Part shown: one piece after another, positions 1-64,000 of the stretch | Layout of the letters: each line of letters begins with the position of its first letter | How positions within the stretch are numbered: the first letter of the stretch is position 1 | Virus record (IMG/VR): IMGVR_UViG_3300032323_002950 | Span: 1 to 64,000 of that record | DNA from: a virus | Reading direction: 5' to 3' (one strand) | Length of the DNA stretch: 64,000 nt | Position numbers and translations under genes: made by a program | The notes under the pieces: model-generated | Database searches by the model: none | What the model was told of the DNA's origin: nothing | Seen by the model: only the letters and a program-made list of their open reading frames with translations

Positions 1-500
1 TGAAACCAATTAGAAGGTCTTTGAGAAAAACTTTTGTTATCAGGTAATAAAATAGGGGTCAATAATGAATTAGATGAATTGATTGTTTTTTTAACATCAT
101 AATAGTCTGAACCAACTCCTTCATCCCAATTTTGATAGGTACCTGTACTTCCCGATGTTTTTGGTATTCTAAACAAAAATAAATCAAACGAAGTTGCTCT
201 TAATCTACCATCAGATGTTTCAGTATTTAATAAACCATCATCAAAACTAGATGTGTTAGTCATTTTAAGTTTATGCGACATTGGTGTAACAGTACATGCG
301 GTTGAGATAGTTGTACCTGTGTACTTATCAATTAAACTTGTTAAATCCAAATCAAATATAAATCTACTAAATCCTGGTGATGAAATTCCATCCTCAGAAC
401 TACCAAAATAAAGTTGAGTATATGGGGCTCTACCAGTATTAGTAAAACTATTATAGAGTATTGTATTATTCTTTTTAAAATATGAAAAATGAACTGACAT
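1..500 (-). CDS. Putative virion structural protein, 5' part (runs off window start)
   Basis: Not in ORF track. ATG at 500, open to base 1 (MSVHFSYFKKNNTILYNSFTNTGRAPYTQLYFG...SRFIFDLDL...NWDEGVG); preceded by TATTTAT motif; follows the spike gene. Confidence 0.65.
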   Translation of the reverse strand, partial: MSVHFSYFKKNNTILYNSFTNTGRAPYTQLYFGSSEDGISSPGFSRFIFDLDLTSLIDKYTGTTISTACTVTPMSHKLKMTNTSSFDDGLLNTETSDGRLRATSFDLFLFRIPKTSGSTGTYQNWDEGVGSDYYDVKKTINSSNSLLTPILLPDNKSFSQRPSNWF

Positions 501-520
501 TATCTTTTATTAAATAAATA

Positions 521-2104
521 TCAATTAATTCGAATATTTGGGTTTAAAACTTTACTGTTAAATTGGGCAAGTTCTGCAGTAATGTCATTTTTAGTTATTG
601 ATTGAGCCTCATTATATGGGGGAAGTTGAGAAAACGGATGACTATGATTGACTAAAAATTGTACAATCATATCTAAAAGTTCTTTTAAACTCTCACCCCT
701 AACCATAGATTGTGTTTTTGGATAAATCTCATCAACTATTGTGTCAGATGAAATACCGTAAAAATCTTTCTTTTTTAATTGTATTCCCTCTTTTTGACTT
801 TGTAGTTTTGTATCGTGACTTAATAAATAAACATAGTTACTTGCAAATAATGTTGCACTTGTTGGTTTATTATCGTATTTGTGTGCGGGATTTTTTTCTT
901 TAACTTTTTTAGTTCCCTGTCCAAATTTATTTTTACCTCTAACCAACCCAAATCCTGAAATATTAAGTGACCCACTTAATTTGATATCACTATATATTGA
1001 TATTGTATTTGCCTTTTTAAGAAAGTCTGTTGGATTATTAAGTGGGTTTGCTAATGAAGATAAAATGTCTCTTAAATTAATTGACGGACGATAAAAAAAT
1101 GGGAATATTGGTTCTGTTGGTGTGTATGTTGTTTTGTTCTCATCGTTTAATTCAATTAGTCCATCATTTAATCCTTGTAAAATATTACTAACAAACTCAG
1201 ACGCTCCTGAGGCAGGTAAACCTGTAAATGTAAATTCTTTAATTGGGGCTTTTACTTGTGATGGGATGGGTGTTAAAAATCCAAATAAATTTTGCGCCAT
1301 TTCTTTTAACGAGGGGACATTATAAATTTTTACACTTCCGTCATAAGAATCTACCCCATCCTCCAAACCTGATGTAATATCATACTCAACAATCTTGGAA
1401 ATTGGTGAGGTTTCAGGAACATTATTAACAATTTCATTGTCTTTAATTTTAACTTTATTACCATCAAAATGAGACAACTGAATAAACCCCATTTTTTCAT
1501 TTATTTCAGGAACCTCTTTGTTTTCCATATTTAGACAACTACCTGACCTAAATAATATGTCATTCTTTTTTAATATAATATTGGTAGTTCCTTTACCATA
1601 GATTGCGTTGTCCTGGGGTTCGGCAAAACAACCAAAACATTTTTTATTATTATATTCGTTATTTCTATTTTTAAGAGGTTTTCTAGATGAGAAATTAATA
1701 CCTTCCGCTAAATTTCCTTTTGTTTTACTTGCGGTTTCAGATGCGATATTTTGTATCGAATGTTTTGGTGATGGAATATAGTATTGATTTTTTCTACCTG
1801 TATTATCTTCTTTATTTGAATAAATTAATAAACAAAGGTCATTAACTTCTGGTTGGAAACTAAGTGACGATGTCCCAAACTGTTGAAAAACAAATGGGTC
1901 ATTGTTTGTATAATAAAGTTGTTGATTAATATCTCTCTTGTCAGGCGAATAAAATTGTTTTTCAGTAAGTCCTGATTTTTTGAAATATTCACTAAGTAAT
2001 GCTTGAACGTCCTCAGCTTGGTCAGGTATAATCCTAACCATACCGGTAACATATATATCCTGATTATTAACTACTTTACCTGTATATAATATTTTTTTAT
2101 CCAT
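521..2104 (-). CDS. Baseplate central spike-like protein (gpV/gp138/gp5-type)
   Basis: N-terminal OB-fold-like segment (FQPEVNDLCLLIY); C-terminal VRGESLKELL...NHSHP with the HxH motif typical of spike tips. Confidence 0.55.
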   Translation of the reverse strand: MDKKILYTGKVVNNQDIYVTGMVRIIPDQAEDVQALLSEYFKKSGLTEKQFYSPDKRDINQQLYYTNNDPFVFQQFGTSSLSFQPEVNDLCLLIYSNKEDNTGRKNQYYIPSPKHSIQNIASETASKTKGNLAEGINFSSRKPLKNRNNEYNNKKCFGCFAEPQDNAIYGKGTTNIILKKNDILFRSGSCLNMENKEVPEINEKMGFIQLSHFDGNKVKIKDNEIVNNVPETSPISKIVEYDITSGLEDGVDSYDGSVKIYNVPSLKEMAQNLFGFLTPIPSQVKAPIKEFTFTGLPASGASEFVSNILQGLNDGLIELNDENKTTYTPTEPIFPFFYRPSINLRDILSSLANPLNNPTDFLKKANTISIYSDIKLSGSLNISGFGLVRGKNKFGQGTKKVKEKNPAHKYDNKPTSATLFASNYVYLLSHDTKLQSQKEGIQLKKKDFYGISSDTIVDEIYPKTQSMVRGESLKELLDMIVQFLVNHSHPFSQLPPYNEAQSITKNDITAELAQFNSKVLNPNIRIN

Positions 2105-2300
2105 TACCAGTTCTATTATTATATTCTTTTAAAATTTTATTATAATTTGATTCGACATTATCTAAGTGTTTAGATAATTTAATTATTAATTTTTTTGTCT
2201 CTTCAAATTCTAATCCTAACCCTTTTAAAGTGTACTCCAAATCTTTATTTGATTTGTTTTTAAAATCTAAAATAGTATCTTCAATTATTTTTTTATCCAT
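2097..2300 (-). CDS. Small coiled-coil hypothetical protein
   Basis: ORF track; start moved to ATG 2300, directly after the upstream stop. Confidence 0.6.
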   Translation of the reverse strand: MDKKIIEDTILDFKNKSNKDLEYTLKGLGLEFEETKKLIIKLSKHLDNVESNYNKILKEYNNRTGNG

Positions 2301-2301
2301 A

Positions 2302-4287
2302 TTATAAAAATTTACCACCTAATTTAACAACGGTAGGAGTTCCTGGCGGTGGTGATGTAAGTACCGCAGCACCACTCATTTTACCATTTTGTATCATTTC
2401 TTTATGAAATGCACTCATAATTGAAAAGTCTTTCATTAATTCTAAATTAGGACTTCCATCAGGACCTGGTCCCGTAGGAAGTCCTAATTTTTCCATATTT
2501 TCAATATGATTAACAAATGCCCTTGTTGGTGAAAATCCTGGCAACAAATCTGTTAGAAGTAATAACGGTGTTGGGATAAAATTAGACGCGGCATTTTTTG
2601 CCAAATTTAAAAGTGCTAAAATACCATCGATGATACTTTTACATCGTTTATAATCTTTAATTAATGCTGCAACAATTAACGTTAGTGAAACTAATTGCTC
2701 AACAATTATATATACTGATGCGGTGGCATCTCCACTTATATCAATGTATAATGCTTTGACTAAATTTTTAATATCTTTTTTTATTTCTGTATATAAAATT
2801 TTAATAAAGTGAGCCATTATTTTTGATGTTATACATTCAAAAAATTTTCTAAACTCTCTCATAAAATCCTCTCTACTATTAATTTTAAATTCTCCAAAAT
2901 CAATATTGAGAGCCTTTAACATTATAAATAGTGGTAAAATTTGTTTTGGACCCATTACTGACATAGTTACAGATAATGGAAATTCAGATATTATTCTACT
3001 TAAAAATGATATTTTTAATCTATTTGGATAAGGAAATGTAAGTGACCATGACGGGTCAGTAGAAAGTGTTGTTATAATTGTGTTAGATAAATAATTTTCA
3101 ATGTTAGTCTCAGTTACGGACTCATTCAAAGAATATAAGTAATCTAATTGTTCATCGGCAATTGGTAATTCAACTTTGTCACAATTTTCAAATACAACAA
3201 CCCCCTTCCTTATTAATGCATTTTTTGCCTCAATAAAAATTTCTTGGTTATAAGTTAAATCAAAAAAACGATTTGATGTATCATCTAATTCAGGTAATTT
3301 TGAATTACCGGCAACTGATATCTCAGTATCATTATCATAACATTGTCCTAATATCCTTTGGACAAATAGTCCAAATTTAGTTTTATCTGTTAATGTTTTT
3401 GTACCATATTTTAAATCAATATCAACCATATTGAATTGATTGTCCAATAAAACATTAAAAAATGATTTAATATCAAAAACATCTATTGTGTTATAATAAC
3501 TTTTTAAAAAATCGTGAACTTTAAATTTATTTTCAAATTGACCAATAGAGTTTATTGGTTTTTTAAATTTAACCTCAAAAAAATCACCAAAGATTTGTCC
3601 ACCATCTGCATCAAAAAAATTATCAACATATCTAATGTCAAATAATTTTTGGTTATTACTTCCATTGTAAACTCCATTATATAAATCAAACATCCAAATA
3701 TCTTTGTTCTGTAGTAAATTCCAAAGTAAACTATTCGTACTTTTAGGTGATGAATTTATCTGAGTTGAATTAAATGGTATTCTTTCGTACCTTACTTTAC
3801 CTGTTCGTGAGTTTGGGTTTATTTTTAAAATTTGTTGAAAATCTAATCCTTGTATTCTAACAAAAACAGAGTTACCATTTTCATTCGTAGGGTCATCGTT
3901 ACCTATTGAGTATTCTGACTCGTAGTCACAATTTAATCTTTCTAAAATACAACTTATAAAAATGTCTTTTAATTGAGGTCTTAGAATTTTAAATGATTTT
4001 ATAAATTTAGTTAAAAGAAATGATAGGGTTGCTTGTCCTGGTTGTTGTGAGTTAGTGTACATATTAATCAATTTATCTAATTGATTAAACGCTTCATTTT
4101 TTGCATATGAAAATGACTCACCGGGATTTGTAGATATCGTATTTTTTAAATCGTCAGTTTTTTGTACTAAATCACTTTGTGCGGATTTTAATCTTTTTTT
4201 GATTTCACTTCTAGAATCTTTATAAGTGTTGTACGATTTAATTTTACTATTTGCATCATTAAAACTTTGATTTAAATCTAATGACAT
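2302..4287 (-). CDS. Hypothetical phage protein (661 aa), probably structural
   Basis: Long ORF tightly packed in a late-motif operon with the spike gene. Confidence 0.55.
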   Translation of the reverse strand: MSLDLNQSFNDANSKIKSYNTYKDSRSEIKKRLKSAQSDLVQKTDDLKNTISTNPGESFSYAKNEAFNQLDKLINMYTNSQQPGQATLSFLLTKFIKSFKILRPQLKDIFISCILERLNCDYESEYSIGNDDPTNENGNSVFVRIQGLDFQQILKINPNSRTGKVRYERIPFNSTQINSSPKSTNSLLWNLLQNKDIWMFDLYNGVYNGSNNQKLFDIRYVDNFFDADGGQIFGDFFEVKFKKPINSIGQFENKFKVHDFLKSYYNTIDVFDIKSFFNVLLDNQFNMVDIDLKYGTKTLTDKTKFGLFVQRILGQCYDNDTEISVAGNSKLPELDDTSNRFFDLTYNQEIFIEAKNALIRKGVVVFENCDKVELPIADEQLDYLYSLNESVTETNIENYLSNTIITTLSTDPSWSLTFPYPNRLKISFLSRIISEFPLSVTMSVMGPKQILPLFIMLKALNIDFGEFKINSREDFMREFRKFFECITSKIMAHFIKILYTEIKKDIKNLVKALYIDISGDATASVYIIVEQLVSLTLIVAALIKDYKRCKSIIDGILALLNLAKNAASNFIPTPLLLLTDLLPGFSPTRAFVNHIENMEKLGLPTGPGPDGSPNLELMKDFSIMSAFHKEMIQNGKMSGAAVLTSPPPGTPTVVKLGGKFL

Positions 4288-4288
4288 A

Positions 4289-4654
4289 TTATTTCATACT
4301 AAAATTTTGATTATCAGAATCGATATCTTTTGCAATTAGACCCTGTAATAAACTGTCGTCCATTTCAGAAATATCAAAATCTTCATCTTTTAAGTTTTGT
4401 TTTTCCCATATAGATGATTGTAATTTGGATAACTGTAGTTTCTTATCAACACAATCGTTAATTATTTTTTGTTGTTTTTCAATTACAGGACCAATTAAAG
4501 TCATATCCTCAGGTTCTTTCATCATAGAAACCATTTTATTTTGAATTCTAATTGCAGTAGACCTCTGCTCAACAAGTTCATTATAAATTTCTTGCATTAA
4601 AGTCAAAATAGAATCTTTTGTAAAATTAATTTCCTTTCTTTTTGGTTTACTCAT
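4289..4654 (-). CDS. Hypothetical helical protein (121 aa)
   Basis: ORF track; TATTTAT 4 nt upstream of ATG. Confidence 0.6.
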   Translation of the reverse strand: MSKPKRKEINFTKDSILTLMQEIYNELVEQRSTAIRIQNKMVSMMKEPEDMTLIGPVIEKQQKIINDCVDKKLQLSKLQSSIWEKQNLKDEDFDISEMDDSLLQGLIAKDIDSDNQNFSMK

Positions 4655-4672
4655 ATTAATAAATATCTTTTT

Positions 4673-5419
4673 TTAATTTTCATCAATTTTAATGATATTT
4701 AAATACAGTTTTTTGTATCTTTTCATCGACGCTCTAATTTCCTTAGTCGACAGATTTGTCATTTCCCTCAGAGAAAGTAAGATTACATTTTTGTTGAATT
4801 TGTTATTATCCGTTGCTGGGAAAATAGTTTTGTAGTTTTCAAAAATGTCACACAATGATAATCCTAATTTATATTCGTTGTCATTTAAATCCTCTTCTTC
4901 TAAAACAACCTTAACACTATCTAAAATAATCTGTATATAGTTTTCATCCTCAGCAGGCTCATCGTCTAGATAGTAAACCATGTTTGGATTATTTTCTAAA
5001 TCACTACTAATGTCTTCGTAAGATATTTTTCTATTTGTTTCTTTTTGGTCTTTTAATATTTGACCCATAAGATAATTTTTACAAATAGTTCCAAAATACG
5101 AGTAAGCCTTTTTTTCTTTACTAGGTACAAACTTATCGACCTTTGTCATTAGAAATGAATGAGTGTCAGTATGAATCTCAATGAAATCCATATCTTTCCT
5201 ATATAACTTGTATCTTCTAATGATTGATGAAATCATTTTATCTAACGGCTCCCTTAAAAAGTCATTATAAATCTTATTTTTTTCATCAAAAGTAGTAGCG
5301 GTCAGATACATTCTGACCGCCGTCTCTTCTCTTACATCGAAATAGTTTTCACCTGATTTTTTTTTTATTTTTTTGGGTGAAATTACTGTTTCATTTACTG
5401 ATGTTGCAGTTATTATCAT
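4673..5419 (-). CDS. Putative phage sigma factor (T4 gp55-like / sigma70 region 2)
   Basis: KVDKFVPSKEKKAYSYFGTICKNYL resembles sigma region 2.3-2.4; C-terminal helix-turn-helix-like LREMTNLSTKEIRASMKR. Confidence 0.55.
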   Translation of the reverse strand: MIITATSVNETVISPKKIKKKSGENYFDVREETAVRMYLTATTFDEKNKIYNDFLREPLDKMISSIIRRYKLYRKDMDFIEIHTDTHSFLMTKVDKFVPSKEKKAYSYFGTICKNYLMGQILKDQKETNRKISYEDISSDLENNPNMVYYLDDEPAEDENYIQIILDSVKVVLEEEDLNDNEYKLGLSLCDIFENYKTIFPATDNNKFNKNVILLSLREMTNLSTKEIRASMKRYKKLYLNIIKIDEN

Positions 5420-6222
5420 TAAACATTTTCAGTATATTTTATGTCCCTATCGGATGTGAAAAAATATTCTTTTTTTGCTGCTGACACCCAAAACTTTACC
5501 TCAGATTCTGATAATTTTTGTGAACCGTTTTTATATTCCCAAAACAAAGAGTCTTGTCTCAAATTAGTATGTTTATAACCTAATTTTGGGATTGTCATAA
5601 TTTTAACAGAGTTATATGTCATTCTTAATAAAAATTCATAACCAAACGTTAATTTCATAGATGGTTTAAAACCTCCAAAGTCTTCAATTGATGACTTTTT
5701 AATTACCATTCCCGAAATTTGAAAATTCTGATATTGGTGTAGAGTGTCATTTGTTAATATACCTGACTCTTGTGAAAAATTATTTGCAAAAGTTGCCTCA
5801 TTTGTAAAACCAGCAAACACTAATTTATCATCAACGTCAACAACGATTGGTAAAAATGCATCCACATCAGTATAAACATCTGAGTATTTTTTTACATTTT
5901 TAAACCATATTTTAGAAAACTCGTCATCAAATTCTAAAATACTAACCCATTCAGATGATGAATTCTCAATCCCGAAATTGACCTGACTTCCAAAATTAGA
6001 TTCTCCTTCATATTTTAATACTTTAACATTTAGTTCTTTAAAATCATATGAATTTAAAAATTCAACTAATGTTTCGTCACCTGTGTGAACAATCACTAAT
6101 TCTTTTGGTTGAACTTCCTGAATTTGTAAAGACTCAATTGATTTACCGAAGAACTCGACAAAGTCTTTCTCTTTATTGTTTTTAATTGGTAATATTACCG
6201 ATATGTTTAAATAGTTTTCCAT
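5419..6222 (-). CDS. GT2-like glycosyltransferase (GT-A fold)
   Basis: ISVILPI start, NFGIE..SEWVSILEFDD acidic motif, YEFLLR. Confidence 0.75.
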   Translation of the reverse strand: MENYLNISVILPIKNNKEKDFVEFFGKSIESLQIQEVQPKELVIVHTGDETLVEFLNSYDFKELNVKVLKYEGESNFGSQVNFGIENSSSEWVSILEFDDEFSKIWFKNVKKYSDVYTDVDAFLPIVVDVDDKLVFAGFTNEATFANNFSQESGILTNDTLHQYQNFQISGMVIKKSSIEDFGGFKPSMKLTFGYEFLLRMTYNSVKIMTIPKLGYKHTNLRQDSLFWEYKNGSQKLSESEVKFWVSAAKKEYFFTSDRDIKYTENV

Positions 6223-6224
6223 AA

Positions 6225-7283
6225 TTACACTGTTTCTTGTTTAATTTTATTTAATTCCATTTCAAAATTTGAACTTCTGATTTGTTGGTAACGTTCAAAA
6301 ATACTTACAACTGACTTTTCAAATTTTTCAGAACTCTGATATTTTTTAGCTGTGTTAATAGACTTTTCATACAACTGTTCTGAAATGTTATCTTCTAACC
6401 AATTTTGAATATATTCAGCAATAATATCAACTAACTTATATTGTTCTAATGTCCAAATACCGTTATCCTCTGACATCCATTCAGGTTGAATAGAAGGAGC
6501 TAAACCAATAACAGGAACTCCACAAGACATACTTTCAATTGGGAAAGTACCAAAGCTGCTAGTTTTATCAATCCATACACATCCCATTGATTCTTTAATT
6601 CCATTTGCAAATTGTGAAATTGACATACCTCTCATGTCTCTAAACGATATCCATCTATATTGAGGGTATTTTACATAGAAATTTTTAATTAAATTAACAG
6701 TATCTCTTTGCTCTCTTGAATGTACAGATATAACAGGTTTTGCGGGGTACTTTGACACTGTAAAGTCATTAGTGATGAATGGTTCGATAATGTCAATTGA
6801 AACTCCTCTCATAGTTTGAGAAATTTGAGTTTTTAATTTCTCACTTGTTGTAATACATTTTGTAAACCCTAATTGAGACCATGTTTGACCTGGCTCCAAA
6901 GTTTCAAATATATAGTCATAAGACTGACAAAGTACAATTTTTGCACAAGGTAAATTTGAAATTTGGGACATCACATATCCAAAAATTTCAGGAACAATAA
7001 TTGTGTCCTCAGGAGAAATTGCTAAATTCTGACCTTCAACATACTGATGAGGTAATTTTGACATGTATTCTTCTCCAAGCCAAGAATCAACACCAAAATA
7101 ATCTGATTTTTCATGTAGAATAATTGAGTTATATCCTGACTCTTTTAAAGTTAATGCCAAATCATAGGTGTATTTAACCGATGCCTTAGCATTTCCCTTT
7201 GTGTCCATTACAAAAAAATAAATTCTGGCAGATTTATTTTTAAGGTTCCCAATAGACAACTCTAATTTTTGTATTGTTTCCAT
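6225..7283 (-). CDS. GT4-like glycosyltransferase (GT-B fold)
   Basis: IIVPE motif; SSFGTFPIESMSCGVPVIG matches the GT4 ExFG..EAMA.G.PV signature. Confidence 0.7.
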   Translation of the reverse strand: METIQKLELSIGNLKNKSARIYFFVMDTKGNAKASVKYTYDLALTLKESGYNSIILHEKSDYFGVDSWLGEEYMSKLPHQYVEGQNLAISPEDTIIVPEIFGYVMSQISNLPCAKIVLCQSYDYIFETLEPGQTWSQLGFTKCITTSEKLKTQISQTMRGVSIDIIEPFITNDFTVSKYPAKPVISVHSREQRDTVNLIKNFYVKYPQYRWISFRDMRGMSISQFANGIKESMGCVWIDKTSSFGTFPIESMSCGVPVIGLAPSIQPEWMSEDNGIWTLEQYKLVDIIAEYIQNWLEDNISEQLYEKSINTAKKYQSSEKFEKSVVSIFERYQQIRSSNFEMELNKIKQETV

Positions 7284-7561
7284 TATATATCGTATTTTTT
7301 AATAATTTTATTTTGTAATAGTGTGTTAAAAGAAATTTTAAATGGAATTGTAGTCCCATTAGATGATTGTAATCCTAAACTATCATCAACTTCTTCACGT
7401 TCAGTTAGAACTGTCTCTAACATCATTTTAATTATGTCATATTTAACAAATTTAATTTGTTGTTCAGATGACCCTCCTGATAATTGGATAATTTCCAAAT
7501 TCACTACATTTTCGATTTCATCTAAATCAACATAGTAATGATTATTGAATAGTTTTAACAT
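7283..7561 (-). CDS. Hypothetical protein (92 aa)
   Basis: ORF overlapping neighbours on both sides in the operon. Confidence 0.55.
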   Translation of the reverse strand: MLKLFNNHYYVDLDEIENVVNLEIIQLSGGSSEQQIKFVKYDIIKMMLETVLTEREEVDDSLGLQSSNGTTIPFKISFNTLLQNKIIKKYDI

Positions 7562-8156
7562 TATTTGTTTCTTTAATTACTTTGGATAATTCTGATAATG
7601 AATTAATTTCCAAAGAGTGGTTTATTTTAGTATTATACTCAGTATTAAATTTAATAATATTTAAATCATTTTTGTAGTCAATAATAATACTTGGATTTGA
7701 CGTAATTAAAGTGTCAAATTGAGATAAAACTTCTTTTTTATTTTTCTCATTATAAAAAATATAATTTTCAATTAAACAACTAAACTTTGATAAGAAAAAC
7801 AATGTTGCTGGTTTTGATTTACCCACCTCATCCGATATGATATAAATTTCGTTATCGTATTTAAATTCATTATAAAAATCATTTAAATAATTAAACGTCA
7901 TCATTTCAGTTGACATTGCGTGACCAAATATTTCCATAGGACAATCCTCATACATGAACTCAATTAACTCTTCATCGTCTTTAAAAGAGAAATGATTTTT
8001 TAGTACGGGGGTATCAATTGGTTCTAAAATTTTATATTCAAATTCAGAACCCTCATTTAAATTATACTCATTTGGCATTAAGAATTTTTCATAACACATT
8101 TTAAATTTACCAATAGTGTCACGAAGAACTCCATTAATCTCAATCCCTATCTTCAT
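7542..8156 (-). CDS. HAD-family 5'(3')-deoxyribonucleotidase-like protein with degenerate motif I
   Basis: MKIGIEINGVLRD versus the canonical IGIDIDGVL; overall layout similar to phage NT5C proteins. Confidence 0.55.
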   Translation of the reverse strand: MKIGIEINGVLRDTIGKFKMCYEKFLMPNEYNLNEGSEFEYKILEPIDTPVLKNHFSFKDDEELIEFMYEDCPMEIFGHAMSTEMMTFNYLNDFYNEFKYDNEIYIISDEVGKSKPATLFFLSKFSCLIENYIFYNEKNKKEVLSQFDTLITSNPSIIIDYKNDLNIIKFNTEYNTKINHSLEINSLSELSKVIKETNNVKTIQ

Positions 8157-8871
8157 ATCTTTTTAATAGTTCTGTTATTATTGGATTTCTAACAACATCC
8201 TCATCTCCAAATTGATGAACTCCAACTTCGGACATATTTTTCAATCTTTCCAAAGCGTCCCAAAGACCCGAGTGTTTTTTATCTTTATATCGGTCAGTTT
8301 GTTCCAAATCCCCTGATATAAAAAATTTACTATCGGTACCAATGCGAGTTAATAACAATTTCATTTGTTTTGGAGTTGCGTTTTGAGCTTCTTCAAAAAT
8401 TAAAATAGAGTTATCAATATTCATCCCTCTCATATATGCCAATGCGAATACCTCAATGACTTCCATTGCTTTTAATTTTTCACGAGCTTCCTTACCTATG
8501 ATTTTATTTAATAAGTAATATGATGGGAAGATATAAGGGTCTAATTTTTCCTCAACATTACCAGGTAATGAACCTAATTTTTCTTCCGCCTCAACTGCTG
8601 GTCTTACAATAATAATTTTCTCATATGGAGAATCGTGTTCGGCAAGTAAATCTACCGCCGCCTTCATTGCAATAAAACTCTTACCAACTCCTGCAGGTCC
8701 TGAACAAATAGTAATTTGATTCCTTCTTAATTTATCGTAATATTCTCTTTGACTTTGAGTTAAAAATTTGTCTTTTCCTTTTTTTATAATTCTACAAATT
8801 TGGTCTTTCTTTGAGATTTTAATTTCTCCCCCGAAATCTATGGGGTCTTTAGTTGTTTTTTTTCTTGTCAT
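8140..8871 (-). CDS. phoH: PhoH-family ATPase
   Basis: GPAGVGKS Walker A, RPAVEAEEKLGSLPG, AYMRG, EEAQN, GDLEQTD, VVRNP. Confidence 0.93.
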   Translation of the reverse strand: MTRKKTTKDPIDFGGEIKISKKDQICRIIKKGKDKFLTQSQREYYDKLRRNQITICSGPAGVGKSFIAMKAAVDLLAEHDSPYEKIIIVRPAVEAEEKLGSLPGNVEEKLDPYIFPSYYLLNKIIGKEAREKLKAMEVIEVFALAYMRGMNIDNSILIFEEAQNATPKQMKLLLTRIGTDSKFFISGDLEQTDRYKDKKHSGLWDALERLKNMSEVGVHQFGDEDVVRNPIITELLKRYEDRD

Positions 8872-9775
8872 TAATTTCTTTTTTTAACCATTCTTGAACT
8901 TTTAATTCGGGTTCCCACCCAAGTGTTTTTTTTATTTTTTCATTATTACATAATGTTAAAAACGGTTCAATTCTATGACCAATATTAATTGTTGGGTGAT
9001 TAAAGTAACTAGCAATTTCATTCACTGAAATATTACCTCCTGAACCAACGTTAAACACATTAAAATTTCCAGTATCTGAAATACAGGATAAATAATTTGC
9101 CCTAACAACATCATTAACATGAATAAAATCTCTTCTTTGATTACCGTCATTAGTTATGGTAAGAGGTAAATTTAAATCGTATTGTTCTCTAAACACAGAT
9201 ATTACAGATTTATATGCCCCATGGTTAGTCATCCTATTCCCAAAGACATTAAAATATCTTAAACATACCCCATTAATACCGAAAATTTTTGTATATAATT
9301 CTATATATTTTTCAGACATAAGTTTTTGTAATCCGTAAGGTGATAATATATTTAAATCGCAATTTTCATCTGTTGGGTATTTTTCATTATTCCCATAAAC
9401 TGCCGATGTACTTGAAAAAACTATTTTTTTTATTTTAGTACCTCTCATAGCTTCTAAAATATTAAGAGTTGTTTGGAAGTTACTATCATGACTATCTAAT
9501 GGAAAATCAATTGACCCCTGAACATTTGGAGTTGCTGCCATATGAATAAGGTAATCATAGTGATTACATAAATGTCTGATTTTTTCAATATTTTGTTTAT
9601 CTGAAATATCTAAATTATAAAAAATTGTTTTTTTATTTAAATTTTTAATATCACCTGTACTTAAATTATCGATAATTACAACATCATGTCCTAATGAAAT
9701 TAAATAATCTGACATGTTAGACCCTATAAACCCAGCACCTCCACAAACTATAAATTTTAAATTATTTTTTTCCAT
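8849..9775 (-). CDS. NAD-dependent NDP-sugar epimerase/dehydratase (extended SDR)
   Basis: GGAGFIGS, SSTSAVYG, YGLQK (YxxxK), LRYFNVFG, RDFIHVND. Confidence 0.9.
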   Translation of the reverse strand: MEKNNLKFIVCGGAGFIGSNMSDYLISLGHDVVIIDNLSTGDIKNLNKKTIFYNLDISDKQNIEKIRHLCNHYDYLIHMAATPNVQGSIDFPLDSHDSNFQTTLNILEAMRGTKIKKIVFSSTSAVYGNNEKYPTDENCDLNILSPYGLQKLMSEKYIELYTKIFGINGVCLRYFNVFGNRMTNHGAYKSVISVFREQYDLNLPLTITNDGNQRRDFIHVNDVVRANYLSCISDTGNFNVFNVGSGGNISVNEIASYFNHPTINIGHRIEPFLTLCNNEKIKKTLGWEPELKVQEWLKKEINDKKKNN

Positions 9776-10736
9776 AATAATCTAACCAATAATTTATCAT
9801 TTCATCTAACATACTTTCAAATGTATATTCATGAGTCCATCCTGTGTGTTTGATTAATTTAGACGAATCACCTTTTAAATCACGTAATTCTTCTGGTCTT
9901 AAAAATTTTTCATCCTGTTTAATATATTCTGACCAATGAAGACCTAATCTGGTAAAAACATAGTTAACCAATTCTTTAACAGAATGAGAAATACCTGTTG
10001 CACAAACAAAATCATCAGGTTTATCTAATTGTAATATTTCCCACATTGCTTTAACGTAATCTTTAGCATGACCCCAATCTCTTGTTGCATCAAGATTACC
10101 TAATTTTAATTCATTAGATAACCCTAATTTAATTTTAACGGCTTCTTTACATACTTTATTGGTTATAAAGTTTGTTCCTCTTCTCGGTGATTCATGATTA
10201 AATAAAATTCCGTTTGATACAAACATACCGTAAGAATTACGATAATTACGACAAATATTATAACTGAACACTTTAGCACAACCATACGGTGAGACTGGAT
10301 TCATTGATGTTGTCTCCCTTTGAAATCCATCAAAATCTATTGAATTTCCAAACATTTCAGAAGATGAAGCCTGATAAATTTTAGTGTTAGGTTTAATAAG
10401 TTTTACAGCTTCTAAAAGATTTAAAGTTCCTAAACCAGTAACATTAGCGGTGTATATCGGTTGGTCAAATGAAATTCTAACATGAGATTGTGCCGCCAAA
10501 TTATAGATTTCATCAGGCATTACTTTTTGTATTACAGATATTAAAGAGGACATGTCTGTTAAATCTGCGTAATGTAATGTAATTTTATCATAAACATTAT
10601 TAAGTCGAGCAGTTTGATTTTCCGCAACTGAGTTTCTTTTTAACACCCCATGAACTTGGTATCCTTTTTCTAATAAAAATTCTGATAAATATGAACCATC
10701 TTGACCATTAATACCGGTTATAATTGCTTTTTTCAT
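9762..10736 (-). CDS. gmd: GDP-mannose 4,6-dehydratase
   Basis: ITGINGQDGSYL, YNLAAQSHV, YQASSSE, SPYGCAK, GILFNHESPRRG, LGNLDATRDWGHAKDY. Confidence 0.95.
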   Translation of the reverse strand: MKKAIITGINGQDGSYLSEFLLEKGYQVHGVLKRNSVAENQTARLNNVYDKITLHYADLTDMSSLISVIQKVMPDEIYNLAAQSHVRISFDQPIYTANVTGLGTLNLLEAVKLIKPNTKIYQASSSEMFGNSIDFDGFQRETTSMNPVSPYGCAKVFSYNICRNYRNSYGMFVSNGILFNHESPRRGTNFITNKVCKEAVKIKLGLSNELKLGNLDATRDWGHAKDYVKAMWEILQLDKPDDFVCATGISHSVKELVNYVFTRLGLHWSEYIKQDEKFLRPEELRDLKGDSSKLIKHTGWTHEYTFESMLDEMINYWLDYYGKK

Positions 10737-10773
10737 ATTTTACAATTTTTTATTTAAATCTAAATAAAACATA

Positions 10774-11565
10774 TTATTTTACGTTACTTAATATGTGCTC
10801 AATGACATTTTTGTGTGATTCATATGGTCTTGGTGAATGAAAATCAATATAAAATTCTGATTTAATAAGATTTACATCATAAATCATATTTGACCTATCT
10901 ATTCTCTCGTAATTACCATTAATCGGGGGGAGTTCAACCAAAGAGTTAGAATTTTTTAAAAGTTCTCCGGTATACATTTCCTCAGAACAAAACCACCCAT
11001 AATCGGAAGAAGCCATTCTATTTTCTGGATTACTATTAATATTATGGAACATTATTCCCCATTTTTTACTATTAAAAATTTCCATAACAACATCCTCAAA
11101 AGATTTATTTACGAATTTCAATTCCTCTTTAAAAATTTTTCCTTTGGCTACGTGGTAATAACCAGCTAAACCATCTAATCTATTTCTCCAATCTTTTCCG
11201 TAGGCGTAAGGGTTTAAATGAACATATTTATCATCACTAATATCCTTAATCCTGTTTTTAAAATGGTAATTTTGTAATGGGTATAAATCTAAGTCACCAA
11301 CCATCCAAGTAGTTTCCAGCTCTGTTAAAGTAAAATAAAATTTACCAATTAATGCCTGTATAATTGTGGGAACTCCATCTATTTTTTTAATAAATTCAAC
11401 CTCTCCGTGTTCACACTCGTATGAAGATATATCAGGGTTATCGCCAATGATAAATAATTTAGAATTAAAATTTAGTTTTTCTTTAAAATGCTTACTTATC
11501 GAAAACCAAAATGATTTATAGTGAGGATTATCATCAATTGTAAAAATTACTTTTTCAATATTCAT
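10774..11565 (-). CDS. Putative glycosyltransferase / hypothetical
   Basis: GDLDL DxD motif; cluster context. Confidence 0.45.
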   Translation of the reverse strand: MNIEKVIFTIDDNPHYKSFWFSISKHFKEKLNFNSKLFIIGDNPDISSYECEHGEVEFIKKIDGVPTIIQALIGKFYFTLTELETTWMVGDLDLYPLQNYHFKNRIKDISDDKYVHLNPYAYGKDWRNRLDGLAGYYHVAKGKIFKEELKFVNKSFEDVVMEIFNSKKWGIMFHNINSNPENRMASSDYGWFCSEEMYTGELLKNSNSLVELPPINGNYERIDRSNMIYDVNLIKSEFYIDFHSPRPYESHKNVIEHILSNVK

Positions 11566-11647
11566 ATTTAATTTATTTGTTTATTTATTTGTTTATTTAT
11601 TTTATGTGATAATGTAATTAAATGACATAAAAAGTATATTTATAACA

Positions 11648-12364
11648 TCAATCTTTACAAAATGTTTCAAATCCTTTAACTTTGTTGTACCAAATTAATT
11701 TTGAATCAATTGACATTGATTTTTTAAATTTATATAAAACATCCATACAAAAATCATAGTCATACGAAATAATTCTGTTTTCATTCCATTCAATATGTTT
11801 AAGTACTTCTCTTTTTATTGTTGTTGGTCCTCCACATATCCAGAAATCTAACATTCCTGAATATGAAGAGTGTTTAATATTTTGGTCTCTTTCATTTACA
11901 TTAGTAATACCGGAAAAATGTAAATCATATAGTTCATCAAAACCTACAAATTTTATATCTTTTAAATTTATATTTTTGAATTCAGTTTCATATTGAAAAG
12001 AATGATTTAAATGTAGGATATCAAAATTTTTAAAAAAATATTTTATTATTTCAATTCTTTGTGGGTGAGGTATGTCATCTGAATCATGATAACTAATCAA
12101 TTCATTTTCTGCAAATTTTGAGCCATTACCTCTATTAGGACCTTCTAAAAGAATGAATTCATTTTTAATTATTTTTAAACTTTCAAATGATTTGAAATAT
12201 TTTGTTTCTAAATTTTGAATGTCTATTGGATTTATAAAATTTGAGTTTGATACTGAAATAATCACTTCGTCTGGTTTTTCAGTTCCTAATTCATAATTTT
12301 TTAAAATACAATCCAAAAATCTAAAATGATTTGGTGTTGTTGGTATTACTAAAGATAGTTTCAT
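11648..12364 (-). CDS. GT2-like glycosyltransferase
   Basis: LSLVIPT, PDEVII, NRGNG, YHDSDDIPHPQRIE, YDYDF. Confidence 0.75.
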   Translation of the reverse strand: MKLSLVIPTTPNHFRFLDCILKNYELGTEKPDEVIISVSNSNFINPIDIQNLETKYFKSFESLKIIKNEFILLEGPNRGNGSKFAENELISYHDSDDIPHPQRIEIIKYFFKNFDILHLNHSFQYETEFKNINLKDIKFVGFDELYDLHFSGITNVNERDQNIKHSSYSGMLDFWICGGPTTIKREVLKHIEWNENRIISYDYDFCMDVLYKFKKSMSIDSKLIWYNKVKGFETFCKD

Positions 12365-12365
12365 A

Positions 12366-13124
12366 TTATTGGTAGTTAAATGTATTAGGATAATGTAAAT
12401 TTTTCAATATATTTTCAGAATATTTTAATGTTAATGGATGAAATATATTACCATTTATAACCGCCCATTTTATTGGATAATTAGATAATTGATTAGTAAT
12501 TGGGTTTATATGTCCATTTGAATCTCTTGGGAATTGGGCTGGAAATCTTTTTAAACTTTCTAAGTACCCATCCATTTTTTCATTTAAAGCGTTCCACCAA
12601 TCATTAGTAAACGGAGTATTTTTTTTAAAAATAAAACACCCATTACCAATTAACTTATCCCAATTACTTTTAATAATTGATGAATCCCATCTATCACCAT
12701 CATTGGAAATAGAAAAATCTCTACAAAATTTAGAATTTTTTGGATTTAATGTACAATTTTCTAAAACTGCAATGTGTCCTGGGTCAAGTTCCCGATAACC
12801 AACCCCATATAAATTATCTTTACCATATAATAAATCAAAAAAAGAAACCCAAGAACCTGATGTTTTTTTTATATCACTATATCCTCCACCATAATGATGC
12901 ATAAAATAACACTTTAAATAATCTCCTTGTTGTATTTCAGATAAATATTTAAATCCCTCATGTAATGGATAATTTGGTAAAACATAACTTGGGAGAGTTT
13001 TTTTAGTTATTAATTCAACATTACATTTTGATACGTCTAATAAGTTATCTAATGATTTTTTTCTGTTATCTGACATCTCCTCATCATTCATCCACCAACA
13101 GTATATTGTATATTTATTACTCAT
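12366..13124 (-). CDS. GT32/OCH1-like DxD glycosyltransferase
   Basis: DYLKCYFMHHYGGGYSDIK resembles the GT32 D..R...L..YGG.Y.D motif. Confidence 0.65.
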   Translation of the reverse strand: MSNKYTIYCWWMNDEEMSDNRKKSLDNLLDVSKCNVELITKKTLPSYVLPNYPLHEGFKYLSEIQQGDYLKCYFMHHYGGGYSDIKKTSGSWVSFFDLLYGKDNLYGVGYRELDPGHIAVLENCTLNPKNSKFCRDFSISNDGDRWDSSIIKSNWDKLIGNGCFIFKKNTPFTNDWWNALNEKMDGYLESLKRFPAQFPRDSNGHINPITNQLSNYPIKWAVINGNIFHPLTLKYSENILKNLHYPNTFNYQ

Positions 13125-13125
13125 A

Positions 13126-13749
13126 TTATTTATTTTTGTGATTTATCCATACTTCATTACACCCAATTACCATATCAAACTCAAAACCATTAGATATCAT
13201 TATATCTCTACATTCTTGATTTTTTTCTAAATTATAATCAGACATCTCAATTAAAATAACATATATTGGAATTGACCAATCGTAAGATTTTAAAACTTCA
13301 AGCTCCCCCCCTTCAACATCCAAGCTTAAAAAATCAACTTTATTTATTTTTTTATTAATTTGTGTAACATCATTAAGTATTGATTTAAGTGTTACACTTT
13401 TAATAATTTTTGAATCATCTCGATTAATATTCCACCCATTAATATGTTGGTCACTCATTAAATTTTTAATACCTCCTAATGCCCCATCTCCAATAAACTC
13501 AACAAAATCATTTTTTTGCGAAATTGCAACATTATAACAATAAGAGTTAGGTCTATTGTGACGTAAAATATTAATATTATAATTTGGCTCAATTAAAATA
13601 CCTGACCACCCTAAATTTAATTCAAAAAAATAAGTGTTTGAGTATTGAATTCCGTCCATAGCCCCTAACTCAATAAAAAAACCATTATTATAATTTAAAT
13701 ATTTTTGAAATAAAATTTCATCTTCTTTTTGTTGACTATAAAAATTCAT
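13126..13749 (-). CDS. FkbM-family methyltransferase
   Basis: YSQ, FIELGAMDG..SNT, GWSGILIEP, VDFLSLDVEGGELEVL. Confidence 0.88.
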   Translation of the reverse strand: MNFYSQQKEDEILFQKYLNYNNGFFIELGAMDGIQYSNTYFFELNLGWSGILIEPNYNINILRHNRPNSYCYNVAISQKNDFVEFIGDGALGGIKNLMSDQHINGWNINRDDSKIIKSVTLKSILNDVTQINKKINKVDFLSLDVEGGELEVLKSYDWSIPIYVILIEMSDYNLEKNQECRDIMISNGFEFDMVIGCNEVWINHKNK

Positions 13750-14602
13750 ATTTTTGTTTTATTTTTTCAATTATTAAATTGGCTCGAGATTCAAAGGAAT
13801 GGTCATTTAGTATTTTACTTTTAGCAAGTTTTGCAATTTTTTCCCTTTCATCTTCATTTGATAAATAATAATTTTTTTTATTTTCAAAATCATCATCATT
13901 TACGTATATCATTTTAAGTATGTTTTCATCATTCTGAATCATTTCTACAAAATCTTCATTGTAATTACTTAGCATAAAACTACCCGAGGCAATAATCTCA
14001 AGCATTTTTGCATTTAAATCGTAAGACATGGATTTGTTAAAACATATTTTAGATTTTTTCATTTCTTTTATATAATCTTCACCATATGCCTGAATGTGTT
14101 TTATTCCATATTTACTAATCATTCGTTCCCTTTCTGGGGTCAGTCCACCAATAAATGAAATATCATATTCTTTATCAATAGGGGTGTCGTTTGAGTATCT
14201 TTTTTTGGAAATTCCATATGGGAACCAAAATTTTTCACCATTAATATTATACCTGTCAATGTCACGTCTATTGTTAAATCCAACAAAATCAATATTACAA
14301 TAATTAATAAATGGTTCAAAATTTAATAAATGAGTATCAATTGCCCAAAACATTTTTGGGATTGTAATGGATTTCCAATCCCACCATTGCCATCCTGAAG
14401 ACTGAGGGTAGTTTTCAGTGATTAAAACAAAATCATAATTATTTATTTTATTTGGTATTTCAGTTTCAGGGTAATCGGCGTTTGGGCCAAATACATCACA
14501 ATTATGACCTAAATTTTGAAATGCGTATTTGAATTCATACCCTTCTTTCCAGTCTTCATTTGGTCTACCTTTAAGTAGTAAATCTGCAATTAATATATTC
14601 AT
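13736..14602 (-). CDS. CgeB-like GT-B glycosyltransferase
   Basis: YDISFIG, SKICFN, LNAKMLEIIASGSFML, EREKIAK...HSF..R. Confidence 0.75.
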   Translation of the reverse strand: MNILIADLLLKGRPNEDWKEGYEFKYAFQNLGHNCDVFGPNADYPETEIPNKINNYDFVLITENYPQSSGWQWWDWKSITIPKMFWAIDTHLLNFEPFINYCNIDFVGFNNRRDIDRYNINGEKFWFPYGISKKRYSNDTPIDKEYDISFIGGLTPERERMISKYGIKHIQAYGEDYIKEMKKSKICFNKSMSYDLNAKMLEIIASGSFMLSNYNEDFVEMIQNDENILKMIYVNDDDFENKKNYYLSNEDEREKIAKLAKSKILNDHSFESRANLIIEKIKQKYEFL

Positions 14603-15249
14603 AAAAATTTAAAGTATTCTGTATGTCTATTATTTTTTTCGTCAAAAACATCACCAACAAATTCTTTATTTTGTCTTTCTGATGGAAATTTTTTTGAATT
14701 TGGTTCTACTTTGAAAAAAGAATCGTGAGTAAAACAATTATTTATTATTTTTGGATAAACTATTTCTCTAAGAAAATTTTGGTCAACCTGCCAAAAATCT
14801 CCTTTTATATACCCATTAATTAATTCATCAATATTATTTAAAATACCATTTCTACATCCCCACATTCCTCCTAAAATTTCTGTTGTGTGATATGGATGGT
14901 CTCTCATAATGTGAAAATCTTTATCAGAATTTAACCACTCGTCTACTGCCAATTTTTCTCTTAAACTTAAACGACTATCCGTATCTCTGGATAACATTAC
15001 ACCACTATCCTTACACGCTGAAAATCTCCAAAACATTCCAGTCCAATCTCCGTCTTCATCCATAATTATCACCTCAGTATTAGGTATATTTCTAAGGGAT
15101 TCAATTATATTTGAAGGAACACTTTTTCCACAATAAAATCTACCTATCCACCCATTATAAATTTGATTAACTAATTTAGCATTTTCAATCGCCCCAATTG
15201 TATATTTTGGGTTATCTCCCCATAATGAAAAACTAATTATTTTTTTCAT
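14599..15249 (-). CDS. Putative GT-A-like protein (ISFSLWG family), paralog of 33311..33982
   Basis: KKIISFSLWGDNPKY, MFWRF, SRDTDSRL, MRDHPYH, GGMWG, DQNFL. Confidence 0.55.
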   Translation of the reverse strand: MKKIISFSLWGDNPKYTIGAIENAKLVNQIYNGWIGRFYCGKSVPSNIIESLRNIPNTEVIIMDEDGDWTGMFWRFSACKDSGVMLSRDTDSRLSLREKLAVDEWLNSDKDFHIMRDHPYHTTEILGGMWGCRNGILNNIDELINGYIKGDFWQVDQNFLREIVYPKIINNCFTHDSFFKVEPNSKKFPSERQNKEFVGDVFDEKNNRHTEYFKFL

Positions 15250-15908
15250 AAACCAAAATTAATTGATTTATTCCTTATGTAAATATTTTTATCATAACCC
15301 TCATTATTATAATTTAATACATGGATATTATCTTTATCACCAAACCCCCAGTCAGGATGCTCGTGTTTTATTATTACCTCATCTATAAAAACTTGTTTAC
15401 CTAAAATATTTGCAACATCGGTAAATTCATTATCACACCAAGTAGATAGATATTCTGGGTTATATATGTAGTTAAATCTTTCATAATATTTTTTTCCTAA
15501 AATACATAAGGTATTTAAATCTTTTCTATTTCCATCGGCAAACCACAATACCCCATCAGTATCAGGAAAATGTTTTTTCATATTATCTCTAATAATTTCA
15601 TCATAACCTTTAATTTTAGGTATCATATCATCAGAGGCTAATAAAACTATGTCCCAATCATTATCAGTATCCATATCTCGATTAACGGCATCTATTTTAG
15701 ATTTACTACTTCCAAAAATAAATTTAGTATTTTTAAATGATGATAAAATATCAATAACATCATTGTTATTCATTTCACTATCATCAGTATCTAATGTAAT
15801 TAAAAATTTAACATTTGATATGTCTGAACATAAATTTTGATATTGTTTTAAAACATTAAAAAATTTATGTTTTCTACCTCTAGTTGGGAACTTTATTAAA
15901 ATTTTCAT
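15246..15908 (-). CDS. GT-A-fold glycosyltransferase-like protein
   Basis: PTRGR, AVNR, LLASDDM, CDNEF, IKHEH. Confidence 0.65.
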   Translation of the reverse strand: MKILIKFPTRGRKHKFFNVLKQYQNLCSDISNVKFLITLDTDDSEMNNNDVIDILSSFKNTKFIFGSSKSKIDAVNRDMDTDNDWDIVLLASDDMIPKIKGYDEIIRDNMKKHFPDTDGVLWFADGNRKDLNTLCILGKKYYERFNYIYNPEYLSTWCDNEFTDVANILGKQVFIDEVIIKHEHPDWGFGDKDNIHVLNYNNEGYDKNIYIRNKSINFGL

Positions 15909-17277
15909 TAAAATTTTTACTTATTATTTTATTATATAATTCTTGTTGATTTTTGTTTGCTTCTGTTGAAACAGTTCCATCGTTTTCATGGTGAAAATAA
16001 TTAAACAAAGGTTTTGGTATTCTCTTACCAGTATACCCATTTTTACCCATTCTAATCCATAAATCATAATCTTCCCATCCTTTTAATGTTTCATCATATC
16101 CTCCACATTTATCAAAAGATTCTTTGTGGAACATAGAACAATTAACAATAAATGGACCTTGTATTAATCTATCAATTGACCACTCAGGTCTTTGCTCAAC
16201 TCCTTGTAATTCACCAATATGGTTTGTGTCACAATATACTGGACTAATATTTTTATTATTTTTAAGTATATTAACACAATTTTGAATATATTCAGGGTGT
16301 ATAGTGTCATCCGCGTCTAACGGTAATATGAAATCTCCATTTGAATTTTTAATTCCATTGTTTCTTGCTGAAGACGGACCTGAATTTTCTTGGGAAATAA
16401 CTGTAATATTTGAGTGTCCATGCAGACTATCCAATTTTAATTTCACGTATTCATCATTTGACCCATCATCAACAATTATGATTTCAAAATTTTTATATGT
16501 AGAATCAAATACTGATTGTAATGTCTTTTCAAATTGAACCCCATAATTGTATATCGGTATTACTACGGATACTAATGGGATTTTTTCATTTATTTTATAA
16601 ATTGGGTATTCAGATTTAAGTTTAATTGGTAAATTATTTTTAAATTGATTAACAAATTTAATTCTATTTTCTTCCCATTGTTGGTTTGTCATACCAATGG
16701 ATAAATGGGTAATTGGTACATTTGATATTGTCCCAATTTTTACATCCTGTAAAAAATTTTCAATACAAAATGTTGTATCATAAAAATGAAACCCACTGAT
16801 GGACTCGTTAAAATTGGACTTTATATTTGTTTTATTAATTGCAATAAACAAACCATCAACAATAACTGTATTAAGTATTTTACTTCCAAATGGTTTATTA
16901 TATTCCGATAACCATTTTTTACCCTGATGTTGGTGATAAACCTGACCAACCATTTCTCCTTGTATATCCCACCATCTACCACTAGATGGGTAGTATGTTG
17001 TTCCAGCAACCCCTAATATCCCGTAATCCGAGTGTTTATCAAAATGTTCTAAAATTCTTTTAGCCCAATATGACTTTTCAAATAAAATATCGTCGTGACA
17101 TAGTACGACAATATTATTTGATGACTCATTTAAAATTTCATTATAAACTTGGGATAATGATTTTGTACCAGGATTAACTTTTTCAATTATCTCACAATCT
17201 TTAATCCCACATGTTGAAATTAGATAATTTTTAAAATCAGGTTTGGTAGATTTTGTACTATACCCTATCGTTATCAT
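15880..17277 (-). CDS. Two-domain GT2 glycosyltransferase
   Basis: N-domain LCHDDI, VDGLF, GFHFYD; C-domain VSVVIP, VDDGS, GPSSARN, LDADD, WEDYDLW. Confidence 0.88.
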   Translation of the reverse strand: MITIGYSTKSTKPDFKNYLISTCGIKDCEIIEKVNPGTKSLSQVYNEILNESSNNIVVLCHDDILFEKSYWAKRILEHFDKHSDYGILGVAGTTYYPSSGRWWDIQGEMVGQVYHQHQGKKWLSEYNKPFGSKILNTVIVDGLFIAINKTNIKSNFNESISGFHFYDTTFCIENFLQDVKIGTISNVPITHLSIGMTNQQWEENRIKFVNQFKNNLPIKLKSEYPIYKINEKIPLVSVVIPIYNYGVQFEKTLQSVFDSTYKNFEIIIVDDGSNDEYVKLKLDSLHGHSNITVISQENSGPSSARNNGIKNSNGDFILPLDADDTIHPEYIQNCVNILKNNKNISPVYCDTNHIGELQGVEQRPEWSIDRLIQGPFIVNCSMFHKESFDKCGGYDETLKGWEDYDLWIRMGKNGYTGKRIPKPLFNYFHHENDGTVSTEANKNQQELYNKIISKNFNENFNKVPN

Positions 17278-17858
17278 ATTCCCGTACTTCCAAAACCATT
17301 ATTACCCCTTTCGGTATTTCCTAATTTTTCAACCTTCTCTAAATTTATCCATCTACCTGTAACACATCTTGCAACAACTGCTTGTGCAATTTTCATACCT
17401 CGTGTAATTGTAAATGGTTCAGGGTTTGTATTAAACACGATAACTTTGACTTCTCCATTATAACCCTCATCTATTGTTCCAGGAGTGTTTAAAACAGTTA
17501 ATCCATGATTTAGGGCTAACCCACTTTTAGGTCTTACCTGTATTTCAAAATCCTGAGGGATTTGAAAACTAATTCCTGTTGGTATTAACATTCTACCAAA
17601 TGCGGGAATGGTGTATTCATCTGAGGAGTATAAATCAAATCCGCTATCGGAGTCGTAATTATACATTAAATTTTTACCTGTTGAGGAAGTATACTTTAAA
17701 GTTACTTTTTCAGAAGACATCTGCTCCATATCCCTCTCTAACTGTTCTAAATCAATACCTAACTTATCGGTTATTTTTTTGTACATATCCCCATAATTTG
17801 CATCCTGAGATAAATCGGGTATAATTTTGTTTAATTCTGACATAAATTCATCTTTCAT
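17274..17858 (-). CDS. dut: Trimeric dUTPase
   Basis: SGFDL, VRPKSGLA, GTIDEGYNGE, KIAQ, RGNNGFGSTG. Confidence 0.93.
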   Translation of the reverse strand: MKDEFMSELNKIIPDLSQDANYGDMYKKITDKLGIDLEQLERDMEQMSSEKVTLKYTSSTGKNLMYNYDSDSGFDLYSSDEYTIPAFGRMLIPTGISFQIPQDFEIQVRPKSGLALNHGLTVLNTPGTIDEGYNGEVKVIVFNTNPEPFTITRGMKIAQAVVARCVTGRWINLEKVEKLGNTERGNNGFGSTGI

Positions 17859-18553
17859 AATGACATAATTTTTGTTACTACGTTTATTAATACTTCTACA
17901 TCTTTTTCACAATACTCTTGGATTTCATCATATTTGTTTTCAAACCAAAAAGCGTCGTGGACTTTATTTCCTGTGACTTCCATGTTCTTTGAGCTTTCAA
18001 TACCCAAAGAAATACACATTAGTTCTAATGAAGAGATTGCCCCAAACTGACCATATTGCCATACTTCTTTTGTATCAATTGCTTTAATTTCCCATGGCTT
18101 TGTATCATACGATGGTAATATTGCCGATGGGAGTATTCCATTAACTAACATTTTTTTTGCAAGAACTGGAATATCAAAGTTCTTTATATTGTGACCACAA
18201 AGAATGAACCCTAACTTGTCAACTCGATTTAATAATGAATTAACATCTTTAAGTAATTGTTCTTCATCGGAATTAAAGAAACTTTGTTTTTTAACTTCAC
18301 CCTTTGGGTCAACAAATCCAACAGAAACACAAACAATTTTTAAAAATTCTGGAACAAGCGCCGCTCTGTTAACAAAAACTTCTTCCTTTGGTTTTTCAGA
18401 ATCCTCAGGAAATCTTTTATGGAACCAATCCAAATAGTTTTCAAATTGGTAAGAAAGTGCGGGATAGTCCCGTTGGAAATTTTCAAAATTACTAGAAACA
18501 CCAACGGTTTCAATATCCAAAAATAAAATCTTGTGTAACGGATGTTTTATCAT
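17855..18553 (-). CDS. Stand-alone PolB-type 3'-5' exonuclease (DnaQ-like)
   Basis: LFLDIETV, GHNIKNFDIP, YCEKDV (DEDDy). Confidence 0.85.
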   Translation of the reverse strand: MIKHPLHKILFLDIETVGVSSNFENFQRDYPALSYQFENYLDWFHKRFPEDSEKPKEEVFVNRAALVPEFLKIVCVSVGFVDPKGEVKKQSFFNSDEEQLLKDVNSLLNRVDKLGFILCGHNIKNFDIPVLAKKMLVNGILPSAILPSYDTKPWEIKAIDTKEVWQYGQFGAISSLELMCISLGIESSKNMEVTGNKVHDAFWFENKYDEIQEYCEKDVEVLINVVTKIMSL

Positions 18554-19764
18554 ATAATTGATTTATAAAATTCTGCTCTATTTTTTGTAACCACTCTTAG
18601 GTCGTATCTTTCAGATACGTGTTCAAATAATCTTTCACCCATATCCTTAACCATATTTGGATTATCAATTAATTTTTTAATGTATTTTGACCAATCCGAA
18701 TGGTTTCTTTGTTCATCAACCAACAATGCGTTACCGTCAACAAAATTACCATTTTTTAAGCAATGTGTCAAGTCAATGGTGTACGGTCCATAGTTTGATG
18801 CAATTAAAGCCTTCTTATAAAATCCTGCCTCAATAACTTTCAATTGAGATTTAACCTTATTAAATGTATGGTGTTTAATTGGTGCGATTGAGACATCAAA
18901 TTTAGAGTAGTTTTTTGCGTATGATGTAACAGGTTTTGTCCAAACTCTTAAATAATGTTTATCCATCTCATTCTCGTAAGATGTGTTTTCAAACTTCATT
19001 AAATAGTTTTTATAATCCTCATCGACTATTGAGTAGTTGTTTGTGAATATTTTTTCATACTCATACCAAACACTCTCATGTGGTTTAATTGGTCTTTGTT
19101 TTTGTTCACCTGTCTGTTGATTAATCTCAGTGATTGTTCCTCTTGTATCAAACCCACACAAAACAAATTGTAATTTGTCTTTTTTATCATTCAATTTAGC
19201 AACCATTCCATCAAGTAACATTAAATCATGTAAGTGAGATGAACCACCTAACCAACCAACTCTTAATCTATCAGACTCAGGAGTTTTTTCTTTGAACTGA
19301 GATTCATTTGGGTCAATTGCATTTGGGAAAATGAATACATTTGGATTGTGTTTCATTATCTCATCTGCAAATAATGTTGTGGTTGTTGTTACATATTTTG
19401 CTGCTTTAATGTTAGCGACAATTTTTTCATGAATTTTATTGGTAACAATAATTTGATGAAGTGGATGCTCTTTTCCTGGTAACCAATAATCATCAATATC
19501 ACAGATGGTTATGATACCTTGTGAATTTAAGTAATTGATTACGTCAACTGACTTATCCATATCTTGTCCAATACTTCTATGGAAGTGAACAATGGGATAC
19601 TGTTTCCAAAAATTAATATCATTAAAATCGATATCATATACAATATCGACATGAAATTCATCAGGATATAGATTTTGTAAAAAAATGTGAGGGTCGACAG
19701 ACCTAAATTTACCAACACCAGTACGGTCAGATGGGACAACTAAAACTTTAATTTTTTCTTTCAT
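18550..19764 (-). CDS. GT-B (GT4-like) glycosyltransferase
   Basis: DIDDYW, PNAID, VGWLGGSSH..D, IAP...FN..KSQLKVIEAG. Confidence 0.8.
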   Translation of the reverse strand: MKEKIKVLVVPSDRTGVGKFRSVDPHIFLQNLYPDEFHVDIVYDIDFNDINFWKQYPIVHFHRSIGQDMDKSVDVINYLNSQGIITICDIDDYWLPGKEHPLHQIIVTNKIHEKIVANIKAAKYVTTTTTLFADEIMKHNPNVFIFPNAIDPNESQFKEKTPESDRLRVGWLGGSSHLHDLMLLDGMVAKLNDKKDKLQFVLCGFDTRGTITEINQQTGEQKQRPIKPHESVWYEYEKIFTNNYSIVDEDYKNYLMKFENTSYENEMDKHYLRVWTKPVTSYAKNYSKFDVSIAPIKHHTFNKVKSQLKVIEAGFYKKALIASNYGPYTIDLTHCLKNGNFVDGNALLVDEQRNHSDWSKYIKKLIDNPNMVKDMGERLFEHVSERYDLRVVTKNRAEFYKSII

Positions 19765-19783
19765 AATTGTTTTCTATTCAACA

Positions 19784-19811
19784 ATTATAAAGAAATAAAA
19801 ATAAAATTCAA
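19784..19811 (-). promoter_or_regulatory. Candidate sigma70-type promoter TTGAAT-N16-TATAAT for the leftward GT/dUTPase/PhoH operon
   Basis: On + strand ATTCAA 19806-19811 and ATTATA 19784-19789, 19 nt upstream of the ATG at 19764. Confidence 0.45.
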
Positions 19812-19823
19812 TTAAAAGTCAGA

Positions 19824-20405
19824 TTATTTAATCTTTTTAATCTTCGTTACAGTACCCTCAAATATGTGTTTACCAACTCTGAATTGGAATGTGTCTTTTG
19901 TTTTAGACTCGGTCTCACTTAATATTCCGTGTTCGGATAGTATCTCCTCCAAAGTTTCTCTAATAACTGATTTTAAATCAGAGTTATTAGTTTTTGGTTG
20001 ATTGTAATTTGTATTTGTTTGTTTTGAATTTTGAGTAACTCCCTTATCTTCATTCATTAATCTTGCGGCTCTTTCTAAAATATCGTTAGAGATTGTTGGA
20101 GAATAAGACTCAGGTTGTTTGATTGGGTGCTCAATCATTAATTTTTTAATGGCGTCAGGTAGTTTTGAATTTTGGATTCTATCAGGGGTCATTTGTGACG
20201 GTGTAATTGGTTTTGGTGTTGGGGTAGATGTTTCTAATAATTCCTGAGGTAAATTATACGTAGCATTAATTGGTTCCGCACTGTATAGTTCAGGTACACC
20301 TATTGATGACTCGGAAATTGCTCCGTTTGTGTTTCTAGGGATACTGTTATGTTTGTCCATGATTTTCTTAGAAATCATTAACTTTTGTATAAAATCTTCG
20401 TTCAT
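19824..20405 (-). CDS. Hypothetical protein (193 aa)
   Basis: ORF track; ATGA overlap with the WYL gene. Confidence 0.6.
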   Translation of the reverse strand: MNEDFIQKLMISKKIMDKHNSIPRNTNGAISESSIGVPELYSAEPINATYNLPQELLETSTPTPKPITPSQMTPDRIQNSKLPDAIKKLMIEHPIKQPESYSPTISNDILERAARLMNEDKGVTQNSKQTNTNYNQPKTNNSDLKSVIRETLEEILSEHGILSETESKTKDTFQFRVGKHIFEGTVTKIKKIK

Positions 20406-20800
20406 ATTTCTTCTCCTGTTAATTCAAATTCAGCACATACCTTTAATCCAACCATTCCTTTATCATTTGGATTGTATAGTGGTCTTGGCTCGTTAAAATT
20501 TTCTCTTGGGTCGGGAGTATAACTACCCATCCTATCTAAACGGAACAACCTCCAACCTGGTAATGGTTGTTCTCCTGTGGATGATGTATGTGACGCCCCT
20601 TCTCTTTCAAACGCTCTTAAAACTTTGTTACCTTTTTTAGAAGTACCAACGCAAAAAGGTTCGATAACCCGTAAACCTCTTCCACCATTTTCGTCACCAT
20701 AATAATATATTGTAGTAACGTTTTTATTTTTAATGGAATTGGATACCTCACCAAAACTTACTTCTAAAATAATATCTTTTAAAACGTTGTAAAGTTTCAT
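20402..20800 (-). CDS. Stand-alone WYL-domain protein
   Basis: TIYYYG...RVIEPFCVG...LRAF...WRLFRLDRM is the WYL signature (R.IEP ... R.FRLDRI). Confidence 0.75.
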   Translation of the reverse strand: MKLYNVLKDIILEVSFGEVSNSIKNKNVTTIYYYGDENGGRGLRVIEPFCVGTSKKGNKVLRAFEREGASHTSSTGEQPLPGWRLFRLDRMGSYTPDPRENFNEPRPLYNPNDKGMVGLKVCAEFELTGEEI

Positions 20801-20806
20801 TTTATA

Positions 20807-21097
20807 TTATTGTGGGTTTGTATTGTATGGATTTTTTGGGTTAAATTTGTTCATTGCAAAATCCTCTGTTCTAATAATAGTATCTAATAAAGTACCACCA
20901 TTAAGAGTGTCTAAGTAAGTACCTGTACCTCTACCCATATTGTCTCCATCAGAGATTGCGTCAGGGTTAGTTTGAGAATACTCATTATCACTTATTGCAT
21001 AGTCATTTTTAGTGACTAGTTCTTTTCTTTTTTGTTCCGCAATTTGAGTCATTTTATTTTGCGGTTGTGTTAATTCTAACGGAATGTATGTTGCCAT
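20807..21097 (-). CDS. Hypothetical protein (96 aa)
   Basis: ORF in tight operon. Confidence 0.6.
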   Translation of the reverse strand: MATYIPLELTQPQNKMTQIAEQKRKELVTKNDYAISDNEYSQTNPDAISDGDNMGRGTGTYLDTLNGGTLLDTIIRTEDFAMNKFNPKNPYNTNPQ

Positions 21098-21101
21098 AAT
21101 T

Positions 21102-21551
21102 TTAAATTAATTTTTTCATTATTTCGTTTATTATTTTTAACTCATCAATAACTCTTTGTTCTAATTTTAAAAAAGAATTATCAGTTGCCGATGAATGTCT
21201 TTCTGAACTTTTTCTATGTCTCTCAGATGGTCTTATGCTATTTTTATCTCTTTTTTCATGAGTGCTAATAAATGCATTTTCCTGACCTGATTTCATTTTT
21301 GCTCTTTTTGAGGTTGTTGAGTTATCTCTATTTGTAGATAATGTGTTACTAACCCAGTTCTCAAAAAATTCTCCACCCAAAGAATCCTTTTCACCATTTT
21401 TCATATCGTGTAAAAATTTCTTTAAGTTTGAATAAGAGATTTGTTTCTTATCAATTAAATTTTTAACCCTCTCATTTCCTGAATATGATTGTAATTTATT
21501 CAGTACGTTATCGGGTATATCATAAACTTGTCCGTAAAGTTCTCTATTCAC
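21102..21551 (-). CDS. Hypothetical basic protein (149 aa)
   Basis: ORF in tight operon. Confidence 0.6.
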   Translation of the reverse strand: MNRELYGQVYDIPDNVLNKLQSYSGNERVKNLIDKKQISYSNLKKFLHDMKNGEKDSLGGEFFENWVSNTLSTNRDNSTTSKRAKMKSGQENAFISTHEKRDKNSIRPSERHRKSSERHSSATDNSFLKLEQRVIDELKIINEIMKKLI

Positions 21552-22422
21552 CTGATTTTAAAATTTTAATTAACTCGTTTATTGATATCCCTTCTTTTTT
21601 TGCTAATTTCTTTAATGATGATAAATTTTTAGTAATCAAAGAAGTTAAGTTCTTTGATTTTTTTCTTATTTCACCGTCATTATCTTTTTTTTTATTTAAA
21701 ATATCTTCCACCATTTGAAGTGCCTTTGTTTTTCTAGACTCTTCAATCTTTTCCTTCTCAACCAATGTCATTCTATCAATAAAATTTGGGTCATCTTTAA
21801 TCTTCTTTGGAACTCTTTTCAATTTCTTTTTATGTTCCTCTTTATCAGGGGTCTTTCCTTGTTGTAAAGTTCTTTCCTTAGCATCATCAGGGCTCATTCC
21901 CAATTCTTTAACATATGTTTTAAAAGTTTCAGGACCTGATAAATCTTCCGTTTCTTCAAATCCAAATGAACCTGATAAATCAATTTCGGACACAACGTCA
22001 TCACCCTTTTCTTCACTCTCCCCCCAATAAACACGGTAACCTCTCCAAATAGGATTTCCTGGTTGCATTGTTTGTACAACTTCTTGGTCTAACGTACCTT
22101 TTGGAGCGAGCTTTGGATTTAAAATTGGAACACTCGAATCTTTAAAACTACCATTTGCGTCAACAATTTCTTCTAACTCATCTTTTGTTTTTAATAAAGT
22201 ATTTTTGATTTCCTTCGTTGATTTATCTTGTCTTGCTTTAATAATTTTCTTTATTTCTTTTTCTAATTTTGGTTTGTCTTTTTTACTGAATTTTACAACA
22301 TCGTCATTTTTTCTAGACTCTGTTAAAGTCTCAGAATAAGAAAAATATATAGAAACATCGTCTTTACCTTCAACAAGATAAAAATAGTATGGATTTTTAA
22401 AATATTCTTTTCCGTATTCCAT
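21544..22422 (-). CDS. Hypothetical charged protein (292 aa)
   Basis: ORF; first gene after a TATTTAT motif. Confidence 0.6.
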   Translation of the reverse strand: MEYGKEYFKNPYYFYLVEGKDDVSIYFSYSETLTESRKNDDVVKFSKKDKPKLEKEIKKIIKARQDKSTKEIKNTLLKTKDELEEIVDANGSFKDSSVPILNPKLAPKGTLDQEVVQTMQPGNPIWRGYRVYWGESEEKGDDVVSEIDLSGSFGFEETEDLSGPETFKTYVKELGMSPDDAKERTLQQGKTPDKEEHKKKLKRVPKKIKDDPNFIDRMTLVEKEKIEESRKTKALQMVEDILNKKKDNDGEIRKKSKNLTSLITKNLSSLKKLAKKEGISINELIKILKSGE

Positions 22423-22437
22423 TTGGTTTTTTATTAT

Positions 22438-22463
22438 ATAAATACACTAAAAAGTATATTTAT
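22438..22463. promoter_or_regulatory. Back-to-back TATTTAT motifs (divergent late promoter pair) forming a near-palindrome
   Basis: ATAAATACACT-AAAA-AGTATATTTAT in the 47-bp gap between divergent genes. Confidence 0.6.
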
Positions 22464-22469
22464 CAATAA

Positions 22470-24380
22470 ATGTCGCAGCAGAATATAAATCAATATGTGT
22501 ATAAAAAATGGTTTATTACTAATAGTAAGCCAATTTTTGATATTTCCTTAGCATCGGATGAAAGGGATTATAACGAAGAAGTAGTATTTTCAACTCAATT
22601 AATTGGTTTAAATGATGGGAACAGATTACCAATTCACTTTGATTTAAATAACTCAGGTTCGTCACAAATGATGACAATAAATTATGGTGATTATTTTACA
22701 GGTAATACATTAGTTTCTTTAAATTATTATAATCCAAATAATGATGATTTAAATTGCTATACCGCATCCACTTTATGTGATATAGGACTAACAGGTATTG
22801 ATAATGGATTAACCACACAAATCTCAGGCGAAACTTTGTACTACACAATGGGGTTATTTACAGGTACTTCTAAATGGGATAGATACCATTATGACAGAAG
22901 GATGAAGTATATTCAAATTACGGGTAATACAAATTCTGTAAATAGATTTTCAGGGAATACAAAACAAACAGTTTATAATATTGTTACAAAAACAGGAACT
23001 ACCGAAGGATTTTATCAACAACTGTATGGTGGTTTTTATCAGGGATTTTTTAAATTACTTGGATATGATTATGAAGTATTCCCAAATAGAACTAACAAAG
23101 GATGGTCGGCTGAAATGCTACTTAGACCAAGATTAGAAAATGAGTATTATCCTGAACCAAATCAAACAACTTTAAATGAAGTTTACCCTCAAAATAAAAA
23201 CACGTTTTTTTATTTTGGAACAAGGGCGGAAAACAAATTTTACCACCACGCAGATGGATATCCATTAAGTGATAGTGGTTATACAAGAGTGACATCAGGA
23301 CTATCCGAATGTTTTAAAACTTGTGCATGTTCAAATACGGGAGTTACAAATTCTAGATGTATTGAAGTTTATGAACCATTAAGATATACCGAACAACATA
23401 ATACATCGTGTAATTGTGGATGTAATGCAACAACACAAGTACCAAATGGAGATAAAAATCCATTTTTAGATACTTTATCTAATTCATTCTCTTTGAGATT
23501 TTCAGGAGACCCATCAAATCCTAAGATTTGTGTTAAAGTATTAAAATTTACAGGAGGGTGTGAGGTAACAGGAACTTGTCCGACAACGGGTATTACATAC
23601 ACAACAGGATACACAATTTCAGAGTACTGCTCAACTAATACAATTAACCAATATTGTGAAACTGTTAACCCAACTTATTTAAATCAAGAACATTGGTTAC
23701 TTGTTGATTGTGTGTGGGAAAGAAACACTTACTTTGACGAATGTGATTCATATTATCGTGGAGGACTTGGGTTAATATCAAACACGTATTATGTCAATTC
23801 TTTATCCAATAATACCGTATCGTTAATTGAGCCTCCTTTCACCCATACTGGTGGAACAATACCTGAACAAATTGAAGTAATTGATTTAAATGAGAAATGG
23901 TTATCTGAGGTAGATTACAGATTAGGTAGTTTAAAAATATATGTTAATGGAAGATTGTTTTTTGTCATTAATGGATTTGAGGAGATTATACCAAGAGGAT
24001 TAAATACTGAAAAAGAAAAACAGATTGGAGTACCATTTAATATTAGTTGGGGTGGAGGAACTCAGGGGTTAAGAGAAAGTTTAACATTATCAGGTTGTCC
24101 TACTACAATAGAAAATTTAACTTATCAACAAGATGCTGAATGTATGCCAAACGAGACATTATCAGGTACATCATTATCGGCTCTTACCACAAATATTTTA
24201 TTAGAACCGACATTTGCGGGAACATTTGAGGGAGGAATTTCTCAATTTAGAATGTATACTGAACCACTAACTTACGCGGAAATTGTACATAATTTTAATA
24301 TACTAAAAAATAAATTTTATTTGTTTGATACAAGGTGTCCAGATTGTTCTGGACTAATTAATGATATAACGTATGGCTGA
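22470..24380 (+). CDS. Cys-rich virion protein with LamG/concanavalin-like C-terminal elements
   Basis: [33 protein letters not shown]; many Cys. Confidence 0.55.
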
Positions 24381-26649
24381 AATAGTTTTTAATTCGGAAA
24401 ATTTCCAATCGTACTCTTTTGATTTGTTTTTTTTAAACACTTCAACAAATGTTAATACCCAAATTGGTAGTAGTTTGAATTTTCCATATACCTATACTTA
24501 CGTTAATTGTTATACGGGAATTTTTTCTTTTTATTTTTCAGAAATTGACCAAACTTTAATTGTTAATTTTAGTTGTGAATCCCCAACACCTACACCAACA
24601 AAAACAGTAACCCCAACGCCATCAATAACTGCAACAATTACGTTATCAAATACTGTGACTCGAACTCCAACAACAACAACAACACCTACCAACACCCCAA
24701 CTAATACTGTGACCAAAACCCCAACAAGAACTCCAACAGTAACTCCAACAATAACAATAACCCCAACAAACTCAGAAACACCTCAACCTTCTAATACTCC
24801 AACAAAAACTCAAACCCCTACTAATACTCAAACCCCATCTAATACTCCGACAAATAGTGTTACACCATCTAATACAGTGACTCCAAGTAATACTTTAACA
24901 AGTACCTCAACCCCCACTAATACTCCAACAAACACGGTTACCCCAACTGTAAGTAGGTCATCTGAACCTCCCAATCCGTCAAATACCCCGACTAAAACTC
25001 AGACACCAACTAATACTCAAACACCTACTAATACTCCAACTAGTACTGAAACTCCAACCAATACCCCAACTCAAACAATTACGGTAACAAGTACAAATAC
25101 TCCTACTATCACTAAAACAAATACTGCAACTCCGACAACAACCGAGACTATTCAACCATCAAACACTCCAACAAAAACTCAAACTCCTACTAATACAGTC
25201 ACCTCAACTAATACTCCGACTAATACTGTAACGACAACTAATACTCAAACTCCTACTAATACCCCAACACCAACAGTTACTTCAACAGTTACTCCAACAG
25301 TCACTCCAACACCAACAGTTACAAGAACACCGGATGAAAGTCCAAATCCGACTAGTACTGCGACAAATACTGTGACACCAACTTTAACAGTCACTCCAAC
25401 TAATACTCCAACAAATAGTGTTACGCCAACAAACACCATAACACCAACAAATACGTTGACTCCGACTAATACTGCAAGTAACACACCGACTAATACTATA
25501 ACTCCAACAAATTCTGAAACTGCACAACCAAGTAATACACCAACACCGACTAATACTCCGACACCGACTAATACCTTAACCAGTACCTCCACCCCGACTA
25601 ATACAACAACAAATACGGTTACTCCTACTAACACTCCATCAAATGAACCAATTAATCCCTCAAATACTCCAACTCAAACTCAAACTCAAACACCGACCAA
25701 TACTCCAACTAATACTATGACACCAACTAATACTCCGTCAATTACTATAACAAGAACTCCAAGTGGGACAAATCAACCAAGTAATACTCCAACAAAGACA
25801 AGTACGGTAACCCCAACTAACACCCCAACAAATTCAGGCACACCAAATGAAACTCCAACAAATACTCCGACTAAAACACCGACAAAAACACCTCAACCAA
25901 GTAATACTCAAACACCAACATTAACAAAAACACCGACAAATACACCAACCAAAACCGTAACTCCAACAAATCAGGTAACCCCAACTCCGACTGCGACAAG
26001 AACTCAAACCCCACAACCATCTAACACTCCAACCAATACACCAAGTAAACAAATTAAGAGCGCTAAATTTGTACCTGCGGTTGACACATATTTGAATACT
26101 TCAACCAATTTTATAGTTAATAGAAGTTTTTTTATTTCTGATACATTTTATCAAAATTGTTCATTTACTATTGGAGGGTATAAGCCCGGTCCTATTATAA
26201 TTACAATGACTGTAAACATATTAGCGGGAGATACAATTAGTGATATACCTTCGAGAATTAAAAATCAGGCTCTTCAAATAAATGATGGAGGTCCGTTTGA
26301 CAATTTAAATGGGGTTATGACAGTATTAACAATAGGGCAAGATGAGTATATTACCTTAATAATAACTGATGAAACTGACAATACGTGGTCATCAGTTACG
26401 GCAACATTTGCTCAGTTCCCAACAACAGGATATCAGTTTTCAAAAGTTCAAATTGGCACGATAGGGGTAAATAACATAAATTATCCAAGCGGTTCATTTA
26501 TTGTCGGCGAAATTTATTCGTTATCAACTGATGGAGCGTTTAATGGATGTGTTATTGTTAACCAAACAGAACAAGGTAATGTTGTCACATATGATGATGC
26601 AACGGTAACTGGTGGACCATTCGATACTTTAAAAGATTGTACAGGATAA
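24373..26649 (+). CDS. Mucin-like Thr/Pro-rich putative virion surface protein 1 (758 aa)
   Basis: About 490-aa (T-x)n tract between small globular N- and C-terminal domains; no signal peptide evident. Confidence 0.7.
24580..26046 (+). repeat. Low-complexity Thr/Pro coding repeat (TPTNT-type) with PSN nodes
   Basis: Degenerate ACN-CCN-ACN-AAY codon repeats. Confidence 0.9.
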
Positions 26650-26705
26650 ATTAATTCTACTATTTAATTTATATTAAGTTGTCTCTATTTTTTGATTAAA
26701 AAAAT

Positions 26706-27950
26706 ATGAGCATTTTTATTCAAATAGCATCTTACAGAGACCCTGAATTAATTAAAACAATCAAATCCGCAATTGAAAACGCGAAAAATCCTGAAAATTT
26801 GGTTTTTGCAATTGCAAGACAATTTCATCCTGATGATAAATTTGATGATTTATCTGAGTATCAAAATGATGAACGTTTTAGAGTTTTAGATATTCCTTAT
26901 TTAGAGTCAAAAGGTGCTTGTTGGGCAAGAAATCAAATCCAACAACTTTATAAAAACGAAAAATACACTCTTCAAATTGATTCTCACATGCGTTTTGCAG
27001 AAAATTGGGATGAGGGAATGATTAATATGATTAAACAACTTCAAAAGAAGGGTCATAAAAAACCACTTCTTACAGGTTATGTTTCATCTTTTAATCCCGA
27101 TAATGACCCTCAGGGTAGAATTACCGACCCTTGGAGAATGACGTTTGATAGATTTATTCCCGAAGGTGCTGTATTTTTTTTACCTGAAACAATACCTGGA
27201 TGGCAAGACTTAACTGAACCTGTAACATCTAGATTTTATTCTGCTCACTTTTGTTTTACTCTTGGAAAGTTTGCAAAAGAAGTTCAACATGACCCCGATT
27301 ACTATTTTCACGGAGAGGAAATATCAATCGCCGCAAGAGCGTATACTCACGGGTATGACTTATTTCACCCTCATAAAGTTCTTATTTGGCACGAATATAC
27401 CCGTAAAGGAAGAACTAAACAGTGGGATGATGATAAGAAATGGGTTGATAGAAATAACTTATGTCACAAGAAAAATAGAGCTTTGTTTGGAATGGATAAT
27501 GAGGAACCTATGGAACATGGAAAATATGGTTTTGGTAAAGTAAGGACACTTCGTGATTATGAAAAATACTCAGGTTTATTATTCTCTCGTAGAGCGGTAC
27601 AACAAGAAACAATAGATAAAAAATATCCACCAAACACATATAACTACACATCGGAGGAAGAATGGATGGACTCATTTGCATCAATCTTCAAACACTGTAT
27701 TGATATTGGATATTCGCAAGTTCCTGAAAATGATTATGATTTTTGGGCGGTTGCATTCCATGATGAAAATGATGAAACAATTTATAGAAAAGACGCCGAT
27801 AAAAATGAAATCCTAAGAATGAAAAATGACCCTGATGGATATTGTAAAGTTTGGAGAGATTTCCAAACAACTAAACAACCAAAATATTGGGTCGTTTGGC
27901 CACATTCAGAATCAAAAGGTTGGGGACAAAGAATGACAGGTAATTTATGA
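26706..27950 (+). CDS. GT60-like polypeptide N-acetylglucosaminyltransferase (Gnt1/GlcNAc family)
   Basis: IFIQIASYRDPEL, GACWAR, LQIDSHMRF..WD, F.GEEI...R.YTHGYDLFHP, WHEY. Confidence 0.85.
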   Translation: MSIFIQIASYRDPELIKTIKSAIENAKNPENLVFAIARQFHPDDKFDDLSEYQNDERFRVLDIPYLESKGACWARNQIQQLYKNEKYTLQIDSHMRFAENWDEGMINMIKQLQKKGHKKPLLTGYVSSFNPDNDPQGRITDPWRMTFDRFIPEGAVFFLPETIPGWQDLTEPVTSRFYSAHFCFTLGKFAKEVQHDPDYYFHGEEISIAARAYTHGYDLFHPHKVLIWHEYTRKGRTKQWDDDKKWVDRNNLCHKKNRALFGMDNEEPMEHGKYGFGKVRTLRDYEKYSGLLFSRRAVQQETIDKKYPPNTYNYTSEEEWMDSFASIFKHCIDIGYSQVPENDYDFWAVAFHDENDETIYRKDADKNEILRMKNDPDGYCKVWRDFQTTKQPKYWVVWPHSESKGWGQRMTGNL

Positions 27951-29047
27951 AAAATAGATATGATTTTTTAATAGTTGGGTCGGGTCTTTTTGGTTCAGTT
28001 TGTGCGAGAGAATTAACTGACTTAGGTTACAAATGTTTAGTAATTGATAAACGAGACCATATTGGGGGAAATTGTTTTACTAAAAAAATAGAAGGAATTA
28101 ATGTTCACATATATGGTCCTCATATTTTTCACACGTCAAACGAAAGAGTATGGGAATATGTTAATAGGTTTATAAAATTTAACAATTATAGACATCATGC
28201 AATTGCAAACTATAAAGATGAATTATACTCCTTACCTTTCAATATGTTTACTTTCAATAAACTTTGGAATGTAAATACTCCAAAAGAAGTTGAAAAAATA
28301 ATAGATAAACAAAAATTTAAAGGTGTTCCGACTAACCTAGAAGAACAAGCGTTATCATTAGTTGGTAGTGAAATATATGAAAAACTAATAAAAGGGTATA
28401 CCAAAAAACAATGGATGAAAGACCCAAAAGACTTACCTCCATTTATCATTAAAAGATTGCCGGTTAGATTAACATTTGATAATAATTATTTTTTTGACAA
28501 ATACCAAGGAATACCTGAAAATGGATATACTGAGTTATTTGAAAAATTATTAGATGGAGTTGAAGTTAAATTAAACACAGATTTTTTTGAAGATAAAGAG
28601 TATTATAATTCAATATGTGATAAAGTAATTTATACAGGACCTATTGATAGATTTTTTGATTATGAATTTGGAGAATTGGAATATAGACCACTTAATTTTG
28701 TTCATAAAGTTTTAGATATTGAAAATTACCAAGGGGTTGGGCAAATGAATTATACCGATATTAATGTTCCCTATACTAGAATTATAGAACATAAACATTT
28801 TGAAAATTCTACATCTGAAAAAACAATAATTACTGAGGAATATCCAGTTGAGTGGACAAGTGAATCTGAACCATATTATCCAATTAATGATGAAATTAAT
28901 CAAAAAACACTTCAAAAATATATTGATAAAACAAATAAAATTAAAAATGTAATTTTTGGTGGTAGATTGGCGGAATATAAATACTATGACATGCATCAGG
29001 TGATAGACTCTGCATTAAAAAAGGTTGACGAAATAGTTAAAAAATGA
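27947..29047 (+). CDS. glf: UDP-galactopyranose mutase
   Basis: IVGSGLFG, HIGGNC, YGPHIFHT, YTKKQW, YQGIP, YTRIIEHKHF, EPYYP, GRLAEYKYYDM. Confidence 0.95.
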   Translation: MKNRYDFLIVGSGLFGSVCARELTDLGYKCLVIDKRDHIGGNCFTKKIEGINVHIYGPHIFHTSNERVWEYVNRFIKFNNYRHHAIANYKDELYSLPFNMFTFNKLWNVNTPKEVEKIIDKQKFKGVPTNLEEQALSLVGSEIYEKLIKGYTKKQWMKDPKDLPPFIIKRLPVRLTFDNNYFFDKYQGIPENGYTELFEKLLDGVEVKLNTDFFEDKEYYNSICDKVIYTGPIDRFFDYEFGELEYRPLNFVHKVLDIENYQGVGQMNYTDINVPYTRIIEHKHFENSTSEKTIITEEYPVEWTSESEPYYPINDEINQKTLQKYIDKTNKIKNVIFGGRLAEYKYYDMHQVIDSALKKVDEIVKK

Positions 29048-29988
29048 GAAATTTATTAATACATAATCCTTGTAATGAACAAACAAGATATTATCGAGAA
29101 TATAATTTGTTTTGGGACGAATTAACTGATGAATTAAAAAAAAATCATAATGTTAGTGAAAATAGATATTTTGAGGAGGCTCATTACAGTAGAATGAAAA
29201 TTCAATTACAAAAAAGAATTCATGACTATTTGGAATTAATGGAATGTGAATATGTGATTGAGGATTTAGACAGTGGAGATTTTTGGATTTTATCAGTTGC
29301 TGAACAAATGACTGGATGTATTCTATTAGAACAATCAAATCCTCATCTTAAAAAAGTTTTATATTCACAATATATCCCTGACCAAATAGTCCATCACACT
29401 GGTAAAAATGCTAACAAATATTTACCATGGATATTTTTCCAACAGGATGTGGTTGATTTGGAAAAATATTATGAAGAACGAAAAGAAAAAAATAATTTAA
29501 TACCTAAATTATTTTTTAAGGGAAATACTGAATATCGTCCAATTGTTAATTTTATAGATAAAGAAATTTTATCTGAAACTAACAAAATTGAAAATAAAAA
29601 CTATTTTGATTATTTAAGTGACCATGAAATATGTTTATCAATAGGAGGTGTAGCAAACGGGGATTTATGTTATAGAGATATTGAGTGTATGGCAATAGGA
29701 GTACCTATTTTAAGATTTGATTTTGTAACAACTTTAAATCCTGCATTAATTCCAAATTATCACTACATATCTATACCAATTCAATTAGATTTACCAAAAA
29801 AGAGAGACGTACTCAAGGATAGATTAGGCAATGAAACTCACGCTAAATTAATTGAAACCCGTTTTAATGAAATAATAAATAATAAAAACTTTTTAAATTT
29901 TATTTCAAAAAATGCAAGAGAATATTATAAAAATTATTTATCTAAAGAATCCAGAGTTAAACATACTTTAAATTTATTAAAAATATAA
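29044..29988 (+). CDS. Putative GT-B glycosyltransferase (GT47/GT90-like C-terminus)
   Basis: KLFFKG, CLSIGG, CYRDIECMAIGVP, LIPNYHYI, ISKNAREYY. Confidence 0.55.
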   Translation: MRNLLIHNPCNEQTRYYREYNLFWDELTDELKKNHNVSENRYFEEAHYSRMKIQLQKRIHDYLELMECEYVIEDLDSGDFWILSVAEQMTGCILLEQSNPHLKKVLYSQYIPDQIVHHTGKNANKYLPWIFFQQDVVDLEKYYEERKEKNNLIPKLFFKGNTEYRPIVNFIDKEILSETNKIENKNYFDYLSDHEICLSIGGVANGDLCYRDIECMAIGVPILRFDFVTTLNPALIPNYHYISIPIQLDLPKKRDVLKDRLGNETHAKLIETRFNEIINNKNFLNFISKNAREYYKNYLSKESRVKHTLNLLKI

Positions 29989-29992
29989 AAAA

Positions 29993-30550
29993 ATGAAATT
30001 TGAAAAAATAACAAACGAAATTTTAGACAAAATTGATTTAGAAAAATTGTCTAAAAAAATAAAAAATGATGAACACAGAACTTATTTTTTGGATAAATCA
30101 TCTAAGGAACATTATAGACTTTTATCTCATATCTCTGAAACAAACAATAAAACTTATTTTTTGGATGTTGGTACCTTTAAAGGGTTATCCGCATTGGCTT
30201 TGGCTAAAAATAAAAGTAATTTTGTGTACTCATTTAATTTAACACCTCAATTGGATTTAGAAAAGTTACCAAAAAATGTTGAGTTTATTATCGGAAACAT
30301 TATCGATGGTAACTACAAAAAAATGATACTAAAATGTAAATACATATTGTTAGATACACAACATACTGGAGAGTTTGAAATTGAATTTTATAATTATTTA
30401 AAAGATATAAAATATAATGGTTATCTTATTTTAGATGACATAAAATTAAACAAGGAGATGATTGATTTTTGGAATTTAATTGACCTACCTAAAAAAGATA
30501 TATCATTTTTAGGACACTCAACCGGAACCGGAGTTGTTTTTTTTAATTAA
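29993..30550 (+). CDS. Class I SAM-dependent methyltransferase
   Basis: LDVGTFKGLSA, LLDTQH, GYLILDDI. Confidence 0.75.
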   Translation: MKFEKITNEILDKIDLEKLSKKIKNDEHRTYFLDKSSKEHYRLLSHISETNNKTYFLDVGTFKGLSALALAKNKSNFVYSFNLTPQLDLEKLPKNVEFIIGNIIDGNYKKMILKCKYILLDTQHTGEFEIEFYNYLKDIKYNGYLILDDIKLNKEMIDFWNLIDLPKKDISFLGHSTGTGVVFFN

Positions 30551-30559
30551 AGTTAATTT

Positions 30560-31051
30560 ATGGATATTATAAAATATAAGGACAATATATACCCAAATTT
30601 CCAATCTTTGGGTAATGCCGCTCAATTTGCCATACCATATGCAAAACATGTTTGTATCGGTAAAGGATATGATGTAGGTTGTATGAAAGAGGAATGGTCA
30701 TTCCCAAATTCAATACCCATTGATTTATCATTTAACAATGAATGGCACGCAACTAATTTACCTGAAAAAAATGTTGATTACATTTTTTCTAGTCACTGCT
30801 TAGAACATATAACTGATTGGGTTAGTGTTATGGATTATTGGTATGATACTTTAAAAAATGGAGGGGTTTTATTTCTATATTTACCTGATTATTCTCAGGT
30901 TTACTGGAGACCATGGAACAATAGAAAACATGTTAATATTTTAAATTCAGAGATTTTAAATGATTACATGTTAGATAAAGGATATAAGAATATATTTAAA
31001 TCACAAGTAGATTTGAATAATTCTTTTATGATATTTGGCGAAAAAAAATAA
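30560..31051 (+). CDS. SAM-dependent methyltransferase (type 11-like)
   Basis: YDVGC, DYIFSSHCLEH, LKNGGVLFLYLP. Confidence 0.8.
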   Translation: MDIIKYKDNIYPNFQSLGNAAQFAIPYAKHVCIGKGYDVGCMKEEWSFPNSIPIDLSFNNEWHATNLPEKNVDYIFSSHCLEHITDWVSVMDYWYDTLKNGGVLFLYLPDYSQVYWRPWNNRKHVNILNSEILNDYMLDKGYKNIFKSQVDLNNSFMIFGEKK

Positions 31052-31054
31052 TTT

Positions 31055-31654
31055 ATGGCAAACATTACAGAATTAATTGATGTATTAAATGTAAAGAAAA
31101 AATATAATTTAAATTTCTTTATTGAAACCGGTACAGGTATGGGTGAGAGTATTGAAAAAATAAAAGACATTGATTTTAATTTAATACAAAGTTGTGAAAT
31201 AGAACCATCACAATTTGAAATTTTATGTAAAAAATTTATCGGGGATAATATAAAAATTCATTTGGGTAAATCTACAGAATGTTTACCAAAAATGATTGGG
31301 AATATTGATGGTCCCTCTTTATTTTTTTTAGATGCTCATTTTCCTGGACAAGGCTATGTGACAAATGATTTTATTACCTCTAAATATACATTGGATGAAA
31401 CAATACCTTTAAAATTGGAATTAAATATTTTAGAAAACTGGAAACACATTAAAGAAAGTGTGGTAGTAATTGATGATTTAAGAATATACAAAAAAAATAA
31501 CTATGTTACAGGTGATTGGGAATATGGTAGAGAAGAGCTACTCAAAAATCCTGACCCATCTTTTTTGGACGATTTTCTTAAAGAGTCCCATGAAAAAATA
31601 GAGTCTAATATACAACAAGGTTGTGTTTATTATTACCCCAAACAAAAAATATGA
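31055..31654 (+). CDS. Methyltransferase-like protein
   Basis: FIETGT, FFLDAH, VVIDDLR. Confidence 0.65.
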   Translation: MANITELIDVLNVKKKYNLNFFIETGTGMGESIEKIKDIDFNLIQSCEIEPSQFEILCKKFIGDNIKIHLGKSTECLPKMIGNIDGPSLFFLDAHFPGQGYVTNDFITSKYTLDETIPLKLELNILENWKHIKESVVVIDDLRIYKKNNYVTGDWEYGREELLKNPDPSFLDDFLKESHEKIESNIQQGCVYYYPKQKI

Positions 31655-32328
31655 AATTTTCGCATAAAAGAACCGGAACAATTGGGGATTTAGCAACTTC
31701 TTTTCCAATATTATCATCACTATCAAAAAAAGTTGGACCAATAAATCTAACTCTACCAATATTATATGATAATTCCAATTTTAATGGATTTAAAGAATTT
31801 TTAGAATATCAAGATTTTATAGGTTCTGTGGATTTTGATGACGAAGAAGCGGATTTTGATTTACAATGTCATCCAATATATACAGATGGGAATAAAATAC
31901 CTGTACAGACATATTATGTAAAAGATAAAATAAAAAAAGAATTGGGTATTGATATTGAGGTCGATTATAACCTTAAACTAAAGGTACCTTATTTAAAGGT
32001 ACCTGATGATATAAAAAATAAGAATATAATCGTAGATAGAGTCAAAACTCAAGTTTTAAAAAAAACAAAAATGTTCGATGATGATAATAAAAATTATTGG
32101 ATATTGCCTACAATACCATCTGAGTCTATGGGAAATACATTAATTTATAACATTAATGTTTGTATTCAGACTACAAAAGATTTAATAGTAACACCCACAG
32201 GATTACCTATAATCCTACAATTTTTTGATAAACCAATGAAAATATATCAATTAGACCGACCAGGAGAATTGGCTAAAGATTTCGCCTATTTCCCTGAAAA
32301 TAAAAATTTAACATTTATAAAATTATGA
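31651..32328 (+). CDS. GT9-like glycosyltransferase (divergent)
   Basis: Start moved to ATG 31651 (ATGA overlap); N-terminal GTIGDL...P..L resembles the GT9 IGD motif. Confidence 0.4.
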   Translation: MKFSHKRTGTIGDLATSFPILSSLSKKVGPINLTLPILYDNSNFNGFKEFLEYQDFIGSVDFDDEEADFDLQCHPIYTDGNKIPVQTYYVKDKIKKELGIDIEVDYNLKLKVPYLKVPDDIKNKNIIVDRVKTQVLKKTKMFDDDNKNYWILPTIPSESMGNTLIYNINVCIQTTKDLIVTPTGLPIILQFFDKPMKIYQLDRPGELAKDFAYFPENKNLTFIKL

Positions 32329-33314
32329 AAAAACAAATAAGAATAACTAGAAGTGGTTTTCCAGGAGTGGGACAATGGTCATGGATTAATTTTTTCAGAG
32401 ATATTTTGAGCGAAAAATATGAAGTAATAGTAGATTCTGAAAATCCTGATATAATTTTTATCACTAATTTACATTACGATGAAAACGAAATAGACCCTTA
32501 TACAGGTTCTAAACACCCTAAAATTCATGAACATCCGAATGCCAAAAAAGTTTTTATTAGTGGTGAGGTTTCTGATGGAATGAATTATGTTAACGCTGGA
32601 GAAAATTGGTACGCTTTAGGATATCAACCATATAAACACGATAGATTTTTAAGATTCCCAACATATGTTTTGGATGCATTTACATTACATAATGAGGGGG
32701 GTATGTTTGATTCTCCATTTGGGTGGATAACTAAAAAACGAAATTATGAAGAAACTATTAAGACAAAAAAACATTTCTGCTCAATAGTACAAGCAAGTTT
32801 TAATGAGATTAGAGATAAAATATTTGATGAGATAGAAAAAAAATACTATATAAAAAGTTCAGGACCGTATAGACCAACTATAAAAGAAGAAGAACATTTA
32901 AATAAACTTAAATATCATGATTACTCCAACAAAGAATATTTGGGAAAAATAGATGGTTTAACATACAGGGACAAAGTAAATTTTTTTTCAGATTCTATTT
33001 TCAATATATCGGTACAACTTACAGATGCTGATTATTTAACCCAAGAAAAAATAATACACGCGTTTGCCGCAAATTGCATACCTATTTATCACGGTAACAG
33101 ATATATTTTACAGGAGGGATTTAATCCTGAATCTTTTGTAAATGTGTTTGATTTTGAAAATTATCAGGATTTATTTGAAAGATTAGACCAAATTTACACA
33201 GACAAAAACCTATTAAAAAAATATTTAGAATCTCCAATTTTTGTTGATAACAAACTACCAATTTATTTTGATAGGGAATATGTCCTAAACTTTTTTGAAA
33301 AAATGATAGAATGA
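32325..33314 (+). CDS. GT10-like alpha-1,3/4-fucosyltransferase
   Basis: KVFISGE, KKHFCS, K..F...FNI, YLTQEKIIHAF...IPIYHG, FNPESFVN. Confidence 0.75.
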   Translation: MKKQIRITRSGFPGVGQWSWINFFRDILSEKYEVIVDSENPDIIFITNLHYDENEIDPYTGSKHPKIHEHPNAKKVFISGEVSDGMNYVNAGENWYALGYQPYKHDRFLRFPTYVLDAFTLHNEGGMFDSPFGWITKKRNYEETIKTKKHFCSIVQASFNEIRDKIFDEIEKKYYIKSSGPYRPTIKEEEHLNKLKYHDYSNKEYLGKIDGLTYRDKVNFFSDSIFNISVQLTDADYLTQEKIIHAFAANCIPIYHGNRYILQEGFNPESFVNVFDFENYQDLFERLDQIYTDKNLLKKYLESPIFVDNKLPIYFDREYVLNFFEKMIE

Positions 33315-33982
33315 ATTACGTATCTTTTTGTCTTTATGGTGATGACCCAAAATACTACATTGGAGCAGAACGGAACCTTGAAATGATTAATGAATTACTA
33401 CCAGAATGGGAGACACTAATATATTATTCTCCAAATAATTTTTTAAGTGAATATTTAGAAAAATTAATAACTTTGGGGGCTAAAATGATTAATGTTGAAT
33501 CACATCCACTTAGAGAATTTTTAGGTTACCCTATGTTTTGGAGATATTTAGTTTTTTTTGAAACAGGTAATGCTATTATAAGAGATTTAGATAGTAGAAT
33601 TTCACCAAGAGAAGTCTCCTATATTAATAATTGGTTGGAAAGTGATAGGGATTACTTTATTATTAGGGACCACCCATGGCACTCCCCAGTTCCAGGGGGG
33701 CTAGTTGGTTTAAAGATGAATAACTCAAATATAAAAGAATTTTTTAGTGATTTTGTTAAAAACAATGGTCTTAACTGGGGTGTCGACCAAGAGATGCTTT
33801 CTAAATATTTTGAATCAGTAGATAAATCTAATGTTTACTATTGTGGTTTTGATGACCAAACAAACTATATACGTAGAGATAATGAAAATTTTTTTATAGG
33901 TATTCAATTAGATGAGAATGATAATCCAATAATCCCAAGCGCAACTTTGGCAATAGATTTTTTAAAAAGTATGAGACTATGA
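33311..33982 (+). CDS. Putative GT-A-like protein, paralog of 14599..15249
   Basis: VSFCLYGDDPKY, MFWRY, IRDLDSR, IRDHPWH, GVDQEML. Confidence 0.55.
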   Translation: MNYVSFCLYGDDPKYYIGAERNLEMINELLPEWETLIYYSPNNFLSEYLEKLITLGAKMINVESHPLREFLGYPMFWRYLVFFETGNAIIRDLDSRISPREVSYINNWLESDRDYFIIRDHPWHSPVPGGLVGLKMNNSNIKEFFSDFVKNNGLNWGVDQEMLSKYFESVDKSNVYYCGFDDQTNYIRRDNENFFIGIQLDENDNPIIPSATLAIDFLKSMRL

Positions 33983-34869
33983 AATTAAACGATGATATTT
34001 TAAAAAATTATGATATTTTGTTATTATTCACTAGTCAAACTGGTTTAGGTGACAACTATGGATGTTTAATATCCGCCTCTGAAAGTTATGTTAAATTAAA
34101 AGAGAATGGACTCAGAGTCGTTTCAATCTCTAATCAAGAGTTTGACCTAAAATTACCGGGTAAACCTAGTTTGAGCGACTATCAAAATTTGTTCAATTAT
34201 GATTTTTTTGAAAATAATATTTTCTTCACATTTGAAAATTTTACTTGGGTTAATGAGAGACCATACAATGAGGATTTAAATTCATTGTACAATCATTACC
34301 TTAATATTAATCATTCTCATCACATTTACATAAATAAAAATTGTAATTTTAATGAAGTTAAAGAAATTATAGATTCTTGTAATATTTTAGGATATTCTCA
34401 CGAGTTGATTTCTAATTTAGAAATCAACACACCCATAAAATTTACTAGTTTAATAAATAAAGATATAGAATATAACTCTAGTTTGATTTCCTCAAAATAT
34501 AAAAAAATAATAGGTTTTCACGTTAGATTACCCGATGGTGGTAATTTGTATGATAATTTAAATGACACTATTAGTAATGAAGTAAAAAAAATAATTAATC
34601 AAAATAATGACTCTCATTTTTTAATTTCAGGAAAAGGACTTAATTTTGATAATTTTGAAATTGATTCAAATAAGTTCATAAAAATAGACAAAAAGTATAG
34701 TGAGGATAAAATTGAAAATTTAAAATATGACTTATTAGAAATGTCATTATTCTCTTATTGTCATGAAATATACACCTATTGTACTTGGAAAAGTGCCTTT
34801 ATGACATATCCAATATTACATAACAGACAAAATAAAAACTATAGAGAATTAATTAAATCTTTACTATGA
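33979..34869 (+). CDS. GT11/GT23/NodZ-like fucosyltransferase (divergent)
   Basis: GLGDN start motif, IIGFHVRLPD (HxRxxD), D(L)..MSLFS.C...S.F. Confidence 0.55.
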   Translation: MKLNDDILKNYDILLLFTSQTGLGDNYGCLISASESYVKLKENGLRVVSISNQEFDLKLPGKPSLSDYQNLFNYDFFENNIFFTFENFTWVNERPYNEDLNSLYNHYLNINHSHHIYINKNCNFNEVKEIIDSCNILGYSHELISNLEINTPIKFTSLINKDIEYNSSLISSKYKKIIGFHVRLPDGGNLYDNLNDTISNEVKKIINQNNDSHFLISGKGLNFDNFEIDSNKFIKIDKKYSEDKIENLKYDLLEMSLFSYCHEIYTYCTWKSAFMTYPILHNRQNKNYRELIKSLL

Positions 34870-35579
34870 AATATGTTTATTGTACTGTCGCTGTTGGCGA
34901 CAGGTATTACAAATCGGCCGTAAAGTTCGCAAAAGACCTGAACAAAAAAACTAAAGACCATCATGTGTTAATAGTTACTGACCAAAAATTAAAAAAAATT
35001 AAAAATACAACATTTTTAAAACTACCAAAAGAAGAAATAAAATTCTACCCGAATGGATGTTTTAATTATAATCTAAAGTATTTCCCGATTAAATGTGCTA
35101 TTGATTTAAAACCTAAATTTATATTGTTTTTTGATTCTGATTGGATAATAGATGAAAATTACCATCAGGAAAAAATTGACAAATTTTTAAATTTTTTTGA
35201 AATAAGTGAATACGACTTTATTTTTGAAAGACCTCATGGTATTGGGGAAAGTAAAAAAGATTGGAACAATTGTTTTTGGAGGCATAAAATAGAACCTTAT
35301 AAACTTATGGAAACTGACTTTTATGATAAAGGTCACGTATGTAATGAACAATTTTTAGCTTTCAAAAACAATAAGAAATTAAAAATATTTGTTAAAGCTT
35401 GGAAAAAAAGAAATAATTTCTCAATTGAAAACAACATTTGGCCATTTGCGGAAGGGTTAGAAATTGGAATGTCTTCTATTGATGCTGAAATGAATTTTAC
35501 GATAGATGGTATGTATTTGTTAAATTCTTGCTTTAAATTTTATTCAAATAGTTCTGACATACCATTAACAAGATTTTAG
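34866..35579 (+). CDS. Putative GT-A glycosyltransferase
   Basis: TVAVG.RY, LIVTD, LFFDSD DxD motif. Confidence 0.5.
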   Translation: MKYVYCTVAVGDRYYKSAVKFAKDLNKKTKDHHVLIVTDQKLKKIKNTTFLKLPKEEIKFYPNGCFNYNLKYFPIKCAIDLKPKFILFFDSDWIIDENYHQEKIDKFLNFFEISEYDFIFERPHGIGESKKDWNNCFWRHKIEPYKLMETDFYDKGHVCNEQFLAFKNNKKLKIFVKAWKKRNNFSIENNIWPFAEGLEIGMSSIDAEMNFTIDGMYLLNSCFKFYSNSSDIPLTRF

Positions 35580-35592
35580 AATAAATTAAAAT

Positions 35593-37260
35593 ATGAAAAT
35601 AACATTAGTAACAGGTTTATGGGATATTGGTAGAGACCAATTAGATGAAGGATGGTCAAGAAATTACCAACATTATTTAGATAAATTATCACAATTATTA
35701 TCCGTTGAAAATAATTTAATAATATTTGGGGATTCTGAATTGGAAGAATTTGTATTCAAAAAAAGAACCCACAATAACACTCAATTTATTTTAAGACAGT
35801 TATCATGGTTTAAAGAAAATCCATATTTTGAAAAAATTCAAAAAATTAGGAGTAATGATAATTGGTTATCACAATCAGGATGGTTAAAAGAATCAACACA
35901 AGCCAAATTAGAATTATATAATCCATTAGTAATGTCTAAAATGTTTCTTTTAAATGACGCAAAAATTTTAGATAAATTTAATTCTGAAATGTTATTTTGG
36001 ATTGATGGTGGCATAACAAACACGGTACATCCCGGATACTTTACACACGATAAGGTATTAGATAAAATATACGATTTGACCAATGATTTTATGTTTATCT
36101 GTTTTCCATATGATGCTGAAAAAGAAATTCATGGGTTTTCTTATCCTGAAATAAATAACTGGGCGGAAGAAGACATTAAATTAGTTGCACGGGGAGGATT
36201 TTTTGGCGGAAAAAAAGAAAATATTACTGAACTAAACTCCATATATTATGGATTATTAAATGAGACATTAGATAAAGGTTTAATGGGTACTGAGGAATCA
36301 ATATTTTCAATAATGACCTATAAATATCCAAAACTAATTACATATTATGAAATCGAAAATAATGGATTGATTGGTAAATTTTTTGAAGATATTAAAAATA
36401 ATAACGGAATCCCAAAAAAAATAAAACCCACTAAACAAATAACAAATTTATCAAAAATTGGTTTATATGTTATTGGATTTAATAGTCCAAATCAATTAAA
36501 GACGCTTATTCAATCTTTTGTTGATTATGATTTTAATTTTTTAAATGAACCTAAAAAATATCTGTTAAACAATTCAACTGATAGGTCAACAGACGAGGAA
36601 TATATTAGAATATGTGAACAACATGAATTTGAAATAATTTGGAAACATGAAAATTTAGGGATATGTGGTGGGAGACAATTCATTGCTGAACACTTTGATT
36701 CAACAGACTTGGATGGATATTTCTTTTTTGAAGACGATATGTTCTTTTATCCAAAAAAAGGAGAAGTTTGCAGAAATGGATTTAATAGATATATTGATGA
36801 CTTATATGAAAAAGTTATTGAGATAACTGAAAAAGAAAATTTTGATTTTTTAAAACTTAATTTTTCTGAATTTTTTGGTGACAACTCAACACAGTGGTCT
36901 TGGTATAATGTGCCCCAAGTTGTTAGAGAAGAATATTTCCCAAATAATAAAAAACTACCTGAACAAGGATTAGACCCAAACGCCCCAAGAACAAAATATA
37001 ATACGATTAAAACCCATAAAGGGTTACCATATGCAGATGGAGATGTATTTTATTGTAATTGGCCTCAAATTGTGACAAGAAAAGGAAATAAAAAAATGTT
37101 TTTAGAAACAACATGGGCTCACCCATTTGAACAAACATGGATGAGTCACATGTTCCAAGAAACTAAAAAAGGTAAATTATACCCTGGTATTCTTTTACTC
37201 ACACCTACTGAACATGATAGGTATGAACATTATGACAGGAGTATAAGAAAGGAGAGCTGA
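35593..37260 (+). CDS. HtrL/YibB(WlaTC)-like glycosyltransferase fused to a GT-A domain
   Basis: ITLVTGLWDIGR, FWIDGG, GGFFGG, GTEESI; C-domain NLGICGGR, FFEDD. Confidence 0.7.
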   Translation: MKITLVTGLWDIGRDQLDEGWSRNYQHYLDKLSQLLSVENNLIIFGDSELEEFVFKKRTHNNTQFILRQLSWFKENPYFEKIQKIRSNDNWLSQSGWLKESTQAKLELYNPLVMSKMFLLNDAKILDKFNSEMLFWIDGGITNTVHPGYFTHDKVLDKIYDLTNDFMFICFPYDAEKEIHGFSYPEINNWAEEDIKLVARGGFFGGKKENITELNSIYYGLLNETLDKGLMGTEESIFSIMTYKYPKLITYYEIENNGLIGKFFEDIKNNNGIPKKIKPTKQITNLSKIGLYVIGFNSPNQLKTLIQSFVDYDFNFLNEPKKYLLNNSTDRSTDEEYIRICEQHEFEIIWKHENLGICGGRQFIAEHFDSTDLDGYFFFEDDMFFYPKKGEVCRNGFNRYIDDLYEKVIEITEKENFDFLKLNFSEFFGDNSTQWSWYNVPQVVREEYFPNNKKLPEQGLDPNAPRTKYNTIKTHKGLPYADGDVFYCNWPQIVTRKGNKKMFLETTWAHPFEQTWMSHMFQETKKGKLYPGILLLTPTEHDRYEHYDRSIRKES

Positions 37261-37287
37261 TTATCATTTTTGGCGTATTTATTTAAT

Positions 37288-37641
37288 ATGGAATTTTTTA
37301 TTAAAAAAAACGCCACTCTCCCACTTCTAAAAATGCAAATAGTTAAGGATGGTGAAAGCTCGTTGGATAATTTTTCTGACGTTATTGAAACTGCTTTGAT
37401 TTATTTTTCTATGAAAGATACTTTGGATGGAAGACAGGTTATACTTAATAAAAAGGGAGGGTTTGTTGAGAAGGTATTTATTGAACCAAATGCAAAATTA
37501 GAGTATTATATCTACTATAAATTTTCTAAGTTTGATACTCGTCAGATTGGAAAATTTGAAGCGGAATTTACTTTAATTACTGACGAAGGTGACTATATTT
37601 TACCACATAGGGAAAAATTATATATTAATATTACTAATTGA
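37288..37641 (+). CDS. Small Ig-like adaptor protein (BppU N-terminal-like)
   Basis: Start moved to ATG 37288 (TATTTAT 5 nt upstream); [11 protein letters not shown]...Y.F...DT...G.FEAEF. Confidence 0.55.
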
Positions 37642-40600
37642 TGGAGTTCATTATAAGTCAAAATTCAACGTTATCTAAATTACGAATTGAGGTCACAAAA
37701 GACGGCAGGTCAGACTATGACAGACTTTCCAATCTATCAAATACAAGTAATATAACCTTAGATTTAATTAATACTGATAACGGATTAGTGTATTTGTCTA
37801 ATCTTACTTGTAGTGTTGTTAGTGAAATCAATCAATTAAATAGTTCAGAAACTTTATATTTTATAGAGTACCAATTTTCAAAAAATCAAACTTCACAGGT
37901 TGGGACTTATGAAATAATTATTACAATTGTAGACTCACAAGGAACGGTTAAATTAGATTTAAGTGGTAAAAATTATCTAACAATACAAGATAGTTTTTCA
38001 TTAGATGGTTACGGACCAACAACAGGAACAACTACTGACCAACCATGTTGTGTCGATGAGTTTGGCATTCCAACAAAAACTCCTACTCCATCCCCATCAA
38101 TAACACCAAGTATTACACCTTCAATAAGTCTATCTCCGTCAATAACCCCTACAAATACAATTACCCCAACAATAACAATATCAAATAGCCCAACAAAAAC
38201 TCCTACTCCATCCGTAACACAAACTAAAACTCCTACTCCATCCGTAACACAAACTAGTACTCTAACACCTACTACTACACAAACTCCAACAATTACTAAA
38301 ACATCAACTCAAACTCCAACAAATACTCCGTCAATAACAGTTAGTTCAACTCCTCCTGAAACTCCAGACCCATCAGGTACTCCGACTAATACACCAACTT
38401 CAACAAATACCCCTACTCCAACTATTACCTCAACGGTTACTAATACACCGACTAATACCCCGACAGGTTCAGTAACTCCAACTATTACATCAACTAATAC
38501 TCAAACTCCTACTGTAACAAATACTTCTACCGTAACATCAACTCCACCTGAAACTCCTGACCCATCAGGTACTCCAACCAAAACTCCAACACCAACTAAT
38601 ACCCAAACACCTACCAATACCCCTACCAGTACTGAAACACCTACGAATACTCCAACAAACACACAAACTCCCACTACTACGAATACTCCCACACAAACTC
38701 CTACTGTAACAAATACTTCTACCGTAACATCAACTCCACCTGAAACTCCTGACCCATCAGGTACTCCCACCCAAACTCCAACTTCAACAAATACTCCTAC
38801 TCCAACTATTACATCAACTATTACTCAAACTCCAACAGTGACTTCAACAGTGACTAATACTCCTACTATTACACCAACAAGTTCAGTGACCCCTACTGTA
38901 ACAAATACTTCTACTGTAACATCGACTGTTTCTGCAACTCCTGACCCATCAGGTACTCCAACCCAAACTCCAACTAGTACAGTTACTCCTACCCCAACAG
39001 TGACTTCAACGGTTACCAATACTCCCACTATCACACCAACAGGTTCAGTAACTCCAACTATTACATCAACTAATACTCAAACTCCGACCAACACTCAAAC
39101 TCTAACAGTTAGTTCAACTCCGCCTGAAACTCCTGACCCATCAAATAGTCCAACTCAGACACCTACCTCTACTCCAACAATAACTCCATCTGAAACACCC
39201 ACTCAAACTCCGACTAATACTCAAACTACAACATCGACTTTAACACCGACTCAAACTCAGACATCAACTTTAACACCAACAATTTCAGTATCCCCAACTC
39301 AGACCCCCACTAATACACCAACACTGACTCCGTCTGAAACCCCACCTGAAACCCCACCTGAAACCCTAACACCCACACCAACCCAAACTCCAACTTCTAC
39401 AATTACACCAACATTGACACCTACTTCTACAATTACTCCAACAATAACTCAGACTCAGACACCAACATCAACTTCAACACAAACTCCTACTCAAACTCCT
39501 ACTCCTGACCCATCAGGAACTCCGACTCAAACTCCAACTAACACTCAAACACCAACTAATACTCAAACACCAACGTCTACAATCACACCAACAATAACTC
39601 CAACTAACACTCAAACACCAACAGTTACTTCGACAGTCAGTAATACCCCAATTGAAAGCTCAACCCCTACTCCAACTCCGACACCAACTATAACACCAAC
39701 TATAACCTCAACTTCCACACTAACACCAACAACAACTCAGACACCAACTATAACACCAACAACAACTCAGACACCAACTATAACACCAACCGTAACTCAA
39801 ACTCCACTATGTGATATGACTTTATTGTTATGGGGTGACCCTTCTAATCCAGGTTCAGGTACATTTTTAAATAATAATACCCAATTCACTTTTGACACTG
39901 GTGATTTAACATATTATAATACTATTTTACCAGAACAATCAGTAATTACTATACAATTTGTTGATAGGCAATCATATGCGACATTTGTGGTTACCTCAAA
40001 AGAAAATGTTACCGGAACACTAGTCTTATTAACCGGAGAGGGTACTATTGTCGGTAGTCCAAATGGTCAATATTTTGCGGCATGTCAGGTTGTGAATGAA
40101 ACTAAAACTCCGACCCCAACGTCAACTCAAACACCGACACCAACACCTACTCAAACTCCAACAATAACTCCAACTTCTACAATTACTCCAACTTCTACAA
40201 TTACACCAACTCAAACCCCAACTTCTACAATTACACCAACTCAAACACAAACTTCTACAATTACACCAACTCAAACACAAACTTCAACACCGACTCAAAC
40301 TCCAACTCAGACACAAACTCCAACTCAGACACAAACTCCAACTCAGACACAAACCCCAACTCAAACTCAAACTCAAACACCAACTTCTACAGTTACACCT
40401 ACACAAACTCAAACTTCAACACCAACTCAAACCCCAACTCAAACTCAAACCCCAACTCAAACTCAAACTCCAACTCAAACTCCAACTCCAACCTCTACTC
40501 AAACTCCAACTCAAACTCCAACTCCAACCTCTACTCAAACTCCAACTCAAACTCCGACAAGTACAATTACTCCAACCATTACACCTACCCAAACTCCAAC

Positions 40601-41813
40601 AAGTACGATTACTCCAACCATTACACCGACAAGTACAATTACTCCAACCATTACACCGACAATTACAATTACTCCAACAAAAACCCAAACTCCTACTATC
40701 ACACAAACTATAACTCCATCAAACACACCTCCTTACCCGGCATTAAGAGAAGGTGGTCCTTATGTTGGCACAACATTTTTTAGTTTTCAAATAGCGGGGG
40801 GAACTGGATTTCCAGGATTCCAAGTTAATGGATTTTATTATCAATGCGTATCAAATAATCAATTTAGAGTTAGTAGTTTACTTACTAATGAAGAAATTGC
40901 AATTTTGACTATACCTACAGGATTGTTTTTGTCTAATGGTTATTCATTTAATATTGTTGGAACAGATGTATATATAACACTAAATGGTCAGCAAACAATA
41001 TTGATACTAAACACAATAACAAACACGTTCACTCAATTTACAAGCACGTCGTATAACGCGTCAAATTTATGGACATCGAATACAAGCCCAACCGCTACAA
41101 AATTTTACAGTATAAATCGCTCAGGTGCAACCAGTAGACTTTCTATCACTAATAAATCCACAGGTGTTGTGACTCAGAGTACATATACAATTGGATTTGG
41201 TAATTGTTCGGTCTATAGACCATTAGGTGGTACAGGACAAGGAGAGTTTTGGTTTTTTACATCTTTATCTGGCCTATTAGGATACCGAATTGTTGACCCT
41301 TTGAACGATACGACATTATTATTTTCTACCACAACTAATGTGTTTACCCAGGGATTACCATATTGTGCAATATATAATGCTGAATATGACATTATTATGG
41401 CGTTTACTAAAGGTGCCACAAGTATTATGTATATAATTGATTGTGCCAGCAGGACATTAAATTCGACTTTAGCCCTTACTACTGCAGGGGTTTCTGTAGG
41501 TATGGTAAACAATGTCGTTTACAACCAATTTAACAATGATTATTGGTGTGTTGCCGAAATCTCCTCTACTCTTTCGTCATCACAATCTTTTGTTATTGTT
41601 GTTAAAGTAGTAGCGTATGCTCCACCATTAACTCCATTCGGTTTTAATACATATAGAATATTTAAAGGAAATTTACCAAATACTGGTAATCTTAATTTTT
41701 TATCAGGTATTGGATTTACTCAATATGGAGCAGTAATCCCATATGGTCCAGTTAGTGCTACTGTAGGTTCAATACCTAACGGATATTATTTGTATTCATT
41801 AACTCCTTCTTAA
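37641..41813 (+). CDS. Mucin-like Thr/Pro-rich putative virion fibre protein 2 (about 1390 aa)
   Basis: N-terminal domain similar to the upstream small protein; two T/P tracts separated by a ~95-aa domain; C-terminal beta-rich domain; TGATG overlap. Confidence 0.7.
38068..40730 (+). repeat. Thr/Pro(/Gln) coding repeats with 192-nt higher-order period; unique insert at about 39810-40100
   Basis: Identical 74-nt copies at 38502-38575 and 38694-38767; TPDPS nodes every 192 nt. Confidence 0.9.
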
Positions 41814-41814
41814 T

Positions 41815-41843
41815 TTGACATTTACCAATTCGTAAATTACACT
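41815..41843 (+). promoter_or_regulatory. Sigma70-type promoter TTGACA-N17-TACACT for the DNA polymerase
   Basis: Perfect -35 at 41815-41820, 17-nt spacer, -10-like hexamer at 41838-41843. Confidence 0.6.
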
Positions 41844-41862
41844 TAAACCATATAAGGTAAAC

Positions 41863-41880
41863 TCCGACCTATAATTCGGA
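41863..41880 (+). promoter_or_regulatory. 5' leader hairpin (TCCGA-8-nt loop-TCGGA) before the polymerase
   Basis: 5-bp inverted repeat ending 26 nt before the ATG. Confidence 0.4.
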
Positions 41881-41906
41881 AGCTAATACACCAAAAAGTT
41901 TAATTT

Positions 41907-44687
41907 ATGATATCTAACGAAGAAATTGAAAATTTCCTACAAGGAAATGACGATGAAAAATACATCATCGGAGTAGAATACGATTACGTTAAAGATTGTG
42001 TTTGGAAAATTATTGAAGACCCTATTCACGGAAAACTAATTAAAAAAGATACCTTCATCCCATTTGCTTGGGTTGGTGACTTACGTGGGTTAAACTTTTA
42101 TCAATCATCAAAAGCATTACAGAAAGAAGCAATGACAAAACATAAGATTGTCATTGAGAAATTACGTACTGATGGTAATGAAAGATTAGAGAAAGGTTTA
42201 ACATTTATGGTTAAATCCCTAAATGGGTATCGTTCTCTTATTCAGTTTTTTAGAGATGGTGGAGTCGACCCATGGGGTGAAAAAACCAAAGGATTAATCC
42301 TTATCTTACCTCCTGTTGAGCAATTCTTGGTTACCAAGGAAAAACGACTATTCAAAGGATTTGATGACTACAATAGTATCACTAGGTTTGTATTTGACTT
42401 GGAGACGACCGCATTGGAACCAAAGGATGGTCGTATATTTATGATAGGGATGAAAACCAATAAAGGTTTTAGTCAGGTAATTGAATGTTCAACTGAAGAA
42501 CAAGAAAGAGAAGGTATTATCAAATTCTTTAATACCATAGATGAACTTAAACCAAGTATCATCGCATCTTACAACGGATTTAACTTTGACTGGTTTTGGA
42601 TATTTGAAAGAGCAAAGGCTTTAAAGTTGGACATTAAGAAAGTTGCCAAAACTCTTAATCCAATTAATCCCATCAAACAATCTGAAAGTATGTTGAAACT
42701 TGCAAACGAGGTTGAAAGATTTAATCAGACATCTATGTGGGGTTATAATGTGGTAGATACACTACATGCAGTTAGACGGGCTCAAGCAATTAACTCATCT
42801 ATCAAATCTGCGGGTTTGAAGTATATCACCCAATATATTAAGGCAGAAGCTGCAGACCGTGTTTATATTGACCACACTGATATTGGTCCGTTCTATGCAA
42901 AAAAAGAAGAATATTGGTTAAACATCCAAAACGGAAAATATAAGAAAGTGGGAGTTGACCCCGCAATTGATGAAGCGTGTTCCAAACATTCAAATGTTTA
43001 TATTAAAACAACAGGTGATGATTTGGTTGAACGATATCTTGACGATGACTTGGAGGAAACTCTAACTGTAGATGAGGAATTCAATCAGGGTTCATTCCTA
43101 CTTGCGTCTTTGGTTCCAACAACGTATGAAAGGGTTTCTACTATGGGAACCGCAACATTATGGGAAATACAAATGAGAGCGTGGTCATATAAACATAATT
43201 TAGCAATTCCTGCAAAGAATGAAAAGACCGAGTTTGTTGGTGGGTTATCACGATTATTAAAAGTAGGATATTCAACCGATGTATTGAAACTCGACTTTTC
43301 ATCACTTTATCCTTCAATACAACTTGTTCACGATGTATTCCCAACTTGTGATATCACGGGGGCAATGAAGGGTATGTTAAACTACTTCCGTAACACTCGT
43401 ATCAAGTATAAAAACTTGGCTAAGGAATATGCGGATATTGATAAGAAACAATCAACATCTTACGATAGAAAACAATTACCGATTAAGATATTCATAAATA
43501 GTATGTTTGGCGCGTTATCTGCCCCACAGGTATATCACTGGGGTGATATGTATATGGGTGAACAGATTACTTGTACAGGACGACAATACCTTCGTCAGAT
43601 GTTACGTTTCTTTATGAAACGAGGTTATACTCCACTTGTATGTGATACGGATGGTATGAACTTCTCATTACCTGAAGGTGGTGTGGATGATAGAAGATAC
43701 ATTGGTAAGGGTAACAATTGGTTGGTTAAAGAAGGTAAGGAATACAAAGGTTATGATGCTGATGTTGCCGAGTTTAACGATATGTTTATGAAAGGTGCGA
43801 TGGGTCTTGACTGTGATGGAACTTGGAAATCCTGTATGAACATTGCTCGTAAGAACTACGCGACAATGGAACACAATGGTAAGATTAAACTTACAGGTAA
43901 CTCAATCAAGAGTAAGAAACTTCCACTTTATATTGAGGACTTTTTGGATAAGGGAATTAAGATGTTGTTAGAAGGGGATGGACAATCGTTTGTTGAATGG
44001 TATTATGAATACTTGGAAGTAATCTTTAACCAACAAATTCCTTTAATGAAGATTGCTCAAAGAGCAAAGGTTAAGTTATCAATTGATGATTATAAAAAAC
44101 GCTCAAAGGAAAAGACCAAAGCTGGTAATGAAATGTCTCGTATGGCACATATGGAACTTGCAATCCGTGATGGTATTGCGGTTAGTTTGGGTGATGTAAT
44201 ATTCTATGTAAATAATGGTGTTAAAGCATCGCACGGAGATGTCCAGAAAGTTAATGATAAGATGAGTAAGAAAGATAAAGATGCTTACACCGCTCTTCAC
44301 GGAAAACCCCCTGTTTTAGGTTCAACAATTCAACTCAACTGTTACCGTCTTAACCCGTCAGAATTGGAGTCCAATCCTAATATGACAGGTGAATATAACG
44401 TGGCAAGAGCAATTGTTACTTTCAATAAAAGAATTGAACCGTTGTTAATTGTATTTGGTGAGGAAGTAAGAAATAATCTAATTGTTATTGACCCTAAAGA
44501 CAGAGGTTTGTTTACCAAAGACCAATGTAAATTAATCAATGGGGTACCTTTTGAACCTGCCGACCAAGATAGTATTGAGGATTTGTTAACTATTACCGAC
44601 CAAGAAATGGTGTATTGGGGTAAACGAGGAATTAACCCTGAGTACATTTACGAACTGGCTGAAGAGGGATGGGAAGGAATGGTTTAA
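41907..44687 (+). CDS. Family B DNA polymerase
   Basis: ExoI FDLET, ExoII YNGFNFD, motif A DFSSLYPS, motif B K...NSMFG, motif C DTDG, KNYA. Confidence 0.95.
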   Translation: MISNEEIENFLQGNDDEKYIIGVEYDYVKDCVWKIIEDPIHGKLIKKDTFIPFAWVGDLRGLNFYQSSKALQKEAMTKHKIVIEKLRTDGNERLEKGLTFMVKSLNGYRSLIQFFRDGGVDPWGEKTKGLILILPPVEQFLVTKEKRLFKGFDDYNSITRFVFDLETTALEPKDGRIFMIGMKTNKGFSQVIECSTEEQEREGIIKFFNTIDELKPSIIASYNGFNFDWFWIFERAKALKLDIKKVAKTLNPINPIKQSESMLKLANEVERFNQTSMWGYNVVDTLHAVRRAQAINSSIKSAGLKYITQYIKAEAADRVYIDHTDIGPFYAKKEEYWLNIQNGKYKKVGVDPAIDEACSKHSNVYIKTTGDDLVERYLDDDLEETLTVDEEFNQGSFLLASLVPTTYERVSTMGTATLWEIQMRAWSYKHNLAIPAKNEKTEFVGGLSRLLKVGYSTDVLKLDFSSLYPSIQLVHDVFPTCDITGAMKGMLNYFRNTRIKYKNLAKEYADIDKKQSTSYDRKQLPIKIFINSMFGALSAPQVYHWGDMYMGEQITCTGRQYLRQMLRFFMKRGYTPLVCDTDGMNFSLPEGGVDDRRYIGKGNNWLVKEGKEYKGYDADVAEFNDMFMKGAMGLDCDGTWKSCMNIARKNYATMEHNGKIKLTGNSIKSKKLPLYIEDFLDKGIKMLLEGDGQSFVEWYYEYLEVIFNQQIPLMKIAQRAKVKLSIDDYKKRSKEKTKAGNEMSRMAHMELAIRDGIAVSLGDVIFYVNNGVKASHGDVQKVNDKMSKKDKDAYTALHGKPPVLGSTIQLNCYRLNPSELESNPNMTGEYNVARAIVTFNKRIEPLLIVFGEEVRNNLIVIDPKDRGLFTKDQCKLINGVPFEPADQDSIEDLLTITDQEMVYWGKRGINPEYIYELAEEGWEGMV

Positions 44688-45023
44688 TTACTGTTCCTTA
44701 ATTCCATCGGATGAAAGAATGTACCAATTACTAAAAGAATAATACAATTCAACACTCGAACCTTTACTTAAATCCATTTCTGAAAATTCCTCATCAATTT
44801 TACCTTTTAAAGGAATTACTTTGGTGTTTGTTAATGATTTAATAATTAAATGGTCAGTTTTTTTGTCGTCCAAATAAACGGTAATATTTCTTTTGTCCTT
44901 TGTAACTAAAACATATTCACCCTCTGTGGTATATATCTCATCTGTAACAAAGCACGACTCAGAAGTCTCAACAACGCGACCTGAGATTACTCTTTGCATT
45001 TGTATTGACCTTTGTATTGGCAT
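44688..45023 (-). CDS. Small beta-rich putative virion protein
   Basis: Directly downstream of the neck gene; IIKS...KIDE...GSSVELYY...WYI. Confidence 0.5.
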   Translation of the reverse strand: MPIQRSIQMQRVISGRVVETSESCFVTDEIYTTEGEYVLVTKDKRNITVYLDDKKTDHLIIKSLTNTKVIPLKGKIDEEFSEMDLSKGSSVELYYSFSNWYILSSDGIKEQ

Positions 45024-45024
45024 A

Positions 45025-46152
45025 TTAGATAACGTACATATTTCTTGGGAACGCTCTTGTCTTCATTTGTTTTTGTAAGTTTTCAGCAATATTTGCCTCA
45101 CGCTCCATTATTTTTTCAGGTCTTAATCTTGTCAATTTACCCTCAGCACCAAATAAATCATCCCAAAGTTTTGCTTTTTCATCCTTCGCTTCGGTTGATA
45201 ATGATTGATAATCCATAGTTAATTCAGAGTCAGGTGTTTTCAAATTACCTGAATATTTTCCTCTTACTTTTGACAAAGTTTCTTTACACGAAGCAATAAA
45301 CCATCTTCTAACCCATTGTTGTGATGGATTATTTAAATCAACCCACGACATAGAGTCCATTGGTACATCTGATGGCATTTTAATAATTTCAGGATTTGCC
45401 TTTAAACAAGAGTCTCTGTCTTCCGGACCAACATCGTAATACCAATACCAAACTTGTGAGTTTCTTAAAGATGAATTACCAAAGTCAAACTTCCCACCTG
45501 GTGTTTGCATTAAATGTATTGCCTTCTTACCATCAGGTAATCCTGTAATTCTATATGTTAAATCTCCGGCAATAATCCTTCTCTGTATGTTAATTTCTTG
45601 TAATCTTAACATCATATCAAACGCTGGCATCATAAAATAAGAACCAGTATATCCCATTTGTGAATAACCCGCAGGACCTCCCATACCATATCCACCCAAA
45701 GCTCCAAAACTCCATGGGTCAAATAAGATGTTATTCATTGCTGTTGGGGTAAACCATAAAAGTTCATTAACTTCTCTACCCGCAGGAATTTCATAAATTT
45801 GCTTATTTGTCTCCAAAGTGATGTAATCTTTTTTCAATTCCCAATCTCCAAGTGGTGATGATTGTAAACCTACAATTTTAGAATATGCCTGCGCATATCT
45901 ATTTTCATAATCCAAACTTTTTGTAATGAATGCTCTTGATAATGATTGAGTATCCATGTTTAGATTATATAATGAAGTCCACTGAGTATCAATTAACCAA
46001 TCCTGAATATATTGAGAGTAGTCACCAATTGCAAATTCCAATAAAGTGTCCATTTGCTCATCTTCCAATTCGACTGAGCGTAATGGGGCTCCAAGTACGT
46101 GCCTTACTTTGGTATATAATTTACTTCTTTCTGGTTCTGATATGATTGACAT
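45025..46152 (-). CDS. Neck / head-tail adaptor protein (T4 gp13-like)
   Basis: LGAP..SVELED.Q N-terminus; WVRRW..A..KE.L..VRGKY C-terminus. Confidence 0.75.
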   Translation of the reverse strand: MSIISEPERSKLYTKVRHVLGAPLRSVELEDEQMDTLLEFAIGDYSQYIQDWLIDTQWTSLYNLNMDTQSLSRAFITKSLDYENRYAQAYSKIVGLQSSPLGDWELKKDYITLETNKQIYEIPAGREVNELLWFTPTAMNNILFDPWSFGALGGYGMGGPAGYSQMGYTGSYFMMPAFDMMLRLQEINIQRRIIAGDLTYRITGLPDGKKAIHLMQTPGGKFDFGNSSLRNSQVWYWYYDVGPEDRDSCLKANPEIIKMPSDVPMDSMSWVDLNNPSQQWVRRWFIASCKETLSKVRGKYSGNLKTPDSELTMDYQSLSTEAKDEKAKLWDDLFGAEGKLTRLRPEKIMEREANIAENLQKQMKTRAFPRNMYVI

Positions 46153-46178
46153 AGATTTTATTTATCTATAAATATCAA

Positions 46179-46886
46179 TTACTTTTTTTCAGTTTTTGAT
46201 TTATATAAATCATTAACGAATTTCCAATTGACAGCTTCCCAAAAGTTTTGAATATATTCGTCTCTTTTGTTTTGATATTTTAAATAGTATGCGTGTTCCC
46301 ACAAATCCAAACCTAATAATGGAAATCCTCCGTATTCAAAAATGTTCATAAGTGGGTTATCCTGATTTGGTGTGGACATAATTTTTAGATTTCCTTTATC
46401 TGTTAATATTAACCAAATCCAACCTGAACCAAATCTTTTTTTAGCTTCTAACTCAAACTTCATTCTGAATTTTTTATATCCACCAAAATCTTTAATAATT
46501 TTTTCTAAAATTTCACCAAATGGTTTTTGAGGTGTTGGGGATAACATTTTCCAAAATAATGCGTGGTTAAATGCCCCACCTGCGTTATTTCTAATTGTTA
46601 TGTTATATTTTGAGATTTGTTTAACAATGTTCTCTAATTCAACATCTCCATAATCTTTTTTTCTAAGAGCCGAATTCAACTTTTTTACATACCCTTTGTA
46701 ATGTTTTTGATAATGAAACTTCATGGTTTCAGGGTCGATAAATCTTCTCAGTGATGCGTAACTATATGGTAACTTTTCAATACCAATAGTTTTCATTTCG
46801 GTAATGAAATATTTTGAAACTTCTTCTGACTCTTTTTTATAGAGTTCTTTTATTAGATTTTCTGTAATTAAATTAAGTGACTTCAT
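46179..46886 (-). CDS. sod: Fe/Mn superoxide dismutase (Mn-type signature) with N-terminal extension
   Basis: LPYSY..L, H..KH..YV, NNAGG.FNH.LFW, FGSGW.WL, NQDNP, DLWEHAYY. Confidence 0.93.
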   Translation of the reverse strand: MKSLNLITENLIKELYKKESEEVSKYFITEMKTIGIEKLPYSYASLRRFIDPETMKFHYQKHYKGYVKKLNSALRKKDYGDVELENIVKQISKYNITIRNNAGGAFNHALFWKMLSPTPQKPFGEILEKIIKDFGGYKKFRMKFELEAKKRFGSGWIWLILTDKGNLKIMSTPNQDNPLMNIFEYGGFPLLGLDLWEHAYYLKYQNKRDEYIQNFWEAVNWKFVNDLYKSKTEKK

Positions 46887-46899
46887 CACCTATAAATAC

Positions 46900-48645
46900 T
46901 CAACCCTTATTGATTTCGTTTAGTATTTGTTCAACAATATCGGCAGGTTCATCATTAGTGTCACCCATAACTGTACCGATGATTTGTTTTTTCTTAATTA
47001 ATATATCATAAATAACCCCCTCAATTGTGTTTTCAAATAAGGGGTAGAATATAGATACATTATTTTTTTGACCATATCTGTACGCTCTGTCTTCCGCCTG
47101 AGCGTGTTCTGCGGGAACAAATGATAAGTCGTTCATAATAACCGCCTCACCCTCAGTTAAAGTAAGACCGACACCTGCGGCTTTTAAATTACCACAAAAG
47201 ACTTTGATTTTATCACTTGTTTGGAATTTATCCACAGCGTCTTGTCTTGCAGGTTTTGAAGTTGAGCCGTCTAAGTAAACCGCAGTTTTACCAAAGTGTT
47301 CATAAATCTTTTTAATAGGGTCTGTAAAATTACTGAAAATGATAACCTTTTTTCCTTGCTCAATAATATTCTCAGCAAGTTCAATTGTAGTTTTAATTTT
47401 TTCCTCAGCAATTACCTGCCTAACTTTTGTCAGTTTTGTAAATTGTATTGACAATGACTTCGATTCATCTTGTCTATTAGTATACCAATCATAATACTCA
47501 CCCATCAATTCTTCATAAAGTTTTGATTTCAATCGAAGATAGACAGGAGTAATAATTTTTTCAGGTAAATCTAACACATCGGTTTTTAATCTTCTTAAAA
47601 TTTGACGAGAAGTTCTTTCCCTAAGTTCTTCCAAATTTGATGCTCCTGTAACATTCCATACTTTTTTATTCCCAACCCTAAACTGATATCCCCCACAATA
47701 ACGAATTGCGTAAGCCATCCAATTTTGACTTACGGGACTATCAATTAATTTTAAAATGTTATAGTAATTCATTGGTCGAGAAGTCATTGGAGTTCCAGTT
47801 AATAACCAAAGTTTTTTTATTTCTTTGGTTAAATCCATTATGATTTTTGTTCTCTGAGCCTGAGCGTTTGAGACATAATGGGCTTCATCAATAATAACCA
47901 AATCAAATTTGGATTTTAAAATTAGTGAATTGTCTTTCTCTTTTGGGTCGTGGAAGTTTTTTAGAATATCATAGTTAGTGATAATGTAATCTGCCTCTTC
48001 ATATTTTTTCCCCTCACAGATATAGATTGATTTATCTGTATAATTTCTAATCTCTCTTTCCCAATTTATCTTTAAAGACGCGGGACAAATGATTAAAACT
48101 TTTTTAGCACCACTCTCTAATGACGCAATAATTGTTGAGGTAGTTTTACCCAATCCCATATCGTCGGCCAAAATGAACTTATCATTTTTTAACAACTTCT
48201 CAATCGCTTCTTTTTGGTGTGATAATGGAGGTCGGTTTTCATATTTTGAGTAATCAACATTAACCTCGTTCTCTCTATATTCTTTTATGATTGCGGCTTT
48301 TGGTACCCAAAAATCGTGAATGGTATCCCCACTAAAAACCTTACCCCAAATATGGTAAGACTTGTCCTTCTCAACTAAAAGTTTTTCAATATAGATTTTA
48401 TCAGGTTCTTTAATAAATGGATTATCTTCAACAAGTTTGGTTGAAAAATAAGAATCAATTGGAACCCATTTCTTAGCAACCTTTGGATTTACAGTATGAT
48501 AGTGAATAACATATTCACATTGTGCTCTTGTGGGGACATGCTTTTTATTAGTCTCACACTGTTTTTTAATTTTTAAAATATAATTATTTGAGCCATTATA
48601 GGTCTCCAAAATAGAAATTGCCTGTTGCTCAATACTAATGTTCAT
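46900..48645 (-). CDS. SNF2-family (HARP/SMARCAL1-like) helicase
   Basis: LADDMGLGKT, ICPASLK.NW, DEAH, LTGTP, GVGLTL, QAEDRAYRYGQ. Confidence 0.92.
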   Translation of the reverse strand: MNISIEQQAISILETYNGSNNYILKIKKQCETNKKHVPTRAQCEYVIHYHTVNPKVAKKWVPIDSYFSTKLVEDNPFIKEPDKIYIEKLLVEKDKSYHIWGKVFSGDTIHDFWVPKAAIIKEYRENEVNVDYSKYENRPPLSHQKEAIEKLLKNDKFILADDMGLGKTTSTIIASLESGAKKVLIICPASLKINWEREIRNYTDKSIYICEGKKYEEADYIITNYDILKNFHDPKEKDNSLILKSKFDLVIIDEAHYVSNAQAQRTKIIMDLTKEIKKLWLLTGTPMTSRPMNYYNILKLIDSPVSQNWMAYAIRYCGGYQFRVGNKKVWNVTGASNLEELRERTSRQILRRLKTDVLDLPEKIITPVYLRLKSKLYEELMGEYYDWYTNRQDESKSLSIQFTKLTKVRQVIAEEKIKTTIELAENIIEQGKKVIIFSNFTDPIKKIYEHFGKTAVYLDGSTSKPARQDAVDKFQTSDKIKVFCGNLKAAGVGLTLTEGEAVIMNDLSFVPAEHAQAEDRAYRYGQKNNVSIFYPLFENTIEGVIYDILIKKKQIIGTVMGDTNDEPADIVEQILNEINKG

Positions 48646-48668
48646 ATTTACTAATACAATAACAAATA

Positions 48669-48697
48669 ATAATAAACAAAAAATAGATATTTATCAA
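48669..48697 (-). promoter_or_regulatory. Candidate sigma70-like promoter TTGATA-N17-TATTAT for the SNF2 gene, overlapping the + strand TATTTAT (48688-48694)
   Basis: On + strand TATCAA 48692-48697 and ATAATA 48669-48674. Confidence 0.3.
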
Positions 48698-48698
48698 T

Positions 48699-49214
48699 AT
48701 GTCACAACGTAATGTACCAATAACAAGATTAGGAAAATTTTTTGGAGGTGAAGACTTTGCTTTGGATGTTAATATTGGAAGGGAGTGGTTAGAGGGAGAT
48801 ATGAATTTTACTCTTGTTTTATATAAGGTAGATAGACAAAAAACAAATACAGATGATGTTTATGGTGAGGCAGTTAAAGATGGAATTAAATTTCATCCAC
48901 CTGTTGAGTTTAAAGGATATGTTAAAATAATGGCGCCAGAAAATAAAAATTTGGGAACATCAAAATTAGACCAAACAGAGCCTGGTAACTTACAAGTATC
49001 TGTTTATCAATCACATTTGGATGAACTTGGAGTTGACATTGAGTTTGGTGATTATATTGCGTATTACGAAACTGAAACAAGAGTTAGATATTATACTGTA
49101 AATAATGATGGTCGTGTTGTAAGTGATAACAAACACACCTATGGTGGATACAAACCTTTTTATAGGACAATTATTGCATCAATTGTGACAGAGAATGAAT
49201 TTAGAGGATTATAA
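48699..49214 (+). CDS. Head closure / neck protein (gp14-like)
   Basis: DDVYGEA...F.PPVE, GDYI; position before gp15-like and sheath genes. Confidence 0.6.
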   Translation: MSQRNVPITRLGKFFGGEDFALDVNIGREWLEGDMNFTLVLYKVDRQKTNTDDVYGEAVKDGIKFHPPVEFKGYVKIMAPENKNLGTSKLDQTEPGNLQVSVYQSHLDELGVDIEFGDYIAYYETETRVRYYTVNNDGRVVSDNKHTYGGYKPFYRTIIASIVTENEFRGL

Positions 49215-50272
49215 TGGCATTACCTAAAAAAATAAAAAAGACTTTGGATTTATCTCCTGTGAAAACAGGATACGATAGACGTGTTGAATTGTTAGATAAA
49301 ATTAACGATAAAGGAACTTATTTACCTAAATCATTATTACATGAAGATTTAGATAGAGGTTTTTTAGATTTTGTTAAAAATAATTTAAGAACAGTATCTG
49401 AGGGTAAATCAATACCTGTTGTTGATATAATATTAACAACTCAAAATTGGGCTCAGTTTACTCAAACTTGGAACTTTTCAAATTTAGATAAGAATGTTGA
49501 ACCTCCTGTAATTACAACTGTAAGAACACCTGAGGTTAAATATGGTTCATTACCTTCATTAAGATATAATATCCCAAATAGGAAACAGTTCTTTTATGCC
49601 GCAGTTCCAACATTTAATGATGGAAGAAAAGGATATGACATTTATACAATCCCACAACCAGTTCCAGTGGATATAAAATATAGTGTTAAAATCATTTGCA
49701 ACAGAATGAGGGAATTAAACATTTTTAATAAAAATGTTATTGAAGCTTTTGCATCAAGACAGGCGTATACTCAAATTAAAGGACATTATATTCCAATTAT
49801 TTTAGATGACATTGCAGACGAATCTGTAATGGAGATGGAAAAAAGAAAATATTATATTCAAACATATAACTTTACATTACAAGGATTTTTAATGGATGAG
49901 AACGAGTTTGAAGTTAAGCCAGCCATTAGTCGAGCAATTACATTTTTATCGACTGAAACTCAAAAATTTAAAAGACCAAAAAGAAATGACGAAGTTGAAA
50001 ATACGGATTTATTAGAAACAGTTATAGAGTACTCAACAACAGAAACAGACAAAACAAAAGATTTTCAATTTACTTGTAACTTATATTTGGATGGACTTAC
50101 AAATGTTGACACCTATCAGGTATATTTAAATGGATTGTATTTTGGAGAGGATATATTTTCATCATTAACTTCTGTGTTACAAATTAATGATGGTGATTCT
50201 GTTAGGTTTGTTATCACTAAAACGAACTCAGATGAAACATCAAAAATTAAATTAAAAACAATTTTAGTTTAA
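49214..50272 (+). CDS. Tail terminator / completion protein (gp15-like)
   Basis: PQPVPVDIKYSV.I; position between neck and sheath genes. Confidence 0.55.
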   Translation: MALPKKIKKTLDLSPVKTGYDRRVELLDKINDKGTYLPKSLLHEDLDRGFLDFVKNNLRTVSEGKSIPVVDIILTTQNWAQFTQTWNFSNLDKNVEPPVITTVRTPEVKYGSLPSLRYNIPNRKQFFYAAVPTFNDGRKGYDIYTIPQPVPVDIKYSVKIICNRMRELNIFNKNVIEAFASRQAYTQIKGHYIPIILDDIADESVMEMEKRKYYIQTYNFTLQGFLMDENEFEVKPAISRAITFLSTETQKFKRPKRNDEVENTDLLETVIEYSTTETDKTKDFQFTCNLYLDGLTNVDTYQVYLNGLYFGEDIFSSLTSVLQINDGDSVRFVITKTNSDETSKIKLKTILV

Positions 50273-50418
50273 TTTTCACCGTAAATATCTTTTTTAATTT
50301 TACAGTTCTCCTCAATTAATTTTTCCACAAATTTATTAATTTTTAATCCTTTTTGGTCACAATACTTTTTAAGTAGACCGTGAACTTCTACTGATATCTT
50401 TAAATTCTTAATTTTCAT
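50269..50418 (-). CDS. Small ribbon-helix-helix-like DNA-binding protein (49 aa; below ORF-track cutoff)
   Basis: MKIKNLKISVEVHGLLKKYCDQKGLKINKFVEKLIEENCKIKKDIYGEN; TATTTAT upstream. Confidence 0.6.
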   Translation of the reverse strand: MKIKNLKISVEVHGLLKKYCDQKGLKINKFVEKLIEENCKIKKDIYGEN

Positions 50419-50430
50419 AGGTAGAAAAAA

Positions 50431-50448
50431 GTATGAAAATTATCATAC
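50431..50448. promoter_or_regulatory. Palindromic operator candidate GTATGAAAATTATCATAC
   Basis: 18-bp near-perfect inverted repeat between the TATTTAT motif and the RHH start. Confidence 0.45.
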
Positions 50449-50540
50449 CATATTATAAATAGTTTTTGTAAAGTAAAGTTTTTAAGGTTTTTCACAATAT
50501 TTATTTGAAAATAAAACGATAAAAAAAATTATTTAAAAAA

Positions 50541-53500
50541 ATGGCAAGTGCAAACAAAGTATTCGTCTCTCCCGGAGTATATACTTCGGAGCGTGACTTA
50601 TCATTCGTTTCACAAAGTGTTGGTGTAACAACCTTAGGTCTTGTTGGGGAAACTCTTAAAGGTCCTGCGTTCGAACCAATTTTTGTGACAAGTTACGATG
50701 AGTTCACATCTTATTTTGGTGGTACAAATCCTGAAAAATTTGTAAACACCCAAATACCAAAATATGAATCGGCATATATTGCAAAATCATATTTACAACA
50801 ATCAAATCAATTATTTGTAACTAGGGTATTAGGATTGTCTGGTTATGATGCGGGTCCTTCTTGGTCTGTAACTTCTGTGGCTAACGTTGACTGCTCAACA
50901 ATTGGGTTAGATAGTTCGTCTTCTTGGTCTACTTGGGCATCATTATCCATTAGGTTTGTACCTTTAGCATTAGGGGGAACTGTAAATGATGTTGAAATTG
51001 ACTATGAAAATGAATTAGAAGCAAATGTTCCATACATTTATCAAAAATGGACAACTCCGTTTACAAAATATGATGGAACAACGTCAACCTATGAAAGTTC
51101 ATTACAAAATTTTTTATGGACAAACATTCTTTCACAAATGACTACAACCACACCACCATCATTTATTAACAATAATGTCATTTATTTTGGGGCAATACCT
51201 AGTTCACAATATTCCACTTATTCGGCTTACACTTCACAAACAAATGTGTTTGGAGTTAATACATTAAATGCTAACACAATTAATTATTGTGATGGATTAA
51301 ATGATAGTTGGTTTTATTCATCATTCACTCCTGTACCGGGAACAGATAACTATTCCGGGTTTTCATTTATAGTCACTCATAATTCAGGTAATTATACAAA
51401 TAATGGAGCAAATTATTCAAGAGGGGCAGCGTGTACCATTGGGTATCAATACTTTACAGGTATTACATATACTGAATATCACAACTTAGTACTGGCAACT
51501 TTAAGGTCAAGAGGTATTACAAATTATAGTTCATCTCAACATGGTCCTAAATATCAAGTTACAGGAACATCTAATGTTTCATTAACTGTTACAGGGACGT
51601 ACAGTGCGGCAACAACAAATCCATACTCAACATTCTTAATTAGCGGAACTCAGTATGATTCTTCGGCATTTAGTTTTGAGGCATCATTTGAATCTGCAAA
51701 TGCTAATTACATTAACAAAGTATTTGGTCAAGATAATTTTGAAAAAGATAGAACTGTTGTTCCATTGTTTGTTGAAGAATCTTATGACACATTATTAACT
51801 TGGGGTTATAATAAAGGTTATATTAGAGGTTTAAATACTACTCTAACTGATTTAGATTCTGCCGAAAGCCAGTCAGCAACATCATTAGGTAACTATTTAG
51901 AAAGATACCAAACACCAACAACACCTTATGTTGTTTCAGAATTAAGAGGTACAAAAGTTTACAACCTATTTAGATTCATTTCAATTTCTGACGGAACTGC
52001 GGCTAATACTGAAATTAAAGTATCAATTCAAAACATGTCTTTTAATAACTTAACTTTTGACGTAGTTGTTAGAGACTTTTTTGATACAGATGCTAACCCT
52101 GTTGTTTTAGAAAAGTTTACTAACTGTACAATGAATCCTGATTTGAATAGTTATATTGCTAAAAGAATCGGAACATCTGACGGAGATTTCGCAATTAATT
52201 CTCGTTATGTAATGATGGAGATGAATTACGAAGCGCCATACGATTCACTTCCTTGTGGATTTAATGGTTATGTTACAAGAACTTACGATACAACAACTGC
52301 AAACATTCACCCACCATTCCCTGTTTATAAGACAAGTTATGAATATCCTGGTGAAGTAATTTGGAACCCTCCATTTGGAACAAGTGTTGGTGTTGATAAT
52401 AAAGTAATATCAACTGGTGATAATGTAAGAAGAACTTATTTAGGTTTCTCTACAAAACTTGGTTACGATAGTGATTTCTTACAATATAAAGGAAAGCAAA
52501 ATTTAATTACAGGTTTTGATAGTTGTACATTAGATGAGGCAGATTTTAGTTCTTGGAATTATTTAACAAAAGGTTTCCACATGGACTCAGGGGCCACTGT
52601 TATTAATATTGCAAGTAATTACTTAACAAGTGGTGAAACAGCGTTTGATGTAGGAGCTGGTTCATTTACTTCTGAACCAACTTTAAAAACTGAAACATAT
52701 TACTACTTATATTCTCGTAAGTTTAGTATGGCGTTTTATGGTGGTTTTGATGGATGGGACATTTATAGAGAGTACAGAACAAATAATGATGATTTCACAT
52801 TAGGTGGAACTGGTTATTTAGCAGGTGCAGCACCTTGTACACCATATGCAAATGCGACAGGTTGGGGTTCGTTTAGAAGAATTACAGTTGACCAAAACGC
52901 AACAGATTGGGCAAATACTGACTACTACGCATATTTGTTAGGTATTCAAACATTCTCAAATCCTGAGGTTACAAACATTAACGTGTTGGTTACACCTGGT
53001 ATTGATTATGTTAATAACTACGAATTAGTTAACTCAACAATCAATATGATTGAATTTGATAGAGCGGACTCTATCTACATTACAACTACTCCTGACTTTG
53101 ATTTGTTACAAAATTCAACAGTAATTTCTGATAACTTAATCTTACCTGAGGAAGCGGTTGTTAATTTAGAAGATTCGGCAATCGACTCTAACTATACTGC
53201 AACTTACTATCCTTGGGTATTAACAAGAGACACTGTTAATAATACTCAACTTTACATTCCACCAACTGCTGAGGTTACAAGAAACTTAGCATTAACTGAC
53301 AACGTTGCATTCCCATGGTTCGCAACTGCTGGTTACACTCGTGGTATTGTAAACGCGGTTAGAGCTCGTAAGAGATTAACACAAGAAGATAGAGACATTC
53401 TTTACAAAGGAAGAATTAACCCAATCGCAACATTTAACGATGTTGGAACAGTTATTTGGGGTAATAAGACCTTACAAATTAGAGAGTCTGCGTTAGACAG

Positions 53501-53807
53501 AATTAATGTTAGAAGATTGTTATTACAAGCTCGTAAGTTAATTTCAGCGGTTGCAATTAGATTATTATTCGAACAAAACGATAGTTTGGTAAGACAACAG
53601 TTCTTGGATTCAGTTAATCCTATCTTAGATGCAATCCGTAGAGATAGAGGTTTATATGACTTCCGTGTAACGGTATCTAACACACCAGAAGACTTAGATG
53701 CTAACCAATTAGTAGGTAAGATTTACATCAAACCAACAAAAGCGTTAGAATTTATTGACATCGAGTTCTTAATCACTCCAACAGGAGCGTCTTTTGAGAA
53801 CATATAA
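50541..53807 (+). CDS. Contractile tail sheath protein
   Basis: FVSPGVYTSERDLS N-terminus; PWFATAGYTRG, LY..RINPI, WGNKTLQ, RINVRRL, IYIKPTK..EFI C-terminus. Confidence 0.95.
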   Translation: MASANKVFVSPGVYTSERDLSFVSQSVGVTTLGLVGETLKGPAFEPIFVTSYDEFTSYFGGTNPEKFVNTQIPKYESAYIAKSYLQQSNQLFVTRVLGLSGYDAGPSWSVTSVANVDCSTIGLDSSSSWSTWASLSIRFVPLALGGTVNDVEIDYENELEANVPYIYQKWTTPFTKYDGTTSTYESSLQNFLWTNILSQMTTTTPPSFINNNVIYFGAIPSSQYSTYSAYTSQTNVFGVNTLNANTINYCDGLNDSWFYSSFTPVPGTDNYSGFSFIVTHNSGNYTNNGANYSRGAACTIGYQYFTGITYTEYHNLVLATLRSRGITNYSSSQHGPKYQVTGTSNVSLTVTGTYSAATTNPYSTFLISGTQYDSSAFSFEASFESANANYINKVFGQDNFEKDRTVVPLFVEESYDTLLTWGYNKGYIRGLNTTLTDLDSAESQSATSLGNYLERYQTPTTPYVVSELRGTKVYNLFRFISISDGTAANTEIKVSIQNMSFNNLTFDVVVRDFFDTDANPVVLEKFTNCTMNPDLNSYIAKRIGTSDGDFAINSRYVMMEMNYEAPYDSLPCGFNGYVTRTYDTTTANIHPPFPVYKTSYEYPGEVIWNPPFGTSVGVDNKVISTGDNVRRTYLGFSTKLGYDSDFLQYKGKQNLITGFDSCTLDEADFSSWNYLTKGFHMDSGATVINIASNYLTSGETAFDVGAGSFTSEPTLKTETYYYLYSRKFSMAFYGGFDGWDIYREYRTNNDDFTLGGTGYLAGAAPCTPYANATGWGSFRRITVDQNATDWANTDYYAYLLGIQTFSNPEVTNINVLVTPGIDYVNNYELVNSTINMIEFDRADSIYITTTPDFDLLQNSTVISDNLILPEEAVVNLEDSAIDSNYTATYYPWVLTRDTVNNTQLYIPPTAEVTRNLALTDNVAFPWFATAGYTRGIVNAVRARKRLTQEDRDILYKGRINPIATFNDVGTVIWGNKTLQIRESALDRINVRRLLLQARKLISAVAIRLLFEQNDSLVRQQFLDSVNPILDAIRRDRGLYDFRVTVSNTPEDLDANQLVGKIYIKPTKALEFIDIEFLITPTGASFENI

Positions 53808-53823
53808 TAATACAAACTTTATT

Positions 53824-53853
53824 AAAACCCTCACAGAGATGTGGGGGTTTTTT
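53824..53853 (+). terminator. Rho-independent terminator after the sheath gene
   Basis: AAAACCCTCACA-GAGA-TGTGGGGGTTTT followed by a T-run. Confidence 0.85.
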
Positions 53854-53875
53854 ATTTTACATAGTATTTATTAAT

Positions 53876-54709
53876 ATGAATTTAGTAATAGTAGAAGGTT
53901 TTGGTGATTTGGAAAAACTCACACCCGACATGAAATATTATGCGTTTGATTGGGATGATAATTTAATGTATATGCCAACAAAGATTATTTTAAAAGACTC
54001 TAACGGTAACGAAGTAGGGATGGGTACTGAGGAATTTGCTGAACATAGAACCCAAATTGGTAAGGAACCTTTTGATTATAAAGGTAAAAATATTGTTGGG
54101 TTTGCTGAAAATCCTTTTAGAAATTTTAGAGTTGAGGGTGATAATAGATTTTTAATGGATTCTATGATTGCAAAACCAGGTCCTGCTTGGCAAGATTTTG
54201 TAGAATGTGTCAATGGAGGGTCGGTATTTTCAATTGTGACAGCAAGAGGACATAACCCTAAGACATTGGCACTTGCGGTTAGAAAATTAATCGAAGGGAA
54301 CATTAATGGACTTTCAAAGAAAGAACTTGTTTGGAATTTAAGAAAATATAATAAAATTGCTCAACAAAACCCAGATGTGTCTGATGACAGATTGGTTGAT
54401 TTTTATGTTTTCAAATTATGTAAATATTATCCTGTGACTTTCGGAGAAGGTTCAGCTGCCAACCCTGAGGAATTAAAAGTGAAAGCTGCGAAAGAATTCC
54501 AAGATTACGTAAAAAGTATATCCCAAAAAATTGGAGGGTCTCCCTACTTTAAAGATGACATTTCTAACCGATTTGTACCTAAGATAGGTTTTTCTGATGA
54601 TGATTTAAGAAATTTAGAAAAACTAGATACTGAATTAACAAAAGACCCAGAAAATATTTACCAGTTATATTCAACACATGGAGGAGAAAAGAAACCATAT
54701 AAAAATTAA
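53876..54709 (+). CDS. HAD-superfamily phosphatase-like protein
   Basis: YAFDWDDNL (DxD), VTARGH, K, FSDDD. Confidence 0.65.
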   Translation: MNLVIVEGFGDLEKLTPDMKYYAFDWDDNLMYMPTKIILKDSNGNEVGMGTEEFAEHRTQIGKEPFDYKGKNIVGFAENPFRNFRVEGDNRFLMDSMIAKPGPAWQDFVECVNGGSVFSIVTARGHNPKTLALAVRKLIEGNINGLSKKELVWNLRKYNKIAQQNPDVSDDRLVDFYVFKLCKYYPVTFGEGSAANPEELKVKAAKEFQDYVKSISQKIGGSPYFKDDISNRFVPKIGFSDDDLRNLEKLDTELTKDPENIYQLYSTHGGEKKPYKN

Positions 54710-54829
54710 CATTTAAATAATTAAACTGGTCTTATGCAAAGATGACCTGAAAAAAAATCAAAGTAAATAGAAAATTTTTTTTTGGGTGATATTTATAAAT
54801 AAAATAAAAAGAAATTAAAAAAATAGACA

Positions 54830-55321
54830 ATGGCTGATTTACTAATGCAAATGCCGGTACCTTACGAACCCAAAAGGCAGAACCGATTTATAATGAGATG
54901 GGTTGACACATCGTTGGGTATTAATGAATGGTACGTAGAGTCAACGTCACGTCCAAAGATAACAATTAAATCAACAGAAATTCCATTTTTGAATACCAAG
55001 ACTTATGTTGCGGGACAATTTGAATGGGGTGAAATTAACGTTACATTCCGTGACCCAATCGGTCCGTCAGCAGCTCAAGCTCTTATGGAGTGGGTTCGTT
55101 TACATGCGGAGTCTGTTACAGGTCGTATGGGATACGCTGCGGGTTATAAGAAAGACATTAACTTAGAAATGTTAGACCCAACAGGTGTTGTAATCGAAAA
55201 GTGGTTATTACAGAATTGTTTCTTAACAAACGTAGATTTCCAATCTTTGGATTACGGACAAGATGGTTTGGCTAAAATCCAAGCAACACTTCGTCCTGAC
55301 AGATGTATTTTATTATTCTAA
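54830..55321 (+). CDS. Tail tube protein (gp19-like)
   Basis: EPKRQNRF, W..INVTFRDPI, EW, YKKDI.LEMLDP.G..IEKW.L..CF. Confidence 0.88.
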   Translation: MADLLMQMPVPYEPKRQNRFIMRWVDTSLGINEWYVESTSRPKITIKSTEIPFLNTKTYVAGQFEWGEINVTFRDPIGPSAAQALMEWVRLHAESVTGRMGYAAGYKKDINLEMLDPTGVVIEKWLLQNCFLTNVDFQSLDYGQDGLAKIQATLRPDRCILLF

Positions 55322-55342
55322 TATAATTGAATTACTATTTAC

Positions 55343-55368
55343 AAATCCACACAATGTGTGGATTTTTT
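55343..55368 (+). terminator. Rho-independent terminator after the tube gene
   Basis: AAATCCACAC-AAT-GTGTGGATTT followed by a T-run. Confidence 0.8.
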
Positions 55369-55384
55369 ATTTAAAAAAGTTTTT

Positions 55385-56137
55385 ATGGAAAACAATCAGT
55401 ATAGTCAAGAAGGTTTTAACTTGCCACACGATGTAATTGTGTTACCTAGCGGTGGAAAATATTATAAGACAAAAAAGAAATCAGTTAAAGTTGGTTATTT
55501 AACCGCGTCTGATGAAAACATCTTAATTAACGCAACCAAAAATGGTGGTGAGGGTTTAATTACCCAATTAGTTAGGAATAAATTATATGAACCTGATTTG
55601 AAACCCGAAGATTTATTAGAGGGTGATTTAGAGACTATTCTTATCTTTTTAAGAAATTCATCATTTGGTCCTGAATATATTTTTAATGTTGTTGACCCTG
55701 AAACAGGTAAACAATTTGAGTCAACAATTTTGTTACAAGAATTAAATTTTATTAAACCTGAGGTTGAACCTGATGAAAATGGGTGTTTTTTAACAACATT
55801 ACCAAAATCGGGAGCTCAAGTGAAATTGAAACCATTAACTTATGGTGAAACATTAGAACTAGCTAAAATGGTGGACAACTACCCAAAAGGATTAGTCCCA
55901 CCGGCGATTACTTGGAGATTACAAAAACAAATAGTTGAATTAAATGGGAGTAGAGAATTGGGTACTATTAGTAAATTTCTAGACCAAATGCCAATTATGG
56001 ATTCAAAGTATATTAGAAATTTTATAGATAAAAACGAACCAAGAATTGATTTAAATAGAGAAATTATAGCCCCATCCGGAAAAAAGGTACTCACACGTAT
56101 TACCTTTGGGGCGGAGTTTTTTCGCCCTTTCTTCTGA
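55385..56137 (+). CDS. Tail assembly chaperone / T4 gp26-like baseplate hub assembly protein
   Basis: Start moved to ATG 55385 (the GTG at 55358 lies in the terminator); two LP.SG..V...LT repeats; located between tube and tape measure; ends FFRPFF. Confidence 0.7.
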   Translation: MENNQYSQEGFNLPHDVIVLPSGGKYYKTKKKSVKVGYLTASDENILINATKNGGEGLITQLVRNKLYEPDLKPEDLLEGDLETILIFLRNSSFGPEYIFNVVDPETGKQFESTILLQELNFIKPEVEPDENGCFLTTLPKSGAQVKLKPLTYGETLELAKMVDNYPKGLVPPAITWRLQKQIVELNGSRELGTISKFLDQMPIMDSKYIRNFIDKNEPRIDLNREIIAPSGKKVLTRITFGAEFFRPFF

Positions 56138-56279
56138 TTACACCGTTTATTTATTAGACCAATACATTTTATTGTCTAAGTATTTACATACATCTTACTC
56201 TGATTTTATTTCTATGCCTATTTATCAAAGACGATATCTTGTTGATAAAGTCATAGAAATTAATACGCCGAAAAAATGA
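56118..56279 (+). CDS. Frameshift extension of the tail chaperone (gpGT/gp51-like), +1/-2 frame
   Basis: Open frame FFALSSDYTVYLLDQYILLSKYLHTSYSDFISMPIYQRRYLVDKVIEINTPKK*, starting at the T6 run and ending in an ATGA overlap with the tape measure gene. Confidence 0.6.
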   Translation, partial: FFALSSDYTVYLLDQYILLSKYLHTSYSDFISMPIYQRRYLVDKVIEINTPKK

Positions 56280-58534
56280 TGATGTTTCAAGGAACAAATA
56301 CAGCTGATTCAGATGAAACCACAAGATTAAAAGCCTTGTTAAATCCAGCTGCGATAGCTAAACAAATTGCCACAGACACTGCTGAAATTTTTACATCAAT
56401 ACCTGACACGTTAGTAACTATTGACCAACAATTTAATTCCATAATGCAAAATATGGGTGTTGGTAGAGGTTATTCTGAGGCAATAAAGGATAATTTATCT
56501 AAGGGTGCGTATGCGGTATTAAAACTTGGAGGTGATATTAAAGCGGCAACTACTTTACAAAACGACGTCGTTGACGCATTTGGTAAAAATATAGTATTAA
56601 GTGAGGATATGTACGCTAAGTTGTACGCCTCTGCAAAAGTTTCGGGAGTTGCTTCAAAAGAACTAATGGAAGGTTTTGAAAACGCTGGTATGTCTATGAG
56701 TCACATTACCGAAGAAATGTACAAGACAACCAAAATTGCTAGAGATTTGGGACTTTCATCACAAGCGGTAAGTAAGGCGGTCGTTGCTAATTTAGAACAG
56801 TTAAATAGATTTAATTTTGGTAATGGTGTTGAAGGTTTGGCAAAAATGGCTGCAAAGGCATCTATGTTAAGAATTGACATGAAACAAACTTTGGATTTTG
56901 CTGATAAAATGTTAAATCCTGAGGATGCAATCAATATGTCTGCCGCGTTACAAAGACTAGGAAATGTTTCATCAGATTTGATTGACCCATTAAAATTAAT
57001 GGATTTGGCTCAAAACAACGTACCTGAATTACAAAACCAATTAAGTGGATTGTTTAAACAATATACTTTCTTTAATGAGGAAACACAAGCTTTTGAATTT
57101 TTTCCTGACTCTAAATTAAAATTAAGAGAATTACAAAAAGAATTAGGTATACCTATGGCTGAGATAGAAAAAATGGCATTAGGTACTGCTAATTTAGATA
57201 AAAAACTTGCGGATATTGATTTTAGTGGATTAAATATTACAGAAGATACTCAAACTGCAATTGCAAATCTTGCGACACTCGATAAAAATACTGGTGAATA
57301 TGTTATTACCACAAAAGACGGTAATTTACAAAATGTAAATGATTTGTTAAAATCCTACGAAGGTAGAGAAGAAGATTTGAAAAATTTTATTACTGGAATG
57401 GAAGAAGAGGCTGGTAAAACTTATGAGGAAAAAATGTTTGACATTACAAAAGAACAGTTAGGGTTAACAGGTGAGATGAATGCTAATTTAAATGCGATGA
57501 CCAAATCTCTTGGGTTACAAATTGCTTCTACTAAACAAGGAAGTAAAGCTTTAGAAAATGCGGTTGGTACGGTTAATGTTTACTCTGAAGCCCAAAATGC
57601 TTTATATAGACCCGAAGTTAAGGGTGGATATAAAGGAACAAAAAATCAATATGAAGCTGGAACATTTTCAAACATTGATAAATATTTTGACAAAAAGGGT
57701 AATTTAGACACTGTTGCATTAACTACTGATGCATTAACCCAACTTGGTATTGCGGCAACAGATTTGGTAAATACTTATAAAAATGCTGGTATGGGAATGG
57801 CAAAAGTTACCACAGCGATTACTGGGGTTGATTTTGTAGAGTTACTTAATAATGCATTTACTGTAAAAGATGCGGTGTATTTTCCTGAACAAAACCAAGT
57901 TATTAATAAAGATAAAAATGATTTAGTTGTTTTTGCTCAAAAAGAAAATATAAATGTTGGAGAAAAACCAGAAACTACACAGAATATAGAAATACCTGAT
58001 ATTAGTGACAGTCTTATTTCTGCTTTACAAAATATTAAGATTGAAAATAATATCCCCCCAATTGATTTAACAAAATTAATGGATTTTGCAAAATCTAATA
58101 TTTCTAATGAGACAATTAATAATTTTACTAACAAAATATCAAATCAAAATTTAAATAATGAAGTTGTTCAGTTAACTCAAATTGCTAGCAAAGATTTGGG
58201 AATTAATTTACAAGATTTAACAAAATCATTATCTTCAATCATTCAAAAACCGATTGAAACTCCAAAACCAAAAGAAACTGTCAATGAGGTTGTTAATCAA
58301 CCAAAAGAACCTCAAAATACCGCACCAAAAGAAACAAAAATTGACCATAATATTACTATAACGTTTAAAGCCGAAGGTAATAACGAGTCATTAAGAATGG
58401 TAGCTAATAAATTCCAAAATGATGATGTGTTTAAAAGTAAGATTATTCAAAGTTTAGACATTAAGAAAAGTAACTATCAAGTAGATTCTGATAATCCATA
58501 TCAGAACTATATACAACAAATTTCAATTGCCTAA
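56276..58534 (+). CDS. Tape measure protein
   Basis: Ala/Leu/Met-rich helical protein directly after tube and chaperone. Confidence 0.75.
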   Translation: MMMFQGTNTADSDETTRLKALLNPAAIAKQIATDTAEIFTSIPDTLVTIDQQFNSIMQNMGVGRGYSEAIKDNLSKGAYAVLKLGGDIKAATTLQNDVVDAFGKNIVLSEDMYAKLYASAKVSGVASKELMEGFENAGMSMSHITEEMYKTTKIARDLGLSSQAVSKAVVANLEQLNRFNFGNGVEGLAKMAAKASMLRIDMKQTLDFADKMLNPEDAINMSAALQRLGNVSSDLIDPLKLMDLAQNNVPELQNQLSGLFKQYTFFNEETQAFEFFPDSKLKLRELQKELGIPMAEIEKMALGTANLDKKLADIDFSGLNITEDTQTAIANLATLDKNTGEYVITTKDGNLQNVNDLLKSYEGREEDLKNFITGMEEEAGKTYEEKMFDITKEQLGLTGEMNANLNAMTKSLGLQIASTKQGSKALENAVGTVNVYSEAQNALYRPEVKGGYKGTKNQYEAGTFSNIDKYFDKKGNLDTVALTTDALTQLGIAATDLVNTYKNAGMGMAKVTTAITGVDFVELLNNAFTVKDAVYFPEQNQVINKDKNDLVVFAQKENINVGEKPETTQNIEIPDISDSLISALQNIKIENNIPPIDLTKLMDFAKSNISNETINNFTNKISNQNLNNEVVQLTQIASKDLGINLQDLTKSLSSIIQKPIETPKPKETVNEVVNQPKEPQNTAPKETKIDHNITITFKAEGNNESLRMVANKFQNDDVFKSKIIQSLDIKKSNYQVDSDNPYQNYIQQISIA

Positions 58535-58569
58535 AATTTATTTGTTTCTATTTATTAGAAAAGGTATAA

Positions 58570-61500
58570 ATGGAGAAAAACCTATTAACATTTAAAGGGT
58601 CAGAACAATTTAGGAAGGGTTTACTTGCTAGAAATTTACAATCATATCAGTTGACTGGATATTTTACGTCAAATAGTGAAAATGTTGACACAGAGACCGT
58701 AATTAATTTCCAAAACACAACGGTAACCGACTCTCCAAACATTAGTGAAACTGTTGATGGGAATAATAACCAAAATGTTATTAATAATACAAAATTAAAT
58801 CCATACGGACCTGGTGGGACTGAAGACATTATAGATGTTGCTGATATAATAAATTACCCCAACCAAAATTCAAATTCATCTGTTTCATTAAATGATGGCT
58901 CAACTTTTAGTTTAAATAACAACCAACCATATTGGCCGTTAACAGAAACCAAGATGGATATTGTTAACGAAATAAGTATCGATACAATAGGTGTTTTAAA
59001 CAGTTACGTTTCGTCAGATAACTACAATAGTTTATATTTTGTTAGTGATACTCCATTAATTTCAAATAAAAGCACCAAAGGTGAGTACCCAAATTTTGTT
59101 GAGGGACAAGTCACATTAAATAAAGTTTTAGAAAAATCTGCGGATAATCCCGATGACTCTTATTTGGCTCAAATATCTACGACATTTTTGGATTTCCAAA
59201 TTAGGGCTAACATTGATAGACAAATCTATGGAAACACATTAGGCAGAGCTAATTTCCAAGCTTTAACTAATCCATTTTCAATTGCTGAACTTGCAACAGG
59301 GCAAGAAACCCTAATTCAAAAAAATTGGGTAATTACTGTTCCTGATGGGGTATTTGACCAAGCAAAATACTTAACTCAACAGATGACGGGTAGTATGTTA
59401 CCGACATCACCAATTGAAGGGAGTTATTTTAATGAGCCTGATAATAAAAACGCAACTGCTAGACAATTATTAGATACTGCATTTGCAGGGGCTTATAAAC
59501 CTGCCGACCCTAATAACAACCCGTCTAAGAAATTTTTGAATAATACAGGTAGTGGTCAAAAATCAGTATTATTTAAAAGTTTAAACTACAATACTTTTAA
59601 ACCTGACTACGACACAACAAGAACTCAGGCAGGTTTGTTCTTTAACGCTCTTTTTAATATTAATAGACCTTCATTAGTAAATTATTATGTTGGAAGTGAT
59701 GTCACAGACCCAAGTAAGGTTAATTCACCTGTTGATGACTCACCTGTTAATTATTTGGGACAACAAACCAGTTCTGTGGTTTATGGGCCGACTAACATGG
59801 CAAAAGTGTATGAAGGGACGGTATATCAAAACTATCAATTTGGATTGGGTGAAAAACCGTATGACCAAAGACCTTCTGATGATGGAGGATTTATTTGGGC
59901 ATCTACCGACACTATAAACAATGCTGGTAAAAAAGTTGGTGAGGGTGGAGAAGCAAGTTATGGTGACTTTGATAATTTTATAGGTAATGGAATTAACTCT
60001 TACTATTTAAATGCAGTTTCTATTGATAAAGGAGGGTTTACACCCGGTTCAATATTGGACGAAACACAAAGATTGATTAATTCAACACCACAAGGTAAAA
60101 AGAGGTTACAACATGCGGGAAACGCTATTAATCAAATCTCAAAAGTTTTTAATGACGGATATAAAGAAATTACCAAAGGTTCGAAAGTTAAGAAATATGT
60201 CAATAAAGCAGGTGTTGAGGTTGGACAAGAATATGGAAGGTTATTTGCAAAAGATAACCCATATTATACTTATGGTAACTTACAACAGACTGTATCAAGT
60301 GATAGCGGTAGTGCAATAAATGGAAATATCCGTAAATCTTCATATTCAGTATTAGACTCAACATATAACTTAAACATTGCTCCGTTAGCTGGAAACGGCT
60401 CAACAAATGTAACAAAAGAAGGTTCTGTTAAGAAATATATGTTCTCAATTGAAAATTTGGCTTGGAGAGGTACTCCGGATTGGAGTGATTTACCTGCGTG
60501 TGAAAAAGGTCCAAACGGAGGTCGAGTTATGTGGTTCCCACCATATGATTTGTCATTTGCAGATACTACAAGTCCACAATTTGACTCGACAAATTTCTTA
60601 GGTAGACCTGAACCTGTTTACACATATAGTAACACAAAAAGAACAGGAACTTTAAGTTGGTCAATTATTGTTGACCATCCTTCGGTTTTGAATTTAATAG
60701 TTGATAAGGAATTATCTAAGGCTGATTCACAAACTGTGAATGGTGTTGTTGCATCATTTTTTGCTGGATGTAAAAGATATGATTTATATGAACTTGCCTC
60801 AAAATTTAACACATTATCCTTTACTGACTTAACGGCATTATACCAAGAAGTATTGGGAAGTACTCAAACATCGTTAGAGGAAAAAGAAAGTGCTGCTCAG
60901 GGATTGACACCAACAACAAACAATAGTCAAAATAATAGTGATGTAATAACAATACAATCTGATTATAAAAATAAAGGATTTTATTTTGATAATAATCCTA
61001 ATCCTGAAAGTTTTTATGAGCAATATGTCTCATACACGTCAGAGGATGTTAAAACATTATATTTTAGTTCTAATCCTCAGTACTCTGCGGAAACTAACAC
61101 TTTTTTTACTGATGTTATTCAGTCCGATTATTCAAAATTAGATACTTTTGCAAATGAAATTAAAACAATCATAAACGAAAAAAAAGGTAAAGTTACCATA
61201 GAATTACAAGGTTCTAAATTTTCAAACACTACAAATTATGACACAATTAATAATACTATGCTCGATAGTGTTATTAATTACTTTAAAGAAACAATTTATT
61301 TGGGAGGTACTGTATTTGAGGACGGGACAATAACTATAAAATTATCGACATCAGTATTGGATAATGTTGTATTATCCAATAATGTTGATTTTAGTTGTAC
61401 TGAGGTTCTAACACCCCCAAATGATGTGTATTCACCAAACGCAATGGCGTGTAGAGCTTTGAGGGTTAAAAACGTAACAGTGACACCATTTCCTAATAAT

Positions 61501-63363
61501 ACTCAACAAGTACCCGCACAACAACAAACAGGATTAAAACCCCAAGAAAATACTGACGTGTCAAATAAGACATCTTCAATATCCAAGTTTTTAATTAGAA
61601 AATTATTATCTGAATGTAATTACTTTGAAGTTATTAAAGAATCTGACCCATTTGTTTATCAATCAATTAAAGAAAAAATTAAATATTTTAATCCTGCCTT
61701 TCACGCAATAACTCCTGAGGGATTAAATAGTAGATTAACATTCTTAAATCAATGTACAAGACCTGGTAACACTATTCCGACTAAAACTCGGGATGGTAAT
61801 GTTACAAATAATAATGTCGTTAATACAAGTTTTGGTAAACCTCCTGTTTTAGTTTTAAGAATTGGTGATTTTTATAACACAAAAATTATTCCTGGCTCAA
61901 TACAATTTTCATATGAAGGATTAGATATTAATCCACAAGGTATTGGAGTACAACCTATGATTGCTAAAGTACAAATGAGTTTTGACTTTATTGGAGGTAG
62001 TGGGATTAAAGAACCAATTGAAAAGATACAAAACGCATTGTCATTTAATTATTATGCAAATACTGAACTTTATGATGACAGAGCAGTTGAGACAGAGGAT
62101 TTTTCTTCGATTGATAATGAGTTATTCCAGTCAATTACTTCAAGACCTTTTGGAACTGATGCAACACAACAAGGTGAATTAGGAGGTACAATCATTGGTG
62201 AATTTGTAAGCGAGGTTCCATTATATAGCGGTAACACTAGTGGACAAACACAATACAAAACATTCTTTAATAGTTTCATACAAGAAACCCATGATTATTT
62301 TGTTAATACTGTGAATTTCTCACAAGACATTGTATCGAGTTATAATTTAGGTATTTTGAAACAATTATGTTTAACTAGAAATTATAGTAATGGGTATGTT
62401 AATCAATTAGAACAACCAAATACTAGTTTTTTAAATATTTTTGGTAAACCATCTTTATGGCAGACAAATTTAGAGGCAGTCTCAACTCAGTTTAAAGAAT
62501 TGATAAATATTCAGGAAGACCCAATACTGAGAGTGTTAGCGTTTAATTATGAAGTATCAGAAGAGGATTTAGACAAAGTAACCTATAATTTTACAAATAT
62601 TGTTAATAATCAGATACAAAATAGTTTTACATTAATTAGTTCTAAAATTCAAAATTACGCAAATAGAGAAGCTTCATATAATCAGTATCTTAGAAAATTA
62701 GATGTTGTTTCTTTTGGTATTGACGGTAAGAAAAAACCTGATGGAATTCCACAAGTTTTAAAATTGACAGGAACCACTGAAAATAATGAAAATAGTTTGG
62801 ATGCAATAAAAAATGATTATTTAGTTGTTTATAGTTCATTAACTTCTTTTAATACTTTTTGTTTAAATCAAAAAGTAATATACACGGCAGGGACTGAAAA
62901 CACAACCTTCTCAGCAGTTACCGATAGTTTAAATGCTACCGACATTGTAACGGCAAAGGCAATTAATTTAATGTATACTTTGTTTTCAGATGTTTTCTTA
63001 GATAGTAATAAAAAACAAAACTTTAAAAGTTTATTGTTTCAAAATTTAACATCTACAACTAGACAAATAACAATAGATGCTATAACAACAATTGTTGATA
63101 GTTATGTCAGTAAATTTTTGTCAGAATATACCGCAGAAAATGCTCATTTTACACAACTAATAAACTCTAATCAGGAGTATAAAACATATTATCAATTTAA
63201 TCCTCAAAGAAATGGATTATCATTATCACAGAAAACAAGAGTTTTAGATTTTTCAACATTTGACCAAACCGACCCTGATAAAGAAAAAATTTCTAATTTA
63301 TATAAGAGTGTTAATTTAAATGATGACAAAACCTCATTTAATGATAAGATAAATTTTAACTAA
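58570..63363 (+). CDS. Large baseplate/tail-initiator protein (1597 aa)
   Basis: Tube-initiator-like segments (FLGRPEPVYTY..TKRT..LSW; PPVLVLRIGDFY..KII..SI); position after tape measure. Confidence 0.6.
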   Translation: MEKNLLTFKGSEQFRKGLLARNLQSYQLTGYFTSNSENVDTETVINFQNTTVTDSPNISETVDGNNNQNVINNTKLNPYGPGGTEDIIDVADIINYPNQNSNSSVSLNDGSTFSLNNNQPYWPLTETKMDIVNEISIDTIGVLNSYVSSDNYNSLYFVSDTPLISNKSTKGEYPNFVEGQVTLNKVLEKSADNPDDSYLAQISTTFLDFQIRANIDRQIYGNTLGRANFQALTNPFSIAELATGQETLIQKNWVITVPDGVFDQAKYLTQQMTGSMLPTSPIEGSYFNEPDNKNATARQLLDTAFAGAYKPADPNNNPSKKFLNNTGSGQKSVLFKSLNYNTFKPDYDTTRTQAGLFFNALFNINRPSLVNYYVGSDVTDPSKVNSPVDDSPVNYLGQQTSSVVYGPTNMAKVYEGTVYQNYQFGLGEKPYDQRPSDDGGFIWASTDTINNAGKKVGEGGEASYGDFDNFIGNGINSYYLNAVSIDKGGFTPGSILDETQRLINSTPQGKKRLQHAGNAINQISKVFNDGYKEITKGSKVKKYVNKAGVEVGQEYGRLFAKDNPYYTYGNLQQTVSSDSGSAINGNIRKSSYSVLDSTYNLNIAPLAGNGSTNVTKEGSVKKYMFSIENLAWRGTPDWSDLPACEKGPNGGRVMWFPPYDLSFADTTSPQFDSTNFLGRPEPVYTYSNTKRTGTLSWSIIVDHPSVLNLIVDKELSKADSQTVNGVVASFFAGCKRYDLYELASKFNTLSFTDLTALYQEVLGSTQTSLEEKESAAQGLTPTTNNSQNNSDVITIQSDYKNKGFYFDNNPNPESFYEQYVSYTSEDVKTLYFSSNPQYSAETNTFFTDVIQSDYSKLDTFANEIKTIINEKKGKVTIELQGSKFSNTTNYDTINNTMLDSVINYFKETIYLGGTVFEDGTITIKLSTSVLDNVVLSNNVDFSCTEVLTPPNDVYSPNAMACRALRVKNVTVTPFPNNTQQVPAQQQTGLKPQENTDVSNKTSSISKFLIRKLLSECNYFEVIKESDPFVYQSIKEKIKYFNPAFHAITPEGLNSRLTFLNQCTRPGNTIPTKTRDGNVTNNNVVNTSFGKPPVLVLRIGDFYNTKIIPGSIQFSYEGLDINPQGIGVQPMIAKVQMSFDFIGGSGIKEPIEKIQNALSFNYYANTELYDDRAVETEDFSSIDNELFQSITSRPFGTDATQQGELGGTIIGEFVSEVPLYSGNTSGQTQYKTFFNSFIQETHDYFVNTVNFSQDIVSSYNLGILKQLCLTRNYSNGYVNQLEQPNTSFLNIFGKPSLWQTNLEAVSTQFKELINIQEDPILRVLAFNYEVSEEDLDKVTYNFTNIVNNQIQNSFTLISSKIQNYANREASYNQYLRKLDVVSFGIDGKKKPDGIPQVLKLTGTTENNENSLDAIKNDYLVVYSSLTSFNTFCLNQKVIYTAGTENTTFSAVTDSLNATDIVTAKAINLMYTLFSDVFLDSNKKQNFKSLLFQNLTSTTRQITIDAITTIVDSYVSKFLSEYTAENAHFTQLINSNQEYKTYYQFNPQRNGLSLSQKTRVLDFSTFDQTDPDKEKISNLYKSVNLNDDKTSFNDKINFN

Positions 63364-63365
63364 TA

Positions 63366-63689
63366 ATGGCTAACGAATATTATAATAGATATGTTAACTT
63401 CACAAGTAATGGTGAATTTATAAATGTTCCATTTGTTCAGATACCTGCAAAAAATTCTGATAAAGTATACATTTATAAATTAGGAGTTTCTAGATTGGAC
63501 AAAGTATCACAACAATACTATGGAACACCATTTTTTGGTTGGTTAATTTTACAATCAAATGGATTTGCCGGAGGTAGTGAAGTTGAAATTCCTGATAATA
63601 CTATTTTAAAAATACCATTCCCTTTGGAATCCTCTTTGTTAGATTATAAATCAGCAATAGACAATTATTTCTATTATTATGGCAAGTAA
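63366..63689 (+). CDS. LysM-like baseplate wedge protein (gp53/P2 gpX-like)
   Basis: RLDKVSQQYYG.P..GWLIL..N...LKIP. Confidence 0.75.
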   Translation: MANEYYNRYVNFTSNGEFINVPFVQIPAKNSDKVYIYKLGVSRLDKVSQQYYGTPFFGWLILQSNGFAGGSEVEIPDNTILKIPFPLESSLLDYKSAIDNYFYYYGK

Positions 63690-64000
63690 CATTGTACCTG
63701 GTGACATATATATTGAGAATAATTATAATAATATTTTTATAATTAATCCAAATAAGACTTATCAAACCTCAGATATTATAGGTGAAAACGAACTAACCGT
63801 TGGAGATAGAAACCTAAAACAAGAGGATTTGGTGATGTATGCGAATTTGGAATGTAACATACAACCTAGGTCTAGATTACTTTTAGGTGACGATGGTGCG
63901 GGTGAGAATACTTTAATTGCAACATCAAAAGTCGATTTTTTAAAACCAAATGATGGGGACTTCTTCACAACAAATTGGACATTAGATGCGACAAACACAA
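63679..64000 (+). CDS. Putative baseplate protein, 5' part (runs off window end)
   Basis: ATG 63679 overlapping the previous gene; open to window end (MASNIVPGDIYIENNYNNIFIINPNK...EDLVMYANLEC). Confidence 0.6.
   Translation, partial: MASNIVPGDIYIENNYNNIFIINPNKTYQTSDIIGENELTVGDRNLKQEDLVMYANLECNIQPRSRLLLGDDGAGENTLIATSKVDFLKPNDGDFFTTNWTLDATNT

Follow-up and report, generated by a model that had tools for sequence, protein, structure and literature searches.

The window analysed here comprises 64,000 nucleotides (positions 1 to 64,000) of the IMG/VR virus record IMGVR_UViG_3300032323_002950, a 72.5-kb contig estimated to be 25% complete. The source is a giant (jumbo) uncultured bacteriophage with 30% G+C, of which the contig represents a fragment, and its phage origin is borne out by genes for tail sheath, tube, baseplate hub, PolB and PhoH. 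All 16 plus-strand ORFs that an earlier note had placed between positions 22470 and 41813 were recovered at their positions. The true start of the 123-aa ORF is ATG 37288, giving 117 aa, as a relative (L007) carries an upstream stop; the 1391-aa ORF probably starts at ATG 37641. Within this run, a block of soluble sugar-adding enzymes with a GT60 glycosyltransferase at its head sits between two long Thr/Pro proteins.

The GT60 label of the ORF at 26706..27950 (+) was borne out by an HMM check: it matches PF11397 with E 7.4e-69 and 233 bits against a cut-off of 21, covering model positions 1-44 and 93-349 of 352, and phrog_24687 with E 7.8e-173. The DxH motif is present as D92-S93-H94, and DSH is invariant across 60 distinct sequences including those of phages XacN1 and RAS14; part of PMC7185993 describes DxH as a variant of DxD in families GT27 and GT60. 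The characterised members of GT60, according to passages of PMC8724618, transfer alpha-GlcNAc to polypeptides, starting mucin-type glycans or modifying Skp1, and act on Ser/Thr/Pro-rich acceptors. The phage ORF contains no membrane-like segment, and on sequence grounds we propose it as the initiating enzyme for stalk glycans. Since no PF13640 prolyl hydroxylase was found in five GT60 phage records, while control genomes gave matches, Thr rather than hydroxyproline is taken as the acceptor.

At the other end of the block, 35593..37260 (+) encodes a 555-aa bimodular enzyme, termed HtrL555, whose HtrL-like label is supported by both Pfam (HtrL_YibB, E 8.9e-19) and NCBIfam. The HtrL_YibB domain spans aa 2-250 and is followed by a GT2-like C-terminal half with an invariant E380-D381-D382 (FEDD). 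All 30 homologues inspected match HtrL_YibB, four match Glycos_transf_2, and three weakly match the TET-associated DNA-glycosyltransferase family TAGT (best E 2.4e-4). HtrL555 accompanies GT60 in 60 of 80 IMG/VR loci and in 26 of 52 bacterial loci, has full-length homologues in XacN1 and RAS14 (39-41% identity), and occurs fused to GT60 in five proteins (P0237-P0241). The two putative enzymes are a conserved, sometimes fused, pair.

The TAGT matches recall phages such as T4 and those glycosylating 5hmC, and would fit glycosyltransferases that hypermodify phage DNA bases with sugars, a reading we consider highly improbable. Thymidylate-synthase-family genes do occur in four of the five GT60 phage records and DNA-glycosylating phage GT-A enzymes are documented in part of bioRxiv 10.1101/2023.12.21.572611, but these genes lie 60-100 kb away from GT60, and the text of that preprint mentions neither HtrL, PF11397 nor GT60. 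Moreover, GT60 is a polypeptide transferase family (PMC8724618, in part) and is paired with Thr/Pro proteins at the bacterial loci described below. A search for Tet/JBP genes gave no match, the control genomes likewise being without a match.

The twelve ORFs of the cassette proved uneven in what can be assigned to them. The glf label at 27947..29047 (+) is firm (TIGR00031, E 6.6e-126, 420 bits against a cut-off of 304; PF03275, E 3.6e-80), and this UDP-galactopyranose mutase would supply UDP-galactofuranose. The GT10-like (fucosyltransferase-family) ORF at 32325..33314 (+) also stands, with a match to the PF00852 C-terminal domain (E 5.5e-8, 33.1 bits, cut-off 23.9) and homologues in 10 of 80 GT60 loci. 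Three methyltransferases had been named: within the two small methyltransferase-like proteins at 29993..31051 (+), the ORF at 30560-31051 matches Methyltransf_23 above cut-off (E 2.7e-9) and that at 29993-30550 reaches Methyltransf_24 weakly (E 9.5e-4, 20.5 bits, below the cut-off of 26.3); the third, starting at 31055, has no match in Pfam, PHROGs or NCBIfam. It forms, with the following ORF, a pair of 199 and 235 aa (31055..32328, +) without any homologue in the 80 GT60 loci. The second of these (31621), formerly called GT9-like, finds nothing in Pfam, PHROGs, NCBIfam or PDB and has only a short N-terminal motif in common with the annotated GT9 of XacN1 (E 0.17). A GT-B assignment for the 314-aa protein at 29044..29988 (+) found no family match, PDB phmmer matches being at chance level (best E 0.084); the protein recurs in cassettes of relatives, with matches in 15 of 80 GT60 loci. 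Three further unassigned ORFs of 223, 296 and 237 aa occupy 33311..35579 (+). The outer two (33311 and 34866), read earlier as GT-A enzymes, have no match in Pfam, PHROGs or NCBIfam and recur in 13 and 10 of 80 GT60 loci, respectively. The middle one (33979-34869), read as GT11-like, is without a match in Pfam, PHROGs, NCBIfam and PDB and is an orphan, its sole match among 5.8 billion proteins being itself. In total, 6 of the 12 cassette ORFs are without assignable function in library searches, and half of the enzyme labels of the earlier note are unsupported by the libraries.

Family scans also revealed a second glycan gene cluster on the minus strand (5419..19764), which falls outside the coordinates of the earlier note. 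It comprises GT2, GT1-like, SDR epimerase/reductase, GDP-mannose 4,6-dehydratase (Gmd; TIGR01472, E 3.2e-117, 391.6 bits, just below the cut-off of 415), FkbM methyltransferase, Glyco_trans_1_2, a double GT2 protein and a 404-aa GT, with PhoH, dUTPase and exonuclease genes scattered within it. Clusters for O-antigen and capsule typically hold Glf, Gmd, GT2, GT10 and FkbM-type methyltransferases, HtrL/YibB is named after a bacterial protein family, and the PHROGs class for such glycosyltransferases is "moron, auxiliary metabolic gene and host takeover". The genes may thus be read as a host-takeover set which remodels envelope glycans (lipopolysaccharide, capsule or S-layer glycan), for example to block superinfection. 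We judge this unlikely. Family scans of the ORFs in the window named no flippase, polymerase, ligase or lipid-carrier transferase, and no membrane-like segments were found in the glycan enzymes from 5419 to 37260, a pattern that favours a cytoplasmic, protein-directed logic as far as it can be predicted from the genes. Furthermore, the GT60-HtrL pair is common to Xanthomonas and Stenotrophomonas phages and to this 30% G+C phage; as phages with the pair differ widely in G+C and hosts, their envelope glycans should differ. In the Atlas, about 99% of the HtrL555 family is viral, and remodelling of the envelope leaves the link to Thr/Pro ORFs unexplained.

The proteins flanking the cassette are dominated by Thr/Pro tracts. 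The 758-aa protein (24373..26649, +), a candidate acceptor by composition and period-2 Thr, consists of a short N-terminal domain, a 507-aa (T-x)n tract (aa 59-565, nt about 24547-26067; T 41%, P 18%) and a 190-aa C-terminal domain; the DNA repeats underlying the tract are degenerate and show a GC skew of -0.47. The ~1390-aa protein (37638..41813, +), a candidate acceptor and fibre by composition and N-domain homologues, is composed of an Ig-like N-domain, a tract (aa 159-738, 580 aa), a middle domain of ~70 aa, a second tract (aa 809-1041, 233 aa; 813 aa in total) and a C-terminal domain of ~350 aa, and its gene has a GC skew of -0.65. No isolated phage has a relative of the C-domain, for which the Atlas gave only weak beta-propeller-type leads. 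Thr recurs in the tracts at a strict period of 2, with P(T at +2 | T) of 0.86-0.98 compared to 0.00-0.05 at +1/+3. By these measurements the previous figures were close, about 490 aa of (T-x)n having been given for the 758-aa protein and about 790 aa of T/P repeats for the larger one. Upstream, the 636-aa conserved protein at 22470..24380 (+), whose last 8 nt, stop included, are shared with the start of the next gene, had been called LamG-like, for which Pfam, PHROGs and NCBIfam offer no match. Its fold is unassigned (AF2 model unusable, pLDDT 32.7; 0 profile matches in PDB), but homologues occur in 29 of 80 GT60 loci, and in L013, L021, L023, L030, L032, L033, L080 and L084 the homologue itself bears a Thr/Pro tract.

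Directly upstream of the larger Thr/Pro gene, 37288..37641 (+) encodes the 117-aa protein, previously termed an adaptor from its start at 37270, a label without a match in Pfam, PHROGs and NCBIfam. It is paralogous to the N-domain of the ~1390-aa protein (31% identity, E 2e-18), and its AF2 model (pLDDT 86.6) is an Ig-like beta-sandwich. In Foldseek and VIA the best matches of the model are phage baseplate chains, tied with antibody V domains (Z 7.5-8.3). The N-domain model matches baseplate chains of NF5, 80alpha, TP901-1, DT57C and T5 as well as BppU, tail-fibre and minor-tail entries. The modelled 117-aa protein thus resembles BppU-type N-terminal baseplate domains, and in 35 loci Thr/Pro ORFs begin with a homologue of the N-domain. 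Because of the tie with antibody V domains, the models can do no more than suggest a virion or fibre role for the Thr/Pro proteins.

GT60 is rare, with 192 stretches among 2.9 million contigs. The co-occurrence of GT60 and Thr/Pro genes in relatives that the earlier note had called for was found: in 58 of 80 IMG/VR loci a Thr/Pro ORF lies no further than 10 kb from GT60, and the same holds for 31 of 44 phage lineages after dereplication. It is immediately upstream of GT60 in 17 of the 40 dereplicated lineages with sufficient flank. By the identical criterion, none of 80 PhoH-centred loci from related phages (1.53 Mb) contained a Thr/Pro ORF. In the reverse direction, GT60 is present in 14 of 80 loci retrieved by a (TPTN)2TPT DNA pattern. 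Synteny common to one phage clade does not count as independent evidence here. Bacterial genomes provide a comparison of a different kind: at 26 bacterial GT60-HtrL loci, the Thr/Pro ORFs, 10 in all, fall within the 102 kb that are no more than 2.5 kb from the pair, with none in the outer 201 kb, and their carriers are unrelated, including a PqqD domain in Gemmatimonadaceae and a T9SS sorting domain in Saprospiraceae MAGs. Going by the annotated sequences, this is an independent recurrence of the pair beside non-homologous Thr/Pro proteins.

The association is incomplete, as 13 of the 44 dereplicated GT60 lineages are without a Thr/Pro ORF inside 10 kb. The GT60-HtrL pair is present without one in L083, L027 and L034, L083 retaining full synteny, and the pair is also kept in XacN1 and RAS14, whose giant neighbouring proteins are not Thr/Pro-rich. 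Conversely, Thr/Pro repeats occur without GT60 in 42 of 48 further repeat-bearing contigs, most of them fragments beyond the near-complete 27-31 kb phages, which lack it in 3 of 3 cases. Such cases, together with the capsid-protein glycans of mycobacteriophages (PMC11256854, in part), would suit a rather unlikely arrangement in which other virion proteins (capsid, sheath, folded ends of the fibres) are glycosylated and the Thr/Pro tracts are plain extended spacers in a hypervariable fibre region. Against this, the bacterial pair adjoins unrelated Thr/Pro proteins which otherwise have nothing in common, and characterised GT60 enzymes use Ser/Thr/Pro-rich acceptors (PMC8724618, in part). In addition, TPTxTPT tracts occur elsewhere in all five of the GT60 phage records that lack one nearby, compared to 0-1 matches in controls.

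With a GT60-led enzyme block flanked by Thr/Pro stalk proteins, the phage probably adds a sugar coat to fibre-like proteins of its own. We therefore predict, as the reading we think reasonably probable, a jumbo-phage module that O-glycosylates the Thr/Pro stalks of the phage in the cytoplasm of the infected cell. The earlier claim that GT60 and the cassette serve the adjacent Thr/Pro proteins has gained a positional association that spans ~44 phage lineages after dereplication and is absent from the control loci, the recurrence beside non-homologous bacterial Thr/Pro proteins, a conserved and sometimes fused partner, and Schiff-stained XacN1 virion proteins in print; it has lost half of its enzyme labels. 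In the proposed mechanism, GT60 would move a HexNAc (by family, alpha-GlcNAc from UDP-GlcNAc) onto Thr hydroxyls of the stalks and the HtrL/GT2-like enzyme would add the next one or two sugars, after which variable enzymes would lengthen the chain (galactofuranose, 6-deoxyhexose) and methyl-cap it. The modified proteins would enter the particle via the Ig-like N-terminal domain and form long, stiff, protease-resistant glycosylated fibres. Adhesion, shielding and mimicry of host surface glycans, the roles put forward in the earlier note, are possible functions of such a coat. As lineages exchange the genes lying between GT60 and HtrL, the glycan type would vary from phage lineage to lineage.

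Among isolated phages, the Xanthomonas jumbo phage XacN1, Xoo-sp13 and the Stenotrophomonas phages CM1 and RAS14 share a GT60 homologue (46-50% identity) and also a full-length HtrL555 homologue in the tail and DNA-replication gene region. In XacN1 these are ORF334 (49.6% identity) and ORF330, respectively. The XacN1 virion has at least two Schiff-positive protein bands (PMC5852040, text and legend of Supplementary Fig. S4), and its authors suggested that ORF328 and ORF334 make the Schiff-positive proteins; in these parts of the paper no GT60 family is recognised and the glycoproteins are unnamed. The group differs from the phage studied here in that a carbamoyltransferase stands in place of Glf, GT10 and methyltransferases, and in that XacN1 and RAS14 carry short TPTxTPT tracts only (51 and 22 pattern matches) and giant neighbours which are not Thr/Pro-rich.

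With the protist GT60 enzymes of Dictyostelium and Trypanosoma cruzi, the phage enzyme has PF11397 and DxH in common, judging from family profile and motif, and Ser/Thr/Pro-rich repeat acceptors, as presumed for the phage, are described in part of PMC8724618. Unlike these Golgi enzymes, the phage GT60 is bacteriophage-encoded, soluble and without a signal anchor, and would therefore act in the bacterial cytoplasm; unlike them, it is also paired with an HtrL/GT2-like enzyme (60/80 loci). A closer parallel in logic is the hydroxyproline pathway of Skp1, in which, according to sections of PMC8724618, a prolyl hydroxylase is followed by the GT60 Gnt1 and the bifunctional GT2+GT74 enzyme PgtA. Both comprise soluble, sugar-nucleotide-dependent cytoplasmic enzymes in series, with a GT60 preceding a two-domain transferase, and enzyme pairs of the pathway are at times fused (same source), like the GT60-HtrL fusions. 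In the phage, however, the first domain of the partner is HtrL_YibB, the prolyl hydroxylase is absent from the five records searched, and the presumed acceptor is hundreds of repeat Thr instead of one hydroxyproline. Viruses glycosylating their own proteins are known. Chlorovirus PBCV-1 encodes most of the machinery that glycosylates its structural protein outside the ER/Golgi; it is a eukaryotic virus with the major capsid protein as target, and the passages on it in PMC5852040 describe no GT60 or mucin-like acceptor. In the mycobacteriophages Che8 and Rita (Freeman et al. 2023; PMC11256854, in part), the phages' own glycosyltransferases modify structural proteins and build a glycan shield, the targets there being major capsid proteins, in contrast to the Thr/Pro repeat stalks proposed here.

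The open reading frames (ORFs) of the plus-strand run at 22470-41813 were all found as an earlier note on this sequence had described them, together with the Thr/Pro tracts and the GT60 enzyme, but half of the enzyme labels it had given did not hold. The GT60 assignment itself is firm. ORF 26706-27950 matches PF11397 far above the curated cut-off (E 7.4e-69; 233.3 bits against a cut-off of 21), covering positions 1-44 and 93-349 of the 352-position profile, and it also matches a phage glycosyltransferase family in PHROGs (E 7.8e-173). A sequence search against the PDB gave no solved relative. In the families GT27 and GT60, the DxD motif of GT-A enzymes is replaced by DxH (PMC7185993), and this replacement is present as D92-S93-H94, which is shared without exception by the 60 distinct phage sequences compared, those of the cultured phages XacN1 and RAS14 among them. 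The characterised members of GT60 are described as polypeptide alpha-GlcNAc transferases; those of Dictyostelium and T. cruzi initiate mucin-type glycans, and a hydroxyproline of Skp1 is the target of a soluble relative (PMC8724618).

Two proteins with long Thr/Pro tracts flank the enzyme cassette. The 758-aa protein (24373-26649) has a single tract of 507 aa (aa 59-565; T 41%, P 18%), and the 1391-aa protein (37638-41813) has two of 580 and 233 aa (aa 159-738 and 809-1041; T 43-45%, P 19%). Threonine occupies every second residue, a given T being followed by another at +2 with a probability of 0.86-0.98 against 0.00-0.05 at +1/+3, and the residue in between is P, N, Q, S, V, I or K. Both proteins show the Ser/Thr/Pro-rich tandem repeats of mucin-type acceptors. 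On the DNA level the tracts are visible as a rise in G+C, a strongly negative GC skew and degenerate repeats. Antisense ORFs such as 25245-25634 were set aside as ‘VGV’ mirror frames of the tract repeat, and an ice-binding TxT array was set aside because proline takes up roughly a third of them, counting the x positions only.

ORF 22470-24380 encodes a 636-aa protein that had been labelled LamG-like. It found no match in PHROGs or NCBIfam and none in Pfam at E values up to 5, and a profile of 18 homologues found none in the PDB at E values up to 10. A distant LamG-like fold may still be present, since the AF2 model calculated from the 18-sequence alignment (pLDDT 32.7) is too poor for a fold search. 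In eight distinct relatives the homologue itself extends into a Thr/Pro tract, and because both parts form a single ORF there, the genes of the 636-aa and 758-aa proteins are regarded as one unit. Neither the 636-aa protein nor the C-terminal domain of the 1391-aa protein matched isolate phages by tblastn; an Atlas look-up of the latter gave scores of at most 0.91 from mixed families, which serve as leads only. A much longer tract was observed in a relative that also has GT60 (record G001; 288 kb, 92% complete), where an ORF of 5,472 aa contains a Thr/Pro tract of 5,091 aa and is followed by at least three further Thr/Pro ORFs (L301/L302, 107949-124364 and on to 131000). This group lies about 150 kb away from the GT60 gene of the same record, and the six ORFs upstream of the giant one have no match in PHROGs.

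For the comparison between genomes, a Thr/Pro ORF was defined by a minimum length of 100 aa and a minimum of 60 residues covered by 40-aa windows of T+S >=40%, T >=25% and P >=10%. Such an ORF lies within 10 kb in 58 of 80 GT60-centred IMG/VR loci and, by the same criterion, in 0 of 80 PhoH-centred control loci of related phages (1.53 Mb). When lineages were dereplicated at 90% GT60 identity, 31 of 44 had a Thr/Pro ORF nearby. For 40 lineages the flank measures 3 kb or more, and in 17 of these the ORF ends no more than 600 nt upstream of GT60 on the same strand. The synteny runs from the 636-aa protein through a Thr/Pro ORF, GT60 and variable enzymes to HtrL555, the conserved 555-aa partner of GT60, and continues with one or two copies of a small Ig-like protein, a Thr/Pro ORF that opens with this Ig-like domain, and PolB. 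In the reverse direction, 80 loci were collected by the pattern (TPTN)2TPT; GT60 was present in 14 of them (11 contigs) and any gene of the module in 22, and among 48 further repeat-bearing contigs six carry GT60 elsewhere on the contig. Several observations speak against the link, however: 13 of the 44 dereplicated lineages are without a tract within 10 kb, one locus (L083) keeps the synteny but has no Thr/Pro ORF, the giant neighbour proteins of XacN1 and RAS14 are not Thr/Pro-rich, and three near-complete phages of 27-31 kb have the repeat without GT60. TPTxTPT tracts were found elsewhere in all five tract-less GT60 records that were searched whole, with 22-596 matches compared with 0-1 for the reversed pattern.

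HtrL555 (35593-37260, plus strand) carries a Pfam HtrL_YibB match at its N-terminus, with an E value of 8.9e-19 to PF09612 (68.5 bits against a cut-off of 24.1), and reaches TIGR02192 with E 7e-20, under the equivalog cut-off. NCBI names HtrL_YibB a ‘WlaTC/HtrL family glycosyltransferase’. All 30 aligned homologues match HtrL_YibB and four match Glycos_transf_2; together with a FEDD motif in the C-terminal half that is invariant among the aligned homologues, this identifies HtrL555 as bimodular. Its profile found only chance-level matches in the PDB. In 60 of 80 IMG/VR loci the gene and GT60 are no more than 10 kb apart, at times adjacent and in either order, and full-length homologues with 39-41% identity occur in XacN1 and RAS14. 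Five single-chain fusions of 1066-1190 aa combine GT60, the HtrL domain and the C-terminal half of HtrL555. In the ESM Atlas the family is about 99% viral. Four loci (L008, L009, L047 and L073) encode long homologues of about 780-800 aa, which appear to have an extra N-terminal methyltransferase domain, one member of the alignment matching TylF and another FkbM; their domain make-up suggests that one polypeptide both carries the HtrL/GT2-like enzyme and methylates the glycan.

With no fewer than 7,576 protein clusters (E <= 1e-5) and 192 IMG/VR stretches, the GT60 family as a whole is abundant in nature, and it includes other architectures. A clade of proteins of about 870 aa (P0122-P0157; loci L057-L065) has two tandem GT60 domains per protein and neither HtrL nor a Thr/Pro ORF within 10 kb. 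Proteins of about 2000 aa (P0168-P0181 and similar), in two of which (P0169 and P0174) four tandem GT60 domains were found, contain 2OG-Fe(II) prolyl-hydroxylase-type domains (PF13640/PF13661) in the same chain and in many cases GT2 and AhpC-TSA domains as well; two of them are named as originating from Rickettsiales or Alphaproteobacteria MAGs. Judged by its domains, this arrangement resembles a prokaryotic Skp1-like pathway fused into one chain.

Among 52 bacterial loci from GTDB, HtrL555 was found in 26, which form the set with the GT60-HtrL pair. In this set all ten Thr/Pro ORFs, counted with exclusion of frames overlapping the pair (spurious frames arise in high-G+C loci), lie within 2.5 kb of the pair (102 kb of sequence) and none lies in the outer 201 kb; the overlap filter also removed a genuine-looking Thr/Pro ORF from locus L322. 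The bacterial carriers are related neither to the phage proteins nor to one another: a PqqD domain with a tract in Gemmatimonadaceae, a tract with a T9SS sorting domain in Saprospiraceae MAGs, and short proteins with an arginine-rich N-terminus in Cytophagales. In a Burkholderiaceae group, whose GT60 homologues are more remote (38-46% identity), both HtrL and tracts are absent. Mis-binning of phages may account for some of the low-G+C ‘MAG’ contigs, but not for the high-G+C and megabase ones. Two Saprospiraceae MAG contigs with a G+C of 0.33-0.34 (L304, 230 kb, and L311) encode GT60 proteins 66-67% identical to that of the window, and the C-terminal T9SS sorting domain of the adjoining Thr/Pro protein scores over the Pfam cut-off in L304 and under it in L311. 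These contigs either hint at a Bacteroidota host or are mis-binned phage.

As in mucin-type systems, the putative initiating transferase is genetically tied to its would-be acceptor, by adjacency in the window and by linkage in phages and bacteria. Of the arguments for a tie between the enzyme pair and the tract itself, the bacterial recurrence is the strongest, and it also bears on the competing explanations. That other virion proteins are the glycosylation targets is unlikely, and that the enzymes remodel the host envelope is quite unlikely; both explain the pairing with Thr/Pro proteins in bacteria less well than glycosylation of the phage’s own Thr/Pro stalks does. The same pairing weighs on DNA glycosylation, which we regard as highly improbable despite weak TAGT matches in 3 of 30 HtrL555 homologues and the presence of TS-family genes, though distant ones; a Tet_JBP search had no match, but the control genomes gave none either, so that this result carries no weight.

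A clue as to whether the Thr/Pro proteins sit on the particle comes from the small Ig-like protein termed ‘adaptor’ in the earlier note. Its start is ATG 37288 (ORF 37288-37641) rather than the listed TTG, because in a relative (L007) the extension farther upstream is interrupted by a stop; the listed TTG of the 1391-aa ORF is probably wrong as well, with ATG 37641 as the start. The small protein has no Pfam match; with E 2e-18 it aligns to the N-domain of the 1391-aa protein, to which it is paralogous. Its AF2 model (pLDDT 86.6) is an Ig-like sandwich, for which the best Foldseek matches in the PDB include the baseplates of NF5, DT57C and 80alpha and the T5 tail tip, while BFVD returned BppU, baseplate, minor-tail and tail-fibre entries at E values of about 1e-4. 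VIA-align gave Z scores of 8.3 for baseplate chains of 80alpha and TP901-1 and 8.0 for NF5, compared with 7.5-8.2 for antibody V domains. The modelled fold suggests that the Thr/Pro protein may be a fibre anchored by its N-terminus, although antibody V domains match almost as well. The small protein also exists in many stand-alone copies that stop at ...PCC, the very point at which the long forms pass into the Thr/Pro tract; these copies look like N-domain-only versions of the Thr/Pro proteins.

The cassette had been read as twelve glycan genes, of which five are identified by family matches, a sixth is weak and the remaining six labels were guesses. Besides GT60 and HtrL555, and likewise on the plus strand, these are Glf (UDP-galactopyranose mutase; 27947-29047), which is certain from its NCBIfam match, a GT10 catalytic domain (32325-33314) and a methyltransferase (30560-31051), both above the Pfam cut-off, and a weak Pfam methyltransferase match (29993-30550). 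The ORFs starting at 29044, 31055, 31621, 33311, 33979 and 34866, as well as the ‘adaptor’, have no match in Pfam, PHROGs or NCBIfam, which leaves their labels without backing. PDB sequence searches gave chance-level matches for ORF 29044 (best E 0.084) and none for 31621 and 33979, and eight unassigned ORFs of the window have no match in PHROGs. The 296-aa product of 33979-34869 matches itself alone among 5.8 billion proteins. A second glycan cluster, outside the run that had been noticed, lies on the minus strand (5419-19764). It comprises GT2, GT1-like and Glyco_trans_1_2 transferases, a double GT2 protein and a 404-aa phage glycosyltransferase, in addition to an FkbM methyltransferase, an SDR epimerase/reductase and a GDP-mannose 4,6-dehydratase. 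The dehydratase and the SDR protein could provide a GDP-6-deoxyhexose for the GT10-like enzyme. Altogether about 25 glycan genes within 32 kb, an unusually high number, are bracketed by two candidate acceptors.

The window covers 64 kb of a 72.5-kb IMG/VR contig with a completeness of about 25% and a G+C content of about 30%. Genes for tail sheath, tube, baseplate hub, family-B DNA polymerase, helicase and PhoH indicate a phage with a contractile tail, and as relatives reach 288-321 kb, the window is regarded as a piece of a jumbo phage. No tRNA genes were found within the 64 kb, and a promoter and terminator scan of 22100-42000 yielded the same counts as shuffled sequences. The tail sheath (50541-53807; 1,088 aa) is matched over residues 6-1086 to a profile of 496 positions and consequently has very large insertions; among isolates it matches a Microcystis phage best, with 31% identity.

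None of the enzymes from 5419 to 37260 has a membrane-like segment, and family scans of the window ORFs named no flippase, polymerase, ligase or lipid-carrier transferase. Soluble enzymes without lipid-carrier machinery would fit a direct stepwise glycosylation of protein in the cytoplasm. The dedicated prolyl 4-hydroxylase of the Skp1-type (Gnt1) system is missing from five GT60 phage records: PF13640 had no match in the window’s contig, G001 (92% complete), a further record (G002), XacN1 and RAS14, whereas two control genomes matched. Threonine is therefore the likelier acceptor here than hydroxyproline, as far as gene content can tell. Virions of XacN1 contain at least two Schiff-positive protein bands, and their makers are proposed to be ORF328 and ORF334 (PMC5852040); ORF334 is a GT60 homologue. 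Taken together, the comparative evidence partly supports the proposal that the GT60 cassette serves the Thr/Pro proteins, and we consider a phage-encoded, cytoplasmic and GT60-initiated O-glycosylation of the phage’s own Thr/Pro stalks moderately probable. As the GT60-HtrL pair is present in four cultured phages, this idea is directly testable.

A wider picture, which we put forward tentatively and rate as possible, is that of a jumbo-phage glycocalyx made in the bacterial cytoplasm. GT60 and then the HtrL/GT2 enzyme would furnish mucin-like fibres with a conserved core at hundreds to thousands of their threonines, and swappable transferases and methyltransferases would add a glycan ‘serotype’ specific to each phage lineage. 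The two-enzyme core would also serve Thr/Pro proteins in several bacterial phyla and would be a prokaryotic counterpart, possibly the source, of the mucin-type and Skp1 pathways of protists. In the loci compared here, a family studied only in protists appears at the head, conserved throughout, of a pathway that phages and bacteria share and that is linked to mucin-like repeats. If the stalks are glycosylated, effects on surface sticking, on resistance to proteases and grazers and on recognition of large environmental phages would be expected, and soluble cytoplasmic enzymes of mucin-type O-glycosylation that work in bacteria would be useful for glyco-engineering.

Glycosylation of phage particles is described as rare (PMC5852040), a documented case being the capsid proteins of mycobacteriophages (PMC11256854). 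Virus-encoded glycosylation of virion proteins is known; a GT60-initiated form on phage Thr/Pro proteins, as suggested by the gene content, was not found described in the literature searched on this subject, which lies mostly outside subscription journals; one paper there names GT60 only in a list of viral CAZymes. The order of GT60 and the bimodular HtrL555 resembles that of the Skp1 pathway, in which GT60 is followed by a bifunctional transferase (PMC8724618).
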